DNA of 64,000 nucleotides from a virus. Under the pieces are notes generated by a model. That model searched no databases. It saw only the letters and a list, made by a program, of their open reading frames with translations, and was not told the DNA's origin. This document shows, piece by piece, positions 1-64,000 of the stretch. Both the position numbers and the translations under genes were made by a program. The first letter of the stretch is position 1, and each line of letters starts with the position of its first letter. Location of the stretch: IMG/VR virus record IMGVR_UViG_3300036770_002724, positions 1-64,000 of that record, one strand, 5' to 3'.

Positions 1-1389
<1,389 letters not shown>

Positions 1390-1390
1390 C

Positions 1391-1669
1391 ATGCTCCGTT
1401 ACGACGCTTCGAGCGCAGCGGATGCTGCTCGACAAACGCGAGAATGGATCCTTCCGGTTGTCCCTCGTCGTGCCGACATCCCTTCTCTCACCACGGAACA
1501 ACTCGACGTGTTCGAGGTGGCGGTACGAGACGAGCTTGAAGCTCATCGAGAGTTAGGTCCCGTCGTGATTGAAATGTCACATGATCGTCGAGTCCGACGA
1601 GCCGCTCAGATTGCGGGTATCGAACTTGACTACCGTTGGCCAGACGTCATTTTCATCACGTTTCCGTAA
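1391..1669 (+). CDS. Hypothetical protein
   Basis: ATG preceded by GGAGG; packed directly after the previous stop. Confidence 0.6.
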   Translation: MLRYDASSAADAARQTREWILPVVPRRADIPSLTTEQLDVFEVAVRDELEAHRELGPVVIEMSHDRRVRRAAQIAGIELDYRWPDVIFITFP

Positions 1670-1746
1670 GAGGGGCGGGCTTCGCGCCGGGCTAGTTTCG
1701 ACCATACTTGAAGGTGGTCCGACCGATTGGCGTTCCCCGGAGCGCG

Positions 1747-1753
1747 GTATTCT
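1747..1753 (+). promoter_or_regulatory. Representative G-TAnnnT -10-like element directly before a start codon
   Basis: Same arrangement at 2045, 2762, 13261, 15914, 16905, 19158, 51154. Confidence 0.5.
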
Positions 1754-1759
1754 CAACTC

Positions 1760-2032
1760 GTGAACAACGACGAATCCGACTTCGTTCTGCCTCCCCCTCC
1801 AGGGAACCACAACATCGGGAAGTCGGAGCCGACTCCGACCGACCCTCAGTCGAGCCCCTACCGGAAGCCGGGGGAGACTCCGGTCTGGATCACCTGTCGA
1901 GCAACCCAGGAGTGTCCGGGTCGCCACGCCGTTCAGATGGGGGCCGGAGAGATCGCTCTCGACAACGGGGGTGGTAACTGGATCCGCTACCGCTGCCTGA
2001 CCTGCGGGGGTGGATTCCACATCCGTCTCTGA
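1760..2032 (+). CDS. Small Cys-rich, putative Zn-binding protein
   Basis: CRATQEC...CLTC; GTG 1760 lies 6 nt after GTATTCT (ORF track starts at TTG 1727). Confidence 0.55.
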   Translation: MNNDESDFVLPPPPGNHNIGKSEPTPTDPQSSPYRKPGETPVWITCRATQECPGRHAVQMGAGEIALDNGGGNWIRYRCLTCGGGFHIRL

Positions 2033-2056
2033 GGCTAGTTTCGAGTATAGAGGGCC

Positions 2057-2710
2057 GTGGCCTCCTGCCTTATCTATCACGGACCCGGAGCCCGAAGTGC
2101 GGCGCTTCGGGAAGCCTCTCGCCTTGGACGCCTCCTGGCTCCTCCCTTTGGAGATAAGGGGCTGGATGTCGAAAGCGCCCGTCAGGTCGTTCACCTGTTG
2201 AGCTTCGTCCCTGTCGGTGACGCCAAGGGGGTCGTGATCGTCGGCCCGATGGACTCTTCTTACACGGCTTCCGAGAAGGCACGGGACGTCCTCCTCAAAC
2301 GAATCGAGGAGTTCCCTTCGAGGGTCCAGCCGATCCTTTGGGCTCACGATCTCGGGGACGTTCAGGGGACCCTCAAGTCGCGGTGTATCGAGCGGTGGGC
2401 TCCAGGGAAGCCAGACAAGGAAGAGGACGACGACGTTCTGTCCGCTGCCCTTGGGCTCGTCGAGGCGACTTTGGCTAAAGAGGCTTGGAGAGTCCCTTCA
2501 CTGGTGACTGATGCCCTCAAGACCAAGCCCGTCAAAGGGGGCGAGAAGAAAGAGCGACGGGAGTCCGCTCTCCTTCACGCCGCTATCGACTTTCTCGCAG
2601 AGTCTGATCATCCGGATCGTTTCATTCTCTGGGAGTCTCTACGGGAGGCTTCCCGCTATGCGAATCCGACTCCCAATGAGGTCGCTGTGGCTTTCCTGCG
2701 AGTTCTTTGA
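2057..2710 (+). CDS. holB: DNA polymerase III delta-prime-like clamp loader subunit (degenerate AAA+)
   Basis: KGVVIVGPMD...SEKARDVLLKRIEE resembles the KVxIIDxAD...AxNALLKxLEE segment of HolB; next to a holA-like gene. Confidence 0.55.
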   Translation: MASCLIYHGPGARSAALREASRLGRLLAPPFGDKGLDVESARQVVHLLSFVPVGDAKGVVIVGPMDSSYTASEKARDVLLKRIEEFPSRVQPILWAHDLGDVQGTLKSRCIERWAPGKPDKEEDDDVLSAALGLVEATLAKEAWRVPSLVTDALKTKPVKGGEKKERRESALLHAAIDFLAESDHPDRFILWESLREASRYANPTPNEVAVAFLRVL

Positions 2711-2775
2711 CCTCCAAGGCTAGGGGTGCGTCGGTAGCCCTTCAGAGGGGCTCCTGTGCGCGTATAGAGGGCGGG

Positions 2776-3759
2776 ATGGCGAAGCGTGAACCTGGCGTAC
2801 TCATCGTGACGGGCGATGAGGAGTTCCTCTGTCGGCGGACGGTCCAAGACATTGTCTCGACCAAGGGGGCAGAGGGGTGGAAGATCGAACGCGCAGATGG
2901 CGCGGTTGCAGGTCAGCTAGATGCCGTCCTGGACGGCAGCGGTTTCGTCCTGCTTTCGTCGGCGCCGCGTGTGTTGGTGGTCGTCGAGAACCCTGATAAG
3001 ATAGACCCCCAGACCTACAAGGATCATCTCGCGGATCCTGGCTTGACCACTCTGCTTCTTCACTATGACGGGATCCCGGCGGCGACTTCACGTTTTGGGA
3101 AGTTCGTCGCGGAGCAGAAGGCCATCCACAAGGAGTGCAAGGCTCCGAAGCGGTGGGAGGCGGAGGCTTTTGCCTCTGACTTCGTGGTCAAGGAAGCGAA
3201 ACGTCAGGGTCTTTCCCTTGAGCCCGCTTTGGCTGGAGCGGTGGTTGAGCGGGCTGGTTCAGACCTTGGCGTTCTTTCTTTTGAGGTCTTGAAGTTCAAG
3301 ATGCTTGCCCAAGCCACGGGAGTCACGGATGTCACCCCCGACTTGGTAGGTCAGAGCCTGGCCCAGCTTACGGAGGCGGAGGTGCAGCCTGTGGTCGAGG
3401 CTGTGTCCCAGCGCAACGTCCGACGTCTCTGTCAGGTGCTTGACCGTCTGTACAGGACTAGCAAGTCCGACTCGACGGTGATGGTGTGCCGTGTCTTGGG
3501 GAGCGCCGTGATGCAGTGGATTAGCATCGTCGATTTGAGGACGAAGGGGAAGTCGCCGGATGAGTCTGCCGCTCTCCTTGGGGTCCATCCTTGGGTCTAT
3601 AAGAACAAACTGCTTCCTCAAGCAAGTGGGTGGAACCTTCGAGAATTGACGGGCTTGCTCCAAGCTCTTGCTTGTTCCGAACGTGCTGTTTTTTCAGGGG
3701 CCGTACATCCCTGGCAAGGGCTGGTAGGGCGCCTCGTGAGCTTGTGTCAGACACGTTAG
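2776..3759 (+). CDS. holA: DNA polymerase III delta-like clamp loader subunit
   Basis: LIVTGDEEFL N-terminus, GSDLGVLSFEVLKF, C-terminal LGVHPW...LLQALACSERAVFSG pattern typical of HolA; ATG 2776. Confidence 0.75.
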   Translation: MAKREPGVLIVTGDEEFLCRRTVQDIVSTKGAEGWKIERADGAVAGQLDAVLDGSGFVLLSSAPRVLVVVENPDKIDPQTYKDHLADPGLTTLLLHYDGIPAATSRFGKFVAEQKAIHKECKAPKRWEAEAFASDFVVKEAKRQGLSLEPALAGAVVERAGSDLGVLSFEVLKFKMLAQATGVTDVTPDLVGQSLAQLTEAEVQPVVEAVSQRNVRRLCQVLDRLYRTSKSDSTVMVCRVLGSAVMQWISIVDLRTKGKSPDESAALLGVHPWVYKNKLLPQASGWNLRELTGLLQALACSERAVFSGAVHPWQGLVGRLVSLCQTR

Positions 3760-3952
3760 TGTTTGCCGCAACTGCCCGAAAAACGGCTGGTTTGCTGCTT
3801 TAGCTATTCCTTCAATACCTGGGTCTCTTTGCCTCTTGTGAGGGCGGCTCTCTGCCGTCTTTCTCTATCAGGGGTAACGTCGGGCGGACGCGCAGGGGGC
3901 GTCGGATGTGGATTGGATTCCACGGCCAACCTGTGCTTGAGGGCTAGAAACC

Positions 3953-6016
3953 ATGATCTTCAACCAAGCTCCTGCCGAACGCAAGGTTCGTCAGTTTACG
4001 CTCTCTGCGGATTTTCTTGCGGACTTTCAGGGCAAGCAGCCTGAGTTCGGTCCCGTAGGATACTTCACCTACAAGCGTACCTATGCGCGGACTAAGTCTG
4101 ACGGGACGACTGAGGAGTTCTGGGAGACTCTGAAGCGGGTCGTCGAGGGGACTTTCAACATCCAGAAGATCCACTGCCGGGCGATGAGCCTTCCTTGGGA
4201 CGAGCCCAAGGCCCAGAAGTCGGCGCAGGACATGTTTCGCCGGATGTGGGACTTCAAGTTCCTTCCGCCCGGTCGGGGCCTCTGGATCATGGGCACCGAT
4301 CTCGTCTACGAAAAGGGTGGCGCACCCCTGAACAACTGTTCCTTCGTCTCTACGGCAGACATCGACACGGATTTCGCGGACCCCTTTTGCTTTCTCATGG
4401 ATATGTCGATGCTCGGGGTCGGGGTCGGCGGTGATACCCGGGGTGCAGGCAAGGCGAAGGTTCAGGTTCCTCGGCTGACTGATGAGCCCTTCGTGGTCGA
4501 GGATAGCCGCGAGGGTTGGGTCGAACTCGTCCGCACGCTCCTCAAGTCGTTTTCGGGCAAGGGTGCGTATCCGACCCGCATTGACTACACGAAGGTTCGT
4601 CCGAGAGGAACGCCGCTCAAGGGGTTCGGCGGAACCGCCTCGGGTGCCCAGCCTCTCGTGAAGCTCGTGGAGAACTTGACTCGGTTGCTCATGCCGAAGG
4701 GGGTCGAGACGACTTTTCATGTGGACGTGGATGCTTCGGATCGAATCCTGAGCGAAACGGTTGCGGTGAGCGGTTCGGGCGAGCCCTATCGCATCACCTC
4801 GACGCACATCGTCGACCTGTTCAATTTCATCGGGTGTTGCGTCGTCGCGGGAGGGATCCGGCGAACCGCAGAGATCATGTTCGGGGAGCCCGACGATGTC
4901 GAGTTCATCCGGCTCAAGCAGGATCAAGAAGCCCTCATGGACCGCCGATGGGCCAGCAACAACTCGATCTTCGCTAAGGTCGGGATGGACTACTCGGAGG
5001 TCGCGGACTCCATCGCGATCAACGGGGAGCCGGGTCTTCTTTGGATGGAGAACGCTCGCGCCTACTCGCGGATGAACGGCCCGCCGGACGAGAAGGACCG
5101 TCGTGCGATGGGCGGGAATCCGTGCTTGGAGCAGACCCTTCACAACCGGGAGCTTTGCACCCTCGTAGAGACGTTCCCTTACAAGCACGATTCCTACGAG
5201 GATTACCAAGCGACGCTGAAGATGGCGTACCTGTACGCCAAGACGGTCACTTTGGTCCCGACGCACGATCATCGGACGAACGCGGTCATGGCGCGGAACC
5301 GGCGTATCGGATGTTCGATGTCGGGCATCACGCAGGCGATTGCGAAGCTCGGGCGGCGAAACTTCTTGAACTGGTGCGACAAGGGCTACGATTACGTTCA
5401 GTCCGTTGACCGGACCTATTCCGACTGGCTCGGCATCCCTCTCAGCATCAAGACCACGAGCGTAAAGCCCAGCGGGACCATCTCGCTTCTGGTCGGAGCT
5501 TCCCCTGGTATTCACTACCCCCACTCTGAGTACTACATTCGGAACATCCGGGTCTCAAACACCTCAGAGCTAAAGAAGGTCGCGGAGGACGCCGGTTATC
5601 CGGTCGAGCCGGACGTGTATGCGGCGGACACCTCGGTCGTCTCGTTCCCGATCCACGAGAGGCACTTCCTGAAGGGGAAGAACCAGGTCAGCATCTGGGA
5701 GCAGTTCGCTAACGCAGCGGACCTCCAGCGTCACTGGGCGGACAATCAGGTGTCGATCACCATCACCTTCAAGCCGGAGGAGAAGGCGGACATCAAGACC
5801 TGTCTGGAGACGTATGAGGACCAACTCAAGGGCGTGTCCCTTCTCCCGCTGATGGATCACGCTTACCAGCAGGCCCCGTACATCGAGATCACCAAGGAGC
5901 GGTTTGAGGAGCTATCGGCCAAGATCCAGCCGATGCGCCTCGGAGGTAACACCCACGAGGAAGAGGACGCCTTCTGTACCAACGACTCCTGCACGATCCG
6001 GCGCCCTGACGCTTGA
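3953..6016 (+). CDS. nrdJ: Class II (adenosylcobalamin-dependent) ribonucleotide reductase, monomeric type
   Basis: FLPPGRGLW, NPCLEQ (radical Cys), TTSVKPSGTISLL, C-terminal CTNDSC; no small-subunit gene nearby. Confidence 0.92.
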   Translation: MIFNQAPAERKVRQFTLSADFLADFQGKQPEFGPVGYFTYKRTYARTKSDGTTEEFWETLKRVVEGTFNIQKIHCRAMSLPWDEPKAQKSAQDMFRRMWDFKFLPPGRGLWIMGTDLVYEKGGAPLNNCSFVSTADIDTDFADPFCFLMDMSMLGVGVGGDTRGAGKAKVQVPRLTDEPFVVEDSREGWVELVRTLLKSFSGKGAYPTRIDYTKVRPRGTPLKGFGGTASGAQPLVKLVENLTRLLMPKGVETTFHVDVDASDRILSETVAVSGSGEPYRITSTHIVDLFNFIGCCVVAGGIRRTAEIMFGEPDDVEFIRLKQDQEALMDRRWASNNSIFAKVGMDYSEVADSIAINGEPGLLWMENARAYSRMNGPPDEKDRRAMGGNPCLEQTLHNRELCTLVETFPYKHDSYEDYQATLKMAYLYAKTVTLVPTHDHRTNAVMARNRRIGCSMSGITQAIAKLGRRNFLNWCDKGYDYVQSVDRTYSDWLGIPLSIKTTSVKPSGTISLLVGASPGIHYPHSEYYIRNIRVSNTSELKKVAEDAGYPVEPDVYAADTSVVSFPIHERHFLKGKNQVSIWEQFANAADLQRHWADNQVSITITFKPEEKADIKTCLETYEDQLKGVSLLPLMDHAYQQAPYIEITKERFEELSAKIQPMRLGGNTHEEEDAFCTNDSCTIRRPDA

Positions 6017-6064
6017 CATAGCTATCCAAACATCGGCCCTCTCGGGTATCTACAGAGAGGGCCG

Positions 6065-6598
6065 ATGAAATTCCGCGCGATTCTCCTCGAAGGTCTTTTC
6101 TTTCAGTCTCTTGAAGGGGATCTCTCTGTTCGCACTGAGGCAGGCGAGGTTCTCTCGGTGGGGGACCGTCTTCGTCTTTTTGTCGGGGAGTCCGTCCAGC
6201 TAGCCTATCACCATCTGCCCTCGGCAGGTCTTGATCCCGAAGCCTGGGGGTGGGGCTCCTGTCTATGGAAGCCTGCGGAGTGTCCTGCCGGACACCATCT
6301 CGACCCTAAGCAGTTGTTCAATGCTTCGGCGCAGGGTCTTCTCCAAGAGGATCCCTGGCGCTTACACCAGTTCGATGGTTCCACCCTCACTCTTGATTTC
6401 TCGGTGATGCCTGGTCACTACGGGCGTCTCGCAGCGGCGATGATTCCGGATGTCGAGAAGATGCGCGAGGAACTGGAAAAGCTCTCAGGGCTCTCCAGTC
6501 TGCCCGAGGTGTCTTCCCTTGCGGGTCAGGTAGGGGATCTCAAGCTAGTCCTGGAGCGATTGCGGGCCAGGGCATCGAAGTCGGAGTCCGAGGAATGA
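6065..6598 (+). CDS. Hypothetical protein
   Basis: ATG with GAGAGGG upstream; stop overlaps the next start (ATGA). Confidence 0.7.
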   Translation: MKFRAILLEGLFFQSLEGDLSVRTEAGEVLSVGDRLRLFVGESVQLAYHHLPSAGLDPEAWGWGSCLWKPAECPAGHHLDPKQLFNASAQGLLQEDPWRLHQFDGSTLTLDFSVMPGHYGRLAAAMIPDVEKMREELEKLSGLSSLPEVSSLAGQVGDLKLVLERLRARASKSESEE

Positions 6599-8955
6599 CT
6601 TACTTTTCTGGACGTGTTCACACCGTCGTCTACGAGAACCCCTCTCAGGCGTTCTACATCCTGAAGCTCGTCCTCGACCCTGAAGAAGAAACCCGTCCTT
6701 CGTCTCTCTTTCACGGGTCGCCCGATGCAAAGTTCGTCACGGTCAAGGGGTCTATTCCGGGCCTCTCGGTCAATGTGGGGACGTGGTTTGGTTTTGAGGC
6801 GGAGTGGCAGGAGCACAAGGAGTGGGGTCCACAGCTTTCCATTCGCAAGGCTCCCGTGTTCAAGGGGGGCTGGAGCCCGGACACAGCGATCAAGGTACTC
6901 GTCGCCAATGGTGTCAGCGAGATGTTGTGTCTGCATCTTCGTGCCCATTTCAAGGACGATTTCCTCCAAGCGATGTCCTCGGTCGAGCGTCTGCTGGAAG
7001 TCCCCGGGGTGGACAAGTTCGCAGCCCAGCACCTAGTGCAGCGGTGGAACTCGGCTCAGGCGTATTTTCGCACCTTGGGGTTCTTGAACGACCTCGGTTT
7101 GCCTCCAGGTGTCATTCGTCAGGTTTGGCAGACGTTCAAGGACGACGCTGAGACTGTCTTGAGTGAAAACCCTTGGGCTCTGGTTCAGATAGAGGGCATC
7201 ACATTTCCCCAAGTCGATGAAGTTGCGACCCGTCTTGGGCTAGATCCCCTAGCCCCGAATCGTGTCCGTGGGGCCGTCCTCTACTGCTGCAAGAACAACC
7301 GTTCGTTCGGTCATCTTTACCTCACGACCGATCAAGTCGTCTCTGGTGTTTCGGGCCTCCTGTCGGAGTCCAACTCCCAGACCGTCGCATCGTCCCTGGC
7401 AGGTCTCCACAAGGATGGCTTGCTCGTCATCGACAAGGAAGCCCGTCCCGGCACGCTCGCCGTGTACGAGCCTTGGTTTCACTCCATCGAAAAGGATTCC
7501 GCTGCCCTTCTCAGGGCAAGGCAGCACACCGCATCGTCTCTCACCCAAGAGGCAGATTGGTATCTGAAGCGCCTCTCCGTTATGGGGGCTGGCTCCAGGG
7601 CTGCTGCCGAGACGGGAGACCTACTGGCGACCGCCGTTGCTGCCGTAGAGGACTGGTCTTCGGGGGAGCGGCTGAAGCTCTCCGATGCCCAGAAGGGTGG
7701 AGTGGTCAACGCTCTCCTGGAACCCGTGTCTATCCTGACCGGCTTGCCGGGCACCGGCAAGACCACCAGCCTGAAAGCTGTCGTCCGCATCCTCAAGGAT
7801 TGTGAGATACCCTTTCTTCTATGCGCCCCCACGGGTATCGCGGCAAAGAACTTGGGTGCGCGGACCCATGCGCGGTCCTCCACGATCCACAGAGCTTTCT
7901 CAGCGAAGCTCCACAAAGAGGATTCCCGGGAGGCAGGCTACACAGGGATCGTGGGCGAACTCGATACCAAGTCGGGGACAGGGGAGGAAGAGGTCTGGGG
8001 CTTTCACGAAGGCAACCCTTATCCGGCTGATGTGGTCATCGTGGATGAGGCTTCGATGATCGACCAGCACCTTCTTTACCGGGTGATGTCCTGCACATCC
8101 TCTCGGTGTCGTGTCGTGTTCGTGGGGGACGCAGCGCAGCTTCCATCTGTCGGTCCAGGGAACGTCTTGCGGGACTTGATCACCTCCAAGCAGTTCCCTA
8201 CCACGAGCCTCGTGGAGATTTACCGTCAGAAGGACAAAGAGACTGATGGCGCTCGGGAGATCAGCGGGATCGTGAAGGCTGCACACTCGATCATTCGAGG
8301 CGAGGTTCCTGATGACCTGAACGATGACTTCCGACTGGTCGAGATCGACTCCGAGGATGACGGGTTGAAGGTCATCCTCCGCTTGGCCGAGAAGCTCTAC
8401 GAGAAGCGAGAGAACTTCCAGATTCTCAGTCCTCGTCATGCGGGAACCTTGGGCGTGACCAATCTCAACTCGCGATTGCGGGAGCTTTTGAACCCGAAGA
8501 GCCCAGGGCTCCAGGAGATCAAGCTCGACCAGGACACCATCCGAGAGGATGACCGGATCATGGTCATCCGGAATGACTACAAGAAAGACATCTTCAATGG
8601 GGACGTAGGCAAGATCGTTCGCGTGGATCGCAAGTCCAAAGAGGTCGAGATCAAGATATTCGGGGAGACCCCTCTAGTCGTGCGTATCCCCTTCGCGAAG
8701 TTCTCCAAGACCATCCGTCTCGCCTATGCCTGTACCGTCCACAAGGCGCAGGGCTTGGAGTATGACCACATCATCATGCCCCTCGTGGATTCGTTTCGGC
8801 ACCAGCTACAGCGGAATCTGCTGTACACGGGGGTCACCAGAGCGAAGAAACGGGTGTTCCTGATCGGCACCCGGTCGGCTCTTTCCAAAGCTGTTCGCAA
8901 CGACCGTGAGGACCTGCGGAACACGCTTTTCGTGGATCGGTTGCTTGCGGACTAG
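6595..8955 (+). CDS. recD2: RecD2-like SF1B helicase
   Basis: N-terminal OB/HhH region; TGLPGTGKTT, IVDEASM, VGDAAQLPSVGPG, YACTVHKAQG, YTGVTRAK. Confidence 0.92.
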   Translation: MTYFSGRVHTVVYENPSQAFYILKLVLDPEEETRPSSLFHGSPDAKFVTVKGSIPGLSVNVGTWFGFEAEWQEHKEWGPQLSIRKAPVFKGGWSPDTAIKVLVANGVSEMLCLHLRAHFKDDFLQAMSSVERLLEVPGVDKFAAQHLVQRWNSAQAYFRTLGFLNDLGLPPGVIRQVWQTFKDDAETVLSENPWALVQIEGITFPQVDEVATRLGLDPLAPNRVRGAVLYCCKNNRSFGHLYLTTDQVVSGVSGLLSESNSQTVASSLAGLHKDGLLVIDKEARPGTLAVYEPWFHSIEKDSAALLRARQHTASSLTQEADWYLKRLSVMGAGSRAAAETGDLLATAVAAVEDWSSGERLKLSDAQKGGVVNALLEPVSILTGLPGTGKTTSLKAVVRILKDCEIPFLLCAPTGIAAKNLGARTHARSSTIHRAFSAKLHKEDSREAGYTGIVGELDTKSGTGEEEVWGFHEGNPYPADVVIVDEASMIDQHLLYRVMSCTSSRCRVVFVGDAAQLPSVGPGNVLRDLITSKQFPTTSLVEIYRQKDKETDGAREISGIVKAAHSIIRGEVPDDLNDDFRLVEIDSEDDGLKVILRLAEKLYEKRENFQILSPRHAGTLGVTNLNSRLRELLNPKSPGLQEIKLDQDTIREDDRIMVIRNDYKKDIFNGDVGKIVRVDRKSKEVEIKIFGETPLVVRIPFAKFSKTIRLAYACTVHKAQGLEYDHIIMPLVDSFRHQLQRNLLYTGVTRAKKRVFLIGTRSALSKAVRNDREDLRNTLFVDRLLAD

Positions 8956-9021
8956 ATCGGCCTTGGTTTTCGAGTATAGACCTCATCCCTTCGTGCCTTC
9001 CGAGGCGTGAGGTCAATACAC

Positions 9022-9480
9022 ATGAACAAGACCGCAAGCAATCGCACCCCCATCCTGACTCCCGAGGACAAGGCTCTCATCAAGTCCCTGAGCAAGCGGA
9101 TCAAGGTCACGAAGACCGTCTGTACCCGTTCGGTGAAGGGTAAGCACGGTGACACCTACGTTGGCTTCGCCGCCGCTTGGGACACCATTCAGGAAGACGG
9201 GGGCCACAACCTCGTCCATGCCGGGGAGAGCGAGGAATCGCCCAACGTCCCTGGTATGAGCCTCAAGGAGTCGCGGCTGACGGGCCTGATCTTGGGTATG
9301 CAGGCTGATCTGGCGGCGCACGATCATGCGATGGCGGGCGGTAACATCACGCCCGAGCAGCGTGAGGTCGCCATCAAGAGCATCAAGCACAACTACGCTT
9401 TGCTCATGGCGGACATCCTTCGCGCAGACGGTAACGGGACGGGCACGGAGTTGGGTTCCGCCGCCAACGGGGGGAAGTGA
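9022..9480 (+). CDS. Hypothetical protein
   Basis: ATG 9022 with GAGGT SD; typical codon usage. Confidence 0.7.
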   Translation: MNKTASNRTPILTPEDKALIKSLSKRIKVTKTVCTRSVKGKHGDTYVGFAAAWDTIQEDGGHNLVHAGESEESPNVPGMSLKESRLTGLILGMQADLAAHDHAMAGGNITPEQREVAIKSIKHNYALLMADILRADGNGTGTELGSAANGGK

Positions 9481-9483
9481 CCG

Positions 9484-10443
9484 ATGTCAAATCTTGCCAG
9501 TCAAGCGATGGAACTAGACCCGCTTTTGGTGGAGCGGGTCTATGAGGAGTTGAGTCATCTCCACGTCTCCCTGGACGCAGACCCCCTCATCTACGGACCC
9601 AAACGCTTGAATGGGAAGGTGTCTTTGATCCGCGATATGCTTTCGCGGTGCGAGGCGTTGTTTCTTCAAGTCTCTCAGGACCGTCACCGTTTTCAGCGGG
9701 CGCATCGAATCCTCTCGACCGCTATCGACCTCGCCAAGAAACGGCTCTACGACAAAGACCCCGAGGTCAGAGCAGGCAGGTCGGTTTCAGATCGCGAAGC
9801 CATCGCTACCGGGAAACTGGCTTCTGAGGTCATGGAGGCGAATCGTCTTGATCTTGCGGTCCAAGACCTCGACGCCCTGCTTGTGGTCATCCGAGCGAAG
9901 CGGAATGACCTGCGAGACACGGAGGGTCGCCTTCGTGACCAGATGCGTCTCTGCTCTGAGGAGATCGGTCTAGGCGGGCGCTGGGGCTCCCAGCTTCCGG
10001 ACGCCCCTGAGATCGTCCCAGGCCAAGGCAGGGCGACAGGTGCGGACATCAAGGCTGTGTCTGATCTCCTTGCCTCCATTGACGCCGAAACGCATCTCCC
10101 GCCCATTTTGGAAGAAACTACTGAGGAAGAGGAGGTCGAGGAAGAGGAGGAGGAGGAGGACGCTCCGGTTCAACAGCCGGTGCCGGAAGTACGTCCGTCC
10201 TTGGGGCGGGCTATTGAGCGTAAGCTCGCGGAGGCGTCTACCCCGGAGCCTACTGAGGAGGACACCCCCACCTTCGAGCATGATGCTGCAAAGGCTTCCA
10301 CGCTGTTCGGGTCAGGGTCGGGATCTTCCGACATGGCGGACGCCTTCTTGGACAATCTCACGAGCGTGAAAGATCGGGCTGGCAAGCCCCGTATTGAACC
10401 GTTAGCAGAGGATGTGCTGGAGAGCCTGTTCGATTCTTTTTGA
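9484..10443 (+). CDS. Hypothetical coiled-coil protein with poly-Glu tract
   Basis: Helical N-terminal half, EEEEVEEEEEEED tract, acidic hydrophobic C-terminus; directly upstream of the SSB-like gene. Confidence 0.7.
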   Translation: MSNLASQAMELDPLLVERVYEELSHLHVSLDADPLIYGPKRLNGKVSLIRDMLSRCEALFLQVSQDRHRFQRAHRILSTAIDLAKKRLYDKDPEVRAGRSVSDREAIATGKLASEVMEANRLDLAVQDLDALLVVIRAKRNDLRDTEGRLRDQMRLCSEEIGLGGRWGSQLPDAPEIVPGQGRATGADIKAVSDLLASIDAETHLPPILEETTEEEEVEEEEEEEDAPVQQPVPEVRPSLGRAIERKLAEASTPEPTEEDTPTFEHDAAKASTLFGSGSGSSDMADAFLDNLTSVKDRAGKPRIEPLAEDVLESLFDSF

Positions 10444-10539
10444 GGAGTCGGGGGGCTCGATTTCGACCGAGGACGGAGTAGAAGCTACGACGGGTTCCGT
10501 CTCCGAAAATACTGACCATTACCCGTCGGGAGATACATC

Positions 10540-11274
10540 ATGTCTGGATTCCAACAGTTCGGGTTCGGCAGCAACGATGATAGCATCGGGCGCAAGTCCA
10601 AGAAGTTCAAGGCGGAGCAGGGCAAGACCTATCGTATCAGCTTCGCCTGGTGGGACATCGTGGATGGGACGCTCAACGTGGACGCCCCCACCCCCAAGTT
10701 CGTCGGGGCGCAGCGGCACTACAAGGAAGGGGTCGGGTACTTCCTCAACAAAGGGCCGGAGTACACGAAGATCGCGGGTGAGGCGCCCAAGCAGGTGATC
10801 GGAACGCTGATCATCGTTTGGCCCACCGATGCGAAGGGGGAGCCCGACAAGGTCCGCCTTGCTAATGGGGACTTCGAGGTCATGCCTTGGATCTTCTCTG
10901 CGGACAAGTACAAGCAGTTCGGGCAGATCCACACCGAGTTTCCCGTCGGGCACCACGACCTCAAGCTGACCTGCACGGATACCCAGTATCAGAAGATGTC
11001 CTTCGCGCCGTGCAAGGAGTCCATCCTGCGGAAGCTCTTGGAGAACCCCAAGGCTAAGAGCCGGACTGACGAGATCCTCGCTCGGATCAGCGATCTCTCC
11101 AACAACCTGTCCAACGAGATCGCCCGGGATCTCTCCCTGGATGAGATCCAGGAGAAGCTCGCAGGCGGGGGTGCGTCGGGCGGCGGCTTCGGCAAGAAGA
11201 GCTTCGGTGGCGGGGGTGGATCGGGTTCGGCGGAGAACATCGACGACCTCGTGGATGGTCTTCTCTCTGGCTGA
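10540..11274 (+). CDS. Probable phage single-stranded DNA-binding protein
   Basis: Aromatic-rich core, Gly-rich linker, acidic tail (ENIDDLVDGLLSG); context next to RuvC/RecA. Confidence 0.55.
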   Translation: MSGFQQFGFGSNDDSIGRKSKKFKAEQGKTYRISFAWWDIVDGTLNVDAPTPKFVGAQRHYKEGVGYFLNKGPEYTKIAGEAPKQVIGTLIIVWPTDAKGEPDKVRLANGDFEVMPWIFSADKYKQFGQIHTEFPVGHHDLKLTCTDTQYQKMSFAPCKESILRKLLENPKAKSRTDEILARISDLSNNLSNEIARDLSLDEIQEKLAGGGASGGGFGKKSFGGGGGSGSAENIDDLVDGLLSG

Positions 11275-11283
11275 TCTCCGCTG

Positions 11284-11325
11284 ACGGGAAGGTCTGGTCA
11301 CAGGGCCGTGACCAGACCTTCCCGT
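11284..11325. other. Perfect 18-bp inverted repeat, 6-nt loop, no U-tract
   Basis: ACGGGAAGGTCTGGTCAC-AGGGCC-GTGACCAGACCTTCCCGT. Confidence 0.9.
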
Positions 11326-11339
11326 AGCCCGAGGTTCTT

Positions 11340-11984
11340 GTGCTCTGTCTTGGAGTGGACCCGTCTCTGACGAACTTTGGGTGGGCGCTACACGATTCCG
11401 ACGCTACGGGAGCACCTCGATGCGTCGAGCGTGGCCGATTCAGGACGTCCAGTAAAACCCTGTTCATCGACAGGTATCGGGAACTTCGCGATTCCTTCCG
11501 CCAGCTATTGCAACGGCTTGATGTGCATCGGGTCGGGGTCGAATACCCCGTCTTTGACGAGCTTTACTCCGAAGGGATGTATGGCCTTTTCCTCTTCACC
11601 TGTGAGGCGTTGCGCCTCGAAAAGCGTGACGTGGTCTTCTTCTCCCCCATGCAGATCAAAGCCCATGCACGGCTGTTCCTTTGCCGACCCGCCAAGTGGA
11701 AGATGATGAAACCGGACATGGTCGAAGCCTCCAAGGCGGACACCGGGGGAAAGGGCTCGTGGAACCACAATGAGGCGGATGCCTACTGGGTCGCCCGTAC
11801 TGCCTGCCGTTTCTGGTCCCTCCATGACGGGCTTCTGTCAGACACGGATTTGACCGCCCCCGAGAAACAGCAGTTCGCTTCGATCCACACCTTCACCAAA
11901 GGCAAGAAGGCGGGCGAGACGGAGCAGCGTGGCATCCTCTTCCGGGAGGATGAACGATTTTTTCAGTGGTCTAAGGAGAAGTGA
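11340..11984 (+). CDS. ruvC: RuvC-like Holliday junction resolvase
   Basis: LGVDPSLTNFGWA, GVEYP, NEADAY catalytic acidic pattern. Confidence 0.8.
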   Translation: MLCLGVDPSLTNFGWALHDSDATGAPRCVERGRFRTSSKTLFIDRYRELRDSFRQLLQRLDVHRVGVEYPVFDELYSEGMYGLFLFTCEALRLEKRDVVFFSPMQIKAHARLFLCRPAKWKMMKPDMVEASKADTGGKGSWNHNEADAYWVARTACRFWSLHDGLLSDTDLTAPEKQQFASIHTFTKGKKAGETEQRGILFREDERFFQWSKEK

Positions 11985-13243
11985 TGCCCCCGAAAAAGAC
12001 AACTACCGCTAAGAAAGAGATCAACCCGCTTACCCAAGGTATCGCCAATCTTGAAAAGACCTTCAAGGGTGAGTTTGGAGCCGTCGATCTCGACCCCAAT
12101 CAGTTCAAGAAGCCTCGCCCCCATCTCAGCACCGGGTCCGTCGTCATCGACTACATGATCGGCGGACGCCCGAACGCTCATGGCGTCCCTCCCTGTCCCG
12201 GGCTTCCTCGCGGAGCCATCACTGAGATTTGGGGTCACGAGGGTGCGGGAAAGACCACCGTGGCGCTCACGGCAGCGGCAAAGACCTGCCGGAATGGGTC
12301 GAAGTCTGGCGGTCCTGGGACGGTCATCTACGTTGACTGGGAGCACGCCGTCGATCTCGCCTACGCGAAGACCATCGGTGTCCCTGTGGACGACCCCAAC
12401 AGGTTTCGTATTGTCCAGCCTGCTACGCTTGAACAGGGTCTTGGGGTCATCTGGACGATGACCAAGGCAGGGGTCGATCTCGTCGTCATCGACTCTATCG
12501 GAGCCGGTATCCCCGAGATCCACCTCAAACAGAAGGACGATGAGAAGGGTGACCTGGGGCGAGTCGGCCTTCTTGCGGCGAAGTGGTCGAAGGTTCTGCC
12601 GGAGCTTTCGCAAAAGGCCGCAGAGACCGGAACGACGATCCTTGGGATCAGCCAGCTACGGAAGAAAATCTCAAAGGGTCCGAGCGCAGGGTACGGGCCG
12701 GATACGGCTCCGCAGGGCGGCGAGGCTTGGAAGTTCTACTCGTGGGTCCGGTTTGGCCTCCGCCGGGTCATGTACGAGAAGGGCAAGCTCTATGACCCCC
12801 TGACGCACACGCAGATTGAGACGGCGGTCTCTAGCCTTGTCCAAGTCAAGCTGGAGAAGTGCAAGGTGTCCTCTTCGCAGGGGCGTGAAGGCCAGATCCG
12901 GATTTCCTTCGGTGAGGGCATAGACGATTTCCGGTCGGTTCTCGACATCGCTGCCGCCCACAAGATCATCAAGAAGGAGGGCGCTTGGTACAGCTTCCAG
13001 CCGACCGGCGTCCCGCTCCTTCGGACCCAAGGGCTAGATAAGCTGCGGGCGGCTATCAAGGAAGCCCCTGGTGCTCCCGAGGAGTTGTACCAGCAGGTCT
13101 TCAACAAGCTCAACTCAATGAGTGAGGGGTTGTCCCTCGCTACCGAGGAGGAAGAGGACGAGGCCGACCTCTCCGACCTTGACGCCATCCTCAACGATAG
13201 CAAGCCCGTAGAGGTCGAGGGCAAAGAGGATTTCGACGAGTAG
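11984..13243 (+). CDS. recA: RecA recombinase
   Basis: STGSVVID, GHEGAGKTT, VVIDSIGA, ISQLR, GGEAWKFY, KKEGAWY; AAGGAG SD. Confidence 0.95.
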   Translation: MPPKKTTTAKKEINPLTQGIANLEKTFKGEFGAVDLDPNQFKKPRPHLSTGSVVIDYMIGGRPNAHGVPPCPGLPRGAITEIWGHEGAGKTTVALTAAAKTCRNGSKSGGPGTVIYVDWEHAVDLAYAKTIGVPVDDPNRFRIVQPATLEQGLGVIWTMTKAGVDLVVIDSIGAGIPEIHLKQKDDEKGDLGRVGLLAAKWSKVLPELSQKAAETGTTILGISQLRKKISKGPSAGYGPDTAPQGGEAWKFYSWVRFGLRRVMYEKGKLYDPLTHTQIETAVSSLVQVKLEKCKVSSSQGREGQIRISFGEGIDDFRSVLDIAAAHKIIKKEGAWYSFQPTGVPLLRTQGLDKLRAAIKEAPGAPEELYQQVFNKLNSMSEGLSLATEEEEDEADLSDLDAILNDSKPVEVEGKEDFDE

Positions 13244-13274
13244 ACCGCTGCCCGTTTTGAGTATTCTTTATGCG

Positions 13275-14495
13275 ATGACCGTCCGCGTTCGCGTCCGCGA
13301 CTTCCAATCCCTCCGAGATGCCTCCTTGGACATCCAAGGCTTCACCGTCGTAACGGGGCCTAATAACTCCGGAAAGACCGCGTTCATCCGCGCTATTCGC
13401 GGAGCCTTCCAGAACACGAAAGGCAGTTCCTTTGTCCGGCGGGGCTGTGCCAAGACCACGGTGGAGATCACCTTCGATGATGATCAGTCTCTCGTGTGGG
13501 AGAAGGGGGCCAAGATCAAGCCGAGCTACAGCATCAATGGCGGACCCCCGATCCATCCAGGCCAGGGTGTCCCTGATGAGGTCAAGGCTCTTGGGATTCG
13601 TGGCATCAAGGCGGGGGGCGAAGAGGTATGGCCCCAGATCGCGCCCCAGTTCCATCAAGTCTTCTTGATCGACCAGCCGGGCTCTGTGCTCGCGGAAGCG
13701 GTCGCAGACGTAGACCGGGTAGGGCACCTCAATGAAGCCTTGAAGGCGGCGAAGTCCGATCAGACTCGGGCGAACTCCACGCTCCAAGTGCGGCTCTCCG
13801 ACATCGCAGCCCTTACCGAAGAACTTGCTCAGTTTGAGGGGCTGGAGCAGTCCGTGGAGGAACTAAAAGCCTTGGAGGCGGATCTCCAGAAGGCCCAGAA
13901 GATCCAACGCGCCCACGAAGGTGTGATGGCGCTTTCCCTTCGCTACGATCTGGTGAACCTGCTTCTTGCCAAGCTCGCTCCCGTCGAGGTCATCACCCTG
14001 CCCCCGGAATCTGAATCCGAGGCTCTGACGACGCTGTTGGTTCAGCGGGATGCTCTCGCGGTTTTGGGGACACGTCTCGATGTGGCCCGAAGTGCGGAGG
14101 CTCGGTGGGCTCCCTTGGAAGGTGTCGCCGTCCCCCCTGCCCAGGAGGTCGAAGACCTCCGTGTTCTTCATGGCGACCTGATCGACGCTGCCCGGTGGTC
14201 ATCTCGACTGGAAGCTGCTCGCTTACAAGTTGCCAAGTGGCTCCCTGTAGAGGGGGTCTCTTTGGATGTAGATGAGACCCCCGTTGTCAAGGTGAGCACG
14301 GCCTTGTCCGTGTTGCAGGAATTCCAGAGGCGTCTGGATACTGCCCGCGATCTGTGTGGTTCCTTGGAACAGAAGGTCTTGGAGGCCGAGCGTGACGCAG
14401 CCGAGACTCAGAAGGCTTTTTCGGACTACCTTGATGAAATAGGGGAGTGTCCGGTTTGCGGACAGGGTACGTCTCACGAGAGGGGCCACGAATGA
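13275..14495 (+). CDS. Rad50/SbcC-like ATPase, N-terminal half (Walker A, coiled coil, Zn hook at C-terminus)
   Basis: VRDFQSL, GPNNSGKT, FHQVFLI, coiled coil, terminal CPVCG; no signature motif or Walker B. Confidence 0.85.
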   Translation: MTVRVRVRDFQSLRDASLDIQGFTVVTGPNNSGKTAFIRAIRGAFQNTKGSSFVRRGCAKTTVEITFDDDQSLVWEKGAKIKPSYSINGGPPIHPGQGVPDEVKALGIRGIKAGGEEVWPQIAPQFHQVFLIDQPGSVLAEAVADVDRVGHLNEALKAAKSDQTRANSTLQVRLSDIAALTEELAQFEGLEQSVEELKALEADLQKAQKIQRAHEGVMALSLRYDLVNLLLAKLAPVEVITLPPESESEALTTLLVQRDALAVLGTRLDVARSAEARWAPLEGVAVPPAQEVEDLRVLHGDLIDAARWSSRLEAARLQVAKWLPVEGVSLDVDETPVVKVSTALSVLQEFQRRLDTARDLCGSLEQKVLEAERDAAETQKAFSDYLDEIGECPVCGQGTSHERGHE

Positions 14496-15460
14496 TCACC
14501 TTGGTTTGGAGGACGGACGCACACCTAGCCGACGAGGCTCCGGCATCTCGAACGGACGATTGGATGGAGACCATCCTCGGCAAGTTCAGACAGGTTGGGG
14601 AGATCGCCCGCTCCGTAGACGCTGATGCGGTCATCGACGGTGGTGACCTGACCCATATCAAAAGCCCGATCCGGAACAGTCACCACATGGTTCGCCGCAT
14701 CGCAGAGGTCCACGCGGATTACCCGTGTCCCGTCTATTGCTGCATCGGGAACCACGACGTGAAGTACGGGGACTACGCCTACCTGGGAGAGTCCCCCCTG
14801 GGGGTTCTTTTTGAGACTCGGGTGTTCCGTCGGCTGTATGACCAGCACGAGGCTCTGTTCGAGGATGGGCCTTACAAGGTCCGGGTTGTCGGCATCCCTT
14901 ATCACGGAACCAAGTACGATCCGAATCGTATCAACACGATCACGAAGGGCAAGGAGACGCACCTCATGGTCGTCGGTCACCTTCTTGCGTCGGCGGGGGG
15001 AGGATCGATGTTCGAGGGGGAGGACATCCTGAAGTACAGCGATCTCGCCAACCTCGACCCCGACCTGTGGGCTTTCGGCCACTGGCACAAGGATCAGGGG
15101 GTCCAGACGGTAGGGGGAAAGACCTTCATCAACATCGGGTCGCTCTCCCGGGGGTCGCTGTCCCTGGATGATCTGACCCGGCAGCCTGGAGTTGCGATCA
15201 TCCGCTTTGAGGGCAAGAAAATGTCTGTCGAGGTTCAGCGGCTACAGGTGGAGTCTGCCGAAAAGGTCTTTGACCTGGACAAGCGTGTTCGCGCCGAGGT
15301 AAGGGACATGACGATGGACGCTTTCGTGGACTCCATCAAGGATACGCTCAAGGGTCGAACAGAGGACTCGCTGTTCACGAAGCTCGACCTGCTCAAAAAC
15401 GTGCCCCCCGAAGTTCACGAGCGCGCGATTTCCTATCTGGAAAAGGTGGGGGCGCGATGA
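14492..15460 (+). CDS. sbcD: Mre11/SbcD-like metallophosphoesterase nuclease
   Basis: TDAHL, DGGDL, GNHD, GHL, FGHWH motifs; ATGA coupling to the upstream gene. Confidence 0.88.
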   Translation: MITLVWRTDAHLADEAPASRTDDWMETILGKFRQVGEIARSVDADAVIDGGDLTHIKSPIRNSHHMVRRIAEVHADYPCPVYCCIGNHDVKYGDYAYLGESPLGVLFETRVFRRLYDQHEALFEDGPYKVRVVGIPYHGTKYDPNRINTITKGKETHLMVVGHLLASAGGGSMFEGEDILKYSDLANLDPDLWAFGHWHKDQGVQTVGGKTFINIGSLSRGSLSLDDLTRQPGVAIIRFEGKKMSVEVQRLQVESAEKVFDLDKRVRAEVRDMTMDAFVDSIKDTLKGRTEDSLFTKLDLLKNVPPEVHERAISYLEKVGAR

Positions 15461-15900
15461 CTGCCCGGTTGCTCGTTGAGCTAGTGCCCTCGACAAGCTG
15501 GGGGGACAACCTTCGGAGTCGGTTGCCGAAAGCCGCCTGGGATACCCTACGTCGTTCTGCGTATGCTAAGGCGGGTCACCGTTGCGAGATTTGTGGTGGT
15601 CGTGGGGCGAAGTGGCCTGTTGAGTGTCACGAGCGTTGGGAGTATGACGATGAGCGTCACGTTCAGACGCTCGTAGGGCTGGAGGCCCTGTGCCCAAGAT
15701 GTCACTCGGTTCGGCACATGGGGCGCTCGATAGCTGTGGGGGAGGGATCCCGAGCTATGGCTCATCTGGCCAAGGTCAACGGTTGGTCTTCTGCCGAAAC
15801 CACTACCCATGTCGAGGAGGCGTTCCGTCTTCACGCACGCAGATCCGTTCACGAATGGGCCTTGGATCTCACCTGGCTCTCCAATGCTTCGGGTTCCTGA
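15457..15900 (+). CDS. HNH-like nuclease family protein
   Basis: CEICG...ECHERW...LCPRCHSVRH. Confidence 0.75.
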   Translation: MTARLLVELVPSTSWGDNLRSRLPKAAWDTLRRSAYAKAGHRCEICGGRGAKWPVECHERWEYDDERHVQTLVGLEALCPRCHSVRHMGRSIAVGEGSRAMAHLAKVNGWSSAETTTHVEEAFRLHARRSVHEWALDLTWLSNASGS

Positions 15901-15927
15901 CGGTTGCATGGGGGTAGAGTGACCCCG

Positions 15928-16908
15928 GTGAGCCGTCCTTTCACCCTCTACTGGTCGAGCTTTGATACCTACGAGAACTGCCCCCAGCAGTTTCTTTGGG
16001 GTCGGGGTTGGGGCGCGATTGACGTGGGCGGGGGTCCGGGAAAGCGGAAGCCCGTCCCCTTCAAGAAGTCAGAGCACCACGCAGTCCTCGGGATTGTGAT
16101 CGGAGCCGTGCTCGAAGCCTTTTACAATGACGAGCTTTGGAAGCACCCTGACGGGCTCCAGCAGAGGCTAGAAGACCTCCTCGACAAGACTCTCAAGCTG
16201 GAGCTTGCCCAGAAGCACATCGACTACAACAAGGCGGGTTCTCCGGCAGAGCTTCGTCAGATCGCTTACGACGGGGTCTTCAACTACATCAGCAAGACCC
16301 TGAAGGCGCACCGACTGCTAGGGCCGTACTCGCGATCCGAGGTCGAGCTTCTTGGCTACGTCAACAAGTACACGCCGGTTGGCGGGCGGGCGGACTTCAT
16401 CATCAAGCGGGAGGACACGGGCGTCACCATCCTCGACGGCAAGAACAGTCGTCGGTACAAGGACAAGGGAAAGCTCATCACCTACACCAATCCGGATCAG
16501 CTCCGGTGGTACGCCATGTGTTTCTACCTGTCGTACCAGCACCTCCCGGATCGTCTCGGTTTCGTCTACTTTCGCTACCCGCACGGCGACCCGGTTCTGG
16601 ATGAGGATGGGAAGGACACGGGTGAGAAGGAGCCCGGTGTTTCCTGGGTCGATTTCACGAAGGACGATCTCAAAGGTCTGGCGGCGCGGGCGGTCGATGC
16701 GCGTAAGGGCATGGATCGTGAGAAGTTCGAGGCCAAGCCCTCTCCTTCCCAATGCAAGTTCTGCGACTACGAGACGGTCTGCCCCCAGCGTCAGGAGCAG
16801 AAGGCTGCGAATCGGCGCGAACCCAAGACCCCTCTCGATGTCCTCGACGGCTCCGAAGGCTTCGTTCAGTTGGGATTCGGGGGGTCGAAAGCGGCCAAGT
16901 CCGGGTAG
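15928..16908 (+). CDS. PD-(D/E)XK (RecB/Cas4-like) exonuclease with probable Fe-S cluster
   Basis: SSFDTYENCP, GRADF..ILDGK, QLRWY, CKFCDYETVC; GTG 15928. Confidence 0.85.
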   Translation: MSRPFTLYWSSFDTYENCPQQFLWGRGWGAIDVGGGPGKRKPVPFKKSEHHAVLGIVIGAVLEAFYNDELWKHPDGLQQRLEDLLDKTLKLELAQKHIDYNKAGSPAELRQIAYDGVFNYISKTLKAHRLLGPYSRSEVELLGYVNKYTPVGGRADFIIKREDTGVTILDGKNSRRYKDKGKLITYTNPDQLRWYAMCFYLSYQHLPDRLGFVYFRYPHGDPVLDEDGKDTGEKEPGVSWVDFTKDDLKGLAARAVDARKGMDREKFEAKPSPSQCKFCDYETVCPQRQEQKAANRREPKTPLDVLDGSEGFVQLGFGGSKAAKSG

Positions 16909-16916
16909 GAAGACGC

Positions 16917-17198
16917 ATGACTTCGACGGCAGAAGGACGTAAAAAGCGACTCGATGACCTCATCAAGCGGCGGGATGCGGCCAAGGATGTGCTTCAGCGG
17001 ACGCAAGGTCGTCTCGATTCGGCTCGGGCAGACGTGAAGTCCATAGAGGACGAGTGCCGCTCCAAGGGGGTTGACCCCTCTAAACTCGCCTCGACCATCG
17101 ATCAGCTAGAGACGCGCTACGATCAAGCAGTCTCCGATCTGGAGTCGAAGATCGCCCAGATAGAGCAACAGATCGCACCGTTCCTCGGTGACACCTGA
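16917..17198 (+). CDS. Short coiled-coil protein
   Basis: ATG 16917; heptad pattern throughout its 93 aa. Confidence 0.75.
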   Translation: MTSTAEGRKKRLDDLIKRRDAAKDVLQRTQGRLDSARADVKSIEDECRSKGVDPSKLASTIDQLETRYDQAVSDLESKIAQIEQQIAPFLGDT

Positions 17199-17215
17199 CC
17201 CTCAAAGGATAGACC

Positions 17216-18493
17216 ATGAAGATTACGGTAGCCAAGTCCGACCTCCTCAGTGCCCAGAAGGCTGTTGCCCCCTGCCGTGCAGGAACGGGAAGCGACCTCT
17301 CGACCCACTATCTGTTCAAGGTTCTGCCCCCCGCCTCGAACGCTGTGGAAGCCTCCCCCACGCTGGAGATTGCCGCCTACTCGGGACAGACGTTCGCCTC
17401 GGCCCCCGTTCAAGGGGTTGTCATCGAAGGCGATTCCTTGGAGGATTTCACCGTTGAGGGGTGGCGTCTGGAGCAGTTCCTGGCGGCGGTCCCCGATGCC
17501 GGAAAGGCCCTCACCTTCACCTACGACTCGTCCGAGAGCAAGAACGTCGAGGCCAAGGCAGCGTCGAAAAACGCCCTTCTCTTCACCTCTCTGGATCCTT
17601 CTGGATTTCCCTCCTGGGAGTCGGTGATCGGCAAGTCTACTGTCACCGCCACCCTTCCGGCCCGGCTCCTCTATTCGATCCTCAACTATGTCAAGGATTT
17701 CGTCGGCAACGACGAGACCCGGCATCCCGAGCAGACGGTGATCGAGTCTCGGAACGGGGTCATCTACGGGATGAACTCGACCCAAGTGGTTCAGGTCGTA
17801 TGCCCGGCCTTGAAGGGTTCCACCATGCGGATTCATGGCAAGGACGTGAAGGGCATCCTCACTTTCTTGTCCAACCTGCGGGACGCCGATGTGGATCTTC
17901 TGGAGGACTTGCCGCGTCCGGGTTCGGGAGACAAGGAGCCGACGACGTTGATTCTTCGTCAGCATCAGTCGGACCCGGATCTTCCGACGGCGGTCTATGG
18001 GGAGAATCGGTTCACGACGCCCTTCCCTGACTTGGGTCCTCCTAATGCCACGGACCATCATCAGTGGTGCCTTGCGAAGTCGGAGGTGCTCGAAGCCCTT
18101 CCGCTCCTGGAGGCCGACGCTCGCGAGAAGGAGACCCGGCTCAAGATTTCCCGTCAGGGGGATGTCGTGAAGCTGTCCATGCAGCGTCCCTCAGACTCTT
18201 GGACGGTGCAGGAGATTCCTTCGGAGGATCCCGTCTCTGTGGACGATGCTCCCGCGATTCCTCCCGAGGGTTTCAAGGTGGATAAGGACGCCTTCAAGTC
18301 GGCCCTCATGGCGATGTCCGGCGAGAAGCCCACGGTCGGGCTCAACAAGCTGGCCCGGGGCGGCTATCTGAGGTTCCTCCGGGAAGAGGGTCCGAAGGGG
18401 GAGCGCCTGCTCGACGGCAAGCTGGATGGGGTCGAGGTCAGTCCCGAGCACCGCACGAAGTACATGACGGTCGTGGCCTGGATCAAGTCCTAG
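17216..18493 (+). CDS. dnaN: DNA polymerase III beta sliding clamp-like protein
   Basis: MKITVAKSDLL start, LDPSGFP and NDETRH match the beta-clamp domain I/II pattern; clamp-loader genes in the same module. Confidence 0.7.
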   Translation: MKITVAKSDLLSAQKAVAPCRAGTGSDLSTHYLFKVLPPASNAVEASPTLEIAAYSGQTFASAPVQGVVIEGDSLEDFTVEGWRLEQFLAAVPDAGKALTFTYDSSESKNVEAKAASKNALLFTSLDPSGFPSWESVIGKSTVTATLPARLLYSILNYVKDFVGNDETRHPEQTVIESRNGVIYGMNSTQVVQVVCPALKGSTMRIHGKDVKGILTFLSNLRDADVDLLEDLPRPGSGDKEPTTLILRQHQSDPDLPTAVYGENRFTTPFPDLGPPNATDHHQWCLAKSEVLEALPLLEADAREKETRLKISRQGDVVKLSMQRPSDSWTVQEIPSEDPVSVDDAPAIPPEGFKVDKDAFKSALMAMSGEKPTVGLNKLARGGYLRFLREEGPKGERLLDGKLDGVEVSPEHRTKYMTVVAWIKS

Positions 18494-18513
18494 CGTTTCG
18501 CGTAGAAGGACAC

Positions 18514-19149
18514 ATGAAGCCCCTACCCTCCATTGACTCGCTTCGGGCTCAGGTGTCCCGAGCCTGCGGGCGACGGGATGCCGTTGCTCGCAGGCTCACG
18601 CTCACGCAGCGTGAGGCCAAGGAACTGGAGAACGAGTCCGCCCTGCTGGACATGGTTTGTGGTCTCTTTCGGACCCTGATCGACCAGGAGGTCACGTCTA
18701 GTGTCGAAGCGGTGGAGAAGCTCCAGACGGAAGGGCTCCAAGCGGTCTTCGACGATCAGAAGCTAGAGGTCAAGGCGTCCGTCAAGATGGAGCGAGGCAA
18801 GGTCTCTGTTGATCTCCTCACGTCCCAGACGCACTCGGACGGTCTGGAAATCGAAGGGGAGAGCGTAGATTCTTTTGGAGGCGCCGTCTCGACCGTTCAG
18901 TCGATCTTGCTCCGGGTCATCATCGTCTTTCGTCGGGGACTCCGGCCTCTCCTCTTGCTGGATGAGACACTTCCGGCGTTCGACTCCAACTACATTCAGA
19001 ACATGGGCCGGTTCCTTTCCAAGCTCTGCGCCCGTCTCAACCTCGACATCCTGCTCATCGCCCATAACCAAGCGTTCGTGGACGCTGCTGACAATGCCTA
19101 CCGTATCGTGAAGCGGGATGGCCATGCCAGGTTTGAGAAGATCCTCTGA
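18514..19149 (+). CDS. Rad50/SbcC-like ATPase, C-terminal half (coiled coil, signature, Walker B, H-loop)
   Basis: DSFGGAV signature variant, LLLLDE, AFD D-loop, LLIAHN; no Walker A. Confidence 0.85.
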   Translation: MKPLPSIDSLRAQVSRACGRRDAVARRLTLTQREAKELENESALLDMVCGLFRTLIDQEVTSSVEAVEKLQTEGLQAVFDDQKLEVKASVKMERGKVSVDLLTSQTHSDGLEIEGESVDSFGGAVSTVQSILLRVIIVFRRGLRPLLLLDETLPAFDSNYIQNMGRFLSKLCARLNLDILLIAHNQAFVDAADNAYRIVKRDGHARFEKIL

Positions 19150-19169
19150 CGGATCGAGTAGGATGATTT

Positions 19170-19634
19170 GTGAAGACCGAAGCAGCTATTCGCCACAAGC
19201 TCAGGCAAGTGCTGTTTCGGCATCTCAAGCACCGTATACAAGAGAACTTCCAGAAGCTCCCGCATACCTGTGGGTTCAATGGCCAGCCCAAGACCCTCGC
19301 AGTTCCCCGTATGTGCCTCTATGGGGCTTCCTCCCCTAGTTCTTGGAATGGTAAGGTGTGCGATGCTTCCGTTCCTGGTGGTGTAGAGCAGGCGCGGACC
19401 TGCCCTTTCTGGAAGCCCCTCCAGACCAAGGATGAGATCAAGTCGGATTTCAAGGCTCTGGTATCCAAGAATCGGGCTGCCATCGCAACCCAGTTCCCGG
19501 ATGCTGCCGCCCTGCTCTGGGTTCTGGAGGAAGACGTGGCACCTGACGATTTTGAGCAAGAGGATCAAGACGAGAATCCCTTGATCCAGCTTCTCCCACC
19601 CCTTCCTAATCCCCCCACGGGTGAGACCCCATGA
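19170..19634 (+). CDS. Hypothetical Cys-containing protein
   Basis: GTG 5 nt after GTAGGAT; four Cys; coupled to the next gene. Confidence 0.65.
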   Translation: MKTEAAIRHKLRQVLFRHLKHRIQENFQKLPHTCGFNGQPKTLAVPRMCLYGASSPSSWNGKVCDASVPGGVEQARTCPFWKPLQTKDEIKSDFKALVSKNRAAIATQFPDAAALLWVLEEDVAPDDFEQEDQDENPLIQLLPPLPNPPTGETP

Positions 19635-20191
19635 CCGATCTTCTTCATGTCGTTCGCTTCACCCCCAAGGCCCTTCAAAAGAAAGGTGCGATACCGCTCC
19701 TCATGGAGTTTCCGGTCAATCCCGAGACCGCCCCTTTTCTGGTGACCTCTACCTCTGCCTTGCAGTGGGTCCACGAAGCCTTCCCCAACGATGTCATTCG
19801 GGCTGCCGTGCGACGGGGCACTTCCAAGGACACGGTATTCACCGAGGTCTTTGAGGCCATCGTGTCTCTGGGTCGGGAGGCTCAATGGGGCAACGTCCAC
19901 CCGTTCAGCGCAGATGGTTTGCGCGCGGCTGTGGATCATGTTGTGGGTTACGAGTTGACTGATCTGGAGATTTTGGTCCATGCTCCCAAGGAAGGGGCTT
20001 ATGCCCTTCCTTCGTGGATCACGGATCAGGGGTTGCCGGTGAAGTCGGTGACTTGGCTTCCCGTGGACACCGCCCTCGTCGTTCCCAAGGACCGGGAGTA
20101 CGTTGGTTTCTTGGGCCTTGTAGGGACGTCCGGCGTCCTCGCTGTCATCCACAATGCCAGCCGTGGCTTGGGTGTGCTCCAGGGGGCTTGA
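19631..20191 (+). CDS. Hypothetical protein
   Basis: ATGA overlap with upstream stop; abuts the primase gene. Confidence 0.7.
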   Translation: MTDLLHVVRFTPKALQKKGAIPLLMEFPVNPETAPFLVTSTSALQWVHEAFPNDVIRAAVRRGTSKDTVFTEVFEAIVSLGREAQWGNVHPFSADGLRAAVDHVVGYELTDLEILVHAPKEGAYALPSWITDQGLPVKSVTWLPVDTALVVPKDREYVGFLGLVGTSGVLAVIHNASRGLGVLQGA

Positions 20192-20905
20192 TTGTCCTGG
20201 CTTGCCGAAGCTCTCGTGTCTTTCCCTTTGAATCCGGACACGGAGGAATACCTCTATCGTCGGGGTGCCAAAGACGAGTCTTTTCACGCGATGGGCATCC
20301 GGTCATGGACCGCTCTCCCGGAAGCCTCCCCTGACCCCACGTTTTGTCAGCGTCACGGGGCTCAGGGTGAAGGCTTGCGAGATATGCTGGTTTGCCCCCT
20401 GCGTTCGCCCAGGGGTTCCGTGATCGGCTTTGAGGCGCGCTCCATCGTCGAGAAGAAAGTCTCTCGCTACCTGTTGCCAGAGGCTGCCTGGAATCCTGTC
20501 TGGGTAGGCATGACGTCGGACGTGATGGGCCGGATATGGGCGGGCTCTGATGTCTGGATCGTCGAGGGGCTCTTTGACTTGTTTCCCTTGGAGTGGGTCG
20601 TGCCTCCGACCGATGTAGTTCTAGGCTCAGGGCGAGCCAAGCTCACCGACAAGCACGTCGAGTTCCTCTCGCGCTTTTGTCGCGGTTGGGTTCACTTGGT
20701 CTATGACAATGACCCTACTGGACAGAAGGGGATGCACGGCTGGACCGATTCGGAGACCGGGAAGCGTCACCTGGGGGCGAAAGACGTGCTACATCGAGTA
20801 GGGTTGAAATGCAGGGCCGTTTCTTATCTGGGCGGCAAAGACCCTGGGGACATCTGGAAGACCGGCGGAGTCCCCGCGTTGAAGGCTGCCTTCGCCGGTA
20901 GTTGA
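20192..20905 (+). CDS. DnaG-like TOPRIM primase catalytic domain, no Zn-binding domain visible
   Basis: VIGFEAR, IVEGLFD, VYDND..G, GKDPGD. Confidence 0.8.
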   Translation: MSWLAEALVSFPLNPDTEEYLYRRGAKDESFHAMGIRSWTALPEASPDPTFCQRHGAQGEGLRDMLVCPLRSPRGSVIGFEARSIVEKKVSRYLLPEAAWNPVWVGMTSDVMGRIWAGSDVWIVEGLFDLFPLEWVVPPTDVVLGSGRAKLTDKHVEFLSRFCRGWVHLVYDNDPTGQKGMHGWTDSETGKRHLGAKDVLHRVGLKCRAVSYLGGKDPGDIWKTGGVPALKAAFAGS

Positions 20906-20923
20906 TCAAAAGGAGAGCTAGGC

Positions 20924-21472
20924 ATGGATGTTTGGAAGGCTTCAGATGACGTTGTGGCGACGGTCAATGACCTGATCGTCAAGTATCACCCGCACCTTGT
21001 CTCCATCCGGGGAGAGATCGCAATCCTCTTTCGCGAGAAGGCGAGCCATGCGGGGGAGAAGGCGATCCTCGGGAAGTCCCGAAAGGCCCCTGCGGTTCTC
21101 GGGATCCTCGGGGACATCGACTACAAGTTCATCATTGAGATCGCCGCTGACGAGTGGGCGCTCCTCACGGACGGCGAGCGGGTCGCCCTTCTCGACCACC
21201 ATCTCTGCGCTTGTCGGGGGACGGAGGACGAGCAGACGGGAGACATGAAGTTCTCCCTTCAGCCGCCGGACGTCGCCTTCTACCGCGAGGAGGTCGAGCG
21301 TCACGGATTCTGGCGCTCAAAGACCGGCAAGGTTCCCGATCAGAATCTCATCATGGATCTGTTCGGTCCCGATCAAGCGGCTCTACAGGCGGCGGCGCAG
21401 CAGAGCGCCCCGGTTCCCGTGGTCAAACCGGGTAAGAACTTCAAAGGTAAGAAGGTTCGGAAGCGTCCCTGA
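20924..21472 (+). CDS. Putative phage metallopeptidase-like protein (degenerate HExxH)
   Basis: FIIEIAADEWALLTDGERVALLDHHLCAC resembles the phage LDHELxH family. Confidence 0.55.
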   Translation: MDVWKASDDVVATVNDLIVKYHPHLVSIRGEIAILFREKASHAGEKAILGKSRKAPAVLGILGDIDYKFIIEIAADEWALLTDGERVALLDHHLCACRGTEDEQTGDMKFSLQPPDVAFYREEVERHGFWRSKTGKVPDQNLIMDLFGPDQAALQAAAQQSAPVPVVKPGKNFKGKKVRKRP

Positions 21473-21502
21473 ACGCTCGCTTCGGTCAGGTGGGAGATCG
21501 TC

Positions 21503-22951
21503 GTGTCTTTCGATACCAAATACCGCCCACCGACCTACGAGGGTGTCCTCGGCCAAGAGGGGACCATCAAGATCCTGCGGGAGTTCGTCCGGCAAGGTAA
21601 GGCCCGGCAGCAGTCTTATCTGTTCGCCGGACCCTACGGCTCCGGTAAGACGACCCTTGGTCGAATCCTGGCGAGGGCACTTCTCTGCTCCGCTCCGACG
21701 CCCGAAGGTGACCCCTGCGACCAGTGCTCTTCCTGTAACTCCCTTCTGACGTTGGGGACGGCGGAGGGCTACGTCGAGGTCGATGCGGCGACTAACTCCG
21801 GCAAGGACCAGATGCGGAAGGTGGTTGAGGAGATCCAGTTCTCGACCTTCAGCGGGCGTCACCGGATCTATCTGTTCGACGAATCCCACCAGTTGTCCAA
21901 GGAAGCCTTGGACGCTATCCTGAAGCCCTTGGAGGAGAACACTCCGGGGTCCACGGACAAGCAGCTAGTCTGTATCTTCTGTACGACCGAGCCAGAGAAG
22001 ATGCGGGCGACGATCCTTTCGCGGTGCGCTCCGGCGTTCGTGGTCCGTCCCGTCGCCCCGGAGAAGATCGCCGCCCGCCTGGCGATGGTCTGCCAGAAGG
22101 AAGGGATCGAATACGACCTCGACCAGTTGAAGCTCGTTGCGGAGATGACTGAGTGCCATATCCGTGATGCCCTCAAGGCTCTGGAGGGCATCGCGATGCT
22201 CGGTCCCGTCAACCGGGACAACGTCGCGGCTTACCTGCACCTCGACCTCAATGGCTTCTACTTCGACATCCTGGAGAACTTGGGTCGAGACATCGCCAAG
22301 GTCATGTCCGCTCTCACGGCGCTCTTGGAGCGCCGTTCCCCGGCGACCTGCTATGAGCGTCTGTCGGAGGAGGCCATGCGGTCGTACCAGGTCGCATTGG
22401 AGGCCATTCGGGTCGAAGCCTACCGTGACGTCCCACGTCTGAAGGCTCTGGCGTCTCAGCACGGGGACAACCTGCTTGCTCTAGCCACCCGGTTTTCTGA
22501 GCGCCCTGCAAGGGCATCAGCAGCCGCCCTGAAGCTCGATCTGCTCCAGCTTCATGCTCAGATGTCCACGGGTCAGGGGCTCGTCATTTCGTCCCCCCCG
22601 GTCAATGTTCCGGCTCTTGTGCCGGTTTCAGTGCAGGTCGCCTCGGCTCCCGTGGCCCTACCTGTCTCACCGTCCCCCGCGTCTCCGTCGCCCTCTGTTG
22701 CGGCTTCTGGGGTATCTTCGCCCCTGAACGGTGGTAGATTGGATCCGCCGACGTCCCATGTGGAGAGCGAGTTCAAGTTTTCGGAGAAGGCGAAGAAGCG
22801 GAAGCCCGCTCCGGCGTCAGAGCCTTCTCCCTCGGAGGGCTCTTCGGAGTTCAACACCACCGAATTCTGCTGGCTCCTGGCCCGGCGGGTCCGAGAACTA
22901 AGCGAGGGTGCTCTTGGACCAGCGAGACACCCAAACGTGGATAGCCCTTGA
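21503..22951 (+). CDS. dnaX: DNA polymerase III gamma/tau clamp-loader ATPase
   Basis: GPYGSGKTT, C-x-PCDQCSSC Zn module, EVDAA, FDESHQLS, ILSRC; Pro/Ser-rich tail. Confidence 0.93.
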   Translation: MSFDTKYRPPTYEGVLGQEGTIKILREFVRQGKARQQSYLFAGPYGSGKTTLGRILARALLCSAPTPEGDPCDQCSSCNSLLTLGTAEGYVEVDAATNSGKDQMRKVVEEIQFSTFSGRHRIYLFDESHQLSKEALDAILKPLEENTPGSTDKQLVCIFCTTEPEKMRATILSRCAPAFVVRPVAPEKIAARLAMVCQKEGIEYDLDQLKLVAEMTECHIRDALKALEGIAMLGPVNRDNVAAYLHLDLNGFYFDILENLGRDIAKVMSALTALLERRSPATCYERLSEEAMRSYQVALEAIRVEAYRDVPRLKALASQHGDNLLALATRFSERPARASAAALKLDLLQLHAQMSTGQGLVISSPPVNVPALVPVSVQVASAPVALPVSPSPASPSPSVAASGVSSPLNGGRLDPPTSHVESEFKFSEKAKKRKPAPASEPSPSEGSSEFNTTEFCWLLARRVRELSEGALGPARHPNVDSP

Positions 22952-23453
22952 ACTGAACCGAACGGGGGAGCAGAAGGTTGAGGACGGAACCCTGGAGTCC
23001 TCCCTTCGCTCGGACCTCGGCGTAGATCCCTCTTTTCCGATCTTCATTCCTGCCACGACCTACACCAAGAACAATCGGACCATCACCCTCTATCTCGTGG
23101 AAGGGTATGCCTTCGTGGGCTCCGGGCTCCCTGAAGTCCGGTACTTCGCCCTCGAACGCAAGTCGTATGTCCATCAGGTCGTGTTCACGAAGTCCGGCCC
23201 GCACAAGCTGCGAGTGCCCAGTGTCATCCCCAACTCCCATATCGAGGAGATGCGGCAACGGCTTCGCAAGCTGGTGTCTTCCGACATCGAGATTGGTGCC
23301 ACCGTCAAGGTCACGGATGGCCCCTACAAGGCTCTCGAAGGTCTAGTCTTGGATACTGAGGCTGACCAGGCGATTGTCCAAGTCCGTCTGAGGTCCATTG
23401 ACCTTATCCTCACTATTCCGTTGGTATTTTTGGATGCTCAGATGACCGATTGA
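22908..23453 (+). CDS. NusG/RfaH-like transcription elongation factor (NGN + KOW)
   Basis: WIALEL, VEGYAFV NGN motif, IGATVKVTDGPYKALEGLV KOW motif. Confidence 0.8.
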   Translation: MLLDQRDTQTWIALELNRTGEQKVEDGTLESSLRSDLGVDPSFPIFIPATTYTKNNRTITLYLVEGYAFVGSGLPEVRYFALERKSYVHQVVFTKSGPHKLRVPSVIPNSHIEEMRQRLRKLVSSDIEIGATVKVTDGPYKALEGLVLDTEADQAIVQVRLRSIDLILTIPLVFLDAQMTD

Positions 23454-23529
23454 CCCCTCTCATGGGTTGGGCCTACGTTTGTGCCCTGCCCCACTCGACT
23501 TCTTGCGCTGCTTTTTCCGGAGGGTCTGC

Positions 23530-24150
23530 ATGATTTCCTTGGAGAATTCGGCGTGGTCGGGCCATCAGTTCATTGACCCAAACGAGATTGAGTCTCGTTT
23601 TAGTGTCGAGGACGGGATGGCTTTCATGGACTCCATCTTTGAGGAGCCTTCGGAGGAGTCTCAGTCGAAGATGAAGCGGGTCAAAGAGGTCTTGGAGAAC
23701 CTCCCGCCTCGCGAGGCAGATTTCATCGACCTCTACTACTTCAGGCAGATCAAGCAGACGGACATCGCACGCCTTTTCGGGGTGTCTCAGCCTACCGTGT
23801 GCTATCGGCTTCAGCGTGCGACGGCGCGAATCCAGTTTCTTTTGGAGCTTCCTCACATCGAGGCCGACCAGATGGAGCAAGACCTCACCGGCTTCCTGTC
23901 TGATCCCCTAGACGTGCAGATTATGATCCTCATGTGGAGGACCACCTGCCAGTCAGAAGTCGCCAAGCGATTGGGGGTCAGTCAGGGGCTTGTGCGACAC
24001 CGCTTCATTCGGTCTCTCAAGCGGATGAAGAACAATCAGAAGCTCGTCCTCTACGTTTCCCTGTTCGATAGCATCCAAGAGAACCTGAACATTTTGCGCG
24101 AGGTTCAGCGACCCGCAGGCGAACGGAACATCACTCACTACATCGCCTGA
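23530..24150 (+). CDS. Protein with two tandem sigma70 region-4-like HTH domains
   Basis: LPPREADFIDLYY..IKQTDIARLFGVSQPTV..RL and QSEVAKRLGVSQGLVRHR; ATG 23530 with GGAGGG. Confidence 0.75.
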   Translation: MISLENSAWSGHQFIDPNEIESRFSVEDGMAFMDSIFEEPSEESQSKMKRVKEVLENLPPREADFIDLYYFRQIKQTDIARLFGVSQPTVCYRLQRATARIQFLLELPHIEADQMEQDLTGFLSDPLDVQIMILMWRTTCQSEVAKRLGVSQGLVRHRFIRSLKRMKNNQKLVLYVSLFDSIQENLNILREVQRPAGERNITHYIA

Positions 24151-24163
24151 TCTCGCAGGTCGC

Positions 24164-24176
24164 TAACTCGTCTATC
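24164..24176 (+). promoter_or_regulatory. Representative TAR-N4-YCTAT candidate late promoter
   Basis: Same spacing at 28474, 56761, 59864, each intergenic and upstream of virion genes. Confidence 0.45.
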
Positions 24177-24193
24177 CCCTTCCCTTCTTAGAC

Positions 24194-24511
24194 ATGCCAA
24201 AAGCGCCTCCAGATCGGGAACGTCGCGTCGTGATGGCGAAGCGCGTGGCCGAAAAGTGGCTCCGCCGCACGGCCAAGGCGGAGTACCGTTTTGAGGTTTT
24301 GGCTGGGCCGACGGATCTCCGAAACATCCCCAACATGCTTCGGGCCTTTCGAGACGGGAAAGTTGCGATGAGGGGTATCCCTCGCATCTCCGATCTCGGG
24401 ATTCAGGAGCAGGGGGACACGCTCGCTCTATGGTCCAGAGATCGAAAGGCCGTCTTGGCTCTCAAGAACTGGTTTGAGGCGCGTGGTTTTGAGACCTCGG
24501 GAGTCTGGTAG
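24194..24511 (+). CDS. Small basic protein, probable virion/cargo
   Basis: KRVAEKWL motif; first gene after a TAA-N4-TCTATC site. Confidence 0.7.
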   Translation: MPKAPPDRERRVVMAKRVAEKWLRRTAKAEYRFEVLAGPTDLRNIPNMLRAFRDGKVAMRGIPRISDLGIQEQGDTLALWSRDRKAVLALKNWFEARGFETSGVW

Positions 24512-24927
24512 TGAACAGACGCTCTGCCTCCCATGTAGGGGGCTCCAAGTATCGGTATGCGTCCGAAGACCAAGAGCTTCGCGGACGTATCATCCGCCTG
24601 GCCTATGCTCGCCCTGAGCTAAGGTCACAGCTTCTACCGCTGGTTCTGGAGGGGCGCCCGGCCTCGGGCAAACAGGCTGACCTTCAGCTTCTCGCTGGTC
24701 GCGCTTGGACCCAAGGACAAGTGTACGGACCTCCCTACACGGATGTCAAGTACAGAACCAAACCCCCGACGAATCGCGGAACGAAGAAGTGCTGGTACAA
24801 GCTCCCCGAAGGAGAGCGTTCAGAGCGAAGTCGCTGTTACGTCAAACGGAACATCCCGAACTCGGGGAACAAGACCGAATACAACCGGAAGTGGCGACAG
24901 ATGAACCTGGAGCGGCGTAAGGGATAA
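24511..24927 (+). CDS. Small basic protein with LRxxIIRLAxxxPELRxxLLPL motif
   Basis: Stop/start overlap; motif shared with 63337..63693. Confidence 0.7.
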   Translation: MNRRSASHVGGSKYRYASEDQELRGRIIRLAYARPELRSQLLPLVLEGRPASGKQADLQLLAGRAWTQGQVYGPPYTDVKYRTKPPTNRGTKKCWYKLPEGERSERSRCYVKRNIPNSGNKTEYNRKWRQMNLERRKG

Positions 24928-24930
24928 CTT

Positions 24931-25617
24931 ATGGTCCTGTCAAGAGTCCAGACCCTATACACCTTCCGGTCGGCTTCCGGCGGAGTGGACTACTACTTCG
25001 ACATGACCGTGGACGCTCTCGGTCAAGTCGAAGCCAAGAACTTTCGGAGTCCTCTTGGGCTCATCCGCGACCCCGTTACCGGCTTGCCCAGGGCTGTCCT
25101 CGACGACATGCTGGACGCCCGCGAGATCGTCCGCCAGCTAGGAACTGAGACCAACGTCGCGAGCGGAACTCTCGTCTTCAACGGGGTCACTTCCGTCAAC
25201 GGTTCCATCTTGCCCGGAACCCTGAACAACACCAGCTACCGGGTGGCGTACACGACGCCTGACGGGACAGTCCTCCGCACGACCAACCAAACGACCACCA
25301 GCTTCACGGCGGTCGCTCCGACGACATACGGGACCGTAGCGGCTCCGATTTCTGTCCCCTACGTCGTCCTAGTCGCGACCCTTCAAGCAAGCACGACCAG
25401 CGGACTTCTCACGTTCATCCCGGCAGACAACAGCATCCGGAACGTCGCCTTCACCCAAGCGTTCACGACGGACGAATACCGGGTTGTCCTGACGCCTTCA
25501 GATTTCTTTGTCGCTCGGGTGACCAACAAGACCCGCTCCGGCTTTTCCGTCGAGCTAGGCTATACGCTGGGAGCAGCAGAGAGCGTGACCGTCGGTTACG
25601 ACGTGTTCGTGGGGTGA
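24931..25617 (+). CDS. Beta-rich virion structural protein
   Basis: Thr/Val-rich; C-terminal VAFTQAF..DEYRVVLTP domain similar to the end of the next gene. Confidence 0.65.
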   Translation: MVLSRVQTLYTFRSASGGVDYYFDMTVDALGQVEAKNFRSPLGLIRDPVTGLPRAVLDDMLDAREIVRQLGTETNVASGTLVFNGVTSVNGSILPGTLNNTSYRVAYTTPDGTVLRTTNQTTTSFTAVAPTTYGTVAAPISVPYVVLVATLQASTTSGLLTFIPADNSIRNVAFTQAFTTDEYRVVLTPSDFFVARVTNKTRSGFSVELGYTLGAAESVTVGYDVFVG

Positions 25618-25621
25618 ACCT

Positions 25622-26857
25622 ATGGTACAGGATCCCTTCCGTGTAGATCAGCTTCGCATCCGACCGGAGGCTGCGTCCCTCATTCGCATCTACGACGTTT
25701 CTGGAGATTTGGCTTTTCAGGATGCCTCAACGGTCGGGACGCTGTTCCGCGATCTCGCGGGTCTAGCCCTGGCCAACCTCTACACCGTCGGGACGGGACT
25801 CGGGGCGGGATACTCGACCATCCAGTCGGCGCTCGATGCGGTCCCTTCCTCATCTAGCCCGACCAACCCCTACGTCATCCTTGTCGGTCCCGGTCAGTAT
25901 CAGGAGACGGTCACGGTCGTTCGCGATGGGGTCACCATCATCGGTTGGGGGGCGCTGCTACAGTCTGCCGCCGAGGCCAACCCGGACGGGCCGGGGGCGT
26001 TCCACACCCTCGTCATCGAAGAAGGTCTAGGGACCATTCCGAGGAACGTCCTCATCCAAGGGCTTACCATCACCAACGCACATACCGGGTACGCCTGCGT
26101 TCGGATCGACGGCGGCGCCGGGTCCGAGGTCGGTCTGGGCGGGATCACCCTTCTGGATTGCACCCTTCGCGCGACGTCGCCCACCAGCAACCGACCGATC
26201 TCGGCATCCTCCATGAACAACCTCGTTGTCCAAGGGGGGTCGATGACCGGGAGCAACGCAACTGCCCTGGTCTACGTCGAGGAGTGCGCGAGCGTTCGGT
26301 TCGATGGGGTTCGTGACATCCCGGCGGTCCAACTGGACTACGACTCGGGCGGGAACCTGCCGTCCCTCTTCGGTTCTTCTTACGCCCTGATCGGATGTCC
26401 GAGCCTTGGTGAGACGTCGTCCCTTCTCCCCCCGGTCAGTTCGACGTTGAGCGGGCTAGGCTCGCTTCTCATGGTGGGCTGTACGGGCGGAGCGGACGTG
26501 ATCATGGACGGGGACCGGACTCTGGAAGTCCGCAACTCAGCCATCGGGGATCTGACGCTCAATGGGACCACGGCGGCGACGCTCATCGCGACGTCGAGGG
26601 GGACGGCGACGGGGGCTACGGCGACCTTGGCAGAGCCTCTCCTACAGGGGGTGGCTACGTTCATCGCGGCGAGCACTGTCAGCGTGACGTTCAATCCGGA
26701 TCAACCAGACGACAACTACCAGGTTGTCCTGACGCCTCTGGCGACCACGTCAGATCAGATCCCTTGGATTTCTGCCAAGGCGGCTACCGGATTCACCATC
26801 AACTTCTCGGGTGCTCAGAGCATGAGCGTCGATTGGTCCGTCATTCGACGGGTTTGA
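25622..26857 (+). CDS. Fibre/spike-like protein with pectin-lyase-like (beta-helix) entry motif
   Basis: YSTIQSALDAV...VILVGPGQYQE; C-terminal VTFNPDQPDDNYQVVLTP. Confidence 0.65.
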   Translation: MVQDPFRVDQLRIRPEAASLIRIYDVSGDLAFQDASTVGTLFRDLAGLALANLYTVGTGLGAGYSTIQSALDAVPSSSSPTNPYVILVGPGQYQETVTVVRDGVTIIGWGALLQSAAEANPDGPGAFHTLVIEEGLGTIPRNVLIQGLTITNAHTGYACVRIDGGAGSEVGLGGITLLDCTLRATSPTSNRPISASSMNNLVVQGGSMTGSNATALVYVEECASVRFDGVRDIPAVQLDYDSGGNLPSLFGSSYALIGCPSLGETSSLLPPVSSTLSGLGSLLMVGCTGGADVIMDGDRTLEVRNSAIGDLTLNGTTAATLIATSRGTATGATATLAEPLLQGVATFIAASTVSVTFNPDQPDDNYQVVLTPLATTSDQIPWISAKAATGFTINFSGAQSMSVDWSVIRRV

Positions 26858-26870
26858 AGCGAGGTCTAAC

Positions 26871-27467
26871 GTGTCGAACTCCAAGCTATTTGAGCGTTTC
26901 GCCCAAGAAGCCCCCAACTCGTTTTGGGAGGACATGGGGACTGCGTTCACCGTTGACTCGGCTATTGATACGGTTCTCCAAGCCAACACCCTTGAGGGTC
27001 CACGCGCGACTTCGGTACGGGCGCTTACTGACCGATCTGCGTCGGATGCCGTCTCTCTTCCCCTACCTTCAGGGACGCGGGTGAAGTTTGTCGCGAGTCT
27101 GGCCTCGGTCCTGAGCTACTCCGACATTCCTTCCGGGGACATGGAGGGGACCATCATCAAGGTCAAGACCGCCGAGGGGAAGATCACCCATCGGGAGGGC
27201 CGTGCTTTCGTCCTTTGGGATGACGGCAAGTTCCGCCCCGTGCTGGCCGAGCATCTTCGCCGGGCCTCTCCCCGGAAGCGCATGGCAACTGCGGTTCGCA
27301 TGACGGTCGCCAATCTGGGGGACATCTCAGGCATCTTCAAGGCTGCGAACGGGGATGAGCTGATCCACAAAGCGACTCGCGATCTCTGGTCGTTCCGCCA
27401 AGACAAGAACGGTTCCTTCGTTATTGAGCGACTGTTCGATGATGAGGGTAAGCCGCTGAAGGTGTGA
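26871..27467 (+). CDS. Hypothetical virion protein
   Basis: GTG with GAGGT SD; tight packing in the structural module. Confidence 0.7.
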   Translation: MSNSKLFERFAQEAPNSFWEDMGTAFTVDSAIDTVLQANTLEGPRATSVRALTDRSASDAVSLPLPSGTRVKFVASLASVLSYSDIPSGDMEGTIIKVKTAEGKITHREGRAFVLWDDGKFRPVLAEHLRRASPRKRMATAVRMTVANLGDISGIFKAANGDELIHKATRDLWSFRQDKNGSFVIERLFDDEGKPLKV

Positions 27468-27468
27468 T

Positions 27469-28443
27469 ATGACCTCCCCGTTCGCCAGGAAGATCGCCGC
27501 TCGCTATCAGGTTCGTCTGATCGCCCGGGAGGTCTATGCCGCTTCCCGACCGTTGCAGAGTCGGACTGCGGGCTTGCAGCATTTCACCGTCGATGTTCTT
27601 GAAGCCTTTGGTCAAGGGTTCGTGGAGCCTCTTTCCAAGGGTCGGATTGCAGCGTCTTTGGTCACCCGCAAGCTGAAAAACTTGGTGTCTCTTTTTTCCA
27701 AGGTGCCCCGGCTGTGGGGTCAGTTGAAGAAAACTCTCCTAAAGGACGCCCCTGACTGGGAGGGTGTCAAGAGCCTTCCTGCGATCATCAAGTGGCTCCC
27801 AAGCAAGATCCATCAACTCATGGTCGATGGGGCGAAGTACGCCTCTCGGTTCATTGATGCTCTGTTCAAGCGTTCGCCTTTCGACTTGTTGGCGGCGGGC
27901 TCGGACAGTCTGCTCTCTGTCAATGGTCTCCTGAATCGAATCCTCGATCATCTGAAGGCCAAGGCCCCCCAGCAGTTCAAGGTCTTTGCCTCCAAGGTAG
28001 GTGGCTACGTCGAGGGCAAAGTTCTTTCCGCAGCCGCTTGGGTCAAGGAGAGTTTCCCTGCACTGGTTGAGGTGGGCTCCAAGGTCTTGAACAACCCCCT
28101 TGTTATCTGGGCTCTCTACTGGTACATCTGGAATCGGGTTCAAGAGTTCGAGTGGGATGCCGCTTCGTTGGCGAAAGCTGCGGTCGGTGCCCTTACGTTT
28201 GAGGATCTATGGGCCTCCCTTCCGGGTTCCGCTATCGGTAAAGTCCTTACGGTCTTGACCGGAGGGGTTCTCGACACCTACGCCCTGCTGCCGTATGCGC
28301 TTTTGGCTCGGATTGCCTTTGCTCTGGCAAGTGGATACCTCCGCTGGAACGGCGGTAAGATCCTTCCTGACTGGGAGCGGCTGGAGTCGACCTTGGGCCT
28401 GAAACCAGACTTCTTTGAGTCTGCTGGTCTTCGATCCGTCTAG
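27469..28443 (+). CDS. Hypothetical protein with hydrophobic C-terminal half (possible membrane segments)
   Basis: N-terminal RKIAARY; LVIWALYWYIW and long apolar stretches. Confidence 0.7.
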   Translation: MTSPFARKIAARYQVRLIAREVYAASRPLQSRTAGLQHFTVDVLEAFGQGFVEPLSKGRIAASLVTRKLKNLVSLFSKVPRLWGQLKKTLLKDAPDWEGVKSLPAIIKWLPSKIHQLMVDGAKYASRFIDALFKRSPFDLLAAGSDSLLSVNGLLNRILDHLKAKAPQQFKVFASKVGGYVEGKVLSAAAWVKESFPALVEVGSKVLNNPLVIWALYWYIWNRVQEFEWDAASLAKAAVGALTFEDLWASLPGSAIGKVLTVLTGGVLDTYALLPYALLARIAFALASGYLRWNGGKILPDWERLESTLGLKPDFFESAGLRSV

Positions 28444-28516
28444 GCTGCGCTCTGGGGGCCTCTAGCCCGTCCCTAGTCCGTCTATACCTCGGACCTTTTG
28501 AGGCCGGAGGCCCTTC

Positions 28517-29164
28517 ATGTCCGCTGAACAAGACGAGACGAAAACGGTTCCTGGGGCTCTTGTGCCGCGTCGGTCGCGGATCAAGACGGCGGGCGAAGTC
28601 CGCTTCATCAAGGATCGAGGCGGGGACTCAAAGGAGTGGGGCTGGGGTTCTCCTGGCCCGTCGCAGCGGGAGCTATCCCCCGGATTTGAGTTCAACCCGA
28701 ATAACATCAAGCCTCTGGCGAAGACGCTGCGAGCTACCCTCATGGCTCTGGGCCACTCCTTGTCAGCGTACACCTTGTTCACTCGACTGAAGTCGGCCAC
28801 GGTATCGCCGGACGGGTCTCTGGGCGGCAAAGGCTACATCCAGAAGATTGCGGATATGCGCCGCCAGTACATGAACTGCGTCGAAGCCTTGTCTGCTCTC
28901 TCGGATACCCTCTATGATGAGATCCATGCTCCTCATTGGAGTCCGGTGATCCGCGATCAGGATCCTCGGGAGCGTGAGCAGGTTCTCGAGATTCTTGACG
29001 GCGTTGAGGAGATTCGCGACGACCCCGAGGAATGGGCCGAGGAAGAGGAACAGGAGCAGGTCGAGAAGCCCAAGAAGACCGCCCGCCGCAAAACCGCTTC
29101 CTTCAATCCGCACGCTAGGTTGGTCTCCAGAGTAGCCAGTCGTTATCTTGGTGAGGACGAGTGA
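28517..29164 (+). CDS. Hypothetical virion protein ending in RVASRYL
   Basis: GGAGG SD; acidic then basic C-terminus. Confidence 0.75.
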   Translation: MSAEQDETKTVPGALVPRRSRIKTAGEVRFIKDRGGDSKEWGWGSPGPSQRELSPGFEFNPNNIKPLAKTLRATLMALGHSLSAYTLFTRLKSATVSPDGSLGGKGYIQKIADMRRQYMNCVEALSALSDTLYDEIHAPHWSPVIRDQDPREREQVLEILDGVEEIRDDPEEWAEEEEQEQVEKPKKTARRKTASFNPHARLVSRVASRYLGEDE

Positions 29165-31437
29165 TGAGCAGCAAGAAATCTTTTGATGACTGGGTTCAGC
29201 ACGTCGGAGAGTCCGCTCTACCGGCGGACGAGTTCACCTTCACCGAGGGGTCCAACTACGGTCTCGACGGCTTCGGCTTCGACAAGCGCATGAACGAGGG
29301 TGTCTTGGATGGTGCTCGCCTTCCTTCGGTGAAGGGTCTCTCTGGCTTGCCTGACGGATTCGTCGCCCCTCCCGCAGCTTCTGACCTTCCCAATGACGAC
29401 CTCACGAGTGAGCGTCATGCTTTCAATCTGAGCACCATGCTCTCCGAGGAAGAGGGGGCACTCCACCTTTCCCCAGAGGTCAAGGCTGCCGCTCAGGTGG
29501 TAGACCTATCCTGGCTAGATCCGACTCAGAAGCAGGATCCGAGGCGGCTGCCAAAGGGTCTGCGCCCTGAGATTGAGAACGCCAACGCTTCGATCAAGGA
29601 GCTTGAAGAAGCCTGGGGTGCAGGAAAACAGACGACCGGCTTGGAGCTTGTCCCTAATACGAACGAGCAGGAGGCCACCCAGTACAAGCGGGAGGTGGCT
29701 CTTGGACCCAAGTCCGGTCAACCGGGGGCTAAAAAAGCCAGTACAGAGGACATCCGGGACGTTGTCCTGCACGCCATGCGTCGGTCAGCGTTCGGTCACT
29801 CCCTGCCTGAGATCAAGACCGAAGTCGCCTTGCTGCTAGGGCAAGATGCCGTCCGGGCTAAAAAGGCGATGGAGTTGATCGAGTCCGAGCATGGGCTTGC
29901 GGGCAAGGTCTTCATCCGTGCTTCTGCTTTCCCAGGCATCAAGAATGGACGTTGGGTCAAGGAAATCCGCAAAGCAGCGCGGACGGCCCGATATGTCATC
30001 ACGGATGACCCTGCGGTCGCGGACAAGCTGAAGATGACGGCGGTTTCCGAGGTCCCTTGGAAGCAGGCTCTCGCGAAGTACCGACCCGCCCTTCAGTCTG
30101 CGGGTTACAAGCTCGCGAGTCAGGGATCCCCGCAGGACATCCTCAAGGCGGCGTTCGCGGATGGTCCCGAGGCCGCTCCCTCTCCTGAAGGATTCAAGCC
30201 CATCGACGTCAAGCCCGCCGATAGGGTGACCGCTGCTGAAGCCAAGGAGGGCTTCTACGCTACTCCGGTCGAGGAGCGTGAAGTTGTTGATCCTTCCGCG
30301 AATCGGAAAGCCTCCGAGCGACGAGAGGCTCTGGTTCAGATCGCCCGATGGGTGAAGGCGGGCCTCCTGGAGCAAGAGGACGCCCTGAAGTTGCAGGCGT
30401 CCAAGGCTTCGGCGGAGATGATCCTCAAGACGGGGGCGCGTCTGGTGGCGGCTTCTGGTCGTCCTGTTCCTTATCAGGGGACGGGGACTTTCCAGTTCGC
30501 TGTGCCGAAGGCCGCATCCGTCACTCGCGATGAGGCTTGGGCCGCTCTCCGCACCGCCGAGGACAAGGCGACTAAACAGGCTCAGGACATCGAATCACAT
30601 CGTCTCCACAAGTTCAAGGTCCACGTTGCCCGGATGGTGCGCGGGGGTCTGCTGACCAAGAAAGAAGCCCGTCATCTCGTCGGTCTTGATCAGCCTGTGG
30701 ATACCCTGTACCGATTGGCTTCCAAGGTTGCCAGTCGGCGTGACCGTTCCGAGGGCGAGGTTGTTCGAGTCCAGAAGGCTGCCTCGTACAAGGGTCCGGT
30801 CTTCAAGGGGGCGTCGTCTCGTCGAGCCCAGGAGACCACGCTGTCCGAAGAGGAGCGCCAGATTCTTGCAGCAGCGGAGGAGGCTGGTGAGAAGGCTCAG
30901 AACATCACCAAGGTACTTCGCTTCGCCCGGCAGCAGATGACCGAAGGAATGGCAGGGCACCACTTGGACGCGATGCTAGAGGCCAAGTTCGCCAAGCCTC
31001 TACGCAAGGCTTCCTCCAGCTTGTTGCGCGTTCTGAGGGATGAGCACGAGGGCTTGGCGGGCCATCTCTATGTGGACGCCGAGGCGTACATGTCGAAGAC
31101 GGGCACGGCAGGCTGCGAGGAAGGCGCCCTCAAGCACAGGACGAACGGAATCAAGTACGTCTTGGCGGCAGATCGCTGCTCCGGATGTATCCACGTTTCC
31201 GCAGGGAACTGCAAGGTCTACAAGAAGGCCCTGGCCGTAGAGATCCCGACGAAAGACCCCAAGGCTTATCAGCGCAAGATGCTCGCCGCAACCAAGGCCA
31301 CGGACGCAGAGGTCACGGCGAGCTACTTCGATCAATCGGAGTACGACCTCGGCTCGCCCTTGGATGACTTCGACCTTGATGGCGTTGCCTCGACTGAGAC
31401 GCTCGGAGAGATTCTTTTCGGGGAGATGGAAGTATGA
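29161..31437 (+). CDS. Large hypothetical virion protein with C-terminal Cys cluster
   Basis: 758-aa ORF; C..C..C...C near C-terminus; several K-x-A linkers. Confidence 0.8.
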   Translation: MMSSKKSFDDWVQHVGESALPADEFTFTEGSNYGLDGFGFDKRMNEGVLDGARLPSVKGLSGLPDGFVAPPAASDLPNDDLTSERHAFNLSTMLSEEEGALHLSPEVKAAAQVVDLSWLDPTQKQDPRRLPKGLRPEIENANASIKELEEAWGAGKQTTGLELVPNTNEQEATQYKREVALGPKSGQPGAKKASTEDIRDVVLHAMRRSAFGHSLPEIKTEVALLLGQDAVRAKKAMELIESEHGLAGKVFIRASAFPGIKNGRWVKEIRKAARTARYVITDDPAVADKLKMTAVSEVPWKQALAKYRPALQSAGYKLASQGSPQDILKAAFADGPEAAPSPEGFKPIDVKPADRVTAAEAKEGFYATPVEEREVVDPSANRKASERREALVQIARWVKAGLLEQEDALKLQASKASAEMILKTGARLVAASGRPVPYQGTGTFQFAVPKAASVTRDEAWAALRTAEDKATKQAQDIESHRLHKFKVHVARMVRGGLLTKKEARHLVGLDQPVDTLYRLASKVASRRDRSEGEVVRVQKAASYKGPVFKGASSRRAQETTLSEEERQILAAAEEAGEKAQNITKVLRFARQQMTEGMAGHHLDAMLEAKFAKPLRKASSSLLRVLRDEHEGLAGHLYVDAEAYMSKTGTAGCEEGALKHRTNGIKYVLAADRCSGCIHVSAGNCKVYKKALAVEIPTKDPKAYQRKMLAATKATDAEVTASYFDQSEYDLGSPLDDFDLDGVASTETLGEILFGEMEV

Positions 31438-31901
31438 AGACCGAACTTCAGAGCCTGTTTTGTCAGCTTCGAGCCCTTAGCTGGACTCATCATGCCGCCC
31501 ATTGGCAGGCAAAGGGCACCGACGCTTACCAGGACCACCTCCTCTTTGAGCGGCTGTACAAGGACACCCTGGATGAGATCGACGGGTTCGCAGAGAAGCT
31601 CGTGGGGCTCTTGGGTGACGACACCGTGGATCCAGTGGTGATGATCGCAGGTACGCATCGTCATGTCGCTGCCGCCTGTGCGGTCAAGGGTCTCATGCCG
31701 AGGGCGCTTACTTCGGAGACCCTTTTCCTGTCCGCGATCAAGTCGGCGCTCGACTCCCTGGATTTGTCTCCGGGGATGCAGAACTTCTTGGAAGGCGTCG
31801 CGGACCTCCATGAGACGCACGTCTACCTGTTGAAGCAGCACTTCAAGGCCGGGGACACCGACTTGGTCCGGCAGTGGGGCTCGACCTTGGTGGGGGGATG
31901 A
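31434..31901 (+). CDS. Dps/ferritin-like protein
   Basis: HHAAHWQAKG...HLLFERLY...DEIDGFAEK ferroxidase-type pattern. Confidence 0.8.
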   Translation: MKTELQSLFCQLRALSWTHHAAHWQAKGTDAYQDHLLFERLYKDTLDEIDGFAEKLVGLLGDDTVDPVVMIAGTHRHVAAACAVKGLMPRALTSETLFLSAIKSALDSLDLSPGMQNFLEGVADLHETHVYLLKQHFKAGDTDLVRQWGSTLVGG

Positions 31902-31904
31902 TCC

Positions 31905-32453
31905 ATGATCCAGCGGGTTTTTGAGGATGACTTCAGGGCTCTCGTAGGGACGCTACCTTACGGGAGTGACCCTAGCCAGAACAGCCTGCCTTACGCTGTC
32001 CCCCCCAAGCTCCGGACGGCGATCACTTCCGGCAACGCTTTCGTTACCGGGGAGCCGGGGGTCGTGGGGGGTGTGACGGCAGGCTATTCCACCCAGGTGG
32101 GAACGATCACCGTCGTCAACAATAACTACACCTCCATTCCCCCTACTAGCCGTTGTGTTCTTACGGTCGGAGACTACCAGTTGACGATGGGCCTGGAGAT
32201 CAACCCTGGGAATCCGGCGACTCCTAGCGATGGGGCGACCGGGATCGCTAATGCGATCAACCGTCTCCCCGGGTTCGTTGCTGTCGCTGCGCTGGCCGTC
32301 GTGACCGTCGGGTACGTCAGCGACGTGAACGCGGTCATTCCGTTTTCCGTTCAGCATAACGGTACGGTAACGAACTTGGTTTTGACGCCGGGCGTCAGCG
32401 TCGGGGCTCTCGCTCGTGGAACCCCGGCGGTGGGCGCTCCGGTCATCCTCTGA
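31905..32453 (+). CDS. Virion structural protein with TxT..GxxA.xIAxAIN-type domain
   Basis: Val/Gly/Thr-rich; domain resembles inserts in 59923 and 61182. Confidence 0.65.
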   Translation: MIQRVFEDDFRALVGTLPYGSDPSQNSLPYAVPPKLRTAITSGNAFVTGEPGVVGGVTAGYSTQVGTITVVNNNYTSIPPTSRCVLTVGDYQLTMGLEINPGNPATPSDGATGIANAINRLPGFVAVAALAVVTVGYVSDVNAVIPFSVQHNGTVTNLVLTPGVSVGALARGTPAVGAPVIL

Positions 32454-32461
32454 GGTGGGTT

Positions 32462-33142
32462 ATGCCTAGAGCTTTTGTCAAGGACCGTCAGGAGCGTGCA
32501 GTCCTACTGAGCCGACTCCCGGAGGGGGCCACTCGGGTCAAGGTCGAGAACGAGATCGGCAAGACGTGTTACAAGGAAATCGACAACCTCGCTGACACGG
32601 ACAAGATTCTCACGAAAGACGATGGGACTCCCATCGTCATGTTCGCCTCTCCAGGTCGCAAGCGCCATGTGGTTTTGGAGCCGGTCAACTCGACTGTCAA
32701 AGAAATCCTGAAGCGTAAAGAGGCTTTCGTCCAGAAGGATCCCCTCTGCCAGATCACCCACCAGGATCCGGAGTCTCCGGACGTCCTCCAGCACGTCATG
32801 GTGGGGATCAGCGAGGAGGCAGCTTCCATCGCCTTTGAGCGTCAGGAGGCCGAACGGCAGGGCAAGGATACGGCCACGCTTTCTCAGCGGCGCATCCAAG
32901 CGATGAGGGCTGTGGGAGAGGCGTGGCTCAAGCGCAAGGAGCAGGTTTCCGCCCGGGGTATCGACCTGGACTCTCCGGCTTTCGAGTCCGTCTTCGCCTA
33001 CACGATGGAGACGTTCAAGGAAGCCATGACTTCCGCCAAGGCGCGTCCTGAGATGATCGAGACGGTCTTCGCCAAGTTCGCCCAGATGATCAACGACGAG
33101 TGGAAGGCCGAAGCGAAGACCCGGATGAAGAAGTTGGTGTAG
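32462..33142 (+). CDS. Probable terminase small subunit
   Basis: Helical protein immediately upstream of TerL; assignment is positional. Confidence 0.5.
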   Translation: MPRAFVKDRQERAVLLSRLPEGATRVKVENEIGKTCYKEIDNLADTDKILTKDDGTPIVMFASPGRKRHVVLEPVNSTVKEILKRKEAFVQKDPLCQITHQDPESPDVLQHVMVGISEEAASIAFERQEAERQGKDTATLSQRRIQAMRAVGEAWLKRKEQVSARGIDLDSPAFESVFAYTMETFKEAMTSAKARPEMIETVFAKFAQMINDEWKAEAKTRMKKLV

Positions 33143-33145
33143 CCT

Positions 33146-35014
33146 ATGGGCCTAGCCAATATCGCGATGGGCGTGGGGCGTACCAAGCCCTCGGGAAGCG
33201 CCCCCTCTTCCGTCGTAGACATCATCACCTTCGCGGAATCCGACTGGGGACTGGGGTGTAACCTCTTTCCGGCTCAGAGAGTCATCCTCAAAGCCTTCTA
33301 CGGGATCCCTCTCAACGATACAGACAAGACGGTCCCCGTTTCGGACTGGCGTCGGCAAAGCTGGGCGCACATGACGGAAGCGGACTACCTCCGCAAGCTC
33401 TTCGACGACGGGCGGTCCAGTATCCGCGAGGTCGTCCCGGGAGATGAACGCCACGAGCTAGTTCTGAGCATCGGGCGCCGTTCAGGGAAGACGTTGATGG
33501 CGTCGGTCATCGCGACCTACGAGACGTACAAGCTGCTGCTGAAGGGGTGTCCTCAGAAGTACTACGGGCTTCCGACGACCAACGAGATCGGTATCGCCAG
33601 CGTCGCGACGGACAAGAAACAGGCAGGTATCCTCTACACAAACGTCTCAGGCTACTTCGCGGATTGTTCCTTCTTCTCGCAGTACATGGCGAATAGCACC
33701 CTGAGCTTCGCCAAGCTACAGACCCCCTACGACATCGAACGCTACGGTCGATTCAATGAGGCAGAGACCACCCGGTCCTCTATCTTCGTGAGCTTTCACG
33801 CTTGTGTCGCCAAGGGTCTTCGTGGTCCCGGCAACATCGTCATCATCCTCGACGAGCTAGCTCACTTCGTCGATGAGGGGCAGTCCTCCGCCGAACTGGT
33901 GTACAACGCGATCACGCCCAGCAAGTCGGCGTTTTCGCCCAAAGACCCCAACAGCCCCCAAGTCCCGACCGGCCCCGTAGAGGGGCGGGTGATCAGCATC
34001 AGTTCTCCTCTGGGTCGTCAGGGTCAGTTCTATTCCCTGTTTGAGATCGCCATGCGGGGGAGCGAGGCGAGCAAGGACATGCTCGCGATCCAGGCTCCGA
34101 CCTGGGAAGTCAACCCGACGGTCCCGGCGACCGAGTTCGAGAAGCACTACCTCAAGAATCAGACGGTCTTTTTCACGGAGTACGGGGCAGAGTTCACCGA
34201 CCGGACCCGAGGGTGGATCGAGCGGGCCGAAGACCTGGAAGCCTGCATTGACCCCACGGCAAAGCAGGTAGATGCTGCTCCGGCACGTCGCCCCCACTTC
34301 ATCGGGATCGACTTGGGCATGGTGGAGGACGCCTCTGCCGTGGCTATCGGCCACATCGAGGAACGCGAGGGTGAGAAGGTCATCATCGTGGATCTCGTGG
34401 ACCAGATCAAGGCTGGGGATGGCCGTTTCGCCAACGTCGAACGGCTAGATTTTGATGACATCGCGGACTGGATCCACCAGCTTTCCAAGCGGTTCTATCT
34501 GGCCGGTGGGGTGTTCGACCAGTGGGCGGGAATCCCGTTCGAGCAAGCTCTGGCAAAGCGGGGGCTTCGTCAACTGGTCTCGGAGCACATGACCAAGAAT
34601 CTGGTAAGCTCCATCTACCAGAACTTCAAGGACATGATGTTCGACCGTCGACTGGTCCTGTACGACGCCCCCATTCCTCCGGGCAAAAACCACTGCGATT
34701 ACATCCAGGAGCTTTTGGAGCTACAGGCACAGTCCGTCTCGAAGTACATCACGGTCGTCGAGGCTCCTAACATCGAGGGTAAGCACGATGACCGTTCGGA
34801 CGCCCTCGTCCGTATGGTCTGGCTCGCTAGCCAGAACATCACCAAACCCAAGTACATATCCAGGGGTGACGGGGCGACCTTGTCGCAGAGGACCGCAGCT
34901 ACGGCGAACATCCGGGAGGTCGCTAAAGCGGCTCTAGGTGCCCGTAAGATGGGGTCGCACCCTTCCCGGCAAGTTTCCCCTCTAGGCAGGGGTCGGGTTC
35001 TCGGTCGGAGGTGA
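33146..35014 (+). CDS. terL: Terminase large subunit
   Basis: GRRSGKT Walker A, IILDE Walker B, ISSP motif III, IGIDLG and HDDRSDA nuclease motifs. Confidence 0.93.
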   Translation: MGLANIAMGVGRTKPSGSAPSSVVDIITFAESDWGLGCNLFPAQRVILKAFYGIPLNDTDKTVPVSDWRRQSWAHMTEADYLRKLFDDGRSSIREVVPGDERHELVLSIGRRSGKTLMASVIATYETYKLLLKGCPQKYYGLPTTNEIGIASVATDKKQAGILYTNVSGYFADCSFFSQYMANSTLSFAKLQTPYDIERYGRFNEAETTRSSIFVSFHACVAKGLRGPGNIVIILDELAHFVDEGQSSAELVYNAITPSKSAFSPKDPNSPQVPTGPVEGRVISISSPLGRQGQFYSLFEIAMRGSEASKDMLAIQAPTWEVNPTVPATEFEKHYLKNQTVFFTEYGAEFTDRTRGWIERAEDLEACIDPTAKQVDAAPARRPHFIGIDLGMVEDASAVAIGHIEEREGEKVIIVDLVDQIKAGDGRFANVERLDFDDIADWIHQLSKRFYLAGGVFDQWAGIPFEQALAKRGLRQLVSEHMTKNLVSSIYQNFKDMMFDRRLVLYDAPIPPGKNHCDYIQELLELQAQSVSKYITVVEAPNIEGKHDDRSDALVRMVWLASQNITKPKYISRGDGATLSQRTAATANIREVAKAALGARKMGSHPSRQVSPLGRGRVLGRR

Positions 35015-35018
35015 TGTC

Positions 35019-35282
35019 ATGCCAAGCCTTTCGGTTACCAGTCCCGTTCGGGCCGACCATCGCTTTTTGAAGAAAGTCGTCTCCGTCATCCTTGGGGGTA
35101 AGGTAGAGAGTCGACCGAGCGAGTTCTCGATGATCTCCCGGGCTTTCGTTCAGGTAGGTGGTTCGTGGGAACGTATCTTCAAGGGCTCCCCCCAAGACGT
35201 GCATCTGCTCAAACGGATCGTCCGAAGAGCCTACAAGCTCGGATTGTTGACGAAGATAGAGCCGTGGGGGGCTCGTGACTAG
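35019..35282 (+). CDS. Small hypothetical protein
   Basis: GGAGGTG SD; packed between terL and portal. Confidence 0.65.
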   Translation: MPSLSVTSPVRADHRFLKKVVSVILGGKVESRPSEFSMISRAFVQVGGSWERIFKGSPQDVHLLKRIVRRAYKLGLLTKIEPWGARD

Positions 35283-35676
35283 GTCAAGGGTACGTCGCCG
35301 TGCTCAGGAAGATTTCGGTCGGGAGATGCAGCAGCACATTTCCCGGTCCCTTCGGCATTTGATCCAAGCCCAAGAGATATGTCAGCGGATTGCACGGGAT
35401 GCGGATCCCATGAACCGCATTGAGGTTCGACGTGCAAGGGTCGCGAATCAGACGTTGAGCAGGGTGCGCTCGCTCATCGAACAGATTGGACCCTTGTCTC
35501 CGGGCTACGATAAGAGTGACCCCGACCTGACGCCCGAGACTACGAAGCGTCCGAGGCAGTCGGAAAAGCAAGCGTCACAACAGTCCGCAAAGCCGGTCAA
35601 GCGGGTGTTGTCATTCCAAGACCGGGTCCGGCAAGCCTTGGAGAAGATGAGGGAACAGGATGGCTCGGAACAATAA
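35275..35676 (+). CDS. Small basic hypothetical protein
   Basis: Overlaps both neighbours by a few nt. Confidence 0.6.
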   Translation: MTRSRVRRRAQEDFGREMQQHISRSLRHLIQAQEICQRIARDADPMNRIEVRRARVANQTLSRVRSLIEQIGPLSPGYDKSDPDLTPETTKRPRQSEKQASQQSAKPVKRVLSFQDRVRQALEKMREQDGSEQ

Positions 35677-37351
35677 TCCCGCTGATACGGTGAAGGTGGC
35701 GGAGATCCCCCCTCGTCCTAACGTCAAGGTAGGGAAGCCGGGTCAGGTCGTCACTACCGCCATGCGGATGAAGACGGCCTTTCCGACGGTCGGAGGCACC
35801 ACCCTGGGTTCTGGCGGCAACTTCTACTCGCCGGAGCTTTCGACCGACTTCCTTGAGCTTCCGCAGACCACCGACGAGCAGAGGAACTACTACAGGTTCT
35901 TCTATGACCACGACGAGTTCATCGGGCAGGCCATCGACCTGACCGCTGAACTTCCGTTGTCCAAGATCCGACTTCGGATGCCCGAGGCCAAGAACCGAGA
36001 GATCGCTGAACAGGCGATGCGGTTCTGTCAGCGGTGGTCCCGGAAAATCGGGCTCCTTCATCGGCTGATCTCCATCGTCCACGACTACTTTCTGGTCGGG
36101 GAAGCCTTCGTCTTTTGCGAGGACACCTCGCCAGATATGCCTCCCGACGTCCGGTCCTACGCAATCCGGGAGGTCAAGGAAGACGGCTCGACCGAAGAGA
36201 AGTGGCTCGACTACCCCGATGCAAACGAGCGTGCGGTTGCTTGGCTGAAAAAGAACTACCAGGGCTGGACGGCGGTTCGCGTCCTTCCACCTGAGCAGAT
36301 CCACATGGAGAGCTTCCCGTTCACGAACGAGAAGCTCATCGAACTGGTGGTGGACAGCAAGACCAAGGCTATCGTCCAGAAGGCGCAGCAGGGGGATCTT
36401 CGAGCGCAGCAGATCGTGGACTCCATGCCCCAGGAGATCGTCGAGGCTGTAATCAGCGGTCAGAACCTGCCCCTCAACACCGACCCCGATGCCGGGAGCT
36501 TCTGCTTTCATCTCGCCCGCAAGAAGTCTGACTACGAGCCCCGGGGAAAGAGCGTTCTACAGCGATGCCTTCGGACCCTGGTCTTTCGGGATAAGGTCCG
36601 TCAGGCTCTCACCAGCATCGCTTCCCGGCACATGACCCCGTTCCGGCTCATCTACGCGGAGGACATGGACGCCGAGCAGACCGAAGACCTCCGTGCCCAG
36701 GTTGACCTCGCCCTTCAGGATCCCGACTACTCCATCATCACCAACTTCCAAGTGAACTGGGAAGAGATGGGGGCCGACCAGCGTCTCCCGAACTGGGATT
36801 GGGTCTACGAGCAGACGAACAAGCAGCTTTACGCGGGCCTCGGTATGACAGAAAGCCTCCTCTCCGGCGAGAGCAGCTACTCAGGCGACCGGATTCACCT
36901 GGAGGTCATCAACACGCGGTTCATGCTTCTCCGCGAAGCTCTCCAAGACCTCGTCGAAGACTTCATGTTCAAGCCCATGTGCGCTCGCATGGGCTTCGTC
37001 GAGGAAGATGAGGACGGCAACCTCGAAGTGGTTTTCCCTCGACTGTCGTTCACCCGTCTGGCGCTTCGGGACAACCAGGAGACGTTCGACGCCCTGTTCA
37101 ACCTGTACCAGAAGGGCTCTCTGGACGTGGAGGTCATCCTCGACCTCCTGAACATCGACCCGCTGACGACCAAAGAAAAACTGGAAAAGGACATGCTCAC
37201 GCCGAATGACGCCCTTTTCAACGAGATCCTGCGGTCGGCGTACAGCGGGGTTGGAAACGCCCTTCCGGAGCAGACGGACATCATCGAACGGGCGGCGAAG
37301 GTCATGGGCCTGAAATACAAGCCCCCGGCTGAAGGCGGAGATCGTTTCTAG
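35660..37351 (+). CDS. Portal protein
   Basis: 563 aa, helical, follows TerL and precedes the protease/scaffold/MCP genes. Confidence 0.75.
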   Translation: MARNNNPADTVKVAEIPPRPNVKVGKPGQVVTTAMRMKTAFPTVGGTTLGSGGNFYSPELSTDFLELPQTTDEQRNYYRFFYDHDEFIGQAIDLTAELPLSKIRLRMPEAKNREIAEQAMRFCQRWSRKIGLLHRLISIVHDYFLVGEAFVFCEDTSPDMPPDVRSYAIREVKEDGSTEEKWLDYPDANERAVAWLKKNYQGWTAVRVLPPEQIHMESFPFTNEKLIELVVDSKTKAIVQKAQQGDLRAQQIVDSMPQEIVEAVISGQNLPLNTDPDAGSFCFHLARKKSDYEPRGKSVLQRCLRTLVFRDKVRQALTSIASRHMTPFRLIYAEDMDAEQTEDLRAQVDLALQDPDYSIITNFQVNWEEMGADQRLPNWDWVYEQTNKQLYAGLGMTESLLSGESSYSGDRIHLEVINTRFMLLREALQDLVEDFMFKPMCARMGFVEEDEDGNLEVVFPRLSFTRLALRDNQETFDALFNLYQKGSLDVEVILDLLNIDPLTTKEKLEKDMLTPNDALFNEILRSAYSGVGNALPEQTDIIERAAKVMGLKYKPPAEGGDRF

Positions 37352-37382
37352 CTCTATCAGGCTCCCCTAGTCAGAGGAGCCT

Positions 37383-38717
37383 ATGCACCCCAAAGCCTCA
37401 GTCGCCTTGATGAAGTTCCTATCCGGTGCTGCTCGACGGCTCGGAGTAGGCGATCACGCTTATGTCGTAGGGGGTGCCGTCCGGAACTACGTCCTCGGGG
37501 TTCCGATCAAGGACGTCGATCTGGTCATCGATCCCACCGTTCAGCCCGGTAAGGACTCGGCCTGGTTCGCGAAGCAGCTACAGAAGCTCATCCCCGCCCC
37601 GACCAGTCTCGTGACCAACAACTACGGGGTCGCCATCCTGTCGGTGAACGGCCCTTGGGTTCTTGGCGGTCACGACCTGGACGGGGAGAAGATCGAGATC
37701 GCAAATGCCCGCAGCGAGTCCTACGCTGAAGGGGGCTACAAGCCCGATCAAGTCGTTCCGGCCACGATCCAAGAAGACGTTTACCGCAGGGAGTTCACCT
37801 TCAACACCTTGCTGTGGCGGCTAAAGGATCTCGCGCAAGGGCCGGACAAGGCAGAGATCATTGACCTCACGGGTTGCGGGCTTCGCGACCTTGAGCGAGG
37901 GGTCATGGCTTGTCCCCGCGATCCCGATGAGGTGTTCGCGGATGACCCGAGCCGGATGATCCGGGCGGTCAAGTTTACCATCAAGTACGGGTTCAAGATC
38001 CCCCCGGACCTAGAAGCCTCGATTCGACGGAACGCTTCTCGACTTCGCCAGATTCCTCCCGGGCACATCACCAACATGCTCATCGAGACTTTCTTGCGGG
38101 ATCCGTCCGGCAAGAAGGCTCTGATGGAGATGGACCGTCTCGGGCTTCTCGCGGTCATCCGAGAGATCGCTCAGGATAACAAGTCTTTCCGACAGAGTCT
38201 CGCCAACTGGGCGGAGTCTGAGGCGAGCGTAGCCTTCCTCTTCGACCTGATGGATCTCGGTATGCCCGTGGGAAAGAAACTGACCTTCCTGTCCCCAGAG
38301 GATGTCTCCAGGGTTCGCGAGGTCACCTTCGACATGACTCCCGCGAAGGGTGAAGCCTACGTCTCCGTCCTCAAGCAGCCGGGTCGGGTTCTGGACTTCC
38401 CCTCGCTCATTCAGGAGTTCGATCTGAAGGGGCCGGGGGTTGGTGTTCTTACAGACGTTGCCCGCCGGTCCTTGCTCGAAGATCCTGACCTGATTGACGA
38501 CTCTCGGCGCTTCTCTGACCAAGTGCGTCAGAGACTCATGTCCAAGAGGGTTGCTTCGCGCGTTCTGGCTTCGGTTCGTCGTCCCTCGGTCGAGGAGAGC
38601 GATAGCCCCCGCGAGTACCTCGGCTCCCCGCTCTCGACACGCCCTGATTACGGGCGAGGTTCCTCTAGCCGGGTCGCTAGCCGGGTCGCTAGTCGATGGC
38701 TCGCGAGTAGGCGTTGA
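37383..38717 (+). CDS. CCA-adding enzyme / poly(A) polymerase family nucleotidyltransferase with basic RVASR tail
   Basis: VGGAVRN..KDVDL, ARSESY, EDVYRREFTFN, DDPSRMIRAVKF. Confidence 0.9.
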   Translation: MHPKASVALMKFLSGAARRLGVGDHAYVVGGAVRNYVLGVPIKDVDLVIDPTVQPGKDSAWFAKQLQKLIPAPTSLVTNNYGVAILSVNGPWVLGGHDLDGEKIEIANARSESYAEGGYKPDQVVPATIQEDVYRREFTFNTLLWRLKDLAQGPDKAEIIDLTGCGLRDLERGVMACPRDPDEVFADDPSRMIRAVKFTIKYGFKIPPDLEASIRRNASRLRQIPPGHITNMLIETFLRDPSGKKALMEMDRLGLLAVIREIAQDNKSFRQSLANWAESEASVAFLFDLMDLGMPVGKKLTFLSPEDVSRVREVTFDMTPAKGEAYVSVLKQPGRVLDFPSLIQEFDLKGPGVGVLTDVARRSLLEDPDLIDDSRRFSDQVRQRLMSKRVASRVLASVRRPSVEESDSPREYLGSPLSTRPDYGRGSSSRVASRVASRWLASRR

Positions 38718-38733
38718 GTATTCGAGGCGTGTC

Positions 38734-41700
38734 ATGTCTATCTGGTTGGAAGCCGCTCTGGACGAACTTCACGGACCCCTTTCCGACTGGGTTCACTATG
38801 GTCGTTCCGGTTCCAAGCGAGAACTGTTTGAGGCATACGACGGGCTTGCGCCTCAAGCGAAGATGGCTCTGGCAGGCGCGGTGAGAAAAGCGTTCGGAGG
38901 CTCCTCCAAGGCTATCATGTACCGACGGCTGAAATCCTCCGGAGAGGCTAGCCGGATGGGAGGGATGTCTCTCACAACAGCCCTTCCTGGCTACGTCGAG
39001 GCGGAGGCGTTCGAGGTTGAAGCCGATGACGTCCTCGTCCATCACGGTGTCCCCGGAACCCCGCTTAGTAGCAAAGCCTTCGGGCACGAGAAAGAGGTCA
39101 TCTTGAAGCCGACGGCGAACCCGAAGAGTCTAGGCCCGGTTCCGGCTAACAGGACTGCGGCCCGCTACAAGGATAAGAAGCAAGTCCCGAAGGCTGATGG
39201 GAAGGGAAAGACGACGGTCTACGAGTACAGCGACCGTCAGGTCGCCCTCCGAAATCGAGAGAAGGCCAAGCAGGTCGAGAAGATCCGAAGGTCCATCGGG
39301 GATCTGAGGGAGCAAGTCCGGAAAGACCTCAAGTCGAAAGACGAGCACACCCGGAACGTCGCCCTAGCTGTAGGTCTCCTGGACAAAACTTACGAGCGCG
39401 TCGGGAATGAGGATTCGGCCAAAGACGGTCACGTCGGGGTCACCGGCTGGAAGGTGAAGCACCTCACGGTTGGCAAGGACAAGATCACGATCAAGTACGT
39501 CGGCAAGTCGGGGGTCAAGCACGAGAAGGTCGTCGACAACGCTGCCTCGGTTGCCGCGATCAAGAAGGCTATCGAAGGTAAGAAGGATGACGACCTCATC
39601 TGCGGGTGCTCTGCCGAGGACGTGAACGAATACTTGGAACCCTTCGACATCACCGCTAAAGACCTTCGGGGCTACCACGCCAACACCGAGATGCAGACCC
39701 GGCTGAAGCGGATTCGATCCGAGAACGGGGCGCTCCCCAAGAATCGGGAAGAGCGGAAGGAAACGCTCAAGGAGGAGTTCGATCAAGCCCTGGAGGAGAC
39801 GGCGGAGGCGGTCGGTCACGAACCCTCGACCTTGCGTTCCCAGTACCTCGTCCCCGGACTCGAAGACGAGTTTATGAAGGACGGTGAGGTGAGCCAGACG
39901 CTCGACAAGCGGGGCTCATCCGTGAAGGTCGCTCTACGCGAAGGCTCCGGTCTGTCGCGGATCGCGGGAAGGATTCGGACGGTCCCTACCCCAGATTCCC
40001 TTGTACCTTCGTCTGTTCGCTCTTTTTTCAACCGGAATCAAGCGGTATTTGATCGGTATCCCGACTTGTGGCTGAAGGGCGGGGCGGCGCGCGGGACTTT
40101 TGTTTCTTGGGCGTTTCTCAAGCTATTCGGAGCTAGGGCGGAGCCCAAAGAGGCTAGGGACTTCGATTTCGTCACTTTCAGTCAAGAGGGTCCTTGGGAA
40201 GTCGAGGGTGAATCCGTCGAATTCGCATCCTCCGTTTCGGCTTACATGGGGTCGAGAGACTTCGGGGTGAACGAGGTTCTCCTTCGTCCGGACAGGATGG
40301 TTTTTTCGGACAAGGCTTGGAGGGATGTTCTCCGGCTTGAGATTTCCCCTCGTTCTGTCATCGAAGAAGACCGCTACGGGCGGACGGGGCTTCGCGCGCT
40401 CTTGTTCGTTCTGGAGCTAGGATTTAGCCCAGGGAAGTTCATCGCGGAAGAGATCAAGAAGGCGGATACTTGGAATCTTCTTCTCCATCTATTCAAAGCA
40501 TACGAGAAGGGGATAGAGGACGATTACTTCCTCTACATCAAGAAGTCTGGGGGGGTGCTAACGGAACGGATAGCTACGGTAGACGACTGGCTGATCGAGC
40601 TAGTTGGAGCAACCCCGCATTTTTCGTTGCGGCCTTACCATAAGGCTATCTTGGATAAGGCTAAAGAAATGTCGAATCTCGGGAAAGACCCGTTCGATTC
40701 GATACCCCGGTCGGCTTCCGAGTCTCTTCTTCAACATTGGTTCGCCTCCTCTTTTGACCGGGTCGCCACGAAGACCGAGGGGGAGAAGGAAAACGAAGAG
40801 GTCGAGCGGCTGGTCAAGCCAGCCCCCAAGACCAAGCCCCCGCGTCAAGACCTTCGCCGCAATCGGATGAAGGTTGAGGACGAGGACGTTGAGCGTCCAA
40901 GTGCGGAGTCGGATCGGGATCTCTCCCTGAACTACAAGAAGGTCGCCGCCGAATTGACCGCTCGTTGGTACGGGGTCATCCCGCCTCGCCCCAAGCCTCC
41001 GAAGCCGCCCCCTCTACCGCCGAGGGATCCGATCCCCGGATGGAACCCTGTTACCCTTGATCTTGCCCAGAAAAAGTCCCGCAAGCCGGGCGACGTGTGG
41101 CGATCCAAGACCCCGGGTCGTTGGCTCGCGATGAATTCGGAGGAGACTGTACATTCCTTTGAGGACAGATCGAAGGCAGAGTCTTTCTCCCAGAACGGGA
41201 AAAGGGCATCGAACGCGGAGTGGTTGGCTCTACGGTTCGCAGATGCCCCCTTGAATCCTACGGACCACAGACCCGGTGACGTTTGGGAATCTGAACGTAC
41301 TCCTGGTCGCTGGTTAGGGAAGAACCCCGAAGGTGTGTCGAAGTCTTTTGACACGAAGGAAGAGGCTCAATCCTTCGCGAAATCCGAAGCGACCTCAGAG
41401 TCCGAAGCCCCAGAAGACGGTGACCTTCAGACCAAGGATACGACTCCCCAAGAGCCGCCGCCGCCGCCGAGCCCAGAGGAGTCGATCTCTCAGATGGTGA
41501 AATCCCTCTCAAACCTAGAGGACGAGCAGATCCAATCGACTCTCGAAAGTTTCTCAGACGCGGAACGCGCCAAGATTGCAGAGACCTTTGCCCAAGAGAG
41601 CGAGACGCTTCGACGTGCGTTTGAGGATGGTACGCTCCTCGGCTCCGACAAGGATCTCAAAGAGGTCTCGGAGGCGTTTGAGAACCCTTCCTCTTCTGTG

Positions 41701-42771
41701 GAGCCTTCCCTGCTGGGTAAGCGACTCGCACAAGCCCTCTTTGCTAAGACCGTTCTGGCCAACCCTCTCCAAGTCGGGAGCCCCCTCAGTGCCGCCCCCT
41801 TGGCTGACGACCAGCTATCCAAGCGACGTGTGGACTCCATGAAGCACTTTGGCCAGATGTCCCCCGCGATTCGCTCGGAGGCCATGAAGAACATCCACCA
41901 GGAGATGACTCAGATCCCGGACGATAAGAGCGAAGCCTCGGAGGCTAAAAAAGCTGACCTCCAAGCTCGCCTCGTTGGACTCACCCTTGCCGCTGCCATG
42001 AAAGATGAACCTTGCTCGGCCAAGGTCGAGGGCGAATGGGGAGAAGAGGACAAAGAGCTACACCCCCCTATCCCTCCAGCTACCGTGAAGCTGTTGAAAG
42101 CCTTGGACAAGCAGGGTCAGTCTAGCTTGGTTCTTGATGCCGTCTCCGCGCGCGGGACTCCGAAAGGTCGTGAAGCCTTCGTGAAGGCGCTGGAGTCTAT
42201 GGGGGAGGATGGACTCCTCAGTTTTGCCAAGAGCGTGGATGCCTTTTCGGACATGGTGGATGTCCTGGAAGACTCCGATACGACCTCTCTGGTTCGCCTA
42301 AAGACCCAAGCGGTCCTCCAGGATCTCATCGTCAACCACTTGATGTTCGGAGACATGTTCACCCAAGACGCTCTCGACGAGTCCGATGAGCGCCGTCCCA
42401 AGAAACGTAAGCAGAAGTCTGACAAGATGAAGTCTGAGCCGAGCCCAAGGACCTTGAGGAAGATCAAGGATCTAAACAGTTGCATCAGGGACAAGGGCTT
42501 CACCAGCGAATGTGAGGTTCTTTCTCTGGATGTCGAAAAGACCGCCCTTGATGATCTTTTCAAGGACATTCTGCGTGACATCGGCAAGATCCCCAAAGGC
42601 AGTGAGGCCAGGGCTCAGATGGAAGCGTTCCAGCAGGAAGAGAACGTGGAGGACGCCCAAAAAATCTTGAAGACGCTGTTCGTACAGACGGGCGACCTCC
42701 CGTCTGGGGCACGGTCTCAGCCCACTAGAACCGCAGGACTAGAAGAACTGTGGGGCGATTATCTCCAATAA
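38734..42771 (+). CDS. Multidomain polyprotein-like ORF: ART-like domain, type IB topoisomerase, nucleotidyltransferase-like domain, tandem repeats, helical tail
   Basis: ART: MYR/SLTT/EKEVIL; Topo IB: RVGN, GKSG, KDLR, GH, QYL; NTase: LKGGAAR, RDFDF, RDFGVNEV; ATG 38734 with GAGG. Confidence 0.8.
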   Translation: MSIWLEAALDELHGPLSDWVHYGRSGSKRELFEAYDGLAPQAKMALAGAVRKAFGGSSKAIMYRRLKSSGEASRMGGMSLTTALPGYVEAEAFEVEADDVLVHHGVPGTPLSSKAFGHEKEVILKPTANPKSLGPVPANRTAARYKDKKQVPKADGKGKTTVYEYSDRQVALRNREKAKQVEKIRRSIGDLREQVRKDLKSKDEHTRNVALAVGLLDKTYERVGNEDSAKDGHVGVTGWKVKHLTVGKDKITIKYVGKSGVKHEKVVDNAASVAAIKKAIEGKKDDDLICGCSAEDVNEYLEPFDITAKDLRGYHANTEMQTRLKRIRSENGALPKNREERKETLKEEFDQALEETAEAVGHEPSTLRSQYLVPGLEDEFMKDGEVSQTLDKRGSSVKVALREGSGLSRIAGRIRTVPTPDSLVPSSVRSFFNRNQAVFDRYPDLWLKGGAARGTFVSWAFLKLFGARAEPKEARDFDFVTFSQEGPWEVEGESVEFASSVSAYMGSRDFGVNEVLLRPDRMVFSDKAWRDVLRLEISPRSVIEEDRYGRTGLRALLFVLELGFSPGKFIAEEIKKADTWNLLLHLFKAYEKGIEDDYFLYIKKSGGVLTERIATVDDWLIELVGATPHFSLRPYHKAILDKAKEMSNLGKDPFDSIPRSASESLLQHWFASSFDRVATKTEGEKENEEVERLVKPAPKTKPPRQDLRRNRMKVEDEDVERPSAESDRDLSLNYKKVAAELTARWYGVIPPRPKPPKPPPLPPRDPIPGWNPVTLDLAQKKSRKPGDVWRSKTPGRWLAMNSEETVHSFEDRSKAESFSQNGKRASNAEWLALRFADAPLNPTDHRPGDVWESERTPGRWLGKNPEGVSKSFDTKEEAQSFAKSEATSESEAPEDGDLQTKDTTPQEPPPPPSPEESISQMVKSLSNLEDEQIQSTLESFSDAERAKIAETFAQESETLRRAFEDGTLLGSDKDLKEVSEAFENPSSSVEPSLLGKRLAQALFAKTVLANPLQVGSPLSAAPLADDQLSKRRVDSMKHFGQMSPAIRSEAMKNIHQEMTQIPDDKSEASEAKKADLQARLVGLTLAAAMKDEPCSAKVEGEWGEEDKELHPPIPPATVKLLKALDKQGQSSLVLDAVSARGTPKGREAFVKALESMGEDGLLSFAKSVDAFSDMVDVLEDSDTTSLVRLKTQAVLQDLIVNHLMFGDMFTQDALDESDERRPKKRKQKSDKMKSEPSPRTLRKIKDLNSCIRDKGFTSECEVLSLDVEKTALDDLFKDILRDIGKIPKGSEARAQMEAFQQEENVEDAQKILKTLFVQTGDLPSGARSQPTRTAGLEELWGDYLQ

Positions 42772-42904
42772 AATGAGGGCTTGGGGGCGGGTACGATGGG
42801 CGTACTTGGTTTCCCGGTTTTCAATCTATACCAAGGGCGTACTAGCAGAGGATGCCTTTGCGCCTTCGGGTCGCAGTCCTCGGCCCAGCCCTAAAAAGGA
42901 GTCG

Positions 42905-43876
42905 ATGATGAGCAAGCTGACCAAGAAAGGCGCGCAGGCCGTGACGGCGGACCTTGATCGCCTCGCCAATCTGTTCCAGACGAACCACAAGGTGCTCGGT
43001 GTCCCCGCGCGTATCGCGACGGATTTCGCCTACCGGCTCGATCTTCTGTCGGACACCATCGAAAAGAAGGCGGGACTTCGTCGTACCGCCCTGACCGGCG
43101 ATGATGTTTTTCAGGAGTCGGGTTTCGATCCCGAGGCTATCGGGATGGAGCAGGACGGCCCCCTTGAGACCGTGGACTCGGACGAGCCCTGGATGGCGGG
43201 CGAGTTCACCGCCCAAGAGAACCGGGAGCTTCGCGAGCTTCAGCAGGCGGGAGCCCTTGGCCCCGAGGTCGTGGACGGTCCCCGTGCTCCGACTCCGGGG
43301 AAGCAGGCGGCGCTCGCTCGTCTGGATGCTGCCAACCGAAATCTTCTTCGCCTCGCGAAGACCTCGCCCCGTCTCGCCGGGGGTCTGACCCGTCTCGCGG
43401 CTCAGGTTCTCAATGTCAAGGCTGGCTACCTTGAGGGCCAGGTCTCGATGGGCCACGTCGCCAAGACCGTGAAGGCGGCGAAGCTCGCCGCCGAGCAGGT
43501 CGAGAAGTCTGAGGAGAAGGAAGCCGAGGAGAAGGAGCCGGGCGAGGAGAAGAAGGTCGCCAAGCTCGTCGCGATGGCTCACCGGATCGCTTCCAACACG
43601 CGCAAGGTTGCGAGGGTCGCGGATGCGTACATGCTCCTAGATTTCATGCAGAATTCTTGGGAGCACTACGAGTCCGTGTCTGAAGCGGTTCCACAAATCG
43701 TCAAACTTGGTTTCCCGTCTACCTTCGCCAAGGCTTTTCTCCAAGCGTGGGTGAAGAACCGTATTGGTTTGGTGCCGTTCAGGCAACGGACGAAAGCGGG
43801 AGCCAAGTTCATCGCAGATATGGCTTCGGAGCACGGGGTTCCCATCGATCCGGACTTCATCGTAGAGTGGGGCTGA
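42905..43876 (+). CDS. Hypothetical head-module protein, modular
   Basis: AAGGAG SD before ATG 42905/42908; K/R-x-A linkers. Confidence 0.75.
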   Translation: MMSKLTKKGAQAVTADLDRLANLFQTNHKVLGVPARIATDFAYRLDLLSDTIEKKAGLRRTALTGDDVFQESGFDPEAIGMEQDGPLETVDSDEPWMAGEFTAQENRELRELQQAGALGPEVVDGPRAPTPGKQAALARLDAANRNLLRLAKTSPRLAGGLTRLAAQVLNVKAGYLEGQVSMGHVAKTVKAAKLAAEQVEKSEEKEAEEKEPGEEKKVAKLVAMAHRIASNTRKVARVADAYMLLDFMQNSWEHYESVSEAVPQIVKLGFPSTFAKAFLQAWVKNRIGLVPFRQRTKAGAKFIADMASEHGVPIDPDFIVEWG

Positions 43877-43932
43877 GACGGGGCGGTTACAACCTGTCCG
43901 CTTGAACGTATGAACTTCGGCTGGGAGCCGCC

Positions 43933-44529
43933 ATGACCAAGCGTCTGTCGCGAAAAGTTGCCGTGGTGAACTACCAGAACCGGGCAAAGGATTTTGCCAT
44001 CGGTGACATGGTTTATCCTTACACCCAAGTCGGGGCTGGGATGAACCCCACGGCGTATTCGGGGCGTATCGTTGCCGTCTGGCCCGCTATCGGGATGGTG
44101 GACGTGGAGTTTCCCACGGGTAACACCCGGTTCCCGGTCGAAGAGCTACAAAAGACCCATTCCCAGGATGCTGTTCCGCCGAAGCCGACGGCGGATACTG
44201 TTCCGGGAGGGGCGGGTTCGGAGCCTGTCTCAGCGGGTCCGAAGGATGCGGATCCTGGTCAGAAGACCGCTTCTCGGATTGCATCTCGGGTGGCTCAGGC
44301 TTACGTCAAGAGGGCTCTCTACTGGGGGGCCTCTGACCGGCACTACCGGGCCACTCGGTCGGAGCTTGATCAGAACAGCTTTTGCTGTCCTCGATGTGAC
44401 AAGGAAAGCCTACTCCAAAAGGCTGTCTACAAGCGGGAGGATGGTCAGAGTGTCCGTCTCCTCGCCTGCAAGAAATGCCTGTTCCTGATCAAGCCCGACC
44501 AGATTCTCAACCACCCGACGGATGAATAG
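43933..44529 (+). CDS. Hypothetical protein with C-terminal Zn ribbon
   Basis: CPRC...CKKC; internal SRIASRVAQAY. Confidence 0.75.
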   Translation: MTKRLSRKVAVVNYQNRAKDFAIGDMVYPYTQVGAGMNPTAYSGRIVAVWPAIGMVDVEFPTGNTRFPVEELQKTHSQDAVPPKPTADTVPGGAGSEPVSAGPKDADPGQKTASRIASRVAQAYVKRALYWGASDRHYRATRSELDQNSFCCPRCDKESLLQKAVYKREDGQSVRLLACKKCLFLIKPDQILNHPTDE

Positions 44530-44538
44530 GGGAGAGGC

Positions 44539-47280
44539 ATGGCTTTCCTGAAGTACGCCAAGGCTGCGGTCGTCACCCCCTTCGTCACCCGGCAGCAGTG
44601 GACGAACGTCCGCGTCGCAGGTGAGTCGGCCAAGGTGGATCTTCCTTCCAACCTCGTCGAGAGGGCTGCTACCCTTTTTGACGAGCCCTTCGACCCCAAG
44701 AAGTACCTTTTGACCCACGCGACCATCGTCGCCTCCGTGGATGTCTTCGCCCCCAAAGGCGTGAAGGTCGGCAAGGTTCAGGAGGACGGCTTTCGGGTCA
44801 ATCGCAAGTACGCCGACTACAGGGTCAAGGCGGACTGCCAGAAGTACATCAACAACAACCGGGACTGTTGGTCCCGTGCTGTTCTTGCCAAATCCTACAA
44901 GACCTTCGTGGGGAGCCACAACTTCGTCGAGCACGTCCAGATTGAGGACTTGTCGAAGGGTCGTATCATCGACGCGGTGGCCCGGGACATCGGGGAGTCG
45001 ATTTACGTCGACATCTTGATTGCGACCGACCGTAAGCACAAGGATCTCGTCGAGGCCATCCAGTCGGGCAAGATGGGAACCCTGTCGATGGGCTGTTTCC
45101 TTCCTGGGACTCAGGTCACAATGGCGGACGGACGCCGTATTGCCATTGAGGATGTGCAGCCTGGCGATATGGTTTTGACCCACAAAGGTCGTTCGCGTGA
45201 GGTTCTGAATAAGCAGATCCGAGGCGGCAAGTGGGACATGCGGACGATCCACGCTGTCGGGCTGGCCTCCCCCATCACGTCCACCGGAAACCACCCCTAC
45301 TACGTCCTGCGCCCAGCCGAGGTTTGCGCTTGCGGGTGCGGTGAGGCGTTGCCCGTTTATGCCCCGGCGGTGAAGAAGCCGACAACCCGTAGCCTGACTC
45401 GACGGTTCAAGGTTGGGCACGACAAGCGCATCCTGAATCCAAACAACACCTACTCGATGGACGAGTTCAAGCGTCGGAAGGCGCAGATGAACGAGATCCA
45501 GAACCCCGATTTGGTGAAGGTTCGGGCTGATGAGCTTCGGGTCGGGGACTTCATCGCCTTTCCACGGGTGAAAGACGGGGAGCACACGGTCCCTGTTTCT
45601 GAGGGCAAGGCTCGCTTGCTGGGATACTTTTTGGCTGAAGGTAGCTTCAACAAGCGGAAGGGTCGTCGGACGACTGTGGTGTTCTCGTTCTCAATGGAGG
45701 AGAAGGACACCCTCGTCGCAGAGGTGGTTCGGCTGTTGGAACAAGAGTTCCCCGGCAAAAACAAGCCGTGGGTGCAAGATCGGGTCAAGCGGAACACCTG
45801 CGTGGTCCACCTGACCAGTCGCAAGGCGGCAGATTGGTTCCACAAGCACGGCGGCGAGTACAGCCACGGCAAGTGCCTGTCTGCTGACGCGATGAACTGG
45901 TCGCAGGAGAACCACAAGCATCTGATCGGAACGTGGCTCAATGGGGACGGTCACCGTGCCAAGGCTCACGGGGGGTTCCTCGTGGGTACCACCGTGTCAT
46001 TGGACCTCGCTAACCAGTTGCACGCCCTGATGGCGAAATGCGGCTGGTTTGCTCGCTTTGAAGCCCGCATTGGATCGAAGTCGATCACGGTAGCAGAGGC
46101 CATCAACGGTGGGGTCGCTGTTCGTGACGAGTCCACAGGACGCCTCCCGGCTTTCTTGTTGACCATCGGGAACACGCAATCGGTCGAGTTGCAAGGCTAC
46201 TGTGCTAAGGCTCCCGCCACGTCGAAGTACGGCAAACAGAACAATCGCGTCTTCGATGACTGGGTGATCAGCCCGATCACGGCTATTGGGGAGAGCACCT
46301 ACGAAGGTTGGGTTCACGATATGGAAGTGGACGAAGACCACACCTATGTCGCAGAGGGGGCTTCGGTTTCAAATTGTACGGTAGACGGTACGATATGTAC
46401 GAAGTGCGGCCACTGGGCTTCGGATGAGACGGAGATGTGCCCCCACGTCAAGTACGAGAAGGGGAATACCTTCTACGACAAGGAAGGTCGGAAGCACATC
46501 GTGGCAGAGCTTTGCGGTCACGAGGATCTGGACCCGACCGGAGGCGTGAAGTTCATCGAAGCCTCTTGGGTGGCGACTCCGGCGTTCACGGGCGCGGTTC
46601 TTAGGAACGTCCTGGAGCCGACCGTGGAGATTTCTCGCAAGGCTCAGAAGGTGCTATCCTCTCCCCCGAATCAGTGGGACGAGAGCGCCCGTAAGAAAGC
46701 GGCTTTCTCGCTTGACCAGAAGTCTCTGGAAGGTCGGGTAGAGGCCCGTCGCCGGGCACGGCTCGCTTCGATTTACGCCCAAGATGATGGGATGTCCGAC
46801 CCCTCTGAGGGGGGTGGTGAAGCTGCGAAGGCGGAGCCTGCGAGCCCCCTGAAGGACATTGAGGACCAGTTGACCCAGACCTTGCTCGACAAGGTGCGGA
46901 AGCGGGTCGAGGACACCATCAAGGATGACACCAAGCCTATGGGTCCGCCCGAGGCTTCGATTGCCACGAACGAAAGTCTCAGCAGGGTCGCTCACATCCC
47001 CGGTATGATCCGGGTTTACGAGCAAGGTCTACGGAAGCTCGCACGAACGGCCACTACGGATGTTGAGCTTGTGGACCGTATTGCGGATTATCACAAAGGA
47101 ATCGGTCTGGAAGTTCCCGTTTCTGTCTATAGAGCCTGCCTAAAGGTAGGTGCAGTAGGCAACTACGGGTCGCAACAGGAGTTCCTGTCGTCCTGCCGGA
47201 AGGCTCTCGGTCGAAACCCCACGAAGGTGGAAGCGGGAGTCCTCATCCGACTGGGAAAGCTCCTCTCCCACGTTGGGTGA
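44539..47280 (+). CDS. Prohead maturation protease precursor containing an intein
   Basis: Between portal and scaffold/MCP; FVEH and LSMG motifs; SFIEASW-type motif (KFIEASW) after the insertion. Confidence 0.75.
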   Translation: MAFLKYAKAAVVTPFVTRQQWTNVRVAGESAKVDLPSNLVERAATLFDEPFDPKKYLLTHATIVASVDVFAPKGVKVGKVQEDGFRVNRKYADYRVKADCQKYINNNRDCWSRAVLAKSYKTFVGSHNFVEHVQIEDLSKGRIIDAVARDIGESIYVDILIATDRKHKDLVEAIQSGKMGTLSMGCFLPGTQVTMADGRRIAIEDVQPGDMVLTHKGRSREVLNKQIRGGKWDMRTIHAVGLASPITSTGNHPYYVLRPAEVCACGCGEALPVYAPAVKKPTTRSLTRRFKVGHDKRILNPNNTYSMDEFKRRKAQMNEIQNPDLVKVRADELRVGDFIAFPRVKDGEHTVPVSEGKARLLGYFLAEGSFNKRKGRRTTVVFSFSMEEKDTLVAEVVRLLEQEFPGKNKPWVQDRVKRNTCVVHLTSRKAADWFHKHGGEYSHGKCLSADAMNWSQENHKHLIGTWLNGDGHRAKAHGGFLVGTTVSLDLANQLHALMAKCGWFARFEARIGSKSITVAEAINGGVAVRDESTGRLPAFLLTIGNTQSVELQGYCAKAPATSKYGKQNNRVFDDWVISPITAIGESTYEGWVHDMEVDEDHTYVAEGASVSNCTVDGTICTKCGHWASDETEMCPHVKYEKGNTFYDKEGRKHIVAELCGHEDLDPTGGVKFIEASWVATPAFTGAVLRNVLEPTVEISRKAQKVLSSPPNQWDESARKKAAFSLDQKSLEGRVEARRRARLASIYAQDDGMSDPSEGGGEAAKAEPASPLKDIEDQLTQTLLDKVRKRVEDTIKDDTKPMGPPEASIATNESLSRVAHIPGMIRVYEQGLRKLARTATTDVELVDRIADYHKGIGLEVPVSVYRACLKVGAVGNYGSQQEFLSSCRKALGRNPTKVEAGVLIRLGKLLSHVG
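45094..46374 (+). mobile_element. Intein (427 aa) with LAGLIDADG homing endonuclease
   Basis: Starts CFLPGTQVTMADG, block B THK...TGNHP, LLGYFLAEG and WLNGDG, ends HDMEVDEDHTY...VSN followed by +1 Cys. Confidence 0.93.
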
Positions 47281-47328
47281 GGGCGAATGGAACGCAACGC
47301 AGTCGCCATTCATGCAAAGGAGAATCAA

Positions 47329-49203
47329 ATGAGCATCAGGAAGCGCATGACTTGGGCGGGTCGCAAGGCGTCGAACCCTCCCGCTATGCCTGGCTACGGA
47401 ACCGAGGATCAGGATCACCCGGCGCACTACCCGGACCCTGCCGCTGACCTCTACGAGAACGGTGACACGGACTCGTGGGCGGAGACCCCGAAGCCCCCGC
47501 CCTACCCGCAGGGCAATCCCCCGGCGATGCCGGGTTACGACACTGAGGATCAGGATCACCCGGCTTATGTCCAGCAGCCGCGCGTTCCGAAGTCGGCGGC
47601 TCTTCGCGCCCGTATTGAGCGCAAGGCGGCGAAGTGCGCTCGCATCGCGCAGTCGATGCTCGGCCCCCAAGCCCCGATGGCGATGGTCGAGGACCAGTCG
47701 CTCGCCCTCATGGATCTCCCTGACTCGGAGATTGACGCGACCCTCGCTCGGATGAGCGGTGGGATGCTCATGGCCGAGGAGCACGAGGGTGGCGATGAAG
47801 AGGCCATGCTCGCGGAGATGATGGCTGAAGAGGGTGTTGAGGCCGAGGAGCACGAGGGTGGTGACGAAGAGGCCATGCTCGCGGAGATGATGGAAGAGGC
47901 CGGAGACGAGATGCTCGCGGGTCGTACTTGGGGCAACCCTTTCCCTCGTCGGACGCCCGATGACAACGTCCCTTATAACAAGCATCCCGGTTCGCCGCCC
48001 GCAGGGGCGAATGGTTCTCCGGAGCGGAAGAAGTACAACCAGTGGTTCCGTGAGAACGTCTGCCCGGATCACAAGACGAACTGCGGTATGCCGAAGAAGA
48101 AGACCGCTGAAGATGCCATGCTCGCTCAGATGATGATCGAGGAAGGCATGATGGCGGGCGATGAGGAAGGCATGGAGGCCGGAGACGACGGTCTCATGGC
48201 GTCCATGCTCGCGGAGATTGAGGCTCTTCAGGCTGAGAACCAGGCTCTCAAGGCGGGCAGGCGGGCCAATCAGAATGACCCCAAGGGTCCGACCCTTGGT
48301 GCCAAGTCCAAGTCGGTTGAACAGGCCGAGGCCGAGGCTATGGCCTTGGCCGATGAAGAGTTCAAGACCGCCGAGGACGAGTTGGACGCCGAAGAGGAGT
48401 CCATGCTCGCGGAGATGGTGAAGCAGGAGGCCAAGAAGGCTGCTCTTCGCCGTCGCGCCAAGAAGTCCGAGGAGGTCGAGTCCGAGGAGGTCGAGTCCGA
48501 GGACGAGGTCGAGGCCGAGGAGGAGGCCCCCAAGGCTTCCAAGAAGAAGGCCAAGAAGTCCGAGGAGGTCGAGTCCGAGGACGAGCATGAGGCCGAGGAC
48601 GAGGAGGCCCCCAAGGCTTCCAAGAAGAAGGCCAAGTCCTCGATGGGTTGTGGTGACTCTCCGGGCGCGATGTTCGCTATCGACGAGGAGGCCAACGACC
48701 CGATGGGTCTGATGGGCGAGGCCGAGATCCACGAGGGAGATGAGATGCTCCTGGCTGAAATCTTCGGCAAGAAGGCAGCCGAGGATGAGGTCGAGGCCGA
48801 GGACGAGGAGGCCCCCAAGGCTTCCAAGAAGAAGGCCAAGAAGTCCGAGGATGAGGTCGAGGCTGAAGAGGAAGAGGCGTCCGAGGAGGAAGTCGCTTCC
48901 AAGAAGGCGGCTCTCCGTGCGGCCCTCCTGCGTCGGGCAAAGGCCAAGAAGTCCGAGGATGAGGTCGAGGCCGAGGATGAGGTCGAGGCCGAGGATGAGG
49001 TCGAGGCCGAAGAGGCCAAGAAGGAGGCTCGCCGCCTAGCGGCGCGTCGCCAAGAGGCTCTCCGCCCGCAGCCCCGTAAGCCGAATCACGGGATCAAGAC
49101 CATTGGCGGGATGTCGCGTTCTGCCGGTTCGCGGAGCGAGGTCGGTGACCTGGAGAATCTCTGGGAGACCGCCCCGGACGTGAGCGCCGTCTTCGGCAAG
49201 TGA
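47329..49203 (+). CDS. Capsid scaffolding protein (acidic, internally repetitive)
   Basis: Between protease and MCP; Glu/Ala/Lys repeats; AAGGAG SD before ATG 47329. Confidence 0.75.
   Translation: MSIRKRMTWAGRKASNPPAMPGYGTEDQDHPAHYPDPAADLYENGDTDSWAETPKPPPYPQGNPPAMPGYDTEDQDHPAYVQQPRVPKSAALRARIERKAAKCARIAQSMLGPQAPMAMVEDQSLALMDLPDSEIDATLARMSGGMLMAEEHEGGDEEAMLAEMMAEEGVEAEEHEGGDEEAMLAEMMEEAGDEMLAGRTWGNPFPRRTPDDNVPYNKHPGSPPAGANGSPERKKYNQWFRENVCPDHKTNCGMPKKKTAEDAMLAQMMIEEGMMAGDEEGMEAGDDGLMASMLAEIEALQAENQALKAGRRANQNDPKGPTLGAKSKSVEQAEAEAMALADEEFKTAEDELDAEEESMLAEMVKQEAKKAALRRRAKKSEEVESEEVESEDEVEAEEEAPKASKKKAKKSEEVESEDEHEAEDEEAPKASKKKAKSSMGCGDSPGAMFAIDEEANDPMGLMGEAEIHEGDEMLLAEIFGKKAAEDEVEAEDEEAPKASKKKAKKSEDEVEAEEEEASEEEVASKKAALRAALLRRAKAKKSEDEVEAEDEVEAEDEVEAEEAKKEARRLAARRQEALRPQPRKPNHGIKTIGGMSRSAGSRSEVGDLENLWETAPDVSAVFGK
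48460..49020 (+). repeat. Coding tandem repeats in scaffold (EDEVEAE / EEAPKASKKKAKKS units)
   Basis: Repeated GAGGTCGAGGCCGAGGA and GCCCCCAAGGCTTCCAAGAAGAAGGCCAAG blocks, all in frame. Confidence 0.9.
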
Positions 49204-49221
49204 TCCGCTAGTCGGACCACT

Positions 49222-49270
49222 AAAAGCCCCTTGGACCTGATTTCTAGGTCCAAGGGGCTTTTTCTTTTCC
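49222..49270 (+). terminator. Rho-independent terminator after the scaffold gene
   Basis: 17-bp perfect stem AAAAGCCCCTTGGACCT / AGGTCCAAGGGGCTTTT followed by TCTTTT. Confidence 0.9.
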
Positions 49271-49430
49271 CTCTGACCCCCACCTTCGTTTTTCGTTCGA
49301 TACCGAGGACGTAGTGTTAGGCGAACCACGGAAACGTGTTTCGTCGAGCGAGGTCTTCTCTCCATGTCGGGGGGTATGGCCATAAACGAATCCACTTTCC
49401 TGTAAACAGGGAGCAACTCAGGAGGCGTAT

Positions 49431-50120
49431 ATGCCGTTGCTTGGACAGGCCAGTGGTGGTTGGACGGAGTCTTCGTCGGCTCTGCGACTGCTTCACGTCG
49501 GTATTCGCAATACCGTGGGCATCGTGACCGACGATAGCTTCACTCAGACCAACCCCCCGGCGATCACGACCGCTGCGACCATCTCGACCCGGATCAACCA
49601 GCGCAAGTTTGGTGTGCTCTCGGGCTCGGTGGCTTTCACCCGGGCGGATGCGGGTAGCAACTTCATCGGTGGTCCCGGCCTTGCCGCGACCCAGGTGGCG
49701 ATTGCTGCTAACAACGTCTGGTTCACTGGCTACCGGGCGCTGGGTTGCTTCATCAACTCGGCTACCGGCAACCCGTATGAGAACCTTCCGGCTCAGGCGT
49801 CGGGCAAGTGCCCTTATGTCTCGGCCCAAGGGACTTACGGCAACCGGACCTACGAGACCCAGGCCATCGCTTCGACCGGCGCTATCACGGCGGGCGACGC
49901 GCTGACCTACACCACGGGTCAGCCGCTCCTCGCCTCGCGCAACGGCTACATCCAGCCTGCGGCGATGGTGTTCGGCGGCGTCCTCGTGGACTTCAACGTC
50001 GTTGTGACCTCGGCGGAGTGCTTTGCGCGTACCGCCGCTGGCGTCGCGACCATCCTCGGCGTCGTGAAGATGCCGCCGGATGCAGTGCAGACCGAAGTCG
50101 TTTACGACCAGCGGATCTGA
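49431..50120 (+). CDS. Probable capsid decoration/stabilising protein
   Basis: GGAGG SD; small-residue-rich; immediately upstream of MCP; positional assignment. Confidence 0.55.
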   Translation: MPLLGQASGGWTESSSALRLLHVGIRNTVGIVTDDSFTQTNPPAITTAATISTRINQRKFGVLSGSVAFTRADAGSNFIGGPGLAATQVAIAANNVWFTGYRALGCFINSATGNPYENLPAQASGKCPYVSAQGTYGNRTYETQAIASTGAITAGDALTYTTGQPLLASRNGYIQPAAMVFGGVLVDFNVVVTSAECFARTAAGVATILGVVKMPPDAVQTEVVYDQRI

Positions 50121-50138
50121 GAAAGGAGATGGTTCGTC

Positions 50139-51011
50139 ATGGCAGTAGATAACGCCATCAAGCAGCGGATCATCGGTGAGTACATCAAGACCGCCGCTGG
50201 TCGTGCAAAGCTCGCTGCGTCGATGACGCAGCCCCTGCGGACTCGTCGTGACTACGCGGCGGTGGGTCGTAAGACCTTCCTCGTCGAGCAGCTTCCCGAC
50301 GGTGCCCTTCCGATTTACGACAAGGATCCGGACGTCACGGCGTTCGTGGTGGGTGAGGAAGGCGAGAACATCGTCGGCATCACCAAGCCCCGGCGTGTGA
50401 TCTTCCCGCTGTTCGAGATTGCCTCGAACCCGGAGATCCCGCTGACCCAGATCAAGGAGCGCCGCTTCGACCTCATCGAGCGTGCCCAGGATCTCGCGAA
50501 GGCGCAGATCCAGGCTGCCGAGGACGAGCGGGTTTTCGCGATTCTGGACGCTATCGCCACGGCGGGTTTCGACTCGCTCCCGGCGCAGCTAAACGCGGAC
50601 ATCCCGGTTGTGGCTCCGATCAGCGGTGCCGTCCTCGCGGACGCCTTCGCTCTGATCGAGCGTCACGATCTCCGGGTTGCTCGCGTGTACATGAACGCTC
50701 GCGACTACGCGGACCTCCGCAAGTTCGGGCGTGACATCCTGGACATCGAGACCCAGGCGACCCTGCTCAAGACCGGCCTTATGGCGACCCTCTGGGGCTC
50801 GCAGGTCATCACGAGCCGTCTGGTCCCGGTGGGCACGGTGTACCTGTGCTGCGAACCGGAACACTTCGGTCGCATCCCCGTCCGTACGGAACTGACTGTT
50901 CTTTCGGCGGATGACCCGAAGGCTCGGACCATCGGGTTTTCCTGCTTCGAGAACCTGGGCATCGGGGCGTACAACCCCCGTGGCCTGGCGCGTCTGACCG
51001 TGACCCGCTAG
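50139..51011 (+). CDS. Major capsid protein (HK97-like fold)
   Basis: Highly biased codons, AAGGAG SD, followed by a strong terminator; AQIQAAEDERVF long helix, VYMNARDYADL, LWGSQVITSRLVP. Confidence 0.85.
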   Translation: MAVDNAIKQRIIGEYIKTAAGRAKLAASMTQPLRTRRDYAAVGRKTFLVEQLPDGALPIYDKDPDVTAFVVGEEGENIVGITKPRRVIFPLFEIASNPEIPLTQIKERRFDLIERAQDLAKAQIQAAEDERVFAILDAIATAGFDSLPAQLNADIPVVAPISGAVLADAFALIERHDLRVARVYMNARDYADLRKFGRDILDIETQATLLKTGLMATLWGSQVITSRLVPVGTVYLCCEPEHFGRIPVRTELTVLSADDPKARTIGFSCFENLGIGAYNPRGLARLTVTR

Positions 51012-51039
51012 TCAAGCCCGCGTAATCGCTGGACAATAG

Positions 51040-51085
51040 ACGCCTAGCGTTCCCCTCAAAAGGAACGCTAGGCGTTTTTTGTTTG
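51040..51085 (+). terminator. Rho-independent terminator after MCP
   Basis: 14-bp stem ACGCCTAGCGTTCC / GGAACGCTAGGCGT followed by TTTTTGTTT. Confidence 0.92.
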
Positions 51086-51166
51086 TCCGGCCCTCCCGCC
51101 TACCCTCTTCGGTTCTTGTGTGTACGATTGTTGTTGATACCGCGCATCTGGTCGTATACTGTTGTG

Positions 51167-53122
51167 GTGGTGTCTACATCCCCGGAAGTAACCCCCGATC
51201 AGTTACGTCAGTGGTACGAGGTGGAGCTTCTCTCCGAGGAGGCCATCGCTGAAAAGCTGGGCACCTATCAAGTCTGGGTGAGCCGCAAGCGAAAGAAGTA
51301 CGGGATACCCACCATCACACAGGCGGAGCGGAGTCAGAGGCGGCTACCGTCATTGTCGGACTACCAAGTTCAGGTGCTCACCGGCTCCCTGTTGGGGGAC
51401 GGGTGGATGGATGCGACCAGTAAAGCCTCCGCACGTTTCCAAGAGGGGCATTGTGTCGAGCAGGCCGCATACACGGAGTGGAAAGCCGAGGTCTTTCAGC
51501 CGTTCGTCTCAGGTCTGATGGACCGAAAAAAGAACGACCTCAAAGCCGGTAAGACCTTCTACTCCAAGGTGCTCGTGACGACGTCCTGTCCACAGCTTCG
51601 CTTCTTTTACGATCTCTTCTATCCGGCTCCTGATCGGGTCCGGGTGTTCCCTTCGGATCTTGCTGCTCGGATGACTCCCTTGGTGCTGGCCGTTTGGTAC
51701 ATGGACGACGGCAGTCTGACTACCCGAGGGGAGCCGAGGATTGCGTTTGGTCTTGACGATGAGAGTCGGTCACGGGCTCTCAAGTCCCTGCGGGGGTTAG
51801 GGCTCAGTCCGGTCACCTATGGTGAAGGTGGCAACCAGAGCATCCAGTTCCCCAAGCAGGCTATGAAGTTCCGAGCCCTGATAGAACCCCACATCATCCC
51901 CTGCATGGCGTACAAGCTCCCGACGGAGACCGCCGGTCAAGTTCATCATCGGGAAGCCCGGGAGCTTACCCCTGAGAAAGCAGCGAGTCTCTATCAAGGG
52001 GGTCTGGCGGTTGAGCAGATCGCAAAGACCTTCAACGTGGGCGCCTCGACTGTAGGCCGTCGCTTGCTAGCCGCAGGGACAAAGCGGAATCAGCGTCCAG
52101 GACCGAAGGGCAAGACTGCGTCCCTGACCTTGGATGCTGCACAGAAATACCTCGCCCGGTACAATTCTTCACAATGGGCAGGGCTTTCGTCGGACGATCA
52201 AGAGCGATGGGTCGCGGACGTTTTCCGTGTGCTGCGGAGCCTCCCGCTGCCGGTGTTCCCAGCAGCGGGACCAGAAGAAGCTAAAGACCTGCTGGGGCAG
52301 GTACAGCAAGCTGAGATGTCCTTGATAGGCAACGTCATCCAGCCTATCCGAAGGGTTGGTATCTCCCTCTGCAACGGCTTCTTCCCTAACCGTTACGAGG
52401 CGGTGTCCTTGGGTGAGAAGTCCGCGTTCGAGGCGTGGCACACCGATAAGCTGCTGGAGCGGGCGATCAGGTTTCAGTTCAAGGTAGGTGACCCGGTGCT
52501 GCCTCATCGGGTGCTTCGGGCGGTTACGATGAACTGCCGGACGCCGACGATCTTTCGACCGACAGTAGCCCGATTCGTCTATCAGAGATATTGCTCGGCT
52601 GGGGGCACGGTCTGGGATCCCTGTTCTGGATTCGGTGGACGCCTCTTGGGTGCCCTGGCTGCGGGTGTGGAGTACGTTGGGACGGACGTGGACTCTGCGA
52701 CCGTGGAGGGCAACCTGGCGCTTGCAAAGACTTTGGGGCGAGAGGTACGAGTCGAGAAGACACCAGCGGAGAAGTTTGTGCCTCCGCCCGTGGATCTGGT
52801 GTTCACTTCACCCCCCTACTTCAACCGAGAGCTATACTCGCAAGAGGAGGGTCAGTCCTGGAAGCAGTATTCGGAGTTCGATGGATGGGTCGAGGGCTTC
52901 TTGCGGCCCGTCGTACAGAAGGCTCGAAAGGCGTTACGTCCGACGGGGCGGTTGGTGCTGAACGTAGCGAACGTGCGTAGCCATCGGGAGGCTATTCCTT
53001 TGGTAGACGTGACGATGCAGGTCGCCCAAGAGGAGGGCTTCCGTCTGGTAGAGACGCTTCGGATGCCTTTGCCGAAACTGAATCGAGATAACCCCTCAGA
53101 GCCTGTGCTGGTTTTTGAGTGA
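51167..53122 (+). CDS. LAGLIDADG endonuclease - HTH - amino-DNA methyltransferase fusion
   Basis: GSLLGDG and WYMDDG; IAKTFNVGASTVGRRL HTH; DPCSGFGG motif I and SPPY motif IV; start uncertain (GTG 51164/51167/51170). Confidence 0.8.
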   Translation: MVSTSPEVTPDQLRQWYEVELLSEEAIAEKLGTYQVWVSRKRKKYGIPTITQAERSQRRLPSLSDYQVQVLTGSLLGDGWMDATSKASARFQEGHCVEQAAYTEWKAEVFQPFVSGLMDRKKNDLKAGKTFYSKVLVTTSCPQLRFFYDLFYPAPDRVRVFPSDLAARMTPLVLAVWYMDDGSLTTRGEPRIAFGLDDESRSRALKSLRGLGLSPVTYGEGGNQSIQFPKQAMKFRALIEPHIIPCMAYKLPTETAGQVHHREARELTPEKAASLYQGGLAVEQIAKTFNVGASTVGRRLLAAGTKRNQRPGPKGKTASLTLDAAQKYLARYNSSQWAGLSSDDQERWVADVFRVLRSLPLPVFPAAGPEEAKDLLGQVQQAEMSLIGNVIQPIRRVGISLCNGFFPNRYEAVSLGEKSAFEAWHTDKLLERAIRFQFKVGDPVLPHRVLRAVTMNCRTPTIFRPTVARFVYQRYCSAGGTVWDPCSGFGGRLLGALAAGVEYVGTDVDSATVEGNLALAKTLGREVRVEKTPAEKFVPPPVDLVFTSPPYFNRELYSQEEGQSWKQYSEFDGWVEGFLRPVVQKARKALRPTGRLVLNVANVRSHREAIPLVDVTMQVAQEEGFRLVETLRMPLPKLNRDNPSEPVLVFE

Positions 53123-53982
53123 TTGGGGCCTTAGTCATGTCGCTCTTTGATTCCGTCGTCGTCTTTCGCCCTCATGGGTATGTCCACAACTGCTTCGCGG
53201 AGTGCGCTCTCGCGATGAATGAAGCCGCCAAAGACTTGGGGTGGATCCCTTCTGAACAGCCTGTTTTCGAGGTAGACACACCGGAAGTTCTTCGAGGACT
53301 GAACCGCCCTCTCGTCTTCGGAGTCGTCCTCGCCCCCTCGTGGGCGCAGTACCTCCCTGAAGGCTCCGTCCTCTACAACCTGGAGCAGTCGGGAGCCCCG
53401 ATCACCTGGGGGGTGTACCAAGAGGTGTTGAAGCGGTCCCGCATCTGGGACTACGATCCGGTCAACAGGGGAACCCAGGATTGGCCCGTATGCCGGATAG
53501 GCTACCATCCGGTCCTCAGTCAGTTTTCACTCGCAGACGTGCGCCCCATCGACGTTTTCTTTTACGGGTCGATCAACGCCCGGCGTGCTGACCTGTTCGA
53601 TAGAATCCGGTCTCGCGGGTTGAACGTCGTCGCTCGTTTCGGGGTTTACGGGGAGGAGCGGGATCGGCTCATGGCTCAGTCGAAGGTGGTCCTCAACCTC
53701 CACTATCATTCCGACAAGGGGATCTTCGAGCAGGTCCGCTGCCAATACCCCCTGTCCAATCGGATCGCGGTCGTCTCTGAAACCGGAGCCTCGTCCGAGG
53801 TGGAAGCGGAGTACGCGGAGGCTGTCCGGTTTGCTCCCTACGAAGGGCTCGCGGACGCTTGTAAAGAACTGGCGCGAGGCCCGTGGAAGGCTCAAGGGGA
53901 CAGGGGTTTCGAGGTCTACTCGACCTCGATGCTCCAGTCCCGTTACCTCTCAATCCTCGAAAGGCCCGTCACCCCCGGGTAG
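53119..53982 (+). CDS. GT-B glycosyltransferase-like protein
   Basis: IDVFFYGSIN.RR, SKVVLNLH, FEQVR..Y, AVVSE; start GTG 53119 or ATG 53137. Confidence 0.7.
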   Translation: MIGALVMSLFDSVVVFRPHGYVHNCFAECALAMNEAAKDLGWIPSEQPVFEVDTPEVLRGLNRPLVFGVVLAPSWAQYLPEGSVLYNLEQSGAPITWGVYQEVLKRSRIWDYDPVNRGTQDWPVCRIGYHPVLSQFSLADVRPIDVFFYGSINARRADLFDRIRSRGLNVVARFGVYGEERDRLMAQSKVVLNLHYHSDKGIFEQVRCQYPLSNRIAVVSETGASSEVEAEYAEAVRFAPYEGLADACKELARGPWKAQGDRGFEVYSTSMLQSRYLSILERPVTPG

Positions 53983-54247
53983 GGGGTGACGGCCCAGCGG
54001 ATTGACCTCGTCCTCCCTGGTGGCGACCTCGCGTCCCACGCGGCCACCAGGATAGGGGGGCCTTTGCACCCCTCCACCACCCGGAGCAATCCGCTCACTC
54101 CGGATGGGCCGACCGATTATTGGCGTCGTCCCTGCTATGACATAGCTATCCGCGACCCGGCCCGGTTTAGCCACAAAAAGCACGAAAAAACGTATCACGC
54201 CTTCGTTGGTTCCTCCTCCGGTTCGGGTACTCGGGCTAGGAGGTCTC

Positions 54248-55294
54248 ATGTACGATCTCAGAGACTACGAATTCTGGAAGCCCTCGACTACCGTCAAAAG
54301 CTCGATGACATGGCGGTCTGCTCTTGTTCTTGCTGCGTGTGGCTCCCAGTTTCTTGAGTATCGCGCACATAAGCCCGTGGGGAAGGACCCGGCAAGGAAC
54401 TTCCCGGGCTTCGATCTCGCCCGTATCGAGCGTGATCTGCGGGAGTGTCTGGGGCCGGAGGCGCGGGGGATCAGGGCGACTGGCGCTTGGAACGAAGCGG
54501 CGATTCAGTTGACCGTCCTGACTCGGACCATGTTGATCTGTTTCCGACCCGACCCCTCGACCAAGGACCGCCCGTTCTTTACTGCCTACGAGAAGGGCGA
54601 GGAGCTTTTCACGTCCTTGGGGCGTTCAGGTGTCCTGCCCTATTTGCTGTCGCCCCACTCGAAGCCCTACTGGAAGTCGTTGCTCATTCTCGGTGCGATG
54701 AGCAGCGGGGCGCGTTTCATCGTATCGGAGCCGACCCCCAGGACTTCCCGGGAAAGGCGTCCGTCTCTTGAAGGGGCTACCTCCCTGTCCCCCTCGCAGA
54801 TCGAAGCCGCCTTGTCCCTTTTGCGTAAGGGGTTCCGGGCTAAAGCAAACGTCGGTGCCTCGGTCAGCACCTTGGAGTTCAAGGTCGATTTCATCGAAAA
54901 GGAAGGGGCCTTCAAGCTCCCGCCCCATTTGGTGTTTTCGGAATCTGAGCTAGAGGGTATTGACGACATGAGCGTCAGCCCTCGTACCCCTGCCGTAGCA
55001 AAGGAGCCTTCTTCGATCATGGTACAAACGCCTGCCAGTCCTCATCCCCTTCACGCCGAAGTGCTTCGTGAACTAGGCCCACTGCTTTCTTTGGAAGCGG
55101 AAGCTCTTGGGGTCAGTCAAGAGGACCTCACCAAGTCTCTGGTAGAGGAGGTCTTGTCGGGTATTCGATCCAGGCTTCGCGAGAGCGCGCAAACCCGTTT
55201 CGATGCTCAGATGTCCCGGCTGGAGGAGGCTCATCAGAAGAAGCTCGCCTCGTTGCGGGAGGAATTCGGTCATTTTCTCGTGAGCCCAAGGTAA
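54248..55294 (+). CDS. Hypothetical protein
   Basis: AGGAGG SD before ATG 54248; C-terminal coiled coil. Confidence 0.7.
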   Translation: MYDLRDYEFWKPSTTVKSSMTWRSALVLAACGSQFLEYRAHKPVGKDPARNFPGFDLARIERDLRECLGPEARGIRATGAWNEAAIQLTVLTRTMLICFRPDPSTKDRPFFTAYEKGEELFTSLGRSGVLPYLLSPHSKPYWKSLLILGAMSSGARFIVSEPTPRTSRERRPSLEGATSLSPSQIEAALSLLRKGFRAKANVGASVSTLEFKVDFIEKEGAFKLPPHLVFSESELEGIDDMSVSPRTPAVAKEPSSIMVQTPASPHPLHAEVLRELGPLLSLEAEALGVSQEDLTKSLVEEVLSGIRSRLRESAQTRFDAQMSRLEEAHQKKLASLREEFGHFLVSPR

Positions 55295-55364
55295 GGTGCA
55301 GCGATTCGTCTACCGTCCTCCCGTCTTTGGTCGGGGTACGGTTTCATACGACTACGGAGGATAG

Positions 55365-56750
55365 ATGCCGGACATTCAGTTCAAGCGAGGCGAGTTCGTC
55401 GCCTTTCGCGCCACGACCAAGTTCCACCTCGGGGAGCGGCAGCGGGACATCTGGGATGGGGATGAGGTCGAGTTTGATGGGCAGACCCTGAAGTATCAGG
55501 GGGAGTCCATCGGAGCCCCTTCGATTCGAGGGGCGATCAAGGCTGGATGGCTCGTCCCGGTGGACGACAACGTCAGCCGTTACATCCCCAAGGCAGCGAA
55601 CGTCGAGGTTCGTCCGGCCAAGACCTCTGGTAACGAGCGAGGACCGGCGCTCAGGATGGCGAACGCTCAGGATGATGAGCGGGAGGTCGGGAACGTCAAG
55701 TCGCTCCAAGAGCGACGGAAAGCGGCTCAGGAGGCGGTTCACGACCGGATCACCCTGGCCCGTCAGGATCCCGATGTTGGATCAGCCGAGGATGGCGAGG
55801 TCATCCGGGCGTCTTTCGCCAAGTCGGCAGTCCAGAAGCCCCTTGTCGATCAGAACACGGTCGTCGATGAGGAGGATGCTGCCCCTGTCGCCTCAACTTC
55901 TTCTGTCGAAGCAGATGTCCCTGCGATCAAGGAGCCAGAACTGCCTACTGGGCGTCCCCGTTCGCCCGAAGAGGCGGAGGCGATGAACCGGGCGATCCTG
56001 GCGAGGGCGCTCTCCCAGCCTGTTCCGAAGCCCAAGGATCCGACCGTCGCTTATGGCGGAGCGCGTCACGATTCCTTGGGGGATTCTTCCAAGGGCTCAA
56101 AAGACGGTAAGTTCGCCATCAAGGCTTCTGAGGATGATCAGGGCGGGGAGGTCGTCGGGAAGATCAAGACCTCTGCCGTCGGGGTTGCGGTCGGGGCCGA
56201 GGGTGCGCGGGTCGAGGCGCAGAAGCTCGACGTATCGAAGGTTTCGGCTCAGGATGTCGAGGCGGCAGTCAAGCCGGTGGGGGGCTCCAAGCGTCCGACG
56301 CTTCCGACCCTGAAGCCGAAGGTTCCGGCGTCCTTCGCGGCAGCGAAGCAGAAGACGGTCGTGACCGCTTCTGAGAAGCCCCCTGTCGAGGAAGACTTCG
56401 AGCATGATCTTCCCCAGGGCACGGCGACTCAGGTGGTCGATGGCGAGAGCTTGTCCGCCAAGCCGTCGGGGACGACGGGCGACGTGACTGAGACCCGCAC
56501 CGGGTCGGACCTGGATGAACTGCTCCCGGATGCTTTGGTAGCCGGTGGTAAGCCGGAGGCTTCCATCGTCGGTCAGAACGTCGAGGGTTTTGCTTGGGAC
56601 AAGACGCTTCATTGGTCGAAGCGGGTGGATCTCGCGGTAAAGAACTACGGGGATCAGCCTGAGATCATCCAGCAGATTCTCGCGGTCGAGACACCGAGCG
56701 TCGCCAAGCAGATCCAGTCGAAGCTCATCCGTGCCGGTAAGACTGTCTGA
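55365..56750 (+). CDS. Hypothetical protein (small folded N- and C-domains, long low-complexity linker)
   Basis: GGAGG SD; typical codon usage. Confidence 0.75.
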   Translation: MPDIQFKRGEFVAFRATTKFHLGERQRDIWDGDEVEFDGQTLKYQGESIGAPSIRGAIKAGWLVPVDDNVSRYIPKAANVEVRPAKTSGNERGPALRMANAQDDEREVGNVKSLQERRKAAQEAVHDRITLARQDPDVGSAEDGEVIRASFAKSAVQKPLVDQNTVVDEEDAAPVASTSSVEADVPAIKEPELPTGRPRSPEEAEAMNRAILARALSQPVPKPKDPTVAYGGARHDSLGDSSKGSKDGKFAIKASEDDQGGEVVGKIKTSAVGVAVGAEGARVEAQKLDVSKVSAQDVEAAVKPVGGSKRPTLPTLKPKVPASFAAAKQKTVVTASEKPPVEEDFEHDLPQGTATQVVDGESLSAKPSGTTGDVTETRTGSDLDELLPDALVAGGKPEASIVGQNVEGFAWDKTLHWSKRVDLAVKNYGDQPEIIQQILAVETPSVAKQIQSKLIRAGKTV

Positions 56751-56797
56751 CCTGTCCCGCTAGCCTATCTATCGGGGGGCTCTCATAGGGAGCCCCC

Positions 56798-57184
56798 ATG
56801 CCTACCAAAAAAGCCAATAGCCAAGCTGCCTGGGCGTTGTTGACCGAGGGGGTCACTTCCGCTCGTCTGGAGGCCCATCGTCTCCAGCACATGATCAACC
56901 GCGCTTCTCAGCTTGTGGAGAAGTCCGAGCAGCGGGACCATTTGTACGAAGTCGCCGGGGATGTGATCGTCGCTCTCCCTGAGCGGCTCAACCACTTGAT
57001 CACCGACCTTGATCGAACGTCTTTGGCCTTGTCTCGCATGGGGCAAGACTTCCTGGAGTCTCGGCTGTCACTTTCCGATAAGAATCTTGTTGAGGAGTCG
57101 ATCTCCTCTGCGTTCGGGAAGTCGCGACCCAAGGAGTCTCATGTCGCTCGACGGGTTGCCCGGCGCTATCTCGGGAAGCTGTAG
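56798..57184 (+). CDS. Small helical protein ending in RRVARRYL
   Basis: GGGAG SD within a hairpin; follows TAG-N4-TCTATC. Confidence 0.75.
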   Translation: MPTKKANSQAAWALLTEGVTSARLEAHRLQHMINRASQLVEKSEQRDHLYEVAGDVIVALPERLNHLITDLDRTSLALSRMGQDFLESRLSLSDKNLVEESISSAFGKSRPKESHVARRVARRYLGKL

Positions 57185-57186
57185 CC

Positions 57187-58662
57187 ATGATCCGACGTGC
57201 CGATCTCAACCCCCCGCTAGGCTCACCAGGGGGGCCATGCCGGGTCGTTCAGCGTATCCATGAACGGGTCAGGAGTCCCGTTCTGAGGGAACAACTGACT
57301 CAAGAGGTCGAGGATGGCTCTGAACTTGACAACCCTTCAGCCGCCAAGGTGTACGATGTCAATACCGAGCGGCTCGAAGGTTTCTTCAAGCAGGTAATCA
57401 TCGGGCCGCACGCGGCCTACCGGATGGATCTGCGAACGGTCTCTGTTCCGGTCATCAAGCAGGCTGTCCAGAACTTCCTCAAGGCGATGTCCGACGCAAA
57501 GTCTCGGAACGCCCCAGAGTACCACCGCAACAAGGCCGAATTGGAACGGGGTCGTACCGTTCGGTGGGATGACCCAAAGCTCAAGGTCACCATTGTCCTT
57601 TCGCTCGCTGGTCAAGGGGTTGCCAAGATCGTCACGACTTACTGGACGGGCCGAAAAGATCCTTCCCCTCCCCGTGCTCCGTGCTCCATCAAGACCGCCC
57701 TCGGTTATCGTGAGCCCGCGAGCGCCCTTCCCGGAGCCCAGACGTTCGTCAACAATCCAGATGGTGAGCAGCGGCGAGAAGTCCCCAGTGGTTCGGTCGC
57801 CCCAAAGCCGCGTTCTCGCAACTTCAAGCAGCCCGCTTACAACGGGCCAGGTTCTTCAGGATCTTCGCCCGACGGAAAGTCGTTCAGTCAGGACAAGCCT
57901 CGGACCCTCGGGATGCCGGGGGAGGAATACGGGTCGCCGTACATTGGACCTCTTCAGGGTGGGCGTAAGCGCCGGACGATGACGGCAGACTTCCTCTACG
58001 AGAAGCGTCCACCGGACATGGACCCGGAGTCGAAGTTCGACCGGGCGACTTCTCCGCTGACTTGGCCTCATGGCGAACCGGGGCAGACGCTCGACATCAC
58101 CGAGATCACGGACAATCCGGGTTCTGCCAAGGTCATCCCCGAAGGCAAGGGCTTCGTCAACCGGCAAGCGTACAAGATCGCAGACATTGAGTCCCTTTGC
58201 GACTCGGACCTTCGCGGCAAAGCCCAACAGGTGAAAGTCCGTTTGCGGCGTGTGGATTCGCGCGCGATGTCCTGGACCTTTGAGGCGACGGGATCGAAGG
58301 GTCCTTATCAAATCAAGATCAAAGCGTTGCCGAAGCGGTCTGACGTGAAAGACCCCAAGAAGGTAGATGTCCTGGTCTCCTGCTCCTGCCCGTTTTGGCA
58401 GTGGCAGGGGCCGGAGCATTGGGCGACCCAACACGACTACCTGTATGGTCGTCCTCGGGGCACGGCGTCTCGACCTGAAATCAAGGATGCCAACAAGGAG
58501 CATGGAGCCTGCAAACACGTTCTTGCCGCTCTCCATGCTATCAAAGACGGTGACATTCCGGGACGTACCAAAAAGCTGGCCTCTCTGGGTTCCGTGTGGC
58601 GGGACGAGGGTTTCATCCAGCGGATTGCGCGGCGGTATCTTGAGGGCAAAGGAGACTACTGA
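57187..58662 (+). CDS. Modular protein: putative RelE/DUF4258-like RNase domain plus SWIM Zn finger, ending in RIARRYL
   Basis: PHAAYRMDLR...KIVTTYW; SCSCP...CKH. Confidence 0.65.
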   Translation: MIRRADLNPPLGSPGGPCRVVQRIHERVRSPVLREQLTQEVEDGSELDNPSAAKVYDVNTERLEGFFKQVIIGPHAAYRMDLRTVSVPVIKQAVQNFLKAMSDAKSRNAPEYHRNKAELERGRTVRWDDPKLKVTIVLSLAGQGVAKIVTTYWTGRKDPSPPRAPCSIKTALGYREPASALPGAQTFVNNPDGEQRREVPSGSVAPKPRSRNFKQPAYNGPGSSGSSPDGKSFSQDKPRTLGMPGEEYGSPYIGPLQGGRKRRTMTADFLYEKRPPDMDPESKFDRATSPLTWPHGEPGQTLDITEITDNPGSAKVIPEGKGFVNRQAYKIADIESLCDSDLRGKAQQVKVRLRRVDSRAMSWTFEATGSKGPYQIKIKALPKRSDVKDPKKVDVLVSCSCPFWQWQGPEHWATQHDYLYGRPRGTASRPEIKDANKEHGACKHVLAALHAIKDGDIPGRTKKLASLGSVWRDEGFIQRIARRYLEGKGDY

Positions 58663-59048
58663 TGCCCGTCTACGAGTACCGCTGCACCTCTTGTGAGATT
58701 TTGAGCGAGCGCGTCCTCTCGATCAAGGACTGCAACAACTCCCAAGCCTGTGGGAGTTGTGGCTCGCCTCTGGAGCGTTTGATTTCCGCCAACCTCGGGA
58801 TGGTCCTCAAGGGAGACGGCTGGCCGGGAAAGGCGATGAAGGTCAACGGGCAGATGGCCCGTAAGAACCGTCGTCTCGATGCGAAGTCGGAAGAGCGGCG
58901 ACGGGACGCTCCCGGAGTGAAGCTCGTCCCGAACGTGAACGGGGAACAGGTGAACTCGTGGTCCGAGGCGAAGTCCCTCGCCGGAAGCCTCGGCAAAGAC
59001 ACCTCTTCTTACGACCCTCTCGTTCAAAAGGAAAAGGCTGACACATGA
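58662..59048 (+). CDS. FmdB-family Zn-ribbon protein
   Basis: MPVYEYRCTSC...CGSCGSPLERLIS. Confidence 0.85.
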   Translation: MPVYEYRCTSCEILSERVLSIKDCNNSQACGSCGSPLERLISANLGMVLKGDGWPGKAMKVNGQMARKNRRLDAKSEERRRDAPGVKLVPNVNGEQVNSWSEAKSLAGSLGKDTSSYDPLVQKEKADT

Positions 59049-59854
59049 CGTACCCCCTACCGTTCAAGGTTTTTCCGGGCATCGTTCAACGGTCCCGGTA
59101 CTTCATCGACCTTCAGGTCCGAGACCTTCCTGGGATCAACGCGACCCGGCTTTGGGGCTCGACTAATCTGACGGATGCCTACGGGACGTTGTCGACGAGC
59201 GGGATCGCAGGGTCAGGGGGGACGGCGTTTGCGGAAGCGACTCGGGGAACGTCGTTCGTTTCCCGCACGCTCGACCGGACCCAGCTAGTCGAAGAATCTC
59301 ATCGGGGGATGACCCGCTACTACTTCAACCCCGATGACTTCGTGAACCCGGCGCTACTGAGCCCGATGCCTGCTGACGACGCTATCCTGTACGTCCGGAT
59401 GCAGCAAAGCAGCATGGCGGCGGGCGGTTTCCTGGCCGTTCCGGCGGGCGCCGTAAACAACGCCAGCGAACCTATCCGGGGGCCGATCCTCGTGATCCCT
59501 CCCGTCATGTTTTGGCAGACGGGCCGTCCTGCCCTGTCGCTCGCAGGAATCGCCCCCTCTAATACGGGCTGCACCGCAGGGAACATTCCGGTCGTAGATG
59601 AGACCGTCCAGATCCCTCTCCCGATGCACATCGTCCTGCCTCGTCCTACAAGCCTGATCACCATCACGAACATGAATTCTGCCGCAGGCGTTACCCTTTT
59701 GGTTTCCCCTGGTCTCGGATTGCCGATGGTCGAGATCGCTTACGGTACGCCTGTCAACTTCGAGGGCGGGATTCGGGAGATCGTCTTGGCTCGCGCATCA
59801 GGAGCGGGAGGTTGCGCCTTCTCGATCTTCGCCGCCATCAACATGGAGTCCTGA
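59045..59854 (+). CDS. Hypothetical virion structural protein
   Basis: ATGA coupling; beta-rich composition. Confidence 0.7.
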   Translation: MTYPLPFKVFPGIVQRSRYFIDLQVRDLPGINATRLWGSTNLTDAYGTLSTSGIAGSGGTAFAEATRGTSFVSRTLDRTQLVEESHRGMTRYYFNPDDFVNPALLSPMPADDAILYVRMQQSSMAAGGFLAVPAGAVNNASEPIRGPILVIPPVMFWQTGRPALSLAGIAPSNTGCTAGNIPVVDETVQIPLPMHIVLPRPTSLITITNMNSAAGVTLLVSPGLGLPMVEIAYGTPVNFEGGIREIVLARASGAGGCAFSIFAAINMES

Positions 59855-59922
59855 TTTTCCGAATAGGCTCCCTATAACTTTGGCTTCCTTGAAGAAGGCC
59901 CGTGGGCCTTGGGAGAACCGAA

Positions 59923-61155
59923 ATGCCCTACATCTGCCTGGCCCGAACCGACATTCCGGACGGCACCCTCCAAGTGCTCGACCTTCAGCCCAACGCTTCC
60001 CAGCGGACCATCTACGACCCCCCGGCGCAGACCCGTTACCTGAAGCGCCCCCGGAACACCCCGGTCGCTTTCAACGCGGACGGAACCCTTCAGGGAGACG
60101 TATACGGTCTTGCGGGATACCTTCTTGATCGGGTTGAGGCGGGCGGGACGCTCCAGGCGGGCGCGACCGTTACCTGCGCCGGAGTCCAGGCGGGCGATAC
60201 CGTGACCATCGCGGGCGTCGTCTTCTCGGCGGTCAACGGCGGCGCCGTCGCGGCGAACCAGACGTTCGACATGAGCGGAACCGACATCCAGACGGCGACT
60301 TCTCTTGTCGCGACCATCACCGACGCAGCGAGCATCGCTCTCATGGTCGCCGGGTCGGGCCTCGGATACGCCCACGCGGTCAGCGGAGGCACGGCGGTCG
60401 TGACCCTCTCCGCTCGCTATGGAGCGGGCCTTACGCTTCGGGGTGGTCCGGGCGGGGATGTCTCGCTCGCGTCCTCAAACGGAACGCGCCTTGCGCTGAA
60501 CACGGTGCTCGGTCGTCTTTTCCGTGCGGTCGAGCGGTGGACCGTCGCCTCTCTGACTTCGGTGTTTACCGCGATCATGGTCCGCGTGGACGGAGCCCTT
60601 CCTCTCGCCCTTGCGAACATCAACACGGCCCTCGCGGCGGCGGCGACCGGGACCGAGCTTACCAACGCGGGTGGCTCTCGGTCGGTCGGGACCGTGGCAG
60701 ATGTCCTTTCGATTCTTTCGGGGCGTCAGTACCTATTGCCTCGGGCGAATCCGCTCACGGGTGTGGCGAACGACCTGATGAGCGCCACGAACTCGTGGGA
60801 TAACACGCCTCGGGGCGGCTTCACCGTTCCGGTCCTCGTGAACGGGACCACGATGGAGGCGGGCGAGATCCGCCCTCTCAACATCGGCGGAGACGTGGAG
60901 AACCGTCCGGTCGGCCCGTACACCGCGACCTACGATGGCGGAGCTTTCCAGCGGTCGCTGGCGACGGGTCAGCTTGCGGTTCTTGCGGGCGTCGCGGGCA
61001 TGACCCCGGTGACCTTGTTCCCGAATAGCTCTCCGACTCCTGTGTTCCCCTGGAACTACTTCACCTCGACCCAAGCGGTCGCGGACCCCATTGATCCGGT
61101 GACCGTTACCCGGGTCGTGACCGTGTATGACGACGCCGGAGCCGTGCTGGCTTGA
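59923..61155 (+). CDS. Virion protein, paralogue 1 of a tandem family
   Basis: YICLARTD...LQVLDLQPN.SQR.IYDP..QT.Y N-terminus, VTVYDDAG C-terminus; GGGAG SD. Confidence 0.8.
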   Translation: MPYICLARTDIPDGTLQVLDLQPNASQRTIYDPPAQTRYLKRPRNTPVAFNADGTLQGDVYGLAGYLLDRVEAGGTLQAGATVTCAGVQAGDTVTIAGVVFSAVNGGAVAANQTFDMSGTDIQTATSLVATITDAASIALMVAGSGLGYAHAVSGGTAVVTLSARYGAGLTLRGGPGGDVSLASSNGTRLALNTVLGRLFRAVERWTVASLTSVFTAIMVRVDGALPLALANINTALAAAATGTELTNAGGSRSVGTVADVLSILSGRQYLLPRANPLTGVANDLMSATNSWDNTPRGGFTVPVLVNGTTMEAGEIRPLNIGGDVENRPVGPYTATYDGGAFQRSLATGQLAVLAGVAGMTPVTLFPNSSPTPVFPWNYFTSTQAVADPIDPVTVTRVVTVYDDAGAVLA

Positions 61156-61181
61156 TCCGGTAAACAAAGGAGAATCCCATC

Positions 61182-62372
61182 ATGGCTCGTGCATATATCT
61201 GTCTCGCCCGAAACGACTTGGAGGATAACCTTCTTCAAGTCCTCGACCTCGTCCCGAACACCTCGCAACTGAACCCGATTTATCAGGGTCAGGGGCAGAC
61301 GGGGTATCTGACTTGGTTCCCGCAGAACGATGCGGTCGCCCTCACGGCGGGTCCGCCCGTGACCGTGAACTCGACTGTCTACGGCGTCCGGGCCTACCTG
61401 CTCGACTCCATCGACGATCAGTCGGGCGGCGGAAACGCCCCCATGTCGGTAGCCTCGGCTAACCTCGTCTCCATCGCGATCCTCAACCGGGTCGCCCAAG
61501 GGCTTCCGCTCACGGGAGCGGCTCTCGATTCTCTCGTGGGCGGGCTCCTCACCGGGTCGGACTTCACCGGGGCTACTGCTCCGGGTTCGACCTCGCTTGG
61601 AGTCGTCGAGGAGCTTCTTCGTATCCTCGCCGGAGAGGTTTACCGGGTGTCGTCTGGTGCGGCCTTGAGCGACGGCGGCGGCGCCTTCCACGGGGCCAAG
61701 GTCGGCGTCTTCGTGACCGCTCCGAACATCGTTCAGGATCTCGGCTTCGGCTCGGGCGGAATCAGTGCGGCTTTTGGCCTCCCGGTCATCCCGACGACCG
61801 TTCCGGTCCAGACGGGAACCCAGGACGTCAACTTCCGGCGTATCCGGCCCATTCAGGATACGGGCGAGCTTGCGATGTCCACGGCGACGGGCGTGCTCTC
61901 GAAGCTGGACCTGGCTTCGTACTCGTTCCGTAACCCGTCTTACATCTACGCGCCGAACACCAGCACCATCACCTGCGGAAGCCTCGCGGCGGCGACGAAC
62001 GACGTGGTTTACATCAACGGCGTCGCCTTTACCGCGATTGCGGGTGCGGCGAACCCGGCGCTCCAGCAGTTCGCGGACATCACCCAGGGTGCGGCGACTC
62101 CGACGGCGGTCGCCGCTTCGCTTCGGACGGCGATCAATGACGCGGCGAGCGTGGCCCTCACCGGGATGACCTCGCCGGTCGCGAACGTCGGCCCCGCGAT
62201 CACGGTACGTCAGGATTCGGGAAACCAGTTCTGGTTCTCGACCAACGCTCCGGCTCGGGTGACCTTCGGAAGCCTTCCGGCGGGTGCCGCTCAGGGCGTC
62301 CAGGGGTCGCAGTTGATCTCGACCTCGGCTCGGGCTGCGACCGTGTACGACGCCTCCGGCAACGTCATCTGA
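61182..62372 (+). CDS. Virion protein, paralogue 2
   Basis: AYICLARND...LQVLDLVPNTSQ..IY..QGQTGY; TVYDASG; AAGGAG SD. Confidence 0.8.
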   Translation: MARAYICLARNDLEDNLLQVLDLVPNTSQLNPIYQGQGQTGYLTWFPQNDAVALTAGPPVTVNSTVYGVRAYLLDSIDDQSGGGNAPMSVASANLVSIAILNRVAQGLPLTGAALDSLVGGLLTGSDFTGATAPGSTSLGVVEELLRILAGEVYRVSSGAALSDGGGAFHGAKVGVFVTAPNIVQDLGFGSGGISAAFGLPVIPTTVPVQTGTQDVNFRRIRPIQDTGELAMSTATGVLSKLDLASYSFRNPSYIYAPNTSTITCGSLAAATNDVVYINGVAFTAIAGAANPALQQFADITQGAATPTAVAASLRTAINDAASVALTGMTSPVANVGPAITVRQDSGNQFWFSTNAPARVTFGSLPAGAAQGVQGSQLISTSARAATVYDASGNVI

Positions 62373-62383
62373 TTGGCTCTGAA

Positions 62384-62418
62384 CAGGGGAGGGGTTCCGT
62401 GAAGGAGCCCCTCCCCTG
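62384..62418 (+). terminator. Strong hairpin between paralogues 2 and 3 (terminator or stabiliser)
   Basis: 15-bp stem CAGGGGAGGGGTTCC / GGAGCCCCTCCCCTG (one G-U), weak T-tract. Confidence 0.6.
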
Positions 62419-62440
62419 CGTTTACTGAGGGAGAAGAACC

Positions 62441-63325
62441 ATGACCCGTGCTTTTATCGTCCTGGGGCGAAACGACCTGAGCCCGAACGGTCTTCAGGTG
62501 CTCGATCTGTTCCCGAACTCGTCGCGGCGGAACCTGATCTATGACCCCGCCGGACAGACGGGCTATCTATCGTTCTTCCGCCAGAACGACCTCCCGACCG
62601 TCACGGGGGCCGGTCCCATCACCGCCTCCTCGACCGTCTACGGTCTTCGGGCTTACCTGCTGTCGAACATCGACAACCAGGCGGCGGGCGGCGGAAACCA
62701 CAACACTCCCTCGGTCGCCAACTGCACCACCATCGCGAACGCGATTCTTTCGGCGGTCAACGCCGGGACGGCCCTTACCGCAGCCGTGGTGGACGGTCTC
62801 GTGGCGGCGACGTGCGCTAACTCCGACCTCACGGGCGGGACGGCGGCAAGCTCTCAGTCTACGGGGTCCATCGTTGGGCTTCTCCGCGTGCTTTCCGGCG
62901 AGGTGTACCGGCTGTCCTCGGGCGCCGTGGTGGCGGCGGGCGTCGGGGCGACCTTCGTGGGAAACGTCGGCGCTTTCGTGACGGCTCCCGACCTGACGCC
63001 TTCGACCGGCCTCGGTGGCGGGATGAACGGCGGAGCGGATCCGGCCTACGGTTTTCCGGTTGTCCGGTATCAGGCTCCGGCGCAGTCGGGGACTCGCGAT
63101 CTGACTTTCCGCAACGTCCGTCGCTTTGATGTGAACACCTATCTCACGCTGTCCGCGAGCGTAGGGGCTCTGTCGAAGCTGGATTCGGCCACCTTCTCGT
63201 GGTTCAACCCCGGCTTCACTTACGTCGCCTCGACGGGAACGGCGCTTTCGGTTACGGGCGCGAACCTCACGAGCTACGTCCAGCGGGGCGTGACCGTGTA
63301 CAGCGAGACCGGAACCCCGCTCTGA
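62441..63325 (+). CDS. Virion protein, paralogue 3
   Basis: AFIVLGRND...LQVLDLFPNSSRR..IYDP.GQTGY; VTVYSETG. Confidence 0.8.
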   Translation: MTRAFIVLGRNDLSPNGLQVLDLFPNSSRRNLIYDPAGQTGYLSFFRQNDLPTVTGAGPITASSTVYGLRAYLLSNIDNQAAGGGNHNTPSVANCTTIANAILSAVNAGTALTAAVVDGLVAATCANSDLTGGTAASSQSTGSIVGLLRVLSGEVYRLSSGAVVAAGVGATFVGNVGAFVTAPDLTPSTGLGGGMNGGADPAYGFPVVRYQAPAQSGTRDLTFRNVRRFDVNTYLTLSASVGALSKLDSATFSWFNPGFTYVASTGTALSVTGANLTSYVQRGVTVYSETGTPL

Positions 63326-63336
63326 GGAAACAAAAA

Positions 63337-63693
63337 ATGTCGAACCTACGAAAGTCACTTATCCGACTCGCCCGCTCCAATCCTGAGATTCGCGAGCACG
63401 TTTTGCCTTTGCTGAAGGCTGACAAGGTTTCGAGTTTCAGAGATCCCAAGCAGATGTCCGAAGAAAAGGCGCTGGGCATGGTAGACGAGATCCTGGCTGA
63501 AGTGGGCGGGAGGGCGAAAGACAGTATAGCGTCTATCCGAGTCGAGATCAGAGAGTTCATCGAGCAAGAGCGTGCTATTGAACGGGCTTGGGAGAAGTGG
63601 GATCTGAAGGCGCTTCAAGCCTTTGGGATCTTGAGCCGCGACGAACTGCGTTTCATCGAAGAGACTTGGGATCTCTATGGGTGGCCTAGCTGA
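63337..63693 (+). CDS. Small protein starting with LRKSLIRLARSNPEIREHVLPLL
   Basis: ATG 63337 after GAGG; motif shared with 24511..24927. Confidence 0.75.
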   Translation: MSNLRKSLIRLARSNPEIREHVLPLLKADKVSSFRDPKQMSEEKALGMVDEILAEVGGRAKDSIASIRVEIREFIEQERAIERAWEKWDLKALQAFGILSRDELRFIEETWDLYGWPS

Positions 63694-63727
63694 CTCCTCT
63701 TGCTCTGAATAGAAGGGTGCGTGTCTT

Positions 63728-64000
63728 ATGCCGACCGGCCAAATGTTCATCATCCCTCGGCGTAATGACCTGGTGGGGATGAACTTTTACATCACCGACC
63801 TGTTTCCTAATACGTCGCAGCGTGGGTTCTACGACCCCGAGGGTCAGACCCACTACGTCCGGTACTCGCTCGACTTCCCGGGGACGACGAACTTGGCGCT
63901 AGGGGCTTATTCTTCAGGAAGCCTGAACACGTCCCCTATCGCGGATGCGGTCGTGGAGGATACGACGGGGGGCGGGAACGATGTCTTCGCCACGCCTTCG
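63728..64000 (+). CDS. Virion protein, paralogue 4, 3' partial (not in the ORF track)
   Basis: Manual translation: MPTGQMFIIPRRNDLVGMNFYITDLFPNTSQRGFYDPEGQTHY..., open to the window end. Confidence 0.8.
   Translation, partial: MPTGQMFIIPRRNDLVGMNFYITDLFPNTSQRGFYDPEGQTHYVRYSLDFPGTTNLALGAYSSGSLNTSPIADAVVEDTTGGGNDVFATPS

Follow-up and report, generated by a model that had tools for sequence, protein, structure and literature searches.

A short basic peptide shared by unrelated proteins of a huge-phage clade is a candidate address tag for the phage head

The cargo-loading peptides of encapsulins are short, are joined by a flexible linker, usually to the C-terminal end of unrelated enzymes, and bind the interior of an HK97-fold shell. 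In P22 gp8, the 80alpha scaffold and CpmB of SaPI1, a short basic C-terminal helix, of a type that non-homologous proteins can carry, binds the inside of the procapsid. The capsid-targeting sequence (CTS) of phage T4, carried by the internal proteins IPI, IPII, IPIII and Alt, is described as portable in passages of PMC9024508 (citing Mullaney and Black) and of PMC3012670, and the CTS proteins appear there as enzymes and counter-defence factors that are carried in the head and injected. The CTS is strictly N-terminal, about ten residues long, acidic or neutral, and is removed by the prohead protease after a Glu. In phage P1, residues 1–30 of DarB are enough to bring a reporter into the head (PMC9024508), and the Dar cargo defeats host defences at entry. 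Finally, passages of Iyer, Burroughs, Anand, de Souza and Aravind (2017; PMC5512222) describe polyvalent proteins, giant multi-enzyme proteins encoded beside the portal gene and predicted to be packaged and injected, whose modules include 2H phosphoesterase, GNAT, nucleotidyltransferase and peptidase domains.

We analysed a window of 64,000 nucleotides, the first 64 kb of a 139,036-bp contig that is a fragment (about 26% complete) of an uncultured phage genome of roughly 0.5 Mb, and found a seven-residue peptide, R-V-A-x-R-Y/W/F-L (hereafter the tag), that recurs on numerous unrelated enzymes across a large clade of uncultured half-megabase phages. Like the T4 CTS, the tag is a short peptide on otherwise unrelated proteins encoded with head genes. 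Unlike the CTS, it is basic, occurs at either end of proteins or in linkers, and has a function that we infer. The T4 peptide sequence is unlike the basic R-V-A-x-R-aromatic-L consensus, as the initial annotation of this DNA had said, and the tag is not strictly N-terminal, since 81 distinct instances comprise 31 C-terminal (starting 9–17 residues from the stop), 19 N-terminal (residues 4–17) and 31 internal copies. As in the encapsulins, a short terminal peptide is joined by a flexible linker to unrelated cargo enzymes, but the encapsulin consensus is rich in Gly, Ser and Leu whereas that of the tag is basic plus aromatic, and encapsulins lack a scaffold, a portal and DNA. The coat-binding helices of P22 and 80alpha are parts of size-determining scaffolds rather than of enzymes, and the scaffold of this phage itself ends in a different conserved motif. 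In its proposed role, the tag would resemble the CTS, the encapsulin peptides and the terminal signal through which the large enzymes of the P1 Dar antirestriction cargo enter the head as it is assembled; the Dar proteins have no mutual consensus (PMC9024508), whereas here one consensus recurs in dozens of proteins clade-wide. Several enzyme domains per polypeptide and a gene beside the portal, two features of polyvalent proteins in the passages of PMC5512222 used here, are both found, and the split CCA protein and 1345-aa topoisomerase IB protein of the window, as well as the fused forms in relatives, fit that type. These passages mention topoisomerase IB once, and no short motif shared between modules or on stand-alone proteins was seen in them.

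The tag was defined by a strict pattern, R[VI]A.[RK][YW]L, and a clade-derived pattern, [RK][VI]A.[RK][YWF][LIM]. Strict matches start at 24242, 29129, 38682, 57152 and 58621, and these five are the only ones in all six frames of the whole contig. Shuffling the 61 window proteins gave an expectation per shuffle of 0.005 strict and 0.034 clade-derived matches against five observed under either pattern, so the comparison with shuffled controls that had been named as a possible refutation came out in favour of the tag. All five strict copies fall in the terminal 20 residues of their proteins, zones that hold 12% of the residues, in agreement with the claim that most copies sit at the extreme ends. 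Across 1.8 Mb of this and related contigs, long ORFs contain 68 distinct matches versus 1 for the reversed peptide; at 114 related loci, 58 of 59 matches are on the gene strand; and five clade genomes have 5–10 DNA-pattern matches each versus 0–2 for the control. Preferences at each position are sharp, with Ala invariant and Val, the aromatic residue and Leu also among the most invariant. Codon usage varies freely between copies, implying that conservation is at the level of the peptide and not of the DNA; this, together with the presence of copies at both gene ends, rules out a DNA-level signal such as a promoter, terminator or repeat. The genome has 60% G+C and abundant Arg and Ala, but a composition artefact is ruled out by the shuffles, the non-coding frames and the reversed peptide. 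We conclude that the tag is real and under selection as a peptide. A text search of a limited literature collection returned no match to the motif strings.

All nine stretches listed in the initial annotation translate as it gave them, each in the frame of a long plus-strand ORF (Table 1). The first of them occupies residues 16–23 counted from the first ATG, or 3–10 from an ATG at 24233, and is retained at the N-terminal end of the orthologue L007. In orthologues L003 and L005 of the 215-aa protein the tag lies 12–13 residues before the stop, and a recognisable form is found in about half of 14 orthologues. The strict copy within the tandem tag of the CCA enzyme starts at 38682, 11 residues before the stop. 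Four of the nine are degenerate, and at three of these four sites the copy of the relatives is canonical or conserved: the orthologue of the 324-aa protein (L004, 2422–3300) has a canonical copy at residue 14, the Val-substituted copy at 38544 is orthologous to a canonical linker tag behind the CCA module, and the counterpart of the copy before the topoisomerase domain is a conserved RVAA[RK]Y[KQ], located about 30 residues ahead of that domain. At the site of the decayed copy, relatives have a canonical copy preceded by D-L-S-x-N-Y-K. The tag-like helix of the 198-aa protein is a family variant, R-V-A-x-A-[YF]-V (Ala at position 5, Val at position 7), seen in about 37 orthologues.

Table 1 Tag copies, their carriers and neighbouring head genes in the 64,000-nucleotide window
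Feature	Position	Strand	Remarks
Strict N-terminal tag	24239..24262	+	on 105-aa protein 24194-24511
26-residue second tag	24577..24654	+	on 138-aa protein 24511-24927, adjoining RVAxR-tag carrier
Degenerate N-terminal copy, RKIAARYQ	27487..27510	+	on 324-aa protein 27469-28443
Strict C-terminal tag	29126..29149	+	11 residues before stop of 215-aa protein 28517-29164
Portal protein	35660..37351	+	phrog_16240, E 1e-27
CCA-adding / poly(A)-polymerase-type nucleotidyltransferase	37383..38717	+	directly after portal
Degenerate copy KRVASRVL, Val replacing the aromatic residue	38544..38567	+	~130 residues after CCA RNA-binding domain
Tandem one-and-a-half tag, C-terminal end of CCA enzyme	38667..38702	+	
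1345-aa multi-domain protein, topoisomerase IB core at residues 173-366	38734..42771	+	PF01028, E 1e-28
Degenerate copy, NRTAARYK	39148..39171	+	~30 residues before topoisomerase IB domain
Decayed tag with 3-residue insertion	40936..40971	+	residues 735-746 of 1345-aa protein; not in the initial annotation
Internal tag-like helix, SRIASRVAQAY	44272..44304	+	on 198-aa head-module protein 43933-44529
Acidic scaffold-like protein	47287..49203	+	encoded between the protease and the capsid; candidate partner of the tag
Major head protein, clade marker	50139..51011	+	phrog_2522, E 2e-48
Strict C-terminal tag	57149..57172	+	10 residues before stop of 128-aa helical protein 56798-57184
Strict C-terminal tag	58618..58641	+	13 residues before stop of 491-aa SWIM-finger protein 57187-58662

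The tag is a two-turn amphipathic helix with a basic and a hydrophobic face, flexibly tethered at the N-terminal end, the C-terminal end or in inter-module linkers. The short amphipathic helix that had been proposed is seen in the AF2 model of the 128-aa protein, where a separate helix (residues 115–127) stands behind a low-confidence linker, and the hydrophobic moment of the tags is 0.64–0.94. An indel-rich Gly/Ser linker precedes the tag, and two proteins have it at both ends (L086 and L129). The fold modelled for the 128-aa protein, a helical hairpin of generic type, gave no informative PDB match. In the AF2 model of the 198-aa protein (m926a914b0aec), for which a BFVD search returned no informative match, a helix at residues 112–129 lies between a beta-barrel and a zinc-ribbon-like domain. 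Terminal placement, as had been claimed, holds for the small carriers; in relatives, linkers of the giant proteins house many internal copies.

The carriers include the CCA-adding enzyme, topoisomerase IB, RNA-repair phosphoesterases, peptidases, a SAM-lyase-like protein and SWIM proteins; the RNA-repair group includes the CCA enzyme, 2H/CPD and HAD_SAK_1. They were said to share nothing else, and blastp found no homology among them outside the tags: its top local alignments are those of the tags, all at E > 0.09, and hidden homology is not supported. The CCA-type enzyme has the head and neck domains of the class II family (Pfam PF01743, E 3e-17, and PF12627) and matches poly(A) polymerase and CCA enzymes in the PDB over residues 22–274 (E 2.5e-16 to 3.4e-07 among the 17 matches listed). 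Its tags, at residues 389–396 and 430–440, lie beyond the residues matched in Pfam and the PDB, so the earlier description of a tail outside the recognisable fold holds. In relatives, CCA, 2H-phosphoesterase, topoisomerase IB and GNAT modules form a single giant protein whose linkers contain tags, and this protein directly follows the portal in every relative examined, the order portal, CCA and topoisomerase being the same as in the window. The CCA-type enzyme aligns to giant-protein segments of L003, L004, L005 and L035, and from these alignments it appears to be the split-off first module of the giant protein; the 1345-aa protein, with two degenerate tag copies, is homologous to the polyproteins of relatives. 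A frameshift or assembly error as the cause of the split was considered and rejected, because the upstream part of the overlapping frame has no homology, and the split looks genuine. For the SWIM protein of the window we found no ESM Atlas match, no PDB sequence match and no DUF4258/RelE-like RNase domain in Pfam at E ≤ 0.01; other SWIM-domain proteins have the tag at the C-terminal end (L074, L121 and L126) or the N-terminal end (L061).

The reading we find most plausible, and hold tentatively, is that the tag docks these enzymes to one common partner and thereby loads them into the phage head. A common component of the assembling prohead would bind the tag, the first candidate being the very acidic core of the scaffold, and alternative candidates the clade-specific 198-aa and 367-aa head proteins, the portal and the protease. 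The kit of tRNA/RNA repair enzymes, topoisomerase IB, peptidases, SAM-lyase-like protein and SWIM proteins would then be enclosed in the capsid and enter the next host together with the DNA. We favour capsid loading because the carriers of the window lie in the block running from TerL through the portal to the capsid gene and none is found among the replication genes (no pattern match at 1–24 kb, as had been noted), because the giant protein behind the portal of relatives has the polyvalent architecture predicted to be packaged and injected, and because the carrier functions are counter-defence or early-acting in kind. It is also favoured because the tag and the 198-aa head protein co-occur in clade genomes and are both absent from the nearest isolates, and because relaxing position 5 adds matches solely in four head-core proteins. 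The reading is disfavoured because some carriers are far from head genes: in the complete relative G004, four of nine true pattern matches are near head genes and five elsewhere, and a variant copy at 123.8 kb of the contig adjoins a glycosyltransferase-methyltransferase protein and an NAD-dependent DNA ligase. The restriction to the head module that had been claimed therefore holds for all strict copies of the window but not for these. Further points against capsid loading are that carriers flank a phage chaperonin gene in two relatives, that orthologous families have segments better conserved than the tag, which some members have lost, that no consistent protease site adjoins the tags, and that a whole-genome pattern search found no tag in phage G or Tunturi_5. 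These nearest isolates have in common with the clade only the portal, protease and capsid proteins, Tunturi_5 additionally sharing a SWIM segment, and the particle proteome of phage G is uninformative here because phage G has no tag. The major head protein of the window is 87–93% identical to those of relatives.

With less confidence, capsid loading may form part of a modular address code in which at least two unrelated peptides, the seven-residue helix and a 26-residue leader, load a swappable counter-defence kit including tRNA-repair, topoisomerase and peptidase proteins for co-injection, and in which the helix docks either on acidic motifs of the scaffold or on head proteins with a tag-like helix. 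The scaffold-like protein has no strict copy of the tag; acidic amphipathic motifs recur along its sequence, and it has a single tag-like helix, R-I-A-x-x-M-L. We considered its M-L-A-E-M repeats as a conserved receptor, which remains an idea: the exact repeat at three or more copies is found at only two other loci, while looser acidic amphipathic variants are present in every inspected scaffold.

Docking to a common partner unrelated to the capsid, whether a hub that joins the RNA-repair and counter-defence enzymes in one complex, the phage chaperonin or a host protein met after infection, is a possible but doubtful alternative. Many carriers are RNA-repair enzymes that in other settings are combined in one multi-domain "Swiss army knife" protein, and the matches of G004 outside the head module also speak for it, but every strict copy of the window lies in the packaging and head block, and the multi-enzyme carrier is directly behind the portal in all relatives examined. 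As for the chaperonin, a Cpn60-type gene is encoded by all four near-complete relatives and is flanked by carriers in G001 and G004, but the two cases represent a single syntenic region, G002 does not show this arrangement, and no sequence-specific tag requirement is known for GroEL-type chaperonins.

It seems unlikely that the tag is a site at which the prohead protease, or another processing enzyme, cuts the giant protein into modules and trims the ends of small proteins. The internal copies do lie in inter-domain linkers, a conserved A/G-x-E about 10 residues downstream of them matches the 9–17-residue offset of the terminal copies, and the T4 targeting peptide is both address and protease substrate (PMC9024508, PMC3012670). 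On the other hand, the scaffold must be degraded and yet lacks a strict copy, the loss of 5–12 terminal residues from small proteins would have little evident purpose unless the peptide were also an address, and a protease site would seldom have six defined positions distributed across two turns of helix. No consistent protease site or conserved flanking residue was found beside the tags among the instances inspected, and the protease of the window matched no Pfam family, making its cleavage specificity impossible to predict. A degron for a phage Clp protease was also rejected, since a search limited to ClpP (PF00574) gave no match in the contig or in four near-complete relatives and the residues after the motif vary.

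Still less probable is an arginine-rich helix binding nucleic acid, either for RNA and DNA enzymes or to hold proteins on the packaged DNA. The two conserved basic residues with basic flanks, and the many carriers that act on nucleic acids (the CCA enzyme, topoisomerase IB and RNA-repair enzymes), are consistent with it; however, the most invariant positions, Val, Ala, the aromatic residue and Leu, point to tight packing against a protein surface, and peptidases, the SAM-lyase-like protein and small helical proteins are tagged too. Arginine-rich motifs usually tolerate far more variation. A membrane-targeting helix of the MinD or FtsA kind, suggested by a terminal, basic and amphipathic peptide, is very improbable for a sequence too strictly defined for lipid binding, and the controls above already refute the fallback, an artefact of composition or of the DNA.

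Were the tag a capsid address, the proteins that huge phages bring into the cell could be predicted by a simple sequence rule; this cargo is otherwise invisible without virion proteomics, which is impossible for uncultured phages. Half-megabase phages would then deliver ready-made tRNA-repair and DNA-topology enzymes before any gene expression, bearing on survival of host anticodon nucleases and other first-line defences, and a seven-residue tag working at either end would be a tool for loading foreign proteins into capsids. Should the partner be another, the motif would still mark an interaction hub, not described before, that dozens of proteins share in an abundant environmental clade.

We also observed that a second portable tag, 26 residues long and unrelated in sequence, coexists with the RVAxR tag in the same genomes.

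Every stretch listed in the initial annotation translated as written and lay in-frame within a long ORF. In six-frame translation the strict form of the seven-residue tag, R[VI]A.[RK][YW]L, matched five times, with no others across the whole contig, whereas residue shuffles of the 61 window proteins gave an expectation of 0.005; for the pattern derived independently from relatives, [RK][VI]A.[RK][YWF][LIM], 0.034 matches were expected from such shuffles. The regular expressions behind our tallies were partly shaped by the data, a dependence that does not extend to the reversed-peptide, frame and shuffle controls. Terminal placement, as originally proposed, was clear: four of the five strict copies start 10–13 residues before the stop codon and one lies at an N-terminus, while only 12% of all residues in the 61 proteins are equally near an end. 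The carriers shared no other sequence by blastp, again as had been stated, and the same residues are encoded by freely differing codons across copies. The four remaining listed copies are degenerate; for three, relatives show a canonical or conserved copy at the corresponding position, and the fourth represents an internal variant that one protein family conserves. An additional decayed copy, absent from the earlier list, was found in the topoisomerase IB protein, and a variant N-terminal copy lies beyond the window at contig 123.8 kb. The observation of a shared motif is firm.

We also searched a clade sample: 114 loci from related IMG/VR contigs, each surrounding a portal or capsid gene, together with parts of four near-complete genomes. 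The gene strand held 58 of 59 matches in the 114 loci, and in 1.8 Mb of sequence long ORFs contained 68 distinct matches versus one for a reversed peptide of the same composition. A degenerate DNA pattern hit 5–10 places per genome in five clade genomes, compared with 0–2 for the control; it had zero matches in Bacillus phage G and in the jumbo Tunturiibacter phage Tunturi_5, both searched as complete genomes. When one position was relaxed at a time, R was preferred over K at position 1, V far over L or I at position 2 and R far over K at position 5; A was invariant at position 3, position 4 was free (S, A, H), Y was favored over W and F at position 6, and L was preferred at position 7. Within orthologue families the tag is kept in most members, yet it drifts and is sometimes lost.

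The source is a single virus contig of 139,036 bp (60% G+C, completeness ~26% by CheckV), and the window, its first 64 kb, has all genes on the + strand. The major head protein is 87–93% identical to counterparts in uncultured phages of 435–618 kb, 50% to that of Tunturi_5 and 38% to that of phage G. We read the ATPase and metallophosphoesterase pair in the replication block as SbcCD-like. The prohead protease gene is split by an intein-like insert at about residues 196–611 (Cys 196, Asn-Cys 611/612), whose flanks, residues 55–187 and 613–741, match the Tunturi_5 head maturation protease in two pieces. The gene directly after the capsid gene may be another intein or be laden with homing endonucleases.

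Features of the window (gene calls are our own simple ORF choices)
Feature	Position	Strand	Remark
Collagen-triple-helix-repeat protein	1-1389	+	very start of contig
Replication/recombination block	1-24 kb	+	clamp-loader subunits, ribonucleotide reductase, RecD2-type helicase, RecA
SMC/RecF-type ATPase, then metallophosphoesterase	within 1-24 kb	+	
Large terminase	33146-35014	+	
Portal	35660-37351	+	
CCA-adding/poly(A)-polymerase-type enzyme	37383-38717	+	carrier
1345-aa protein with topoisomerase IB core	38734-42771	+	carrier
367-aa protein	42773-43876	+	
198-aa protein	43933-44529	+	
Prohead protease	within 44539-47280	+	intein-like insert
Scaffold-like protein	47287-49203	+	acidic
Capsid protein (major head protein)	50139-51011	+	
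Gene after capsid gene	51083-53122		LAGLIDADG and HNH endonuclease matches, DNA-methyltransferase-like pieces
128-aa protein	56798-57184	+	carrier
SWIM-finger protein	57187-58662	+	carrier
Strict tag copies (starts)	24242, 29129, 38682, 57152, 58621		
Degenerate listed copies (starts)	27487, 38544, 39148, 44272		
Additional decayed copy	40936-40971		
26-residue tag copies	24577-24654, 63346-63423		

Among 81 distinct instances, 31 start 9–17 residues before the stop, 19 start at residues 4–17 (in N-terminal carriers the start codon is uncertain by a few residues) and 31 are internal, mostly within giant proteins. Ser, Gly, Ala, Arg and Pro are abundant in the 15 residues preceding C-terminal copies. 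An alignment of 20 sequences of the 128-aa family showed a conserved helical body, an indel-rich linker, the motif and a variable tail, in that order, and the AlphaFold2 model of the window member (mean pLDDT 85.7) has a helical hairpin, a low-confidence linker at 107–114 and a separate motif-bearing helix at 115–127. Together with a hydrophobic moment of 0.64–0.94 among the copies, this model agrees with the amphipathic helix suggested at the outset. Among SWIM-domain proteins the tag is C-terminal (window and related loci L074, L121 and L126) or N-terminal (L061). Two carriers are tagged at both ends.

Besides the carriers of known type, four other window carriers belong to no recognisable family. 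Carriers in relatives include stand-alone topoisomerase IB proteins, a tRNA-ligase CPD-like 2H protein, a HAD_SAK_1 RNA-repair phosphatase, C39-like and lethal-factor-like peptidases, and a DUF3293/SAM-lyase-like protein. Directly after the portal, relatives encode a single protein of 1,800–2,500 residues that combines 2H, CCA, topoisomerase IB and GNAT modules, and the linkers between these modules carry copies of the tag. This multi-enzyme protein is one gene in loci L003, L004, L005 and L035, whereas the window has two, and we saw no sign of a frameshift artefact behind the split. The window CCA gene aligns with the first part of the giant proteins, and the alignment stops at a conserved linker tag, about 40 residues ahead of the tandem tag near the C-terminus of the window gene. 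That tandem tag is a gain of the separated CCA enzyme at its new end, and the tags retained inside the second gene have decayed. Multi-enzyme proteins of this kind beside the portal are known as polyvalent proteins, for which Iyer et al. predict packaging and injection (PMC5512222).

The tag is a peptide-level, position-independent, helix-forming and flexibly tethered element in which one small residue never varies and the hydrophobic face and the basic face are both conserved. A peptide that docks onto one protein partner would be expected to look like this, and such a role is very likely. The partner would be a component of the assembling prohead, so that carriers would be enclosed and later injected. 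This reading draws on gene context, the architecture of polyvalent proteins, carrier enzymes of a counter-defence or early-acting kind, and the phyletic range that the tag shares with the 198-aa head protein. Loading of carriers into the capsid is possible, and we propose it tentatively as the best reading. When position 5 was relaxed, extra window matches appeared only in the 367-aa protein, the 198-aa protein, the scaffold and the capsid protein, giving nine matches in all versus 0.54 expected, and any of these four may be the partner. The scaffold is a candidate with recurring acidic amphipathic motifs, and Asp and Glu together make up 24–28% of the seven orthologues that we measured. The relaxed copy of the scaffold, R-I-A-x-x-M-L, is seen again in scaffold orthologues. 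In the predicted structure of the 198-aa protein, the motif is helical and separates a beta-barrel from a zinc-ribbon-like domain. Scaffold-like proteins of several relatives (L043 7221-9032, L047 7166-9091, L059 7394-9091) have paired canonical EF-hand-like loops, D-x-D-x-D-G, a pair that the window scaffold lacks.

The initial annotation described the carriers as head-module proteins. This holds for the strict copies of the window, which all lie within 24–59 kb around packaging and head genes, but not for the complete relative G004, where only four of nine true pattern matches are near the head module and the others are at a few other places. The scattered copies fit a partner unrelated to the capsid, such as an RNA-repair complex hub, a chaperonin or a host protein, a possible explanation that we consider somewhat less likely than capsid loading. 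A phage Cpn60/GroEL-type chaperonin gene is flanked by carriers in two relatives, G004 (L118 5364-6974) and G001 (204.5–206.1 kb); all four near-complete relatives encode a chaperonin, and none was found in the 139-kb contig. The copy at contig 123.8 kb adjoins a glycosyltransferase-methyltransferase protein and an NAD-dependent DNA ligase; in the former (contig 119804-123718, 1304 aa), glycosyltransferase family 2 domains are combined with a methyltransferase domain of the FkbM type.

A protease recognition code would account for the linker positions, but the scaffold has no strict copies and terminal positions on small proteins do not fit, making such a code improbable, although by analogy with T4 the two roles, code and address, could be combined. 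Binding to nucleic acid and binding to membranes, both of which we think very improbable, suit the charge of the tag but not the strictness of its sequence. A Clp degron is unlikely because ClpP is absent from the contig and the four near-complete relatives.

If the tag does direct carriers into the prohead, encapsulin cargo-loading peptides and coat-binding helices of scaffolding proteins are functionally close to it. In its proposed role the tag comes nearest to the capsid-targeting sequence of T4 and the packaging signal of P1 DarB (PMC9024508, PMC3012670). The tag differs from the T4 sequence not only in sequence, as noted from the start, but also in charge and positional rule; judged on these features, it falls outside the T4 family. 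A text search of a literature library for the motif strings found no paper in that library containing them.

The same genomes contain a second, unrelated peptide of about 26 residues (L-R-S-K-hydrophobic-I-R-L-A ... P-x-L-R ... L-L-P-L-L) at N-termini, C-termini or inside proteins. The contig has nine or more copies on unrelated proteins, two of them in the window and further ones at contig 68–76 kb, and all 17 copies in related loci are on the gene strand. Two members of one domain family, from different genomes, differ in their tags: one has the 26-residue tag ahead of the domain, the other the seven-residue tag behind it. These members are 51% identical (E 1e-58). Elsewhere, neighbouring genes bear the two tags side by side.

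Follow-up and report, generated by a model that had tools for sequence, protein, structure and literature searches.

Gene content and head-module setting

The window, the whole stretch of 64,000 nucleotides that was analysed, comes from a very large uncultured phage. Downstream of its portal gene, a single open frame on the plus strand (38734..42771), the strand of all features described here, encodes a multi-domain protein of 1,345 aa (P0001). The frame opens with an ATG at 38734, is preceded 8 nt upstream by a GAGG ribosome-binding site, and has its stop at 42771. Our analysis places three enzyme domains in this one reading frame, an ADP-ribosyltransferase (ART), a topoisomerase IB (Topo IB) and a class II-like nucleotidyltransferase (NTase), followed in order by a conserved linker, two GDVW/PGRW mini-domains and an acidic C-terminal region. 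An earlier note, made from the sequence of the window, had reported this frame and its motifs and had called an ART-like R-S-E pattern, a complete Topo IB catalytic set and a class II NTase-like head; every motif was found at the position it gave, and all three domain calls survived testing, with the ART and NTase folds both recovered from predicted structures in VIA fold searches.

Genes in this region run in the order TerL, portal, CCA enzyme, 1,345-aa gene, p367, p198, protease, scaffold-like protein, p229 and capsid protein. The portal gene (35660..37351) was recognised from phrog_16240 (E 1e-27) and Portal_Mu, and is followed by a gene for a canonical class II CCA-adding/poly(A) polymerase-type enzyme (37383..38717; PF01743, E 2.6e-17; NCBIfam CCA/PcnB models), whose tail carries RVASR copies and ends RVASRVASRWLASRR. 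On the other side of the 1,345-aa gene lie two small genes of the head module (367 aa and 198 aa; 42773..44529); they are conserved, and the products of both contain motif-like RIAS... stretches. The prohead protease gene (44539..47280; phrog_18299) carries an intein insert with Hint and LAGLIDADG matches, and an intein-free protease homologue (in L002) aligns either side of the insert. An acidic repetitive scaffold-like protein (47287..49203) was assigned from its composition, and an HK97-fold major capsid protein (50139..51011) from NF042927 (E 3e-42). The earlier placement of the 1,345-aa gene between portal and protease therefore holds, with the two small genes intervening before the protease.

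This arrangement is widely shared among related huge phages. Across 80 IMG/VR loci, on contigs of up to 618 kb, the Topo gene lies between the portal gene and the protease, scaffold and capsid genes in about 60; the 367-aa and 198-aa genes follow it in 54/80 and 62/80 loci, and the position of the scaffold-like gene is conserved in 51/80. A 402-kb relative keeps the same head-gene order, and some loci have a stand-alone Topo IB of 344–356 aa between TerL and portal.

Three predicted enzyme domains

The ART domain (residues 1–139; 38734..39150) was assigned from invariant R-S-ExE residues, an AlphaFold (AF2) model and a VIA fold search. Its motifs are MYRR at residues 62–65 (nt 38917), SLTT at 79–82 (38968) and HEKEVIL at 118–124 (39085), which contain the catalytic residues R64 (nt 38923), S79 (38968) and E119-x-E121 (39088–39096). 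In a 33-sequence alignment of the family the invariant columns are W19, K28, R64, S79, E119 and E121, and the domain is common to 100 representative clusters. The model (pLDDT 93.8) has Y63-R64 closing the strand 59–64, S79-L-T-T opening the strand 79–81 and E119-K-E121 running into the strand 121–124. Nearly all of the top 25 PDB chains returned by VIA were R-S-E ARTs (Z 3.5–5.4), the best being CPILE-a (Z 5.4), C2-I (5.2), ExoS (5.0), Certhrax (4.9) and C3 (4.5); these scores are moderate and the alignments span 105–121 of 145 residues. Foldseek E-values for the same model were not significant, no Pfam family was matched at E up to 1 by any of the 33 members, PDB sequences gave no match, and no sequence similarity to any characterised ART was found. 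The domain has the fold of R-S-E ARTs and their residue pattern (Arg on strand 1, Ser-x-Thr/Ser on strand 2 and Q/E-x-E leading into strand 5) and falls outside the profiles of described families; the model-based evidence points to an undescribed family, lacking a Pfam model, with an R-S-E ART fold.

The Topo IB module (residues about 146–395; 39169..39918) is readily recognised by PF01028 (E 1e-28; 100.7 bits against a curated cut-off of 23.7) and by matches to solved chains of poxvirus and other TopIB enzymes, down to E 9e-13, with 2h7f and 1a41 among the best. Its motifs comprise ERVGN (221–225; nt 39394), VGKSG (256–260), KDLRG (309–313), VGHEPS (360–365) and Tyr371 (39844), and the catalytic pentad R222 (39397), K258 (39505), R312 (39667), H362 (39817) and Y371 (39844) aligns, in order, with the active-site boxes of the vaccinia and variola enzymes, including GH...Y. 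These five residues are conserved in 96–98 of 100 relatives. The phage enzyme has nothing corresponding to most of the poxvirus N-terminal domain (variola residue 62 aligns to query residue 154), and only about 14–25 residues, including a VYEYS strand (Y-x-Y motif), stand ahead of the core. The module is thus a truncated form without the N-terminal DNA-binding domain of poxvirus or bacterial type; with its catalytic residues intact, it is a predicted DNA topoisomerase.

A divergent class II NTase head with a helical neck (residues about 412–660; 39967..40713) follows, recognised from motifs, Foldseek and VIA. LKGGAAR (447–453; nt 40072), RDFDF (475–479; 40156) and RDFGVNE (508–514; 40255) supply the key residues G449-G450...R453, D476-x-D478 and R508-D509, to which E496 is added; the GG, DxD and RD motifs do not vary among the six known copies of the module. 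Motif B reads S-R508-D509-x-G-x-N-E, with S instead of the first R (SRD, not RRD). In a medium-confidence AF2 model (pLDDT 67.6), the module resembles class II enzymes: PAP I and CCA-adding enzymes lead the Foldseek matches (best E 7.5e-3), and the top seven VIA matches are all class II CCA/PAP enzymes (Z 5.3–7.6, rmsd about 3 Å over 106–112 residues), among them 3aql (7.6), 1ou5 (7.5), 4wby (7.1), 1miv (6.2) and 3h37 (6.2), with unrelated chains from 4.8 down. Atlas features gave 0.93–0.94 to 'Poly A polymerase head' clusters. Sequence comparisons were weaker, with no Pfam match (PF01743 absent at E up to 1), a phmmer E of 0.44 to 1miv and a local profile–profile comparison (hhalign) with the CCA head at E 0.017. 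A helical neck of about 100 residues closes the module, which has no tRNA-holding body or tail domains and was found only in six metagenomic polyproteins. Its fold and motifs A and B are consistent with a divergent class II NTase-like head.

Border motif, constant regions and cassette turnover

A short motif, R-V-A-[AS]-R-[YWF], recurs at domain borders and protein ends across the family, with 129 copies against 5.5 expected (strict form [KR][VTI]A[ASG]x[YWF]). Outside the Topo module there are 88 copies, 25 of them at extreme protein ends; in many proteins only 8–14 residues separate the motif from the C-terminus, or it falls among the first 10–15 residues. The phage genome has six strict copies, near protein ends or, in the 1,345-aa gene, at a domain border. 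This last copy, RTAARY (39151..39168), separates ART from Topo IB where model pLDDT falls to 57, and in L007, the only other polyprotein with an ART of this type, RVASRW also stands after the ART. The Topo/NTase junction (39925..39966; pLDDT below 50) contains KVA (398) and a degenerate copy, RIAGRI (409), whose aligned counterparts where the NTase module begins in P0007, P0012 and P0010 read RVAARY, KVASAY and RIASSF.

Most copies inside the 1,345-aa protein are degenerate; at the positions aligned with 409, 676 and 736, homologues have full copies. The [KR]-x-A linkers that the earlier note had seen at 140, 398/409, 676, 736 and 1332 are real, but only that at 140 fits the strict family motif; the linkers are copies or remnants of R-V-A-[AS]-R-[YWF]. 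Single-domain proteins, too, carry the motif at their extreme N- or C-terminus, a placement that suits a docking or address label no less than a cleavage site. We give the docking role about an even chance, and cutting by the prohead protease at the motif is a more doubtful proposition. The two roles are not exclusive, since the capsid-targeting peptide of T4 is both label and cleavage site.

Beyond the NTase, a conserved linker module (residues 661–780; 40714..41073) carries the degenerate copies RVA (676) and KVAAEL..ARW (736), and homologues have DRDLSLNYK-RVAARW at this position; the module is common to about 70 of 99 relatives and 48/80 locus proteins. Two copies of the GDVW...PGRW mini-domain (residues 783–822, 41080..41199; residues 845–885, 41266..41388) belong to a unit present in 39 of 100 family proteins. 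The acidic C-terminal region (residues 891–1345; 41404..42768; pI 4.8) shares 20–30% identity with about 40 relatives, in which it is always C-terminal, occurs in 29/80 locus proteins, and ends with a degenerate motif, RTAGLEELW, 14 residues before the protein end. This is the tail that the earlier note had called helical; what our analysis supports is that it is acidic and conserved. It had no match in Pfam, PHROG or the atlas, and a scan of the constant region for MuF, portal-binding and known capsid-targeting domains detected none.

The search for relatives found 99 large ones. Topo IB is the family's one constant enzyme, always beside TerL and portal, and other domains are swapped freely. 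Cassettes in family members include ART-PolyVal, HAD_SAK_1, 2H phosphoesterase, RNA ligase, NUDIX, PAP2 and GNAT, the CCA-type domain is fused into 16/99 of the polyproteins (E 1e-88 to 1e-122), and the ART family also occurs in proteins with InPase and Phage_Mu_F. The 402-kb phage has a capsid protein with 89% identity to the one here, and a polyprotein that has a 2H domain, lacks ART and NTase, and is only about 21% identical in its C-terminal part. Our data suggest that the enzyme modules turn over rapidly relative to the capsid protein, which points to a role in conflict. The ART and NTase modules are absent from GenBank phages, where the Topo part was found only in one uncultured 485-kb record. 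The earlier note had not recognised the combination from described phages, and these three modules occur together in no other sampled family member.

Proposed delivery with the genome and comparison with known systems

The 1,345-aa protein is probably a set of enzymes that travels inside the virus head. The explanation we favour, at slightly better than even chances, is a polyvalent protein in which a constant chassis (the Topo IB module, the conserved linker and the acidic C-terminal region) carries swappable enzyme cassettes and enters the host with the DNA as virion cargo. The cassettes would be the arginine-type (R-S-ExE) ART and the class II-like NTase, with the CCA enzyme encoded in the adjacent gene here and fused in relatives. 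Genomic context suggests packaging, and the procapsid might be loaded through the conserved C-terminal part, the motif acting as an address label, or both. Once the 1,345-aa protein had entered the host together with the DNA, Topo IB could relax the very large genome as it arrives, ready for early transcription or replication, as the packaged TopIB does in poxvirus cores, while the ART would modify host proteins much as T4 Alt does and the two nucleotidyltransferases might repair or alter tRNA 3' ends.

A less probable but still serious alternative is that the protein is packaged and injected as one intact polypeptide, its R-V-A-x-R-Y motifs being only docking labels or flexible joints, so that tethered enzymes act jointly on incoming DNA and nearby host factors. 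The motif often lies so near protein ends that cutting would remove only a stub, and many polyvalent proteins have no known processing, as described by Iyer et al. (PMC5512222), but within polyproteins its copies coincide with domain borders, where the chain is exposed and modelled with low confidence. Somewhat less likely again is a late, cytoplasmic helper of head assembly and packaging, with nothing injected: Topo IB at the packaging vertex would release the torsion that builds up as the terminase drives in about 500 kb of DNA, and the fused enzymes would serve tRNA upkeep and host modification inside the infected cell at a late stage. The constancy of Topo IB beside TerL and portal, and its stand-alone forms between them, would suit such a helper, whereas the variable cassettes (ART, ART-PolyVal, NUDIX, 2H, RNA ligase, PAP2, GNAT) are typical of early-infection effectors (PMC5512222), the faster turnover of modules than of the capsid protein favours conflict, and the ART family co-occurs with MuF, a domain of head-internal proteins. 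It is very improbable that any of the three 'enzymes' is an inactive relic of its fold, kept as structural head-internal mass: the NTase is very divergent (no Pfam match, SRD in motif B) and the ART small (139 aa) and without a sequence match to characterised ARTs, but catalytic residues invariant or nearly so across families in all three domains are not expected of relics.

A more elaborate form of the cargo explanation, which we hold only tentatively, is a modular system in which each cassette bears its own R-V-A-x-R-Y label, is gathered on the Topo IB chassis, loaded into the procapsid and set free as a separate enzyme by the prohead protease. If so, the virion would bring in, along with its DNA, an active topoisomerase, an arginine-specific ART and enzymes for tRNA 3' ends. 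A tailed phage would then parallel the enzyme kit of the poxvirus core, and the ART would be the first of the R-S-E type in a polyvalent protein.

Several known systems share parts of this picture. Giant phages offer a parallel in loading many enzymes into the head and cutting them during maturation, although in SPN3US and phiKZ the cleavage sites of ejection ('E') proteins are of the x-x-Glu type. These E proteins are processed by the prohead protease (PMC7411985, PMC10052503) and have no sequence relation to the 1,345-aa protein. T4 Alt, considered with the internal proteins IPI-III, is an R-S-E-type ART of the phage head, where the ART described here would also travel, and the analogy is apt: ExE is the motif of the R-S-E enzymes, Alt among them. 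As proposed for the motif described here, the T4 capsid-targeting sequence is a short peptide at a protein end that directs cargo to the prohead. However, Alt is a single-enzyme protein whose N-terminal tag is removed by gp21 after Glu, whereas the phage motif is basic and stands at either end or between domains, and we found no sequence similarity between T4 proteins and the 1,345-aa protein.

Class II CCA-adding enzymes and PAP I (PF01743) share with the NTase the head fold and the motif order GG...R, DxD, a third acidic residue and RD-x-G-x-N, but the phage module differs in lacking a Pfam match and the body/tail tRNA-binding domains and in its SRD motif B. The poxvirus (vaccinia/variola) TopIB, which travels in the virion core, has the same catalytic pentad and core fold family, whereas in the phage module the N-terminal DNA-binding domain is largely missing, and the module is embedded in a 1,345-aa protein.

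The closest resemblance is to the polyvalent proteins of phages and conjugative elements (Iyer, Burroughs, Anand, de Souza and Aravind 2017, PMC5512222). That account describes neither a constant Topo IB chassis nor an R-V-A-x-R-Y border motif and does not name Topo IB among the components, its single mention of 'topoisomerase' being a reference title. Its proteins nevertheless carry several unrelated enzyme domains per polypeptide, are encoded among portal/terminase-type head genes, undergo heavy domain shuffling, and use marker domains (ART-PolyVal, InPase, MuF, 2H, GNAT) shared through the relatives of the phage protein. The 1,345-aa protein likewise joins unrelated catalytic domains (ART, Topo IB, NTase) in a portal/terminase-type phage, with its gene among virion genes, and connects to the polyvalent domain network through the ART family (with InPase and Phage_Mu_F) and Topo relatives (with ART-PolyVal). 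The earlier note's reading thus stands for domain identities and head-module position, but the kind of protein is already known: it is a topoisomerase-centred variant of the polyvalent proteins.

A polyprotein gene in the head module

The window is the initial 64 kb of a 139-kb linear IMG/VR virus record that CheckV rates as 26% complete, which implies a full genome of roughly 500 kb; no tRNA genes were found in the whole 139-kb fragment. The gene under study (38734–42771, plus strand; product P0001) is open for 1,345 codons from an ATG start with GAGG 8 nt upstream. It is preceded by genes for the large terminase (33146–35014), a Mu-type portal (35660–37351) and a canonical class II CCA-adding/poly(A)-polymerase-type enzyme (37383–38717; PF01743, E 2.6e-17, and NCBIfam). 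Downstream lie genes for p367 (42773–43876) and p198 (43933–44529), conserved proteins of 367 and 198 aa without known family, an intein-split prohead protease (44539–47280), a very acidic and repetitive scaffold-like protein (47287–49203), the 229-aa protein p229 (49431–50120) and an HK97-fold major capsid protein (50139–51011; NF042927, E 3e-42).

Several neighbours have features of their own. The CCA-type gene lies directly 3' of the portal gene, and its product has a basic C-terminal tail that includes RVASR copies derived from a 12-nt tandem duplication (ccgggtcgctag twice, about 38672–38695). The protease intein (~427 residues, 45094–46374, with Hint and LAGLIDADG matches) separates exteins reading ...LSMG / C...intein...SN / CTVDGT, and in a 402-kb relative the homologous protease lacks the intein and runs straight through as SMG-CTVDGT. 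The protease had no PDB or Pfam match from which its family and cleavage rule could be assigned. The scaffold-like protein, which occupies the scaffold position, is a highly acidic 638-aa chain in which EEAMLAEMM and KKKAKKSEE..E are repeated. Its homologues do not conserve these repeats but do share two boxes, EDQDHPAH..YENGDT (N-terminal) and LWE.APDVS (C-terminal). A 155-aa protein encoded immediately upstream of the gene for the terminase (31434–31901) gave weak ferritin-like and DUF5856 matches (E about 1e-4, below cut-offs).

Three enzyme modules in one chain

P0001 carries three intact-looking enzyme modules. Within the topoisomerase IB (Topo IB) module, residues 173–366 match Pfam PF01028 (E 1e-28), and residues 154–384 align in phmmer searches to the variola and vaccinia TopIB and to further solved TopIB chains. 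The catalytic set read from the sequence in the earlier note (R222, K258, R312, H362 and Y371) is present in full at the nucleotides named there, and in an alignment of 100 family members the five residues are kept in 96–98. Unlike the poxvirus enzymes, the phage module has no counterpart to most of the N-terminal domain; since the alignment starts at variola residue 62, just the Y-x-Y strand (VYEYS) of that domain is retained.

The N-terminal module belongs to a sizeable family: a phmmer search of the full library with residues 1–150 returned 100 representative clusters, 58 of which scored E up to 1e-10, and these comprise both stand-alone proteins of 140–180 aa and modules within large proteins. 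Only W19, K28, R64, S79, E119 and E121 are invariant in a 33-sequence alignment, and these columns include the Arg, Ser-x-Thr and Glu-x-Glu residues of the R-S-E pattern typical of ADP-ribosyltransferases (ARTs) that the earlier note had proposed. None of the aligned members is matched by a Pfam model or a PDB sequence. The module was not found in GenBank phages or in the GTDB genomes reached by one sequence pattern, and in IMG/VR it was found only at three loci (L007, L084 and L085); PHROG annotation of the genes neighbouring the latter two gave nothing informative.

An AlphaFold2 model built from the family alignment (pLDDT 93.8) has three N-terminal helices followed by six strands, with R64 ending strand 1, S79 beginning strand 2 and E119-x-E121 leading into strand 5, a predicted placement that is the R-S-E ART layout. 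A Foldseek search of the PDB with this model gave no significant E-value, with iota toxin Ia, CDTa, C2-I, ExoS and TreX among the top rows; a fold search of BFVD returned uncharacterised viral proteins only (best E 1.4e-3). VIA-align against 48,161 chains aligned 105–121 of 145 residues, and its best 25 chains were nearly all ARTs (Z: CPILE-a 5.4, C2-I 5.2, ExoS 5.0, Certhrax 4.9, XopAI 4.8 and C3 4.5, followed lower by VIP2 4.3, HopU1 4.2 and ART2.2 4.1). Although these Z values are moderate, the whole VIA-align list agrees with the invariant motif, and we therefore regard the model-based assignment of residues 1–139 to the R-S-E ARTs as firm. In ARTs such as Alt, iota and C2, ExE rather than QxE marks an arginine acceptor; by analogy, the ExE of the predicted ART suggests that its acceptor is arginine. 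In larger proteins the module is accompanied by InPase, Phage_Mu_F, GNAT, kinase and zincin domains, the set of partners known from polyvalent proteins. The compact R-S-ExE ART adds an enzyme family for which no model exists.

The nucleotidyltransferase (NTase)-like module (residues about 400–660) has just five relatives, all in Topo IB polyproteins (P0007, P0010, P0011, P0012 and P0100), in some of which its position relative to the Topo IB domain differs. No stand-alone form was matched among proteins of 149–475 aa, and the module was found neither elsewhere in IMG/VR (pattern and tblastn) nor in GenBank phages. All six copies share L-W-x-K-G-G-x-A-R, R-D-x-D, an acidic residue ~18–20 positions past DxD (E496 here), S-R-D-x-G-x-N-E-V and an R-x-x-L-R-x-x-L helix, so that the three motifs singled out earlier (GG...R, R-D-x-D and RD-x-G-x-N-E) are invariant. 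Taken together, the shared elements follow the order in which class II CCA-adding enzymes have motifs A, B and D. The module has no Pfam match; phmmer against the PDB gave 1miv at E 0.44, and local hhalign against 17 CCA heads gave a weak match (E 0.017). ESM Atlas features scored 0.93–0.94 to 'Poly A polymerase head' clusters. An AlphaFold2 model from four sequences (pLDDT 67.6) had E. coli PAP I, A-adding and CCA-adding enzymes as its top Foldseek matches (best E 7.5e-3). The seven best VIA-align chains were all class II enzymes (Z 5.3–7.6, rmsd about 3 A over 106–112 residues, 15–18% identity), with unrelated helical proteins beginning at Z 4.8. A head and helical neck are present; body and tail are absent. 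As modelled, the module appears to be a divergent class II-type NTase in minimal form whose active site looks intact, and it represents a second enzyme family for which no model exists. For both modules, structure prediction bears out the folds that had been suggested from motifs.

The remainder of the chain comprises a linker module (residues 661–780) common to about 70% of relatives, two copies of a ~40-residue unit (GDVW...PGRW...F..x..A..F) found in 39 of 100 relatives, and an acidic region (residues 891–1345, pI 4.8). The acidic region, always C-terminal, recurs at 20–30% identity in about 40 relatives and had no match in Pfam, PHROGs or Atlas.

Cassette exchange and the border motif

A word-indexed search found 99 large proteins (750–2,300 aa) with a Topo core at 50–78% identity, and their domain content outside this core varies widely. 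PF01743, a fused form of the neighbouring CCA-type enzyme, occurs in 16 of the 99, DUF5661 in 11, 2H phosphoesterase in 7, PAP2 in 6, HAD_SAK_1 in 5, RNA ligase and NUDIX in 4 each and ART-PolyVal in 2, besides other domains in various counts. The Topo IB chassis is widespread, with 143 confirmed stretches in a single scan of IMG/VR, of which 80 loci (contigs up to 618 kb) were compared. Its position is conserved: at about 60 of the 80 loci the Topo ORF follows the portal and precedes homologues of p367, p198, protease, scaffold-like protein, p229 and capsid protein. About 15 had no head gene recognisable by BLAST, and about seven have a small stand-alone Topo IB between terminase and portal (L051, L053, L057, L062, L070, L071 and L074; 344–356 aa, about 9970–11040 in each), all from one huge-phage sub-clade. 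Topo ORF lengths range from 272 to 2,834 aa.

Among the proteins of these 80 loci, the ART module occurs in one other only (L007) and the NTase module in none, so the combination that had seemed unfamiliar is indeed rare. Cassettes are exchanged rapidly. The 402-kb phage, whose capsid protein is 89% identical to that of the window phage, has a polyprotein with a 2H domain and Topo IB, without ART or NTase, and with a C-terminal part only about 21% identical to P0001. Judged from these identities, the putative cargo protein evolves far faster than the shell.

The family also shares a strongly enriched motif at domain borders and protein ends. Its loose form, [KR]-[VTI]-A-[ASG]-x-[YWF], occurs 129 times in 100 family proteins against 5.5 expected from shuffles, and the strict form, R-[VT]-A-[AS]-R-[YWF], 46 times against 0 expected. 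Forty-one copies lie ahead of the Topo module; of the other 88, 12 are within 30 residues of the N-terminus, 13 within 40 residues of the C-terminus (typically 8–14 from the end) and the remainder at other domain borders. At L007, the ART module is followed directly by RVASRW. The window phage genome has six strict copies: that in P0001 marks a domain border, and the others lie near protein ends, among them one in the tail of the CCA-type enzyme encoded next to P0001. Other carriers, without family match, lie at 27469–28443 and 28517–29164 in the window and at 69363 and 123792 in the genome; they have R-[VI]-A-[AS]-R-Y terminally or close to a terminus (KIAARY lies near an N-terminus, and RVASRYLGEDE is C-terminal). 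A stretch resembling the motif (SRIASRVAQAY) also occurs inside p198, a protein conserved across 62 of the 80 related head modules. The N-terminal part of p198 is small and beta-rich, four Cys form a zinc-ribbon-like pattern in its C-terminal part, and it is a candidate for an adaptor or a protein of the prohead core.

The [KR]-x-A 'linkers' of the earlier note prove to be copies or remnants of this motif at borders, but only RTAARY (residues 140–145) is strict in P0001, and within P0001 a motif HMM recovers that copy only. RIAGRI (409), RVA-T (676) and KVAAEL..ARW (736) are degenerate and align with full copies in homologues, and the final 14 residues, from RTAGLEELW (1332), resemble C-terminal copies. 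Motif stretches have low model confidence and are therefore probably exposed. Cleavage of the polyprotein, which the earlier note envisaged, is possible at the motif but unsupported, and a role as a label accounts better for the terminal copies. The 'AMLAEMM' helices of the scaffold-like protein were ruled out as a receptor, the repeat being absent from most homologous scaffolds. Such a label could be used to load foreign proteins into capsids.

Possible role and relation to polyvalent proteins

We propose that P0001 becomes part of the procapsid and leaves the particle together with the DNA; the main rival makes it a non-packaged helper at the packaging vertex. As packaged cargo, its Topo IB would, like the TopIB of the poxvirus core, manage the topology of the very large genome that enters the cell, and its ART would modify host proteins as T4 Alt does. 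The NTase module, together with the adjacent CCA-type enzyme, may restore or change the 3' ends of tRNAs; RNA-end repair or counter-defence is suggested by the RNA ligase, 2H, HAD_SAK and NUDIX domains that often occur in relatives. If packaged, these proteins would mean that tailed phages with 400–600 kb genomes bring their own DNA-relaxing enzyme into the cell, along with an exchangeable assortment of enzymes that modify the host or act on RNA ends, which would help explain the start-up of such large genomes and their evasion of early defences.

The closest described class is that of the polyvalent proteins, multi-enzyme proteins of phages and conjugative elements among whose listed components Topo IB does not appear (Iyer et al. 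2017, PMC5512222). No description of the Topo IB chassis, or of phage Topo IB in virions or in polyvalent or cargo proteins, was found in the literature searched. We class P0001, with its two enzyme modules lacking any family model, as a Topo IB-centred variant of the polyvalent proteins.
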